A stretch of DNA of 34,666 nt, taken from the NCBI GenBank assembly GCA_002256025.1, contig NKIB01000176.1:1-34666 (forward strand). The letters run 5' to 3'. The first letter of the stretch is position 1; each line of letters opens with the position of its first letter. Under the pieces are notes generated by a model, which was not told where the DNA came from, did no database searches, and saw nothing but the letters and a program-made list of their open reading frames with translations. The position numbers and the translations under genes are program-made. Source of the stretch: Asterionella formosa (taxonomy: Eukaryota). This document shows positions 1-34,666 of this stretch, one piece after another.

Positions 1-630
1 AACTGGAATCATTTCGTCGTCTCAGCTCTGCTGGTGATGAAGCGATTTGTGATCTAAGCGCTTGCAACGCTAGTGACTTTGTTCAAGTTGAGGCCACCAA
101 ATGCCCTTCGGTTTCTGATTATCCACATAATTTGTGGATAAATTATAATTTTCTTGGGAAATCTTACGAAGTAAGTTTCAAAAAAGGAGAGTCAAAAACC
201 ATCCGAATTTTATCACTCATATTTTTCATTCACTTCACTCTCTGCTGTAATGTATTCTTAGGACCGAGTCTGCTGCAGCCTTAATGTAATTGTAATATCT
301 TCGGAGTCCTGCCCGGTCAAAGAAATCAATGAAGTCCATTTTGGGTTCATCTTTTTCTTTTTCTTTTTCTGGGTTTTCAATTTTCTAGTTCTTTTATTCA
401 TTTGTTCGCCTAATTTCTTTGCTTGTGTTAAATGGTTACATGGTCCACGTGAAAGAAAGGTCCAAACTAATTTTTCAGCTTTGCCGCATGACAACGGACC
501 ATTCATGACGGGATCAGAACAGTCAATGCCGATTGAGTTTCTTCCTACAAATGCTCCTTCAACTCATGTTGCACCTGCTAGCCACTGCATTGCAGATAGG
601 GATACTTCTGGTGAATCGTTGTCGCCCTGA
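1..630 (+). CDS. 3' end of an unknown single-pass membrane protein gene (partial; exons <1..170 and 262..630)
   Basis: Frame from nt 3 is open to a GTAAGT donor at 171. The intron ends at TTCTTAG (261). Phase-0 splicing continues DRVCCSLNV... to TGA at 628-630. The product has a Cys-rich segment, a hydrophobic stretch FGFIFFFFFFWVFNFLVLLFICSPNFFACV and a polar tail. It is absent from the ORF track because it has no start codon in the window. Confidence 0.75.
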
Positions 631-1223
631 TATTTGTCGAATAGGGACTGCGATTCTGAGCACCAAAACAAGTTTTTGAATCTGTAGATACTTCTAATTC
701 TGAAAACCCATTGTTAGCGAAACGTTATGGGTGCTGGTTGATACCAATAGTACTGGGCACCTATCAAAATTTGGCTTGGAACTTCAAAAATCATCAGTGA
801 GCTCAGATGAGTAGAAAAAACTAATATGCACTGCAAACCATGGCTGATGGCTCAGCATGTTGTGGTAGCGCTCCTTGCTTGTGCTGCATGAAAGAAGCCA
901 GAGCCCATCGAAAATTTAATACAAGAAATTATGATTTCCCTCGTGTCAAGCAACATGATTTTTCTCGGAGTCAGCATGAGGAAATACAATCCACTTTTTT
1001 ACCTGTATTTCTTCTATGTTATGCGCTGATCATAACTGTATTCAATGTTTCGCAGTTAAAACTGTAGAGTTTTTAATGCTACATTCATAAATCACAGAGT
1101 CATAGGCCGCTTTATCTAAAAGCTCACTGCCATGCTGCAGATGGGTATTCATTTAAACATTCAGGAAATTACAGTTATGATTAAAATACGAAGAGAGGTA
1201 ACTTTATGGCCCTGATTTATGCA

Positions 1224-3873
1224 TTATATCGATGCAACAAAGTCCTTGGCAGTTGCATACCCTTCCTTCTCTTTTTCACTCATGAGCTGCTCGACCACCA
1301 CAATATCTGCATCCGTAACTTCTCCAACAGCTCTTTTCAACACCATGGCTGCAAAGTAGGCAGGCTTTCCAGAAGATCGGAAATACTCGGGACCCGACAA
1401 TAAGAAGTCAAAAGTCAAGGCATTGGTAGTGATGAACTCGGCAACAATCATGGCCAAGTGAGCACGTGCGAAAGGCGCATCAATCTCGATATCATTGAGG
1501 AATTCCAACGGATCATTTAGTCCCTTCGCCAAGGAAGTCTTTTCCAACTTGCCGTCATTGAGACATTGATTGAAAAGTGCCATCATCTTCTTCACATTTT
1601 CTTCCTTCATCTCCATTACTAGCAAGCATCCCGTTTCAATCACCTTGGCGCCACGATCAATGGATCCATTATGACCGGCTCCGACCAATTCATTGATTGA
1701 AACAATGGCATCATCTTTCTCTCCGCTCACAAAGTACTCCTTAAGAACATTTCTTGTCTTCGCCTCAATATCTTTGACACCGAGAAACGCCTTTGATGGC
1801 TTGGGTGGTGGCGCAGGATTCTTCGGAGCAACCGAAAAGGATTGAGACCGACCTAAGCTGTGTTTTGGTGGCATTGGAGTCGTGGCAGTTTCTGACACGC
1901 TTCGACTCAGGTTGGAATAGGAGGCAGCTCGTGGTACCACATGAACAAATCCATCATCGTCAACAATTGGTTTCAAGGATCCGGATCGTTGGTTCATCAA
2001 AGATCGTTTGGACGACGACCTTCGAGCGGCGTTGGCTTCTTCTTTGGCGACTTCTTGGTGTATCTGGTCAATCGTCTTTGCTGTCAATTCCTTTCTTCGC
2101 GTGACCCATCCTGTAAACAAAAATATGCAGATCAACTATTTTAGCGGCGAATGTTCCAAATATCAAGCAAATCTTTTGGGCAGTGCACATGTGCCTGTGT
2201 CTGCACGGATCCCAAAACTTACCGTTGTCTCGCATTTCAATCAAATCCAGCAACATGAACTTCATTCTTGGACTCACTTGTGTCGATGCTGCCATGTCAT
2301 GTACAGTTGTCCAGCATGTTTCCAAGTCAAGTGCTGGTTTGCCCTTGCCTACTTGAAGCAGAGCTGCTGACTGCTGTTCCAATGAAAATCCAATCGTGGA
2401 CATTAACTTGCAAAAGCACTCCACCTTTTCTTCTTCAGACACATCATCCAGCAACGTTGTCAAACACCACAACATGATATCAATTTTAATCATGTCTCCT
2501 TTATATAGTTCGCCAATAAAGCGCATATGTCCCAAGTACTTTTTCTTAATCAGAGCAGCCATATAGGCCTGTTCTTCTGGGTCCTTGGTATTCTCCACTG
2601 CATGCGCCATTTTGGACGAAAAGTCTTCTTCAAATTCCTTTTGGCAATGTGTGAGCAAAAGTTTCTTAAAAATCTTTTTGTTTCCACCAAACTCCGTCTT
2701 GGACAGTTTCAAGCATAGCATGGCATACATGTTCGAAAAGTGTGGTTCCGCTTGTGCCTTTTCCAAGATGAGAGCAATAGCACCTGTTAGGCATTCTGTC
2801 GAACGACCAATACCAGTCTCAATAAAGGCGTCGGATAGCTTTTCAAAAGTAGTCAAGGAGAGCTTGTTGAGAATGAGCAGTGCTCGTTTCAAGATATCTT
2901 CGTTCGATTCCTCAGTCTTGGTTTCCTCATTGGCATTACTAGTTCCATCAAATACCTTACTCTTCCACCTGGTATCATCATTGACAAGCAATGGCTTACA
3001 ATCCTCGAGGGGTGGTGCCGTTTCCTTGCCAACACTTCGACGAGGATGAGGCCGGGAGGACACATCTCCCGTTTTCCGAGGTGCTCTGGATGTGATAATG
3101 GCAATCCGATCTTCTGCCAACCAATGCACATCAGGTGGAGCCGTAAAGTTGGTAAGTGATGGCACTAAATACAAGTGTCGTAGTTGTAAACATGTCTCCA
3201 CCGTGTATCGCACAACATTTCGTTGATCTTGTGTTTCTCCACTTCCTGGAGTACATAGTTTGACATGTGTAGTAATAGTTTGAGATGTTTGATGCCCACC
3301 CGTAGCAGTAGTAGTAGTAGATGGTTGTTTGGACGACACCTTGGATGGTGGTGCAGCAGTCCCTCGTCCAGAGGTCGTTGTTGTTGTTGTCGTACGAGTA
3401 CCACCACGTCCTCCTGTTCCTGTAGTACCATGAGGACCAGTTCCTCGACTTCCTCCACTTCGACCACCTCCACTTCGACCCTTGTTGTTGGAGGAGTTAC
3501 CACCACGACCAGGACGAGCTTGTGGTGGAGGTGGCTGGTGTGGCTGAGATGATGATGATGATGGAGGTGGAGGCGCCCGAATGGCGTCAGATGGTTTTTG
3601 TCCCCAAGCTCCCTGCAAGAATAGAATAGGATAGAATAGAATCGCATCCACGAGGAGAGTAACACATGTGTGAGCACATACATGCAGTGAGTATTCCAAT
3701 ATGTCCTATGATACAAAGTACATATTTCATACAATCTGCTCTCAGACACAAAATGAACCGTCACCACATTTGTTGCAAACTTATTATTATAATTCCCGAT
3801 AAAACAAAATGATGGAAACTGAGCAGATCTCCACCCTTTGTCTTTGTCTGTCCACGTCTTGACTTACTGGCAT
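1224..3873 (-). CDS. eIF4G: Eukaryotic translation initiation factor 4G (MIF4G + MA3 domains), 3 exons: 3873-3868, 3612-2223, 2110-1224; ~760 aa
   Basis: MIF4G motifs ILNKLS, ILEKAQAEPHFSNMYAMLC, GHMRFIGELYK, EKVECFCKLMSTIG and SPRMKFMLLDLIEMRDN(GW). C-terminal MA3 motifs LKEYF and DIEIDAPFA. Intron 3867-3613 (GTAAGT...TTGCAG, phase 0) and intron 2222-2111 (GTAAGT...TTACAG, phase 1) give a continuous 2283-nt frame. Confidence 0.93.
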
Positions 3874-3959
3874 GGTGTTGTTACAGTTTGATGTCAATAA
3901 TGGTGAATGCTGGACGAATAATTGCTTTCCAAAGCTGTAATAGAGTCTACTAACATTCT

Positions 3960-4420
3960 ATGTACCGGTACCCTGGTACCAGCACCCTAGTATTATACAT
4001 ATCGACACTGGTATATACTCTGCCTGGTAGCTAAATATGATGCAAAAATGAACGGATAACAATAAAATTTAAGACACCCCTCACATAATGGGTACGTGCT
4101 CTCACGTGGTACTCCAACCTGGTATGTTCCAGCACCACTGGTACCGGTATGTAAGTACATCACACCATTCTGATAGTACCAGGTACCAGGTACATAGAAT
4201 GCATAATCAATGACACCTTTTATGATTAGCCTTCTTCACATACCGGTACGTCTGTGCACACTTCTTCTTACGCAACCACATACCGGTACTTACTTATATG
4301 ACAACAAGAAACTGTCTGCCCCAAATCAGTACCAGGTACCAGGTACTGTACCTGGTACGCATAGTTATCATCAGACTGGTACTGGTACTGGTACTGGTAC
4401 CAGGGTACTTAGTCCTCTAC
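3960..4420. repeat. Cluster of TACC(W)GGTA / GGTACC palindromic short repeats upstream of eIF4G
   Basis: GTACCGGTAC 3962, TACCAGGTACCAGGTAC ~4177, TACCGGTA 4241 and 4281, TACCAGGTACCAGGTACTGTACCTGGTA 4330-4357, (ACTGGT)4 4375-4398. Confidence 0.9.
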
Positions 4421-5094
4421 ATACTAGGAGTTTGTATCATTTCAGCATTCTCAAGACAGTACATTCCTCCCAACCTTCATATATACGGTATTATGTATGT
4501 ACGAGTACAAATAATACCCACAATGACCCAAATACAGGTTGAAGGATGACCACCAAAAAAGCTAAAATTCACAAATACACCTGACTGACCTGCCAGTAGG
4601 ATATATGGATTGGACAATGATTCCAAGATTGGAAAAACACCATCAGATCAAATAAAGCAATCATGTTGTGCTGATGAGGCAGAGCTGCATATGGGCTGCA
4701 TGTCTGCTGATGTGGCCCTGCAGATCAGTTTCACACAAAAACAAAAAAAACTGCTGCCTACTTTTTGGAAAATAGTAATTGCAGTTATTAATGCCTGAAT
4801 CAAAAAGAACTCAACACCACCAGAGTGTTGATGCTGCCTGGCTTTTCTAAATATAGTTGCTCAAATAGCTAGTACATATCAATTCTACTTCGAGGTGATC
4901 AGCTTCCATGTGACTTTATATAGTAGTAGCAAAACTTTTAGTTACCTGTTCATCAGATGAAACGTGGCATCATGGTTGGCAGTCCTTCTTGTTGTACCTC
5001 ATTGGAGCATTGGAGAGTGTAATACAATTCTTGGGATTAAAAGCAAAAAGTTGTTTCCTACTATGATTTAGAGGGGAAGATGATCAAGATGAAT

Positions 5095-6262
5095 GTCTAC
5101 CGGTAGTCTGCTTCTTCTAAAATAAGCGTATGCATATGCAATAGAATTCCAGTATACCGGTATATGTTTGCTACCTTGCACATGCCACATCTAAGCAAAG
5201 AACATCTACGTACATCATCTCTCGCTACCAGGTACCAGGTACTGTACCTGGTAGCGAGTAGTTACCCGTACTGCTCGTTGATGAGATCATCGACGAAGTT
5301 CGAGGAATGTCCTATACCGGTTCATATATTTATGTTACTATTAGCAAACAAGGATGTCTCTCGAATTTCCACGTACAACCGGTTGTCTATACAAATACCG
5401 GTAGTAATGAATATGCATGATATACCGGCAGAACAATCAATGATCGCAGAACAAATGAATATTTGCTTTACCAGTGGTCACATCGTATTTCACGTGGAAT
5501 GAGCATTGCGAGCGTCAGGCAGACGTGCCAGATACCAGGATACCTGGTGCTACATACTGACTCTGGTAACTGGTAATTAACTAGGAGGTACACCTACCGG
5601 TATTTTTAGATGATGATGCTAATGATGATGTACTCTGAGTACAATCATAAACAATGACTATTAAAAGTGAATACCGGTACCTGGTAACTGGTACCTTCTG
5701 TAGCCCCTCCTATGAAGATGTGTTTGTTATGTAGCAACCTGGTACCTGGTAGTGCGCGCGATGCATGCGTGATGCATTGGCAGCCAAGGAAAAACCGCAA
5801 TCATTACTTTTCTTGTCGTATCATGTCGTGGGAGTACCGGTAGTACAGTACATATTCCTAAATGGATTATCATGAAATAAACATGTACGTCTATGTACTC
5901 GCTGCATACCGGAACTGGTACCTGGTATCCTCATGTCAGTTTGTACGCTGGAGTACCAGGTACTGGTACCTGTTGCTCAGTATGATGCATTTTTCCTCTA
6001 CTACCGGTAGTATCATGGTCCGTTGTTTTCACTGGCGATGATGAGGAGGCAGGACCTGATGGCACTACATTATGTACCAGGGTACCAATAAACCTGTTGG
6101 GTGTATGGTACGCACGACGACTTGTGTGATGCATCATCACAGCAAAATAGGTGTACATAACAGCATGACTTCACAGAGCAGGTTTCTTCGCTGTATTGTA
6201 ATTATACAGTACCTGGCACTCTGTGGGGGAGTAGTCTACCAGGTACAAGGTGTACCTGGTTT
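5095..6262. repeat. Cluster of TACC(W)GGTA / GGTACC palindromic short repeats upstream of the riboflavin gene
   Basis: More than 15 copies. They include TATACCGGTATA ~5153, the same 28-mer as at 4330 (5226-5253), ATACCGGTACCTGGTAACTGGTACC ~5671 and TACTACCGGTAGTA 5999-6012. Confidence 0.9.
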
Positions 6263-6577
6263 GCATACTAGACGTAACTTTTATAGAGTTACCATGAATC
6301 ATATGTTATATTTTTGCTCATCCCTTTCATTTGTAGTTTCGTCGTTCCATGTTGGTTGGGTTTCACCTTCTGACATTCAATCTCTGATTATACAACCTCC
6401 TCTCTCTCCTTCGTCTCTTCCACTGATCACTGCATCAACCAAACGCCAAGAGCAACGCAATAAATAGCAGCAAGGACAAACGGAAACGGAAACTCAATCA
6501 CAAAAGCAAAAGCAAACCACTTGAGGGTCACTTCCATCGCGTTCCTCTCTCCCACAACCCTTCCTCCGACGTCCATA

Positions 6578-8440
6578 ATGCCAGAAGTACTATACAAACA
6601 ACGGATGCGAATGGACTTTCGTTCAATACTAGTCGTTTGGTCCTTGGTCTCCTTCTTTGCCTTTAAATCAGAAGCGCTTGCAACGTCGTTTGTCCCGCGC
6701 TCCCTCCGAGGCGGATCCACATTGCGACCGGCCGCCAGCTTGTTACAATCACCCACCAATAGCAACACTGGAGAATGGGACATTTCCAACGGAAGCATCA
6801 TTCATGACCAAACGGTCGATGCGGAGTTCGTGGCGGAAACCAATTTGCCAACAGATCTGGGACCCTGTCGCCTTCGAGCTTATCGCATCCCGCAATCCGA
6901 CAATGAGTTTGTTGGGAACGAGCCCTGTGTCATTTATGCTGCCGACAAGCCACCCTTTGGTAAGGATGGAAGCTTCGCAGAGGGTGTGCCAGTTCGTGTT
7001 CATGATCAATGTCTGACCAGTGAAGTCTTTGGATCGCAAAGGTACGCAAAACGGTTTTACAAGTCCTCGTTCACTCAATCCATGACACACTCACTCAAAT
7101 ATCTTCTCGATAGATGCGACTGCAAAGAGCAACTGAAAATGTCCTTGGCATACATTCAAGCCAACGGAGGAGCCATTATTTACTTGCAGCAGGAAGGACG
7201 CGGAATTGGACTCGCCAACAAGGTGGCAGCCTATGCCCTTCAGGATGTTGGGATGGATACGGTGGATGCCAATGTGCATTTGGGATTTGCTGAAGATTGT
7301 CGACAATACGGAGCCATTCCATCCATTTTGCAAGATATGAAGATTCAGAGTATTAAGTTGTTGACGAACAATCCAAGAAAAGTCAATCGTCTGACTGCCT
7401 TGGGGGTCAACGTTGTACAAACCTTGCCCATGGTAGTAAAACAGGCTAATCCATTCAATCGACGATACCTAGAAACAAAAGTATCAAGAATGAATCACAC
7501 CAACTTTGGTGCCATGTTGTTGGAACAGGATCAAATTATGACGTTTCCATTTAGAAAAACAGGGGCATCAGCCTTGAATGAGGCTGTCGCCCCGTCGAAT
7601 GGCGTCATGCTACCCAAACGACATGAGCAGCAGTCGCTATCCGAAAACGCTCCGCAAGAATCGGATGGGGTTACTGCGTCCAAGGATGGATACTGCTTTG
7701 GACGAGAATCTGTCGAAGCCGCCATTGCCGCAATCGCACAAGGAAAATTAGTTGTTGTTGTAGATGATATGGACCGAGAAAATGAGGGAGATTTTATCAT
7801 GGCAGCAGATTTATGTACACCAGAAGCAATGGCAACTATTGTCCGCTATTCGAGCGGTGTGGTGTGCATTGCCATGGAAGGACAACGGATGGATGAATTA
7901 AAATTGCCACCCATGGTGTCCCTCAACGAAGATCCAAAAGGAACTGCCTTTAGTGTCACCGTGGATGCTGTGAAGGAGAAAGGTGCGTTGGAAGGAATGG
8001 AGGTTTCTTGACAATGAAGGAACGAAAACGTATTTTCATTGAATGCTCTTTGTATCTATCCTACAAGACTACACTCACGTGTTTCCATTCAATATATAGG
8101 CATCACCACCGGAATTAGTGCTACAGATCGTTCCATTACCATTCGGACGTTGGCAAGCACCTTGACCGTTCCAACAGACTTGGCTCGACCAGGACATATT
8201 TTCCCATTGCGGGCAAAAGAGGGTGGTGTTTTGGAACGCGATGGACATACCGAAGCTTCGGTAGATTTGGCACGGTTGGCGGGTCGGCATCCATCAGGTG
8301 TGTTGTGTGAAATCGTGTCAGAAGATCATCCAACCGAAATGGCGAGACTTCCAGAGCTACGACGCTTTTGTCAAACACACGGGTATGTCTTGACAAGTAT
8401 TGTAGATTTGCAACAGTACAGACGAGATACAGAAAGTTGA
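6578..8440 (+). CDS. ribA/ribB: Plastid-targeted bifunctional GTP cyclohydrolase II / 3,4-dihydroxy-2-butanone-4-phosphate synthase (RibA domain first, RibB second); exons 6578(or 6605/6611)-7041, 7114-7982, 8100-8440
   Basis: GCHII motifs [45 protein letters not shown] and YLETK. DHBPS motifs [49 protein letters not shown] and LCEIV. Both introns are GT-AG (7042-7113, 7983-8099). A signal peptide is followed by ATS-FVP (ASAFAP-like). The start Met is uncertain. Confidence 0.95.
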
Positions 8441-9104
8441 ACCCATGCTGGCGATTACCAAAAAGAGCAAGGAGAAATATAGAACAAACAAACACGTTGA
8501 AAATTAATAGTATGTTATAAACGCTTCAAAATGCGTTTTTGGAGGGTTGCAGCATGTATGATATTGTGTGAATATGGTAAAGGCCTCCAACAAGGCAACG
8601 TTGAATTATGGTGCCAACCGCCACACAATGTATATATTTTTCTCACTAACAAATATCCACTTAATCATATATAATAGGGTCGCCCCGAAACTATCTTCCT
8701 ATTATCTAGAGTGTTGACAAACTTGACTCATTTGTATGGCTGATTACATATATTATCATGTTTTTATTTTGTTTTTTCCTCGGGAGATTTACATGTAGCA
8801 ATACCAAAAAGGCAACCAGCAAGGAGTACGTGTTTAGGACTGTTATTTTGAACTTAGCTGGCACATTTTTTGCAATTGTCAAATGTTCTATTTATAGTAT
8901 TCTGGTAGTTGTTTATTCATAAAGATACAGAGAACGCATCGAATTTAAATGATTAAGTGAATCGAATGTAATTTAACGAGACTTTCTCAATTAACTGTAC
9001 CCATTTATAGTCTACAAATAATTCATCTTAAAATTTTGTATGATCCAGGGCTACTTGACCTCAGTGACTTATGTCCATTGCAATGGGGTTGGCATAAAAA
9101 TATT

Positions 9105-12100
9105 TTATTTCAGAATATCTTGGAGCTCGGCTTCACTGAATCCACCATCTATACCTCCCGCACAAATATCGTGCTTCTTCTTCGCATCGTTAATCGAGTC
9201 TTCGAGCTGGTCCTCTTGCCGCTCGACCCTAATGTTTTCAATTTTAATTTCAATGGTGCCTTTAATTAAGTACCGATGCACATATGTTTTGTTAGTCTGT
9301 CCAATTCTGTTCACTCTTGCTATGGCTTGGGAATCAAGGCCACAGTTTAGAAGGGGCTCAATCATGAAGACATGGGTTGCTTCAACAAGCGTCAAACCTT
9401 CTGCACCATTCTTCACATTCAGCAGGAGAACAGAACATTCGTTGCTACGAAAACGTTTAATAGTGTCGCCGAGGCGTGACATGCTCTTGACACGGACGTA
9501 GCAAACGCCATTGGCCGCCATTGCATGTTCAACCACGTCAAGCATGTCCTCCCACTGCGAAAATACAATACTCTTGTCCCCTTGGTCAGTAACATCCATC
9601 AGATCTCCAAGAAGCCTTGTGACCTTTGTGCCCCAACTTCCTTCAACACTTCGCGTCCCCTTGGAGCCATCGTCCTTTCTTTTATCCGTGGCAATCATAA
9701 CTTCATCTCGCCTTGTTCTCTTGCTGCAGCGGAGAGGACATGAGATTGCACTGTGACCTGGAAATTGCGCCATCAATTTCTCCATGCAGGGGGATTGGTG
9801 AAAGAAATGTCCACATGCCAAGACAGCCCGCTCACCATGAAACGTGGAGAGACAAACAATACAGGTATTTTCATTGTCGTCGTCTTTCTTTCCGCTTTTC
9901 TTTCTTTCTTCTTCAGCTTTCCGGTCCATACTTTGATTGCGTAAATAGCGTAATGTCTGTGTATTCCGTCGTAAAGTGCCCAATGCCATTGCTTGTTTCG
10001 TGGCATGATCCATATGACGACTGGCTATATCCCACGGGGCGACAATGGCATTCAGCTCGTCATCGGTTAGTTTTGTAAGATCTTCGTCTTCTTGAGCCAA
10101 TCTCATGCTTCGTTTGCACTGATTCAATTCATCGATATCACTTAAAAGATCAAAATGAGTTGTCCAAACCTTTAGAGCCTTCTGGAGCTCGGTTTCATTG
10201 GCTTTTACAAGCTCAAAGAACTTGGCTGCTCGCTCATGTAATCTCACTTCCTTTATGGCAGAGCTCATTTTACCAGAGAACTTTGTATCCTTTAGCCATT
10301 TCCATAGTGTCTTGATAATGCACATGATTAAATGATCGGGCGGGAGCTTTCTCAAACTTGTTTCTAGGTTGCAATGCCGACAAGTAGGTCCAGTTTGATT
10401 CCAGTCTTCTCGACATTTACCACAACGACTGTTTTCGTAGATTTCCACTTCACTTGGTTGAGCTGATAACACTAGCACATCCTTCATTGCATTACTATGT
10501 GTATTGCCATCAAGGGTAGACAAGTAATCCATGAGACGAAAATTAAGCCCAGTACGAAGACCGTCAACATCCTGAAAGTTCGGAAATCCCTTGTAACGTT
10601 GCTGGTCAATCGGCCGAGAACGGAATTTTTGTCCTTCCACTGTATCAGTCACGAAGTCATCTAGCGCTACAGTCACCATATCACAAAGCCTCTCACGGTC
10701 ATGCAGGTCACCATGAATAAAACAGATAGCCAAAAGATCGTCCCACCAGAGATCTTGCCAAAGATCGGAAATTTCATGGTCTCGTATTCGATTGCTGAGG
10801 ACGAAGAATTCTTTCTCATATTTGTTTCGTTCACTGCTGTGATGCTGTAAATCTCGTTGACTCTCCAAGTGCGGTGCTCTGGCGGCATCCATATATAAAG
10901 ATTCAATTCGACGACTTTCTGAATGCATGCTCATCATCTTTTCTTCCATTTCTGCACTTGAAAGCTTCAAGCTCGAACAGCCCACGCCTAGCTGCTGCAG
11001 CGCCGACATAGAGAGTGACAGATTGTGAAGTACATGAAGACATTGCAAGCTATCCGACGCAACATCGGCTTCGAGCATTTGGATTTCCATGGCGACAACA
11101 AAAGTAACCATATCATCGGGGGTCACATGAAAGGAATTATTGTCGTCTAATGCAAAGTCATTGAGAAGCAATCGCCAACCTTTGGACTTATTGGTTCGAA
11201 AACCTCCCCGTGATAGCCACTCATCGCTAGTCGCTTTAGATGCCATATCAAAATCGACAACATCAACAAATTCGCCGCCAAGAGAAGAATGAGAAACCTG
11301 GAAGACGGCTGTTTTCGGGCTCAAAAGTTTACAATCCGAGCCAAGTTCCTCTTCAAATTCAGAAGGAATTGTCGATAGTGTCTTGAGGCGGGCTTCGGTG
11401 ATCTTCTTTGAAGGTCCCTCAAAGTCAAACCGAGCCCAGAGGTCACGTGTTTTCCTGTACTCGTCGCCTTGCATTTTGATCTTCCACATTAGAATGGCTT
11501 TTCCGTCACGCACAACTTTTCTCTGCGACAGGAATCCTAGGCATCCAGTAACAGCAGCTTCACCAACGAGCATAGTCGGCTTTGCATTTGTCTCTGAAAT
11601 TTCAAGTGACTCCATGTACGAGCTACAACTTTGTGCCAACAAAGATACATCGCTGTCAATGAAGTTGACGTAACCGCGAAACTTTGCTTCCACCTTGAGT
11701 CTAGACAATGAAGCCAATGCATTTGTATGCAGGATAGCTATACGTTGAGATTCCTCGCATTGCACCTTGGCGTCATCGATCAATCTGTCAAGAATCTGAT
11801 CCATTGTCAATACCCCGGTGCCAATACTAACCCCGCCATCGCCGTTGTTGCCCGCAGCGATTTTTCGCTTCTTACTAACTCTTCCAATGCCACTCGATCC
11901 CACTTGAGGATGACAACAAGCAGCGCGAAGTCTATGCAGATGGGCGGCTAGCAAATCGGTTTTTCCATTCCGCTTGGCTCGTCGACTCGCTTTCCCTACA
12001 ACCTCACTTGCTGCAACCATCGTCTTTTCCAGTTGTCGTTCGTAAAAGTGCTTTTCAATCGATGAGAAATTCAGCAACACTTTTTTCTCGATTTGCTCGG

Positions 12101-14591
12101 GGACGCCCATTTGAATTCGAACACTTGGATGAGCTTTCGTAGATCTCCACATAACATTCCGCAACATGAATTGAACCCTCTCCATCACCCCAACTTGCCC
12201 CGATTGCAAGCACCTGTCGAACCATTGCTTTCCAGCAACCGGATACAGTCGAAGAAAGAGTACAAGTCCATACAAATCCTCAAGCTTGCCTCTACCAATT
12301 GGTGTCCCACTCACACACCAACGAAAGTGAGACTCTAGTTTCAATGCCATTCGTGCTGATGTTGCCGTAGGCACCTCGACCCTTTGAGCTTCATCCAAAC
12401 AGATTCGCCACCATTTGATTGAAGTAAGCGGTGAAGGAGTAACTCGATACCGCTTTCTCATTCGCAGCCCCTTGATGCTGCTGTTATCTGTAAAAGGATT
12501 CTCATCCGTGTGACCTAAATCCCCCATGAGAGCGTCAAAAGTCATAAGTACCACATCTGCGTCGCCAAGCTTGTCAGCATGAACTAAATGACAAATGGGA
12601 TGACCCAAGGATTCATCTAAACTACCTGGTTTCCTTCGGTATAGCTCGCGAATTCCCGGATACACTACAACTTTAAGGGGACGCTTGTTGGGTTTACTTG
12701 GAGATACCATGGGTGACCCTGTTTGTGGCCATTCAGGAGAAAAAATAGCAGTGTGTCGACGGATCTCTCTTTCCCATTGATTGAGAATTGATGGTGGTGT
12801 CACAATAAGTGTTGCACGGCTTTGAAAAAGTACCTTGTCCCTGTTTGAAAACACGCAGGTAGGACAACGTTTCTCGGAACAAAGCCTAACTGCGAAGGGT
12901 TTAGTAACGAAATAGTCATTTCTCCATTCTAGCGTTGTCTCTTTCAACAATTCTTCAAATGCTGTAAATCCTGCACAAATACCATGCATTGGCTCGTCGC
13001 AACACCTACACAATACCATCGAGAGGCCATTTTGAAGAAATTTTTCACTGCCACACAAACATGTGCCGAGATGCTCTACAGTCATGAGAGTATTTTCTCT
13101 GCTTTGTGAGCTGTTGTTGTCTTCATCATCCGAAACTTCATTGTCAAAGTCAAACTTTCTCCCACGTACGGGTTGCTTTATTGGAGTGTGTGATACGTTT
13201 GGCTGGTCATTTTTGCCTTTTTCTTTTTCTAATTTTGGGGCTACTATGTGAATTGTTTCATTATCACTCGACACATCAATTGGTGCATGTACCAATGATC
13301 CATTATTTTGGTTCCCTTCCATAACTTCCCCGAACCTATTGGCCAGAATACAAGCAATTACTTCTACTGTTTTGCCAGTCCCCATACTATCTGCAAGAAT
13401 TCCTCCCTGCGTACTTGTTTGACCATGGCCAAGTGTCGCTATGCGAGCTTCTTCGTACGTGGATGTGATCCACCCTGCAAATGGAGAAATGAAAAATGTA
13501 GCAAGATCCTTATTATCCAAATGAAACAGTGGCTGTAACGTTGTTCCCACCATAACTAACCACGCTACTTCCCATTCATTTCCTTGAGATGTGTCCCCTT
13601 GTTCCCGTTCCAACATCCACCTTACTGCCGCTTGTTGATATGGCCGAAGTGTGGGAACCAAGCCTGGAATTTCCAAGCTTAGTTTATTATTGCTGTTTTT
13701 GCAATCATCCTCATATTTTTTCAATTGTGCATTGTCGACTGTATCATATACCATTTTGGCAGTAATCACGGCTGGGCCCGTCGTTGTTGTTTTCTGTACT
13801 ACATTTGTCAAGACCGAATCTGGAAAGAGACATGCCAATGTTTGATGAACATGCATGGCAGGGAGGTACTTTTTAGCAACAATGGATTTCGATGATAGGC
13901 TCCCAAACACTAGGGTTTGAGGAGAGCACATGTCAAGACACTTGGTTGTCAAATACAGGGACAATATGCTTGAACGCGTTGATTCGTCAAACTGGCATTC
14001 GAGTTGTAGAGTACCATCATCCATGGCTTTACCAATAGCATGATTCCAAGGATTTTCTTTAGTTTTAGCAAACAGTAGCGAAGCTCCTTCTGGTGTCTGA
14101 ACCCAGTACTTCACACATTGTTCCTTGTTGAGCAGTATTATGGATTGCTCTAGGTAAAATGTTTGCAACAATCTCCATCGATCTGGTGGATTGGTTGATA
14201 CTGGCAGTCGAGGGCCAATGTGAAACTCCGTAGTTTCATCATCGATAACGATTCGTTGCACTTCCGGACAAAGTTCAGATCCTTGTTCTACGGAAACAGT
14301 GCAATGTAGTCCTTCAACCTGGTCCACGATGGTTCTGGGTGGTTTCTTCGTCGTTTTCTTCCTTGTGATGCTTTTCGAATTTTTGATTTGAAGAGAAATG
14401 GTACGATTTGGACCAATGGCAATTTGTTGGAAAATTGCGGGGTCGTCGTTATCGTCTGACGGTATCAGACGAGCTACTGATCCTACTTCTAATGCTGCTG
14501 CTTGTACTTCCACTTCTTCTGCTGCTCCTGATACAACGGAGACAACAATCGGATTGACCACTAGATTCGGTATCCCCTTGGTTCGGCCCAT
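9105..14591 (-). CDS. SHPRH: SHPRH-like SNF2 helicase / E3 ubiquitin ligase with PHD and RING fingers, intronless, 1828 aa
   Basis: LRPYQ, GGILADSMGTGKT, a PHD-like CLC..C..C..H..C within the ATPase lobe, LIVTPPSILNQW, WWRICLDEAQ, RWCVSGTPI, LRAACCHPQ, the SHPRH-type DSLQCLHVLHNL, RING CIVC...CGHFFH...C...CPLRC, KSIVFSQW and QAIARVNRIGQ. Confidence 0.92.
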   Translation of the reverse strand: MGRTKGIPNLVVNPIVVSVVSGAAEEVEVQAAALEVGSVARLIPSDDNDDPAIFQQIAIGPNRTISLQIKNSKSITRKKTTKKPPRTIVDQVEGLHCTVSVEQGSELCPEVQRIVIDDETTEFHIGPRLPVSTNPPDRWRLLQTFYLEQSIILLNKEQCVKYWVQTPEGASLLFAKTKENPWNHAIGKAMDDGTLQLECQFDESTRSSILSLYLTTKCLDMCSPQTLVFGSLSSKSIVAKKYLPAMHVHQTLACLFPDSVLTNVVQKTTTTGPAVITAKMVYDTVDNAQLKKYEDDCKNSNNKLSLEIPGLVPTLRPYQQAAVRWMLEREQGDTSQGNEWEVAWLVMVGTTLQPLFHLDNKDLATFFISPFAGWITSTYEEARIATLGHGQTSTQGGILADSMGTGKTVEVIACILANRFGEVMEGNQNNGSLVHAPIDVSSDNETIHIVAPKLEKEKGKNDQPNVSHTPIKQPVRGRKFDFDNEVSDDEDNNSSQSRENTLMTVEHLGTCLCGSEKFLQNGLSMVLCRCCDEPMHGICAGFTAFEELLKETTLEWRNDYFVTKPFAVRLCSEKRCPTCVFSNRDKVLFQSRATLIVTPPSILNQWEREIRRHTAIFSPEWPQTGSPMVSPSKPNKRPLKVVVYPGIRELYRRKPGSLDESLGHPICHLVHADKLGDADVVLMTFDALMGDLGHTDENPFTDNSSIKGLRMRKRYRVTPSPLTSIKWWRICLDEAQRVEVPTATSARMALKLESHFRWCVSGTPIGRGKLEDLYGLVLFLRLYPVAGKQWFDRCLQSGQVGVMERVQFMLRNVMWRSTKAHPSVRIQMGVPEQIEKKVLLNFSSIEKHFYERQLEKTMVAASEVVGKASRRAKRNGKTDLLAAHLHRLRAACCHPQVGSSGIGRVSKKRKIAAGNNGDGGVSIGTGVLTMDQILDRLIDDAKVQCEESQRIAILHTNALASLSRLKVEAKFRGYVNFIDSDVSLLAQSCSSYMESLEISETNAKPTMLVGEAAVTGCLGFLSQRKVVRDGKAILMWKIKMQGDEYRKTRDLWARFDFEGPSKKITEARLKTLSTIPSEFEEELGSDCKLLSPKTAVFQVSHSSLGGEFVDVVDFDMASKATSDEWLSRGGFRTNKSKGWRLLLNDFALDDNNSFHVTPDDMVTFVVAMEIQMLEADVASDSLQCLHVLHNLSLSMSALQQLGVGCSSLKLSSAEMEEKMMSMHSESRRIESLYMDAARAPHLESQRDLQHHSSERNKYEKEFFVLSNRIRDHEISDLWQDLWWDDLLAICFIHGDLHDRERLCDMVTVALDDFVTDTVEGQKFRSRPIDQQRYKGFPNFQDVDGLRTGLNFRLMDYLSTLDGNTHSNAMKDVLVLSAQPSEVEIYENSRCGKCREDWNQTGPTCRHCNLETSLRKLPPDHLIMCIIKTLWKWLKDTKFSGKMSSAIKEVRLHERAAKFFELVKANETELQKALKVWTTHFDLLSDIDELNQCKRSMRLAQEDEDLTKLTDDELNAIVAPWDIASRHMDHATKQAMALGTLRRNTQTLRYLRNQSMDRKAEEERKKSGKKDDDNENTCIVCLSTFHGERAVLACGHFFHQSPCMEKLMAQFPGHSAISCPLRCSKRTRRDEVMIATDKRKDDGSKGTRSVEGSWGTKVTRLLGDLMDVTDQGDKSIVFSQWEDMLDVVEHAMAANGVCYVRVKSMSRLGDTIKRFRSNECSVLLLNVKNGAEGLTLVEATHVFMIEPLLNCGLDSQAIARVNRIGQTNKTYVHRYLIKGTIEIKIENIRVERQEDQLEDSINDAKKKHDICAGGIDGGFSEAELQDILK

Positions 14592-14807
14592 GAAAAATAG
14601 TATATATGTATATATATGTATTATAGAGAGAGCGAATAATCAATGACTGATCTTGGAAGGGGCGAGAAGAATATAATCACCAGCGTACCGATTGATTTTA
14701 CTCATTTTTTTTAGAAATAATTTCTTCAATCATATGATGGTGAACAAACGGATGAACCCTAGCTCGAACTAGGGTTTAAAAAATACATTGATTCAGAGTG
14801 CCTGCCT

Positions 14808-15316
14808 GTTCCGGTACCAGGTACCATGTACCGGTAATCAAAGACACAGTACGGTACTCTTCCTTTTGGTCTTTTTTTCAATAGTGAGGATTGAACCCCC
14901 TTCAAACAACAATCAGGAAGCTCCTTTCAAACCGCCTTCTTCTCAAACCCCCTCAGAAAGTTCTTATGATAAAATTGTATACAATATTGCAGGCTGTGCT
15001 AGAACAAGGCATGATGTCTTCTTCCTTCACTCTCATGAGAATGGAATCACCTTCCAATTACTACTCCACCAACTCTTCGACATCATCAACTTGGCATTGC
15101 CACTCATGGCAACCAAAATCACATCATTTGCAGAAGGTGCAATTCTCATGTCCCTCCACATTTCACTGGACCTTCCAGGTGTACCTTGACTTATACTGGA
15201 TTATAAATTGAAATGAAAAACTAGCATGAGTGTTAGATACCGGTATTTAAATACAGGGCTAAAAAGGATGTGCTATGTATGCTTATAAAAACAAACACAC
15301 TCAACATACCGGTGTT
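14808..15316. repeat. TACC(W)GGTA motifs in the divergent SHPRH / ERG24 intergenic region
   Basis: CCGGTACCAGGTACCATGTACCGGTA 14811-14836, ATACCGGTAT ~15237 and ATACCGGT ~15306 flank a C-rich, CpG-poor segment (~14890-15200). Confidence 0.75.
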
Positions 15317-15697
15317 TTCGAGTGCACAAAATATTTGAATATTTCTTCCTTTATTCTTCTTATTCAATCATAATACAGCATTTCTACCTCATTTTTCTAA
15401 GTATTTCTAGTTTAGAAACTTACTGCTCATTGCTCATCTTCTCAAAAAAAATCCAAAAAGTTTATTCTTATACTTTCTTTACCACATTTATGCCAAAATG
15501 CGTTAATCTTTTCCTACATAAAAGAATTAATACTACTATTTGTTTCAATTTGTTATCAGATCATTCAGGTCCGTCATACTAATCAGGCATATATCGTCGA
15601 ATCGAATTGCCTCGGTATTTGTATGTATGCGGATTATTGGTATTGGCATTTTCGTCACATTTGGGAATGTCAAGATAATACTCAAATACATATCAAC

Positions 15698-17086
15698 ATG
15701 GCGACAACGAAAACGACCCAGGTCCACGACAAGCCCTCGACCAACAGCAAGCCCATCCCCTTCCACTATGAGTTTGGTGGTCCCGTGGGAGCTTTGGCAA
15801 CGACCCTCCTGCTCCCGGTGGTCGTATTGCTTCTATCGCATTGGTCCCACGAGGGACAAGTAGACCTTTCATGCCTATCCGAGTTTTTTCAACGTCCCTT
15901 TTGGGAGGTCCTTCTGACATCTCGCGTGTTTTGTCCCAGCTGCTCCTCGGATACGGCGCTACTGCTACAATGCACCGTTTGCGTGTTGTCTTGGTTCGTC
16001 TTTCAGGTTTTGCTCGAACGGTTCCTTCCCTGCGAACTCGTGCCTGGGATCCCCGTCAAGGGAACTGACAATCATGTCCTAGTGTATCGCATCAATGGGC
16101 ATTTGGCATTTTGGGTCACTTGGTTACTAGTGCTTGTGGCATGGCCGTATTATGACGAAACACATCAGGTCTGGCAACTGGGGACTGCGCCCCTGACACT
16201 CTTGTATGACCATCACGCGGAATTGGCGTTGGTTACCATGGGATTATGCTTTGCTCTCAGCACCTATTTGTACTTAAGCAGCTTTGTAGGAGACAAAGTG
16301 CTAGCCGAAGGAGGGAACTCTGGCATTCCGTGGTATGACTTCTTTATTGGTCGTGAATTGAATCCTCGCGGAATAGGCGGGACGTTTGATTGGAAAGAAT
16401 TTTGTGAACTGCGTCCCGGTCTGATTGGGTGGATGCTCTTGAATGCTAGCTGTGCTGCTAAACAATACCAAGTCATGGGGTATGTGTCTGGAAGTATGAT
16501 TTTGCTCAACATCTTTCAAGGTATCTACGTTTGGGATGCACTCTACCAAGAACGGGCCATTCTAACCACCATGGATATTACTACTGACGGATTTGGGTAC
16601 ATGTTGTGCTTTGGAGATTTAGCATGGGTACCCTTTACATATTCTATTCAAGCCAAGTATCTTGTGCGACATGATCCGAATCTATCAACTGCCATCTTGG
16701 GTCTGATTCTTGTGGTTCACATTGGTGGATACCTCATCTTTCGGGGTGCCAACGGTCAGAAAGATGCTTTTAGAAAAGACCCCAATGGTGAGGACGTACA
16801 GCATCTTAGCTTTCTACAAACGAAGCGAGGTACCAAACTTTTGACGAGTGGATGGTGGGGTATGGCGCGGAAAATCAATTACACTGGTGATTACATTATG
16901 GGATTGAGTTGGTGCTTAACCTGTGGATTTGATTCCATTGTCCCATACTATTATGCTATTTACTTTTGTATCCTCTTGGTGCATCGGTCCATCCGCGATG
17001 ATCACATGTGTCAAGAAAAATATGGAAACGATTGGCAAACTTACAAGCAAATGGTACCATATCGTTTTATTCCTGGAGTTGTTTAG
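15698..17086 (+). CDS. ERG24: Delta(14)-sterol reductase (ERG4/ERG24 family; ERG24/TM7SF2/LBR-like), ~462 aa
   Basis: YEFGGP, YDFFIGRELNPR, FCELRPGLIGW, TTMDITTDGFGYMLCFGDLAWVPFTYS, IFRGANGQKDAFR, LLTSGWWGMARKINYTGD, HRSIRDDHMCQEKYG and VPYRFIP. ATG 15698 (CAACATGG) is preferred over the track start at 15623. Confidence 0.93.
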   Translation: MATTKTTQVHDKPSTNSKPIPFHYEFGGPVGALATTLLLPVVVLLLSHWSHEGQVDLSCLSEFFQRPFWEVLLTSRVFCPSCSSDTALLLQCTVCVLSWFVFQVLLERFLPCELVPGIPVKGTDNHVLVYRINGHLAFWVTWLLVLVAWPYYDETHQVWQLGTAPLTLLYDHHAELALVTMGLCFALSTYLYLSSFVGDKVLAEGGNSGIPWYDFFIGRELNPRGIGGTFDWKEFCELRPGLIGWMLLNASCAAKQYQVMGYVSGSMILLNIFQGIYVWDALYQERAILTTMDITTDGFGYMLCFGDLAWVPFTYSIQAKYLVRHDPNLSTAILGLILVVHIGGYLIFRGANGQKDAFRKDPNGEDVQHLSFLQTKRGTKLLTSGWWGMARKINYTGDYIMGLSWCLTCGFDSIVPYYYAIYFCILLVHRSIRDDHMCQEKYGNDWQTYKQMVPYRFIPGVV

Positions 17087-17314
17087 GAAGTGAACGAGGT
17101 GGACATCGAGTCTCTTGCCTATACCGTCATTTTTTCATTGACCTGACAGTGTGAAGAACATATTGTGGCCATAAAAATACCCGAGAAACTCTTCCACCAC
17201 TACATACTAGGAAATAAATAAGGTTCAAAGAATTTAATTTTTACTTTGCGAGTCCTGACGATTTATCGAACAAAACACATATCTTGTGATTGTTCTGTGA
17301 TGCATTCTGGTAAA

Positions 17315-19510
17315 TCAAGCAGTGGGGGCTGAGACATATTTTGCCCTTCCTGATTGGGGCGAGTGACGCACATTTCGACATTCCAAATGCCTTCGTTCAA
17401 GTATGTAATTTTGAACTATTCTGTCAGCATGTAAAACTCCACCCTTCATATCGTTAGGTAGAAATTGTTCATATCCCTTAGCCATAAATTGCCCCAAATC
17501 CTTCTCATTGATTCGACATACTTTCTTTCGAAAATCCTCTGTCATCATCGGTCTCATAATTTGCCAAATGCTCCCAAACCACACAGGTGTATTTACAAGC
17601 AACCACATATTCACACGAATTGGTATCTTGCGCCCTTGCAAGGCCAAGATGAAATTGTGGAAATAGGCAATACTGAAGTTTTGCATCTTGAAGCCGTTGA
17701 AGTTAGAGACCAAAGCCACTCCATCTGTGGAGGTGTCTTCCCGTTCCATCATGATGTTCACGACGTATACCAAGTTGTCGATGATTGCGCTCACCGAGTC
17801 TTCCTTGGGCGAGTACTGTTTCATGCACATGTAGATGACTTCATAACCTTCGAGAGAACGCAGTCCCCGGCACGGAAAGATGCAGCCAGCAATCAGCATC
17901 CTCTCAGCCGCCATTATGGATAAGTTCATGAACCGGCGGTCAAACTTCTTCATCACTTTGAGGGCTGACTTGAAGTCGAAAGATAATCCAGGACTGCACT
18001 TGGCGAATCTAATATACCAAAGATTTGGAAACGGTTTAGACTTTCCTTCACCTTGTTCCCAAGTGGTCTTGATAGCGTAGACACATGATCGCTGAGCCGT
18101 TGTCAAGGAATTGATTTGGTCTTCAAAGGATCTAAAAGCCTTCGAAACTGGAAGAACAGGATCAGATCGAGAAGTTTCAGTTGAGCCAATACTGCATGAT
18201 CGATTGTGCGCAATTTGAGGTAATCCATGAAGCGAATGGTGTGCACTATGCACTTTAGTGTACGATGGGGTTTGCATTGGAATAGCTCGGTGAGAATGGC
18301 TGCGATGGCTCATGTTCTGGACCTCTGGGGCGACCTTGCGATTTGTGACTTCGACGAACTTATTGATTTGATCCATCGGAGGCGATGGAGGCGGCGAAAA
18401 CGGTAGTGAATTGCCTAATGGAGGCGGTGTAACCATGGTTAATACGGACCCATTCATCGATCTCGTTTGCACACTCGCCACCATATTTCTTGGTCGAGGT
18501 TTCATGTCGCCTTCATCCCCAGATTTTTGGCGCATGAACGTTTCGTTTCGTCGCATGTTTCCAAATGAGTCTGCATTGATCAATTGCTCCGAATTCATGG
18601 AAGAATTAGGGAAAGATCGAAAGCTGCCATTTTCCCAAGCACTATCCGGAGCGAACGAGTCTTGGTCATCGTCGCCAAACAATGATTCAACTTGCTCCAT
18701 CCGAGATTCCTCATCTTCTTCCCGCTCAAGTTCCTTCAGCTGTGCAACGGCATTCATCTCTATTGCGGAACTTACAAACGTAAGAGGAACTGGTGGTAAT
18801 TGTTTGTTGGTTGTAAAGTGATTAATGTCTGCTTGTGATCTCAGAAACGCTTCAAACATCATGGATTGCTCCATGGCTAGCTTTTCATCGTGGCCATGCT
18901 TTGTCAGGAACGATTGCAACATTTCCCCGTGAAAGGCTGCCATCGCTTTCTTCTCGCTCGACATGTGAGGAACTCCACAAGTAATAATCAACGGGGACAA
19001 ACTCTGCCCAACATTAACGTTACCGTGACCCATTGCAGCTTGAATTTCATCCAACGAGTCCAAACACGATTGTTCGTAAGTTCCCATGGTGGTTGATGTT
19101 TTCGAAGTTTGCGGGGTTGATATTGAGCTGCTATGATGCTGTTGAAACTGTTGCTCTGAGTCTAAACATTGGGAATCATTCAGGCCTCCTGATCGATCCA
19201 TGACAAAATCGTTAAAAGCCTCTGACAGCCCTGTGTGCTGATCGCTCATACCCTTTCTCTGATCAATAAGACGCTCTCTGGATGAATCTTTCACTTTCTT
19301 CGGTTCTTTCCTTGGTTCTTTCCTTGATTTCTTCTTTTTCTTATCATCCGAACCTGTCTTTTCCTTACTTGCTTTTGAGGACTTGGTGGTTCCGGAGATG
19401 GTACTTGTCTGAGACTCCCTAGATGATTGAGAAGCCCCCATGACTCGCTCGTGCTTCTCGATATCGTTAACCATGCCTTTGCTTGTCTTCTTGCGTATTC
19501 CTTCTTCCAT
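17315..19510 (-). CDS. CRAL-TRIO (Sec14-like) lipid-binding domain protein with a long low-complexity N-terminus, 731 aa
   Basis: The C-terminal ~230 aa carry CRAL-TRIO-like features: YIRFAKC..FDFKSA, GVALVSNFNGFKMQNFS, LQGRKIPIRVNMWLLVNTPVWFGSIWQIMRPMMTEDFRKKV and LPNDMKGG. The N-terminus is K/S/Q-rich and probably disordered. Confidence 0.85.
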   Translation of the reverse strand: MEEGIRKKTSKGMVNDIEKHERVMGASQSSRESQTSTISGTTKSSKASKEKTGSDDKKKKKSRKEPRKEPKKVKDSSRERLIDQRKGMSDQHTGLSEAFNDFVMDRSGGLNDSQCLDSEQQFQQHHSSSISTPQTSKTSTTMGTYEQSCLDSLDEIQAAMGHGNVNVGQSLSPLIITCGVPHMSSEKKAMAAFHGEMLQSFLTKHGHDEKLAMEQSMMFEAFLRSQADINHFTTNKQLPPVPLTFVSSAIEMNAVAQLKELEREEDEESRMEQVESLFGDDDQDSFAPDSAWENGSFRSFPNSSMNSEQLINADSFGNMRRNETFMRQKSGDEGDMKPRPRNMVASVQTRSMNGSVLTMVTPPPLGNSLPFSPPPSPPMDQINKFVEVTNRKVAPEVQNMSHRSHSHRAIPMQTPSYTKVHSAHHSLHGLPQIAHNRSCSIGSTETSRSDPVLPVSKAFRSFEDQINSLTTAQRSCVYAIKTTWEQGEGKSKPFPNLWYIRFAKCSPGLSFDFKSALKVMKKFDRRFMNLSIMAAERMLIAGCIFPCRGLRSLEGYEVIYMCMKQYSPKEDSVSAIIDNLVYVVNIMMEREDTSTDGVALVSNFNGFKMQNFSIAYFHNFILALQGRKIPIRVNMWLLVNTPVWFGSIWQIMRPMMTEDFRKKVCRINEKDLGQFMAKGYEQFLPNDMKGGVLHADRIVQNYILERRHLECRNVRHSPQSGRAKYVSAPTA

Positions 19511-21499
19511 GTAATATTATACGGTAGTCTGTAAGGTGAGTTAATTCGATCACTATAACGGCACGAGGAAATGTGTTCATAATTTCTCTGACCCAGGATC
19601 AGATTTCTTCCCCGGCTCTGCGTATAATAATTTGCGATTTGCAAAGGAGGTATTAGTGTCCTATATGCATCGTTACTGTGCACTACATAGCCTGAAACAG
19701 AGGTGCGAGACCAGGAACTGTGACTCGGAAGAACGGAGTCCCTTTCTGGGCACGTGGTCGACTATGACATAGCACTTGAACGTTTAAGTCCCTCGATCTT
19801 TTCCGTCACATCCTAAGCAAATCATGATTTTAAGACTGTCCGAAGGCGAGTGCTACGACAAAAGGATTTATACGGTTGAAATGGTTCTACAAACAACCTA
19901 GGAAATGGCTTCATAAATGATCGGCTAAGTAACATGTACCGTAGTGATTGCCAAAATTCAGGCTCGGGTTAATCGTCCTTTGTCGGTTGTGGTTGCCTGC
20001 TGGGTGGTTTCATTTAGTCACGTGCGTAATAGGGACCTGTGAAATAGATGTTGATATGGCGTTACCCCGTTGCTGCTTGCATCGAAATTACCAGTATTCA
20101 TGTTTTTCTTTAGAGGATCTCCACTGCATCGACCAAGTACCAAAAGCCAATTGCAGTTGAAAATATCAATACACGTCACATGGGCGGTCGAGAAATTCTT
20201 TATCAATGGTCGAAATTTTCATATTTTTCCCACCGAATCGACCAAATCCTATATTGGCCTAATCTCGCGCCTAAATTTTTAGCCAATAGAAATAGAGCTA
20301 GTGTGTAGTTACGTGTGCGCATTTACTTACACATTGCCAGGTCCGTCTTTTCCAAAATATTTTTATGATTTACCTCACTCCACACATTAGCTACGTGCAA
20401 CTAAATCAAAGAGTTATACGAGGTAAAATGAGCTTTCACCAATACAACTTTTGCATATGCTTGCTTGGATACAGTCACTGCTCAACTTCTTAGGTGAATA
20501 CTCTATATTCAGATATGGTAAGGACCTCATATCTGGAGAGAAACTACAGTTATGAATCTACATAACTATTGCAAAAATAGTCAAAAAAGGGGCAACAAAG
20601 AAGCTTCAAAAATCTCCTGGTGATGTTATAGGGTACATGGCTATCTATTTTAATCTTGTTCATGAAACCCTGCAGATGTACTAGAGCGATCCTCCTCCCA
20701 AAAGTCGACCTGATCAGCTTTTTCAACATGTTGCCAAAATATTGGAATCAGAATTTGTCCATGATGATGCAAAAACGTTCTCGTAGACTTAGAGTCTTGT
20801 GTAGGTATGTTTTGCTGCATAATTATCTATCCGAAAAGACTCCATGGCAAGTTCCCATGTCACAACACCAATTCTGGTTGGTTGAATTGAATTTACTCAT
20901 CTGCTCCAGATTTGCTGAGTCTCATAATTTTGTAAAATCAAGCAAGCCACACCTGAACCACAAGTATTTGATGTGCAGTGTACCATTAAGTAAAATCAGT
21001 AGCACTGGTATCAGTAGTTTTCCCATCATCATGAATCATGAACCAAGATTACATACTATTTACTGTTTTTTGGTACATACATGCCTGTGGGCATAGAGAA
21101 ATAGTAAAACTACATTAAGAAATGTAGACTCTGTATAAACGTATAAATATCATTTGAACAAGATCCATGATTTTACATACCGACATGCTACTAATTTATG
21201 CATGTGTTTTGGCGTGGAGTCATATCATGTCCACATACACAAACGAAGATATTCAATAAAAATGTGTTCATATCATTTTTGTGTGTTTGAAATGGAACTC
21301 TATCAATCTGGCGCCAAATACTATTCAATTTAAATATTCAAGAAAACACTCAAACGATGGGAATTCACAACAACGAACTCCCTGTTAAACGCCAATTTTA
21401 CAACCCTAGCGATGTTTTACACCAAACTGGGGTTAAGCCGGGGCCGCAACCTGAATTCATGAAGCAGCTGCATACATACCTAATTCTTACAAAGCTAGC

Positions 21500-22409
21500 A
21501 ATACGCCTATCTGGAATTGCTCATCAAAAAATTATTACGACTAAGTACTTGAATATTGGTCATAGAGAATTGCGGCTTCATACACTTTTGTAACGCAATA
21601 ATCAATAGGTATGGGAAAGAGCATCTTTGAGCTCCGACCAACAAGGACCTTGAGATGATTCTACGTTTGCATTGAAGGAAAGGTTTGGGCAGGGCTTCTT
21701 GGTACATTGGACGTCATGCATTGGGAGTGGAAAAACTGTCCGAAGAGCACACAGAGGAGCATTTCAAGGAAAAGAAGGAGTGGCAAATATTGCTTTGGAA
21801 GCTGCGGTTGATTGTAGACTTTGGTTCTGGCATGCATGGTTTGGAATGCCAGGTGCAAACAATGATCTTACTATTTGGATCGTTCTCCGTTTTTCCATGA
21901 TTTGTCAGATTGAAGGACTCCAAAAGTAATCTTTGCCATCAACAACCAACAACACAATCCGGTGTATTATTCTGTTGATGAAATCTACCCAAATTGGCTT
22001 ATAATTGTTTAGACAATTTCAGAGCTACAAGGTCTGAAGCGGAGTTATTTTTCGATGTGTCAGGAGGCACAGCGCAAGGACGTCGAGCGAGCATTTGGGG
22101 TTTCCACAGGCCAGGTGGAGGATCCTTGCACTTCCCTATAAACTTTGGTCAGTGGGCGCTATGAACAGTGTAATCATTGCATGCATCATTTTGCACAACA
22201 TGATCATAGATTTTGGGTGGGAAACTGAAAAAAATGACTACCTATTTGACCATATTCAGGATGGATTTTGGGTTGACAACAATCATGACAATGTCCGTAC
22301 ATTTCTTGATTTCAAGAATTTTAGAATGAACTAAATGAGCAAATGTGAACACTTTTGATTGTGTAATAATTTGATTGAGCACTTTTGGATTCAAAACGAG
22401 GACAAATAA
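21500..22409 (+). pseudogene. Harbinger DDE transposase pseudogene (plant-transposon-protein type)
   Basis: Frameshifted pieces KYLNIG, FCNAIINRYGKEHL*APT, GLLGTLDVMHWEWKNCP, IALEAAVDCRLWFWHAWFGMPGANND, VDEIYPNW, QEAQRKDVERAFG, QARWRIL, ACIILHNMII and NNLIEHFW, with several stops and indels. Confidence 0.9.
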
Positions 22410-22499
22410 TAGATGATAATTTGGATCAAGATTAATTTAGTTTAAAATACAAGTTCTCGATTGACAATAATAAAATTGATAGTGTAATGATGTAATGTC

Positions 22500-23310
22500 A
22501 GTAAAAAACTCTAGTTTCATACTCTCTTTGTCCAGTCTCTAGAATCGAAACCTCATCAACAGTAGATGGTGAACGAAAAGTTGAAATATCGACTTCAACT
22601 GAACTGCCTGATTCCAAAGAACTGATCTTACTTTTTTGCAAAATTGTTTTGAACTATTCTCGATCTCCTCCAAAGCTTCTTGAACCTTCAAAACAAACCA
22701 CCTATTGGCTTCCTCTGAATTACTAGTAATAGAAAATCTTGCAAGAAATTCATCACGTTGCATCTTCACCTTTCTTTCCAACATCTGCACAATGTTTTTG
22801 TTCAATGGCAAGCTGAGCATTTGCAAGTAGCTTGCTGTTTTTCACTGTTTTTATCCCCATGGGATGCACCTCTAGTAACAACTCAGGACCCTTTGTTGTG
22901 ATTTGCTGCTGATCTTAAATGTATTCACACCAACCCTTCCATTTTAGGACTTCCTTCATAATTTGCCAACACCCTTGTAACATAAAATCTCTACCTAGTT
23001 TCCTTTATTTTCCCTCTAATAAAAAGAGCTCAGTACTAGCTTCTTCAAGCTAGTTGTCGTCTGTTGGAAGTAACCTGTGAATAGAGGCCGCAAAACTTCA
23101 TCATGTTGTGATTGATGGTTCCCCATCAGGCAGTGCGTGCGATTGAGGTGCAATCCTTCCCATTCGGGATGAGCTCAACATAAATCTCAAGCACCCCACT
23201 CCAAAACTTGCTTGCTTTGTGACCAGTACCGTTGATTGTGTCTTCACTTACTGCTACCCAGGCCCAGGAGACTGCCTTGTCCTCTTCCACATGAAACCAG
23301 AACCCCCCAT
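22500..23310 (-). pseudogene. Harbinger-associated Myb/SANT-like (NAM-associated type) DNA-binding protein pseudogene
   Basis: The minus-strand frame reads FHVEEDKAVSWAWVAVSEDTINGTGHKASKFWSGV...*WGTINHNMMKFCGLYSQV...GCWQIMKEVLKW, matching the ED..L..AW...D...G.....FW...RW..I....KF and CW..L....KW pattern. It has internal stops. Confidence 0.82.
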
Positions 23311-23938
23311 CCTGATGATTATTTTTATTTTATGATGTTGACTCAATACATATATACACCAAGATGACATTGGCCTATAGCTAGAGTTCTACATGAAGAG
23401 ACTATAGTGAGCAGATGTACTGTAATTTTGTACGCAATAATTAAACCATAAACATTAGGGTGCTGGAGCAAGCCACAATTTCAACCAATAGAACTGCTTC
23501 TTTTATGTGGCTTTGATCGAGTCTAATCAACCAAATACCTGATATTTGGTTGAAAAGGGGGTCACCCTCAACCAAGACCAAAGCATATTTGACTTTGGAC
23601 AATGCAGTGGCTAAAATATTTTTGCTGTTCCCTCTAACATGAGGCATCATGACCTGCAACTTCAACTGGCTTGGTATTTGCTTGATGTGTTGAAAATGAT
23701 TTTATATATTATCTTGCATATAATATGCACTTGAACTATACATGAAGCATGTATGGGGTACATTGTACATCTATTGCTTTTAATTTATTAATAAGCAAGT
23801 CACATAAAAGTATTTCAGCAAAAAATATAGACAAAAAATGAGCTGTCAAGTCCTCTGGTTCTGCAATAAAGGAATTGTCCAAGATTGTTGAAAATAACAA
23901 ACAGAGGAAACCATGTTAATTTGAAAAAAATATTGACA

Positions 23939-25255
23939 CTAAGCTTCTTTCTGCCTTTGGACAACTGCTCGACCTTTCCCCTGTTCAAAAACTAGCTTCA
24001 CCACATGAAGTGAAACAACAAACCATAATACAGTTAATACACTGGCCATTGATGATACTTGTTGTAATGTCACTTTACTTGCTAGTATTGACAATGCCAC
24101 TGCCATGCCTGACTTGCCAAATCTATTAGCAAAAAGTCCAATAATCTCCTTCCCAACAAATCTACTCTCATAATCCAGTGATGCGAAGACCAGTTCATTT
24201 GCAACACCACGTAATGAATATTCCAATGTCTTCATGGTAAAAAACGCCCCTGCAATTGTCAAAAGAGATGGACTATAGCTCATTGCTGCGGAAAATACCA
24301 ACATGGTGGCAGGCATGACAGGCCAAAGTGTTCTGGGGTCCACATATTGCACTGACCAAGGGATGACTGCAAATTGCAAAATGCCACTCACTCCATTGAT
24401 CCATGCATAACAGTTTCCAGTCCAACTGGCACGCTGCTGATCATTGGGAATTGATTCCTTTACCTGCAATATAAACAAGAAACTGACAATGGAGGATAGG
24501 CATTGACATACCAACACTTCGCTACAAAGTGCTCCCAACACTGGCACCCGTTGAAATAGTTCTCGTGCATGTCTGAGTCTATTTATTTTTTCGTTTGATT
24601 TTCCTGGTGTTGTCTCTGGTTGTTGAAGTGTGGGGCTAAAGTCATGTTGTTCAGCTATTCGGTAGGCCTGTTCCGCACAAATGCCACTAAATCCAATGAC
24701 AAAAGCAGCTGCAACCAATAGTCCCCACAAGTCCAAAATTTTAGCCAACATCCCCACGCTTGATGCAGCCAAAGTAGACGAGAGTGATCCAATTCCAGCA
24801 ATAGGAGCAAACCACGATTTGTTGTTTGTCGGTATACTCCCAAGAAACGCCCAATGTTGTGTGAACAAGAGTTGTACCAGGGCATTCTGAGAAACAAATA
24901 AGAAAGTAGCCATTGTCTGTGATACTCGTAAATGCTTATTCGAGGAAGTGTCCAAGATGGCAAAAATGATTCCCCCCACAAGACATAATGAGGAGAATAG
25001 CATGGTACTTTTGCGAATAGCAACCTTTGGACCCATTGTCTCGACGACTCCTGTATACCACCATAGTAACAGTATAGAGAAAGGAGAAACCAATCCAGTT
25101 GCAGCTGGCATGGCAGCTGGACTTGAGAACCCTGATTGGCGCGATGTGAACAATGCGATGGTAGCAGATCGAACCAACTCGTAGCCAGCAAAATGAAGAG
25201 CGCTCGCTAACGACATGTAGGAAATGGCACGTCTCTGATAATTGGTTTCTGGCAT
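23939..25255 (-). CDS. Multi-pass MFS-fold transporter, nucleotide transporter (NTT/TLC ATP:ADP antiporter)-like, ~438 aa from the first in-frame ATG
   Basis: About 11-12 hydrophobic helices. The C-terminal motif KTLEYSLRGVANELVFASLDYESRFVGKEIIGLFANRFGKSG resembles the TLC/NTT K..KYS....EM.Y.PL..E.K..GK..ID....GKSG signature. The 5' end is uncertain: the frame is open to 25351 without an ATG. Confidence 0.75.
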   Translation of the reverse strand: MPETNYQRRAISYMSLASALHFAGYELVRSATIALFTSRQSGFSSPAAMPAATGLVSPFSILLLWWYTGVVETMGPKVAIRKSTMLFSSLCLVGGIIFAILDTSSNKHLRVSQTMATFLFVSQNALVQLLFTQHWAFLGSIPTNNKSWFAPIAGIGSLSSTLAASSVGMLAKILDLWGLLVAAAFVIGFSGICAEQAYRIAEQHDFSPTLQQPETTPGKSNEKINRLRHARELFQRVPVLGALCSEVLVCQCLSSIVSFLFILQVKESIPNDQQRASWTGNCYAWINGVSGILQFAVIPWSVQYVDPRTLWPVMPATMLVFSAAMSYSPSLLTIAGAFFTMKTLEYSLRGVANELVFASLDYESRFVGKEIIGLFANRFGKSGMAVALSILASKVTLQQVSSMASVLTVLWFVVSLHVVKLVFEQGKGRAVVQRQKEA

Positions 25256-25416
25256 CGAATGAATATCTCTGGAAATGTTTCTTTTTGCGATGAATGGAAG
25301 GGATATGAAAGCTCGTTTGAATGGGCTTAGAGTATTATGTAGTTGCAACAGTCATCCAATTTTACCATTTTTGTGGAAAGGAAGTGATCGAAATTGCTGA
25401 TGTTCTCAGTTGTGTG

Positions 25417-25490
25417 TCGTACCTGGTACCCTGGTACTAGCACTACACTTACTATAATACCGGCATCATTATGTATGCGTACCGGCATGT
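25417..25490. repeat. TACC(W)GGTA cluster upstream of the NTT-like gene
   Basis: GTACCTGGTACCCTGGTAC 25419-25438 plus two TACCGGCAT variants. Confidence 0.75.
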
Positions 25491-25626
25491 AATAGAAAGA
25501 GGAAGAACTGATGATCTCATACGAGGATGATAGGAACATGCTGTCAGGAACAAATCGATCGGATGACTCGCGTCGTTTAGTCGGAAAATGCAACCGGGTG
25601 CTTTTGTAAAGGTAATGTCTGAGTAT

Positions 25627-25656
25627 GTATGGCGTAGTATGGCGTAGTATGGCGTA
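25627..25656. repeat. 10-bp tandem repeat (GTATGGCGTA)x3
   Basis: Directly visible, at the left edge of the Copia gag relic. Confidence 0.9.
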
Positions 25657-25719
25657 CAATATCAGTTTCTTCCTCCCCTCATCCTCACACTTGATATTGC
25701 GGCCCTCTTCAGCAGTTCC

Positions 25720-26025
25720 TCTAGCTGACTCCCCACCAGTACATTGCACTAGTGGTAGTGGCGCTAACGGTTTCCTTGGCATCGTCATGGCCACTGCTCC
25801 TTATTTACTTTGCGCTGGCGAACCATTTCTACTGCCTGCTAGAGCATCGATCCATGGAACCCAGCCCACTCACAGTGCCACCGCCACACAGTCACAAATC
25901 ACTGCGGCAAAATGCTACTAGTGCAACACTTCCCTTGATGTTTCTCGCCGCTATTCTCAAGTCCATGAATCCCTCTGTCAACAGCCCAATCATACTCAAT
26001 CCTTACCAGTTGGCTGCCTCATGGT
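25720..26025 (+). mobile_element. Relic of a Ty1/Copia (diatom CoDi-like) gag N-terminus
   Basis: The frame VHCTSGSGANGFLGIVMATAPYLLCAGEPFLLP...HGTQPTHSATATQSQITAAKCY*..SLDVSRRYSQVHESLCQQ resembles the GGG.HGHLGLV....Y......F..P..PG..P.H...AT..QI..ANR pattern I recognise from diatom Copia gag. It is CpG-decayed with a stop, and no LTR was found. Confidence 0.6.
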
Positions 26026-26871
26026 AGACTACAGGTATATGTGTATACATATGCATATAGAGGTAGGTATACTGGTAGTCAACAAAGTTAAGTAATGTGC
26101 TTGTATTAGCCTAATTCCTTCTGTACATAGTCGATAAAAGTCTAAATTGCTGATATGATGACAAAAACTGCAAATTAATCTTACCTAAAAGGCCTCTACC
26201 ACCATTATTGAGGATCTCAATGTTGTATCATTCCAGCTTTTCCTGTTGGTGCAACAAACGTTATATGATTTGATGAAAGGTTTGTTAATAGTGAGGCAGC
26301 CAGCTGAAAAGCTGGAATGGGGATGCTTGTTTTAATAAGGGTTGACCCCATGTTGGAAGCATTTTTTGCGTTTTGAATGTTTTTTTATGAACTCAGATGG
26401 TCAAAACTCCTGGCGCAGCCATGATTTCCACTTTGTACCATAACAAGGTACACTCTACACCAAAAAACATGGTACATTCTTGCTTATAGACTAACTTTGT
26501 CAACTTTGTGCATGAGGATGGCCAAATCTCCTTTCTATGTATGTTCGGCATTCTCTGGTTGATTCATACATTTCTTGACATATGTTGTAGATGATGAGGA
26601 GGAGACACTTGTAACATGTTGGTTTAATTTTGAAGGATGGCAAATGAGCGATATATGCAAAAAAATTGAATTTTAGAATTTTACATTGACAATGAGCATT
26701 TCTTTTAAGCCGAGTGGTGCACGATGTACACAGTTGTGTTAATTTGGTGCATCAGAATCATATGGCCAAATTCCTTTACATATATCATCCTAGTCATTTC
26801 CCACTTTTCCAACAACACAACATTGAACTTTCCGGGATACTTGCCTTCTATTAATTATAGTACTCTGGTAC

Positions 26872-27397
26872 ACGACCTACACCCGTTCCCACGGCGCTGC
26901 TGCTGCTTACTTCACCCTTGAACATGGTGCTTTCCGCCCATGCTGCTCCTCTCACTCCTGCTCCTCCTGATATTCCTATGGCTGAATATGTCTCCTTTAC
27001 ACTACTCCTGCTCATCCCCCATGCAAATCCTACAAGTCTACATTTGCTACTTCGGTCGAAACCGGAAAGCTCCGCTTGGGTTCATAATGCCATTGAAATG
27101 CAATCTCTTTTACCCAATCTCGCCCCTCTGACCCTCCAACCACCACTCTTGACCCCCTTCACACATGCACACTTGCAGCTTTGGTCCAAAACAACATCTA
27201 CTCCAAATGACATCTCTGCAAACTCCCTTGAAACTAATACTTCTACAAAGAAGCTCACTGTTATACATTGTCTTCAACCAACCCAAAGCAATAGCAGCAC
27301 TACTCACAGCCCTCAACACCATTCTGCCCAGATTTCATCCTGGCAATCGCCTGCCAGGATTAACAATTCAAATTTAAATTCACCGAAATCGCAATAA
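26872..27397 (+). pseudogene. C-rich, CpG-decayed coding relic, probably retroelement-derived
   Basis: Strong C bias and TpG/CpA excess. One frame is open for 159 codons (26918-27397). The frame starting at 26872 has 11 Cys codons and 5 TGA in ~163 codons, as expected from Arg CGN deamination. The family was not recognised. Confidence 0.4.
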
Positions 27398-29967
27398 AGT
27401 ACGGCACACTATATGCATTTGCACTATTTGTAAAATGAAGTTTTATGTCGCAATGAATTATCCTCTAAACTAAAATCTATCTTGAACTTTTAAAGTAATT
27501 AGTTGTGATATAAAATATTTCCGCCTTCTTGAGCTCACTTTATGCTTGTCAAACATCACATGAAAACCAGGAAGAGTAATCTTTTTGAAATAGAATAGTG
27601 CAAATTATGTACGTGATGTGCAAAACAGTAAATTGTTGATTATCCATGCATGAAAATAGACACCACAAATATCGTTATTAATTCGTAAATGAAGGTGCGT
27701 GTTGTAAATGAATTATCCACGAGAGCAGGATGTTAGTTGAAATTTGAAATGAATTATTTAAATCATGGGGAGCGATCTAATTGAGTCTAGCTATCAAAAA
27801 GTTCATCGTGAATGCTTCACATGAAATCATTAAAACTTCATGTGAAACCATTAAAAGAAACCTTATTTACTACGTGATTGGCATTAATTCATGTGAAGTA
27901 ACACATAATTTACACTCCTACATGGATAAAATTTCGAAAAGTGGCGTATTTCGAGACATAGAAGCAACATCCTCCAAGTGGAGTTGATAGGAGCACTTCC
28001 CTGGACTATTTGTACCTGCGCATGAAACAAGCAAGTTGTCTAATACTGTTAGCTATTAGCTAGATGGGGAAGCTTGAGAAATTATTATTGGCATAAAAAT
28101 CAGGAAAGCCGCAGCACGCATGATGCTTCTAACTTGCCACCAATCTTACATTTTTGAACACCAATATTCCAGACTTTGTTCAATTTTCCAAAATCGAGTT
28201 CGCAGTAGTAGAAAGAAATTCACCTAGAACTTAGTAATTTATTAACTTTTTGTTTTGTTCCCACCCACCACTAATGCGAAATGCCGATGGTACACAAATT
28301 GTCTCAGTTGCTCAGCACAATGCCACCACATGCGATCTGATCAACAAAATCAGCCATTGAACAGGAACTTTTGATCACACAGAAAAGACATAAATCGATT
28401 TGATTGTTGAGTGTGCTCTTGATCATTCGACACACAACATGCCACATGGAGTATATATAGGAGATTTTCTCGTGTTCAAATCATCGAGATTGACAAAAAT
28501 GACGAAGAATGCCAAATTGAATACAAGAAGCTCCGTATAGTGAGTTGGAACTTCTTCTTCAAGACTCACCCTCATGCAGGAACAGTACTTACATTTACTA
28601 GCCTCTGTAACTGCCATTCATTTGTAATTTCTGTTCCATTTGATTAAATTATCGTGAAATTGGTATTATTTTTGGTGGATGATAGATTGCGACTACAATG
28701 CATAGACTTGCTTAGCTGGTGGTCGTGTTGGATGCAATCCATGTTCTGGGGTCGCATAACGACACAATTTTAGAATCTCAGCCAGCCCTAGGATGAGGGG
28801 CAGTTTTTGAGGAAATTAGCTATACAATACATAGAAAATATACTCGGAAAGTTCAGGCAAACAGCTGTGTGTATTTTGATGCATCATGGCTATCATCTAT
28901 TTCAATATACACATGCTTGGTGCGAAGCCTCATGATGCAGTTGAATTCATTGATGAGGATTTTGTTCAGTAATTGTACTACTAAGAAAGTGTATAGCAAT
29001 TTGTGAAATTTATTCAGAAAAATTACAGGATTAGTGCTAACTTGTAATGTTTGAGGGAATGCGATCAATGACTTGCCAAGACTCCTGTAGCTGTTGCCCC
29101 CTGCACTCCTCATGTTTCCGATTGATCTCGTTACCAAATCTGACCACCATATGTAGTAAGTACTAGGTTTCTTAAAAGAGAAAACAGCAAAAAGCCAGTC
29201 CTTTGTAGCAGGATCATTGAAACAGAATGAAAGCATTTTGGGCTTTTGCGTTTCTTCACTTGACATTGAATAGATATAAATGTTTTGATTTTTTTTGTTG
29301 ATCCTATGTCCCCCAAAATGTAGTAGAATCTCGTTCATTTTCCCCTTTTTTCACGCTTAAGTTATGCCTATTAAAAAATGTCTAGAATACGGTATATCAT
29401 TTCATTAAATCGCTTGTTGTTATTAGTTCTTATTCCAAATATTAATGCAAGCCTCCTTATTAGCCAACACCTTTTAACTATAAAAATAGTACTCCTCACT
29501 ACTATTCATGCCATTATGAACTACCGGTATATACTATAATTATGGATTAGGACCAGGTCATATATTGAACTATACCTTTTTTCCGTTTCTGTTGCAGCTA
29601 TAAATGGGCTGCATTGGCAATGCTAACATATTCAGTATTCGTATGTTAATTAAATTTTTATAGTATTACGCAGCTACAGCTATTCAATTCTCATACGCAT
29701 CCATTAAATATTCAATTTTTATCGCCTTAAAACTACTCTATTGGGGATAGGGCAGCTCGTGTGGCACTTCCCGGCGTGAACAGCCTGGGTTTCGAAAATA
29801 CTAACCCATCTGATATCAGCATAACTCATGTATTGATTTCTGGCGCTTTGGATGGTGGTTTTGGTAACACACTGTCGACCGCCCTGTCAAGGTGTGAGTG
29901 AGTCATAGTGGGTTACTGATGGTGGTAGTCAACATGTATGCATATCTGGGGTAAGGAATCAGCACTT

Positions 29968-30495
29968 CATGGTACCTGGGTACCACATCGGCAGCAGCTC
30001 CTCGCTCAAAGAAGACGAGCGAGCCGAATGACGACAGCACATTTTCTCGTCATACGCTTTCCTATTCCCGGTACCAGGGTAGCTGGTACCACAAGTAGTC
30101 TACTGGAATTATATTGATAGAGACAACGAGTGCCTTGTCACCATTCATTATTTGCATTTTACGACTCACAGAGTCAACTGACCAACATCGTACTACTGTA
30201 TAGTCTCACACGTCTTGAATTTGTCCTCTACCGGTACCTGGTATCGGTACTTCCGATTATAAACCAGTATACCCGGTTGGAGTGTGTATGCTTCTTATGC
30301 TGCTACCAGGTACTACCGGTAGGACTGGATGAAACTACAGGTAGGTTAGCACACAGTCTACTGGTATGTATGTACATGTTTTTATTTATATGGACACTGC
30401 TTTGTCGTCTGATCAATAATGATACCTGGTACCGGTATACGGTATAGATGAAGTGCTACGACCTGTACGAGGTATACCAGGCACAAGGTACCTCG
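29968..30495. repeat. TACC(W)GGTA / GGTACC cluster upstream of the thioesterase
   Basis: GGTACCTGGGTACC 29971, CGGTACCAGGGTAGCTGGTACC 30069, TACCGGTACCTGGTA 30229, TACCAGGTACTACCGGTA 30305, TACCTGGTACCGGTA 30423. Confidence 0.88.
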
Positions 30496-30653
30496 AACTC
30501 CGGCACTCACAAAACTCAGAAATGGTTCCGGGAGTGATATCAACTGCTTTGTTTGCTTGTCATTGTCTCCGAATCCCGTTCTTCTCGTCTTTACTCCTTA
30601 TGCAAATTAAAAATCGAGGTGCATTTGGTATCACAACTCCCCCGCTTGCTTTG

Positions 30654-31292
30654 ATGAAACGCACACACCCTTCCACTAGCCGATTCGATACAATGCCACC
30701 TCAATCGCATGCTGACACAGCAACGTCGCCATCAGGCGTCGATGACGACAAGAATAACAACAAGCCCACGTGGATCTCGCAATACCAATCGACATGGGGA
30801 GATCGAGTGATTCTTCCAGAATGGGAACATCAGAGTGATCATAGAGATACCAATGGATGGCAAGGGCGTGATTTGATTCATGATATCGATGCTCCAGTTC
30901 GCATTTTGGACTACTACGTCACGTTCAAGGATGGTGGAGTTGGGACGACTCTGACAGGAGTAGTCCATTACACCCCTCGAGCTGAATCCCACGCTGGATA
31001 TTGTCATGGAGGAAGTATGTGTTCGGTCATGGACGATGTCATTGGGTGGTGTGGATTTATGGTCACAGGAGTGTGCCTCCCATGGTCGGGCTTTACTGTA
31101 CAAGTGAATACAAGTCTGCAGAAACCAATCCTTGTTGGAAGCTTCCTTGTTGTGGTAGGGACAATCAGCAAGGTGGATCGACGAAAGGTGTCGATTCAAG
31201 CGAAACTCGTTGATATGAGCGGGGAGGAAGAGGTGGTACATGCGACGTGTGAAGGCCTTGTTATTATCAATAAAGGAATCCTACCAGAATGA
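30654..31292 (+). CDS. Hotdog-fold acyl-CoA thioesterase (PaaI/THEM4-like)
   Basis: AESHAGYCHGGSMCSVMDD (HGG...D signature), FTVQVNTSLQKPI, VDRRKVSIQAKL and HATCEGLVI. The start is uncertain (ATG 30600, 30654 or 30693). The track's extension to 30453 translates the TACC repeats and is likely spurious. Confidence 0.85.
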   Translation: MKRTHPSTSRFDTMPPQSHADTATSPSGVDDDKNNNKPTWISQYQSTWGDRVILPEWEHQSDHRDTNGWQGRDLIHDIDAPVRILDYYVTFKDGGVGTTLTGVVHYTPRAESHAGYCHGGSMCSVMDDVIGWCGFMVTGVCLPWSGFTVQVNTSLQKPILVGSFLVVVGTISKVDRRKVSIQAKLVDMSGEEEVVHATCEGLVIINKGILPE

Positions 31293-31435
31293 TGTACCGA
31301 GTGAAATGACAGGAGAGTCGTTCCATTGCCCAAATATTGCAAAGAGGATATAATGTACATACATACTCAAAGCATGGCTACTCGTCACTTTCGTAATGTG
31401 ACGTATTGTTGCACTTTCACAGTTTCTAGTTTGTT

Positions 31436-32284
31436 TTAATCCCGATTCGCTTCCAGAGCCAACATCGGAACTGGAAAGAGCTCGTCAGGAAAATTCGTCT
31501 GCCTCTCTTGGTACACTACTCGTAAACCAGCTTTTTCAATAAGCTTGAGCCAATAGGGGAGCGATCGTGTCACGGAGGCATCGTCCTTGTCCAAAACAAA
31601 GGTCTCGCCCTCGCACGTGTTTTCTTTCAGGACAATGACCCCATACTCCGTCAATGCACTTTTACATCGCGTTAAGAATGCCACAATGTCCTCATCCACA
31701 AGATAGCACAGCACCCACTGAATCCAAATGATGGAATATGTGTTTTCTTTCGGCGTCCATTCTTGCAAGCCTCGACAATAGAACCGACACCGACTTGACA
31801 ACTCGTCGCCAATGTAGATTGGTGCTTCCGCCAAAAGTTTTTCTGACGATTCGATCAAATCACATTGTGAAACACCCAGTGGTAATAACAGTCCCTTACT
31901 AACTCGTCCAATTCCAGCTCCACATTCACATGCCACAACAGCAGCAGCATCATTTGTGGCTTGCAGTAGTTTAGGCCTAATGGTGTGTTGCAAGGTGGAT
32001 ACAAATTCTCTGGAAAAGTCCAAATCGCAAGTGGAAATGTGTGAAAACCCACCCAACACTCCATCTACAGTGGCATCACAATGATCTTCATAGTACGTTG
32101 CAGCTCGTTCGTACCAATTGGTATTTAAGTCACCAGCCACAACACCTTCCGATTCCCACATTTGTTCGATGGAGCTGTATTTCTGGCCGTAACTGTCACT
32201 GCCGATTGCGCCACTACTTGTAGCGTTGTTGTTATCGTTCTCAAGTTCTGTAGCACCAGGCATGGTCATGGTTGTTGAATGCAT
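31436..32284 (-). CDS. NTM1: Alpha-N-terminal protein methyltransferase 1 (NTM1/NTMT1/Tae1 family)
   Basis: WYERAATYY, ATVDGVLGGF, CECGAGIGRVSKGLL, IIWIQWVLCYLVD, IVLKEN, DDASVTRS and FPDELFPVPMLAL. The start is ATG 32284, 32269 or 32263. Confidence 0.93.
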   Translation of the reverse strand: MHSTTMTMPGATELENDNNNATSSGAIGSDSYGQKYSSIEQMWESEGVVAGDLNTNWYERAATYYEDHCDATVDGVLGGFSHISTCDLDFSREFVSTLQHTIRPKLLQATNDAAAVVACECGAGIGRVSKGLLLPLGVSQCDLIESSEKLLAEAPIYIGDELSSRCRFYCRGLQEWTPKENTYSIIWIQWVLCYLVDEDIVAFLTRCKSALTEYGVIVLKENTCEGETFVLDKDDASVTRSLPYWLKLIEKAGLRVVYQERQTNFPDELFPVPMLALEANRD

Positions 32285-32334
32285 AAAATGGTTGTCGTAG
32301 TTTTGGATGTCACAGTGTAGGAGGTGATGAGTGG

Positions 32335-32395
32335 GATACCTCCGGTACCTGATACCTGGGACCTGGTACCACCAGGTAGTTTGGTCTGGTATCGT
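32335..32395. repeat. TACC(W)GGTA cluster just upstream of NTM1
   Basis: ATACCTCCGGTACCTGATACCTGGGACCTGGTACCACCAGGTAG, 50-110 bp 5' of the ATG. Confidence 0.8.
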
Positions 32396-32788
32396 GAATA
32401 GCAAGTACCTCTACAGAGACAGTGAAATCGTCGTAATGACAGACACTAGCAAAATGATCTGGCTGGCCATATACCGTACCGATGATGGTAAGGGGCAGGT
32501 TGCGGTAAATGAGAAAGTTAGCTTTGTTTTCCTCATAGTAAGAACCGTCTGTTACCCCTGCTCCCAATGAAAAATTTTGCAAAGAAACAAAAAAATAGGT
32601 TGCTTGCTTGGCTGCAAATGTTGGCTGGACTCTAGGAATCATCAAAACGTATTTATTCTTTAACAAACAATATATTTGATAGCCAAGGAAAGGATTGTCG
32701 CCGTTTTGTCCATTTGCAACTAGATAAAGTAGCCACACACTTCGAGATCACTAGTTTGGATGAATGAATTATTATGCTCAAGCAATAC

Positions 32789-33370
32789 TTATAGGCTAGA
32801 CGTTTGTTCGCCTTCATATTGAATAGGGATTGTCACAGCTTCATCTGCCACCTTTACAAAAGTTGTCATGGCATTCACAGTATCTTTGTACAAGGCATAA
32901 AGCTTTCCCTCTGGAAGCTTCTTTCCTCGAACCGCAACAGCGGCTGTCGAATCCAGTTGTTCCAATGCCCGGATAAATGTTTGATATGTGCTCGTCATGA
33001 GTTTCGCGTCCGGACCGTCTTCTGCTCCACGCACCAATGTAAAGGCAGCCTTACGAACTTCTGAAAAGGGGGCAACTCGAATGGCAGCACGTAAACCTTC
33101 CGCATCGCCCGTACTGGCGTACAGTTCCATAGTATCCAGTTGCTTCGAGGCCCTTTTGACATTGCGAAGAGAGGCGGACGAAGCAACTTTGCTGGTAATG
33201 TCGGCATTGGCAACGAGAGGAGAAACAACGAATGCTCCAGCAATACCAAAGGCTGCAGAAGAAAAGGCTTGTCTTCGGGATATACTTGAATGTGTTGAAA
33301 GGGCTGATATAGTCTCGCAAGCCAAAAAGGTGGCAATGGCGATTGAGAGGAGAGTCGTTGCTTTCGTCAT
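32789..33370 (-). CDS. Thylakoid-lumen-targeted helical protein, PsbQ-like, 193 aa
   Basis: Signal peptide MTKATTLLSIAIATFLACETISA, short transit peptide, twin-arginine SRRQAF, hydrophobic core and ANA cleavage site. The ~135-aa mature part is Ala/Lys-rich and helical, consistent with a PsbQ-type four-helix bundle (the family assignment is inferred). Confidence 0.7.
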   Translation of the reverse strand: MTKATTLLSIAIATFLACETISALSTHSSISRRQAFSSAAFGIAGAFVVSPLVANADITSKVASSASLRNVKRASKQLDTMELYASTGDAEGLRAAIRVAPFSEVRKAAFTLVRGAEDGPDAKLMTSTYQTFIRALEQLDSTAAVAVRGKKLPEGKLYALYKDTVNAMTTFVKVADEAVTIPIQYEGEQTSSL

Positions 33371-33887
33371 TCTGATATTCAGGATTTATAATCTATGACG
33401 AATGGAAGAATTATAGACGACAAGTGTAATGACTCTTTTAATGATCCGGTCTGACTCCGATCTGACTAATATCTGACTCCGTGTGAAAAGGAGCTCAACC
33501 AAAGTGTTAAAAGGTGATTGGTAGAGGACAAGGAATTTCGTTGATGTGGCAGCTGATTGAGTGGCCTGCATATACATATAGCAATAGCTAGTGCCATCAT
33601 GAGCTGGTTGTGGTATCCATTGGTGTCGTTTGTTTGAATATATCATAAACCGGTATAGCAGGTACTAAGTAAACAACGCCGAACTAGACATACCGGTATG
33701 TTATTGTCGTTTTGTCAAGCGTCATCACCCCATCGCATCAGTGAGCGAGCCACGAATACAGCATGCATACCGGTAACGGTACCTGGTACACGAATACATA
33801 TTGCTTACTGCTATTATACACTGCCCCTGGTACGGGTATACAGGTTGCGTACATAGAGCTCGCTCAACATGTAGGTACCCTGGTACT

Positions 33888-33977
33888 GCAAGTTGCGGTA
33901 ATTTTGCTTAAACTAACAATTTAATATGGGATAAAGAAAGCTAAACTTTTAGCTTCAGCAAAATTACCGCAACTTGC
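33888..33977. mobile_element. 90-bp MITE-like element, copy 1, perfect 21-bp terminal inverted repeats
   Basis: GCAAGTTGCGGTAATTTTGCT (33888-33908) and its exact reverse complement AGCAAAATTACCGCAACTTGC (33957-33977). The flanks are TGGTACT and TGGTACC. Confidence 0.75.
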
Positions 33978-34062
33978 TGGTACCAGGTACTATGATGAAT
34001 CATGGATATAGCCAACAAGCAACTTGGTTGATGTTATTTACAAACGGTAGGTACTGGCATGT

Positions 34063-34152
34063 GCAAGTTGCGGTCATTTTGCTTAAATAAGCATTTTAAT
34101 ATCGGATAAAGATAGCTAAAGTTTTCGTTTCAGCACCATCACCGCTACTTGC
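34063..34152. mobile_element. 90-bp MITE-like element, copy 2 (diverged)
   Basis: Same length and orientation as copy 1, 76/90 identical by manual ungapped alignment, with degenerate TIRs. Confidence 0.72.
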
Positions 34153-34506
34153 TTGTACATGATTAGGATCATCATACGTTTATACATATATGAGGAAGAA
34201 TATACCCTGATCCTAAACATCGCTCATGGTGTTTGTTGCCTACCGGAATGTAGTCCCGAAATGCGTCACATGGTACCTGGTACCAAAGTAGCACCACATC
34301 GGCGGGCGCTGGTGATTGAATCACATCATCATTATTATTAGCATACATAGCTCTAATTTACAGAATACACGTAATATATTTTATATGTTGCATCCATCAC
34401 ACGATCATCGTCAGGAGATTGATCACACAGTATAGAGACTCAGTGATTACCCTATTTCACACATCTCTTTCTCCCTTGTCGCACTTTGTACGAAACAAGA
34501 ACAGCA

Positions 34507-34666
34507 ATGATGTCTCTTTCTCCCAGAAGCATTCTCGTAGTCGTCGTCCTCTTGCCAAGAGCTTGTTGGTCCTTTGCGCCACTTGCCCCATTATGGCAAA
34601 TAGACGCGCTAAGAACAACGTTTCATTCTGCTTTGCACGCTACTACTTCTACTGCTACTAACAATA
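34507..34666 (+). CDS. 5' end of a plastid-targeted protein gene (partial, runs off the window)
   Basis: MMSLSPRSILVVVVLLPRACWS-FAPLAPLWQIDALRTTFHSALHATTSTATNN...: a signal peptide, an ASAFAP-type cleavage (CWS|FAP) and an S/T-rich transit peptide. The frame is open to the window end. Confidence 0.75.
   Translation, partial: MMSLSPRSILVVVVLLPRACWSFAPLAPLWQIDALRTTFHSALHATTSTATNN

Follow-up and report, generated by a model that had tools for sequence, protein, structure and literature searches.

TA-bounded palindromes upstream of genes in the diatom Asterionella formosa as probable excision footprints of cut-and-paste transposons

The analysed window is a 34,666-nucleotide stretch of the genome of the diatom Asterionella formosa (contig NKIB01000176.1, assembly GCA_002256025.1), in which short palindromic words bounded by TA dinucleotides are clustered near genes. 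With TACCGGTA, TACCWGGTA and TACCAGGGTA/TACCCTGGTA counted as strict sites, the window contains 46, against a mean of 0.34 and a maximum of 2 in 200 dinucleotide shuffles, which bears out the palindrome family described in the initial annotation. The clusters named there together hold 45 of the 46 (11, 16, 3, 2, 7, 0 and 6, in order), and the remaining site lies at 29522. Features are given here without strand unless one is stated. The first cluster (3963..4407), upstream of an eIF4G-like gene on the minus strand, comprises 11 strict TA-CC..GG-TA units in mixed chains and includes a short slippage tract, (ACTGGT)x4, at 4375-4400. The cluster upstream of a ribBA-like gene (5098..6260) has 16 strict units. 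Further sites occupy the divergent gap between SHPRH-like and ERG24-like genes (14811..15312; three strict), the flank upstream of a TLC transporter gene (25420..25487; two strict), the flank upstream of a thioesterase-like gene (29522..30495; seven strict within 29968-30495 plus the one at 29522) and the last divergent gap (33650..34284; six strict). The chain at 32342..32380, upstream of the gene for an N-terminal methyltransferase (NTM1), is composed of decayed units only, with no strict unit left.

A strict site lies within 1 kb of eight of the ten gene starts in the window. The nine of ten given earlier is reached only with relaxed matching, because the NTM1 cluster lacks strict units; the CRAL-TRIO gene start, singled out as the exception, indeed has no site within 1 kb. 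All four convergent gaps of the window are free of strict sites, as had been claimed, and none occurs in the segments 4500-5090, 19511-23938 and 26000-29400. A PIF/Harbinger relic on the plus strand (20112..23620, bounds approximate) is likewise free of scars; it contains a PF04827 match at 21674-22105 and weak inverted arms at 20121-20136 and 23595-23610. PF04827 elements, with 151 matches, were rejected as writers of the words, being ordinary PIF/Harbinger elements with TWA duplications.

An 88-bp MITE with terminal inverted repeats is present at 33889..33976, flanked by a CTG duplication (33886-33888 and 33977-33979) inside a TA-CTG-GTA site, and a second, decayed copy is found at 34064..34151. 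The MITE end has 1,424 matches genome-wide. An exact 3-bp duplication flanks 10 of 28 full copies, in all ten cases CAG or CTG, and the central base of this CWG is independent of element orientation. The MITE was considered as a writer and rejected: its CCA/CCT end asymmetry is not linked to orientation, so the A/T derives from the CWG target duplication. The element lands among the scars and does not write them. In its target it works like the NuwaI group of PHIS transposons, which share the CWG duplication and, in the accessible part of the source, are confined to animals and have ends usually starting GGG (PMC4482050). Unlike NuwaI, the MITE has ends starting CAAG and no linked transposase; no two-ORF autonomous partner was identified, and the MITE is not filed as a member.

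Across the genome assembly (68.4 Mb), TACCGGTA occurs in 28,528 copies against 1,718 for its reversed control, and TACCWGGTA in 26,886 against 902, together approximately 55,400. The word GTACCWGGTACC occurs 13,098 times on the forward strand against 39/24 for the control, and these words are among the most over-represented of non-coding DNA. In 574 kb from 16 other contigs, site density reaches 3.3-4.1 per kb at 100-600 bp before the ATG versus 0.09 per kb in open reading frames (ORFs) and approximately 0.5 per kb in convergent gaps, in line with the 5' preference first proposed; genes in this sample are defined by ORFs rather than transcription start sites, and the contigs were chosen from motif match lists. 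The initial annotation had named a distribution without 5' bias as the outcome that would speak against it; this did not occur because the bias is real, with 138 sites in the 5' half of tandem gaps versus 66 in the 3' half (P = 5e-7). Avoidance of ORFs is restricted to the TA-bounded forms, and bare CCGG, CCWGG and GTAC are frequent there. A site lies within 1 kb upstream of 83 of 109 genes. This strong bias, the palindromic form and the absence of 5' bias in another inserted TA word, TA-GC-TA, would all suit a putative dimeric factor binding at a promoter or boundary element under selection, as proposed for the oomycete motifs TACCGGTA and TACATGTA, where the same word is reported in promoters (PMC3597505, PMC3520976, PMC10031896; accessible sections).

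The origin of the words can be read from empty sites. In total, 635 chains were compared with paralogues, of which 55 had an alignable one; in 12 of these 55 the paralogue has a 2-bp empty site, reading TA in 10. The remaining alignable chains differ in chain length (3), share the site (28) or are unclear (12), and none of the 55 has a paralogous chain of the same length with more than two mismatches. The indel catalogue comprises TA to TA-CCGG-TA, TA-CCAG-TA and TA-CCGGG-TA as well as double units of 12-13 bp, and insertions are also seen inside transposon copies. In wild populations of the same species, at least 3 of 34 indels, identified among the 12 listed, are +TACCG, +TACCGG and +TACCGG, each confined to one run; three insertion polymorphisms lie in the ribBA-like cluster, after positions 5658, 5671 and 6236. 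At 5659..5660, the window and runs X6 and X8 have a bare TA where run X2 reads TA-CCG-TA. In run X8, TACCAGGTA (6237..6245) is preceded by an additional unit of another kind, TA-CCGG, and this is not a tandem duplication. Both the paralogues and the wild-population indels thus show how the words arise: bases are inserted at a TA, which is duplicated and so stands on both sides.

Such de novo insertions refute neutral slippage of a microsatellite as the origin and leave it as a minor modifier. The pure (ACTGGT)x4 run and a difference of five versus three CCTGG-TA units between two MITE copies are of the kind that slippage produces. However, first units arise at TA sites without an adjacent template, 471 of 577 chains consist of just one unit, and neighbours are mostly different: identical neighbours make up 38 of 146 pairs, versus 20% expected at random. 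Neighbouring CCWGG units share orientation in 28 of 50 cases (P = 0.48), and this random orientation likewise makes slippage minor; as a full account we consider it to have next to no chance of being correct.

Once inserted, the sites decay like neutral DNA. One-mismatch variants are in excess at every position, at 0.78-1.35 times the intact count, with transitions exceeding transversions and CpG decaying fastest. The commonest variant is TACTGGTA/TACCAGTA (143 above expectation versus 270 intact). The earlier statement that the repeats keep their CpG is therefore right only in part, as CpG is not simply retained. Moreover, at least four substitutions inside units, found among 40 listed of 128 substitutions, segregate among wild populations; those in the ribBA-like cluster are at 5101, 5322, 5836 and 6007. 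Decay everywhere and four segregating substitutions are not what purifying selection on motif sequence or position would be expected to leave. These observations, together with origin by insertion (also inside transposon copies) and variation in spacer length (0-2 bp), in number and in placement, make a selected factor-binding element an unlikely source of the words, its 5' bias notwithstanding.

CCGG, CCWGG and GTAC are known methyltransferase recognition sites. The cores of the words coincide with them, as would be expected of a putative DNA-methylation address or of a HIP1-like word arising from methyltransferase-guided repair at these sites. Models of the HIP1 type reportedly build their word by substitution, whereas in the diatom 6-7 bases appear at once; CpG decays fastest, and it is only the TA-bounded forms, not the bare recognition sites, that are excluded from ORFs. 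Cyanobacterial HIP1 provides a precedent for a hyper-abundant 8-bp palindrome with methyltransferase sites and is tied to methyltransferases in the accessible text (PMC4390886, PMC5861425); unlike HIP1, the diatom word is inserted with target duplication, is length-variable and is nearly absent from ORFs. CpG decay is weaker upstream of genes than in repeats (155:56 versus 28:23, P = 0.016) and so is in keeping with promoters that lack methylation, not with an address. We consider a methylation origin very improbable, and the likeness to methyltransferase sites looks coincidental.

A source of inserted TA-bounded words was sought among resident transposons. A profile search of the genome returned 93 DDE_1 matches. 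Two DDE_1-linked copies with 99.95% identity across 1,955 bp terminate in TA-CCGTAAAACC and contain an open DDE_1 frame of 367 amino acids (PF03184, E = 1e-22). Exact ends of this CCGTA type number 415 in the genome, pairs of them bracket DDE_1 matches on contigs C2689, C1812 and C1171, and empty paralogues read a single TA. The CCGTA family is thus young, multi-copy and pogo-type, sharing with pogo-type elements the DDE_1 transposase (PF03184), terminal inverted repeats and TA duplication. Its tips presumably resemble the end of Caenorhabditis elegans Tc2; the diatom families differ from pogo-type and Tc2-like elements in being diatom-borne, young and multi-copy. A second family, with CCA(G/C) tips, has 164 ends in the genome and includes CCAG-ended copies of 3.4-3.5 kb on contigs C780 and C6474. 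Its target duplication could be TA or GTAC, and searches for its transposase with frame-broken fragments as query gave neither a Pfam match nor a homologue (0 of 601 candidates).

The two families differ in target context, and so do the words. G precedes the TA in 16 of 17 CCA(G/C) ends (GTAC context) versus 5 of 13 CCGTA ends; among units outside chains it does so in 75% of CCAGG and 27% of CCGG, against a background of 26%. The flanks of TACCWGGTA therefore resemble those of the CCAG family (GTAC) and the flanks of TACCGGTA those of the CCGTA family (no bias), each word carrying the target preference of its putative source. The inner bases correspond to the resident tips CCG and CCAG/CCAC, and all five top words can be composed as prefix-plus-suffix joins of resident tips, a fit that could arise by chance in words so short. 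Two end-to-end joins allowed by a footprint model, CCATGG and CCAGTGG, have counts of zero, a point against such a model. No CCGG-ended family was found among recurrent TA-CC ends of the DNA examined, and a DDE_3 search of the genome passed 0 of 16 candidates. A 1.9-kb 'CCAA-ended element' on contig C4673 was dropped, as it looks like an inverted gene duplication. Also against a footprint model, surviving source elements show no bias towards promoters, as their ends lie within 1 kb upstream of genes in 2 of 10 CCA(G/C) and 5 of 16 CCGTA cases (background 27%), though they lie within 100 bp of a scar in 4 of 10 and 8 of 16 (background 14%).

We consider it probable that the motifs are footprints that built up as cut-and-paste transposons with a TA target were repeatedly excised. 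An element inserts at TA and duplicates it, as the empty paralogues of CCGTA-ended elements show; on excision, a staggered cut would leave either flank with a few of the element's end bases, to be sealed by end-joining, as is established for Tc1/mariner (PMC2874221, PMC7913693; accessible sections) and here extended to the diatom elements. The CCG-tipped pogo-type family would give CCGG, CC(G/C)GG and CCG/CGG, the three ways of setting two CCG overhangs together. The CCAG-tipped family with its GTAC target would give CC(A/T)GG and CCAGGG/CCCTGG, judging by sequence fit and matching flanks. Each scar would leave a new TA, often a GTAC that invites another round, and so later rounds would build mixed chains with shared TAs, with slippage now and then adding or removing units. 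Open, lightly methylated promoter DNA may favour both insertion and scar survival and thereby produce the 5' bias, and ordinary point mutation would then erode the scars. It weighs against this reading that intact scars number approximately 55,000 and exact element ends only some hundreds, a disproportion that would require long, fast turnover. Among the three possibilities raised in the initial annotation, that of a local repeat-writing process survives; a selected binding site and a methylation address do not predict TA-duplicating insertion, the two-family flank signature or decay at every position.

Repeat writing could also proceed with no element ever present, if C and G bases, either non-templated or templated by the ends, were added during the repair of a break at TA. 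Such a reaction, akin to that of a terminal transferase or to abortive integration, fits the insertion origin and would explain the surplus of scars over elements. Among the element ends examined, a small sample, no site has an element in one copy and a scar in another, bare-TA paralogues being the only alternative found. A transposon-independent writer leaves unexplained, however, why the word list is narrow and matches resident tips, and why the 7-bp word shares its GTAC context with the CCAG family while the 6-bp word is unbiased like the CCG family. We judge it improbable, though less so than the other alternatives to excision.

Excision footprints of this form are known from other systems. 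Those of the Tc1/mariner elements Sleeping Beauty, ZB and Tc1 have a duplicated TA with a few terminal bases between the TAs, the Sleeping Beauty footprint shows the same central A/T ambiguity, and a preference for open chromatin and start sites is shown by some members (PMC2874221, PMC7913693; accessible sections). Unlike these, the diatom scars, which are known from genomes alone, number approximately 55,000 intact copies, are chained and lie on most gene 5' flanks. Stowaway footprints in Triticeae introns have 1-4 terminal bases inside TA duplications and re-insertion beside an earlier footprint, but involve one locus, as far as the accessible text describes, and different element families (PMC1925063). 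The oomycete promoter motifs TACCGGTA (M94; motif-9) and TACATGTA, from another stramenopile lineage, place the identical 8-letter word upstream of genes and are read there as transcription-factor sites; in the accessible text, Seidl et al. raised a footprint origin for TACATGTA and then dismissed it (PMC3597505, PMC3520976, PMC10031896). A literature search, its scope leaving aside most subscription journals and supplements, found no account of the motif in diatoms or of footprints as a genome-wide promoter word.

Footprints have so far been seen as uncommon by-products of individual loci, and here there are approximately 55,000. As scars occupy some three quarters of gene 5' flanks, any motif finder would call them a core promoter element, and later use of scars as putative cis-elements may have occurred. 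A wider proposal, which we put forward tentatively and think somewhat doubtful, is that transposon turnover is a main author of promoter sequence in this lineage, with two transposase families writing 6-7-bp palindromes into open promoter DNA at a rate equal to a few per cent of that of point mutation, each scar giving rise to the next, a third element with a CWG target landing on them, the scars perhaps recruited as chromatin or factor-binding signals and the oomycete motifs TACCGGTA and TACATGTA products of the same process. On this proposal, the spectrum of TA words would preserve, like a fossil record, both the tips of transposons and the chromatin accessible in the germline. If the footprint origin is correct, surviving copies badly under-count DNA-transposon activity, stramenopile promoter motifs of like form in the literature call for re-testing, and the sequence by itself suffices to map long-term accessible chromatin through scar density. 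Footprints would then also give rise to small insertions in promoters and, perhaps, proteins. The one in-ORF site compared with orthologues, an in-frame scar in an SRAP gene, is not an insertion: orthologues are of the same length or longer there, and two close ones read TG. The raw number of in-ORF sites is 15 versus 0.77 expected; beyond codon 50 and with a codon-aware control, this excess shrinks and an effect of reading frame is seen, in that the 7-bp form occurs once versus 0.4 expected, and the 6-bp TACCGGTA seven times versus 1.6 expected (1 of 200 resamples).

In the window, 46 strict sites (intact TA-bounded words such as CCGG, 6 bp with one TA, and CCWGG, 7 bp) stand against 0.34 in 200 shuffles, so that the palindrome family described in the initial annotation is a real feature. 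The clusters named there hold 45 of the 46 strict sites, and the four convergent gaps and three relic stretches hold none. The window genes include, by Pfam, eIF4G-like, ribBA, SHPRH-like, ERG24, CRAL-TRIO, TLC transporter, thioesterase and N-terminal methyltransferase genes. The claim that the words precede nine of ten gene starts stands for eight, with a strict site within 1 kb; the ninth has only a decayed (mismatched) chain, a chain being a run of units sharing TAs. The CRAL-TRIO upstream region (19511–20110) is the sole unique 5′ flank of the window without a scar, strict or decayed, and a PIF relic begins 600 bp upstream. Relatives with names that match one window protein are diatom proteins, and the labelled runs that match best come from algae or freshwater metagenomes, marking the source as a freshwater diatom. 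Across the Asterionella formosa assembly (68.4 Mb, 15,436 contigs), TACCGGTA occurs 28,528 times (control 1,718) and TACCWGGTA 26,886 times (control 902).

The 5′ bias extends to 16 other contigs (574,391 bases, chosen from motif match lists; 0.91 sites/kb, near the 0.81/kb of the genome), in which genes were defined as ORFs of at least 250 aa. Site density reaches 3.3–4.1/kb at 100–600 bp before the ATG, compared with 0.09/kb in ORFs and approximately 0.5/kb in convergent gaps; a site lies within 1 kb upstream of 83 of 109 genes, and in tandem gaps the 5′ half holds 138 sites versus 66 in the 3′ half. The bias is more than CpG survival, because the CpG-free 7-bp word shares it (1.75/kb upstream versus 0.10 downstream).

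When non-ORF DNA was cut at TA and counted against a Markov model, five TA-bounded words stood out, at 7- to 52-fold excess: CCGG (270), CCAGG/CCTGG (233), CCAG/CTGG (156), CCAGGG/CCCTGG (41) and CCCGG/CCGGG (23). Units of these words join through common TAs into chains, 471 of 577 of which are single-unit. Slippage, which would copy units, is a real contributor to chains: unit number differs, five versus three, between two copies of an 88-bp MITE. It is a minor one, since neighbours are mostly unlike: 38 of 146 adjacent units are identical versus 20% at random, and orientation is equal in 28 of 50 adjacent CCWGG pairs. One mixed chain of 28 bases, with a TA-CTG-TA unit in it, is found at both 4330–4357 and 5226–5253, 900 bp apart, and whole chains may be moved by local copying or gene conversion.

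The words are written by insertion. The 484 insertions of at least 4 bp that distinguish paralogous repeats include TA to TA-CCGG-TA, TA-CCAG-TA and TA-CCGGG-TA, as well as double units, and the flanks of these offer no template. A direct test was possible for 55 of 635 chains, those with a paralogue covering both flanks: 12 have a 2-bp empty site (TA in 10), in three the paralogue has a chain of another length, in 28 it carries the site as well (several being one site repeated within one PIF family) and 12 are unclear; no chain falls where stepwise substitution would place it. Wild populations were also compared over 3000–8500, in four runs from as many studies. Among 12 listed of 34 indels, three are of scar type, each confined to one run: TACCG after 5658 (TA to TA-CCG-TA), TACCGG after 5671, and TACCGG after 6236, adjoining a TACCAGG unit. 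Substitutions within units lie at 5101, 5322, 5836 and 6007 (among 40 listed of 128 rows). Other TA-bounded paralogue insertions recur, namely TA-GC-TA, TA-CTAG-TA, TA-GAC-TA and TA-GGC-TA (for example, C34:26320, C4673:44052 and C989:2630); TA-GC-TA showed no 5′ bias, and one such insertion lies in the terminal part of a pogo element (C2706:6253). The PIF/Harbinger relic of the window (approximately 20112–23620) has young, near-identical family copies elsewhere, and one internal TACCGGTA site is present in some and absent from others.

The assembly contains 93 DDE_1 (pogo-type) matches and no DDE_3 matches. Two young pogo-type copies (C3388 and C14579), 99.95% identical across 1,955 bp, hold an open DDE_1 frame and end exactly at TA|CCGTAAAACC; nine DDE_1 matches of this family are equal in score and open-frame length. 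The family is a candidate active diatom transposon. An older family ends at TA|CCGTATACTTC; together the two have 415 exact ends, end pairs bracket DDE_1 matches on three contigs, and empty paralogues of the pogo-type elements are a single TA. A second inverted-repeat group, with 164 ends, terminates in TA|CCAG or TA|CCAC, and Pfam and homologue searches with its frame-broken fragments identified no transposase. Inverted repeats of other kinds include C4673:125113–127041, where a short gene stands twice, in inverted and diverged copies whose translation reads like methionine sulfoxide reductase A, and C67:283–5945, a long nested repeat spanning approximately 5.6 kb with many matching arms.

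The scars divide by flank as the two element groups do. G precedes TA at 16 of 17 CCA(G/C) ends (leaving out three without TA) versus 5 of 13 CCGTA ends (leaving out 15 matches without TA, judged probable chance). For units outside chains, the preceding base is G in 75% for CCAGG and 79% for CCAGGG, but in 27% for CCGG, 30% for CCAG and 17% for CCGGG (background 26%). The initial annotation had suggested, besides a local repeat-writing process, a bound promoter element or a DNA-modification address. In oomycetes the identical 8-mer is reported as a candidate transcription-factor site (PMC3597505, PMC10031896, PMC3520976), and PMC3520976 weighs a footprint origin of TACATGTA and dismisses it. 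The flank match does not follow from either a binding-site or a methylation model.

TA is duplicated by Tc1/mariner elements; once an element is cut out, end-joining seals the break and a footprint stays between the two TAs (PMC2874221), 2–4 bp in length (PMC7913693); natural Stowaway footprints keep 1–4 terminal bases, with re-insertion adjoining old footprints (PMC1925063), and ZB prefers open chromatin and start sites (PMC7913693). The palindrome family is most likely a known by-product on an unusual scale, with excision the mechanism suggested by sequence comparison.

Two CCG overhangs paired through CG would give CCGG, overlapping by one CC(G/C)GG and by three CCG/CGG, all of which are enriched; two CCAG overhangs would give CC(A/T)GG by an overlap of three with a central mismatch, and CCAGGG/CCCTGG by an overlap of two. 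The presumed overhang lengths are modelled on Sleeping Beauty and Osmar5. Some joins that this scheme permits are absent from the word census. A scar within GTAC would leave two GTAC sites, a feedback that would account for chains and clusters. At 3.7 sites/kb and 8.5 bp, balance would need a writing rate of roughly 3% of the substitution rate, and one contig of a single run, where 2 scar insertions accompany 23 substitutions, is in line with this estimate. Scars are approximately 100-fold more numerous than exact element ends, and among the ends examined no site carried both an element and a scar allele. Surviving source elements show no promoter bias (2 of 10 CCA(G/C) ends and 5 of 16 CCGTA ends within 1 kb upstream, background 27%), so under the footprint reading whole elements close to genes would have to be selected against.

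At every position, one-mismatch variants are commoner than expected; in total they reach 1.35 and 0.78 times the number of intact words, with CpG transitions alone at 143 versus 270 intact. Intact and decayed sites number 155:56 upstream versus 28:23 in distant repeats (P = 0.016). Beyond codon 50 of ORFs, the in-frame 6-bp word occurs seven times versus 1.6 expected (1 of 200 resamples) and the frameshifting 7-bp word once versus 0.4; this excess is a weak point, because the single in-ORF site compared with orthologues is not an insertion.

Literature searches on the motif and on footprints, supplements aside, listed no diatom account of the motif and none of footprints at such scale. This analysis newly contributes the division of scars between two families by flank, a pogo-type writer of CCG, the TA-CCG-TA polymorphism, the test of unit orientation and a MITE with a CWG target.

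This 88-bp MITE lies at 33889–33976, with a family member at 34064–34151; its end has 1,424 matches, or approximately 700 copies by end count. An exact 3-bp duplication flanks 10 of 28 full copies, always CAG or CTG, and three of these 10 sit in perfect TAC-CWG-GTA. MITE ends lie within 1 kb upstream in 12 of 20 cases (background 27%) and within 100 bp of a scar in 9 of 20 (background 14%). The MITE targets scars or scar look-alikes, and also gains new scars at its own internal TAs. NuwaI, as characterized in PMC4482050, is defined by CWG duplication and reported solely from animals; the duplication is common to both, but the ends differ, and the MITE is therefore not assigned to NuwaI. Longer elements have the end of the MITE in common.
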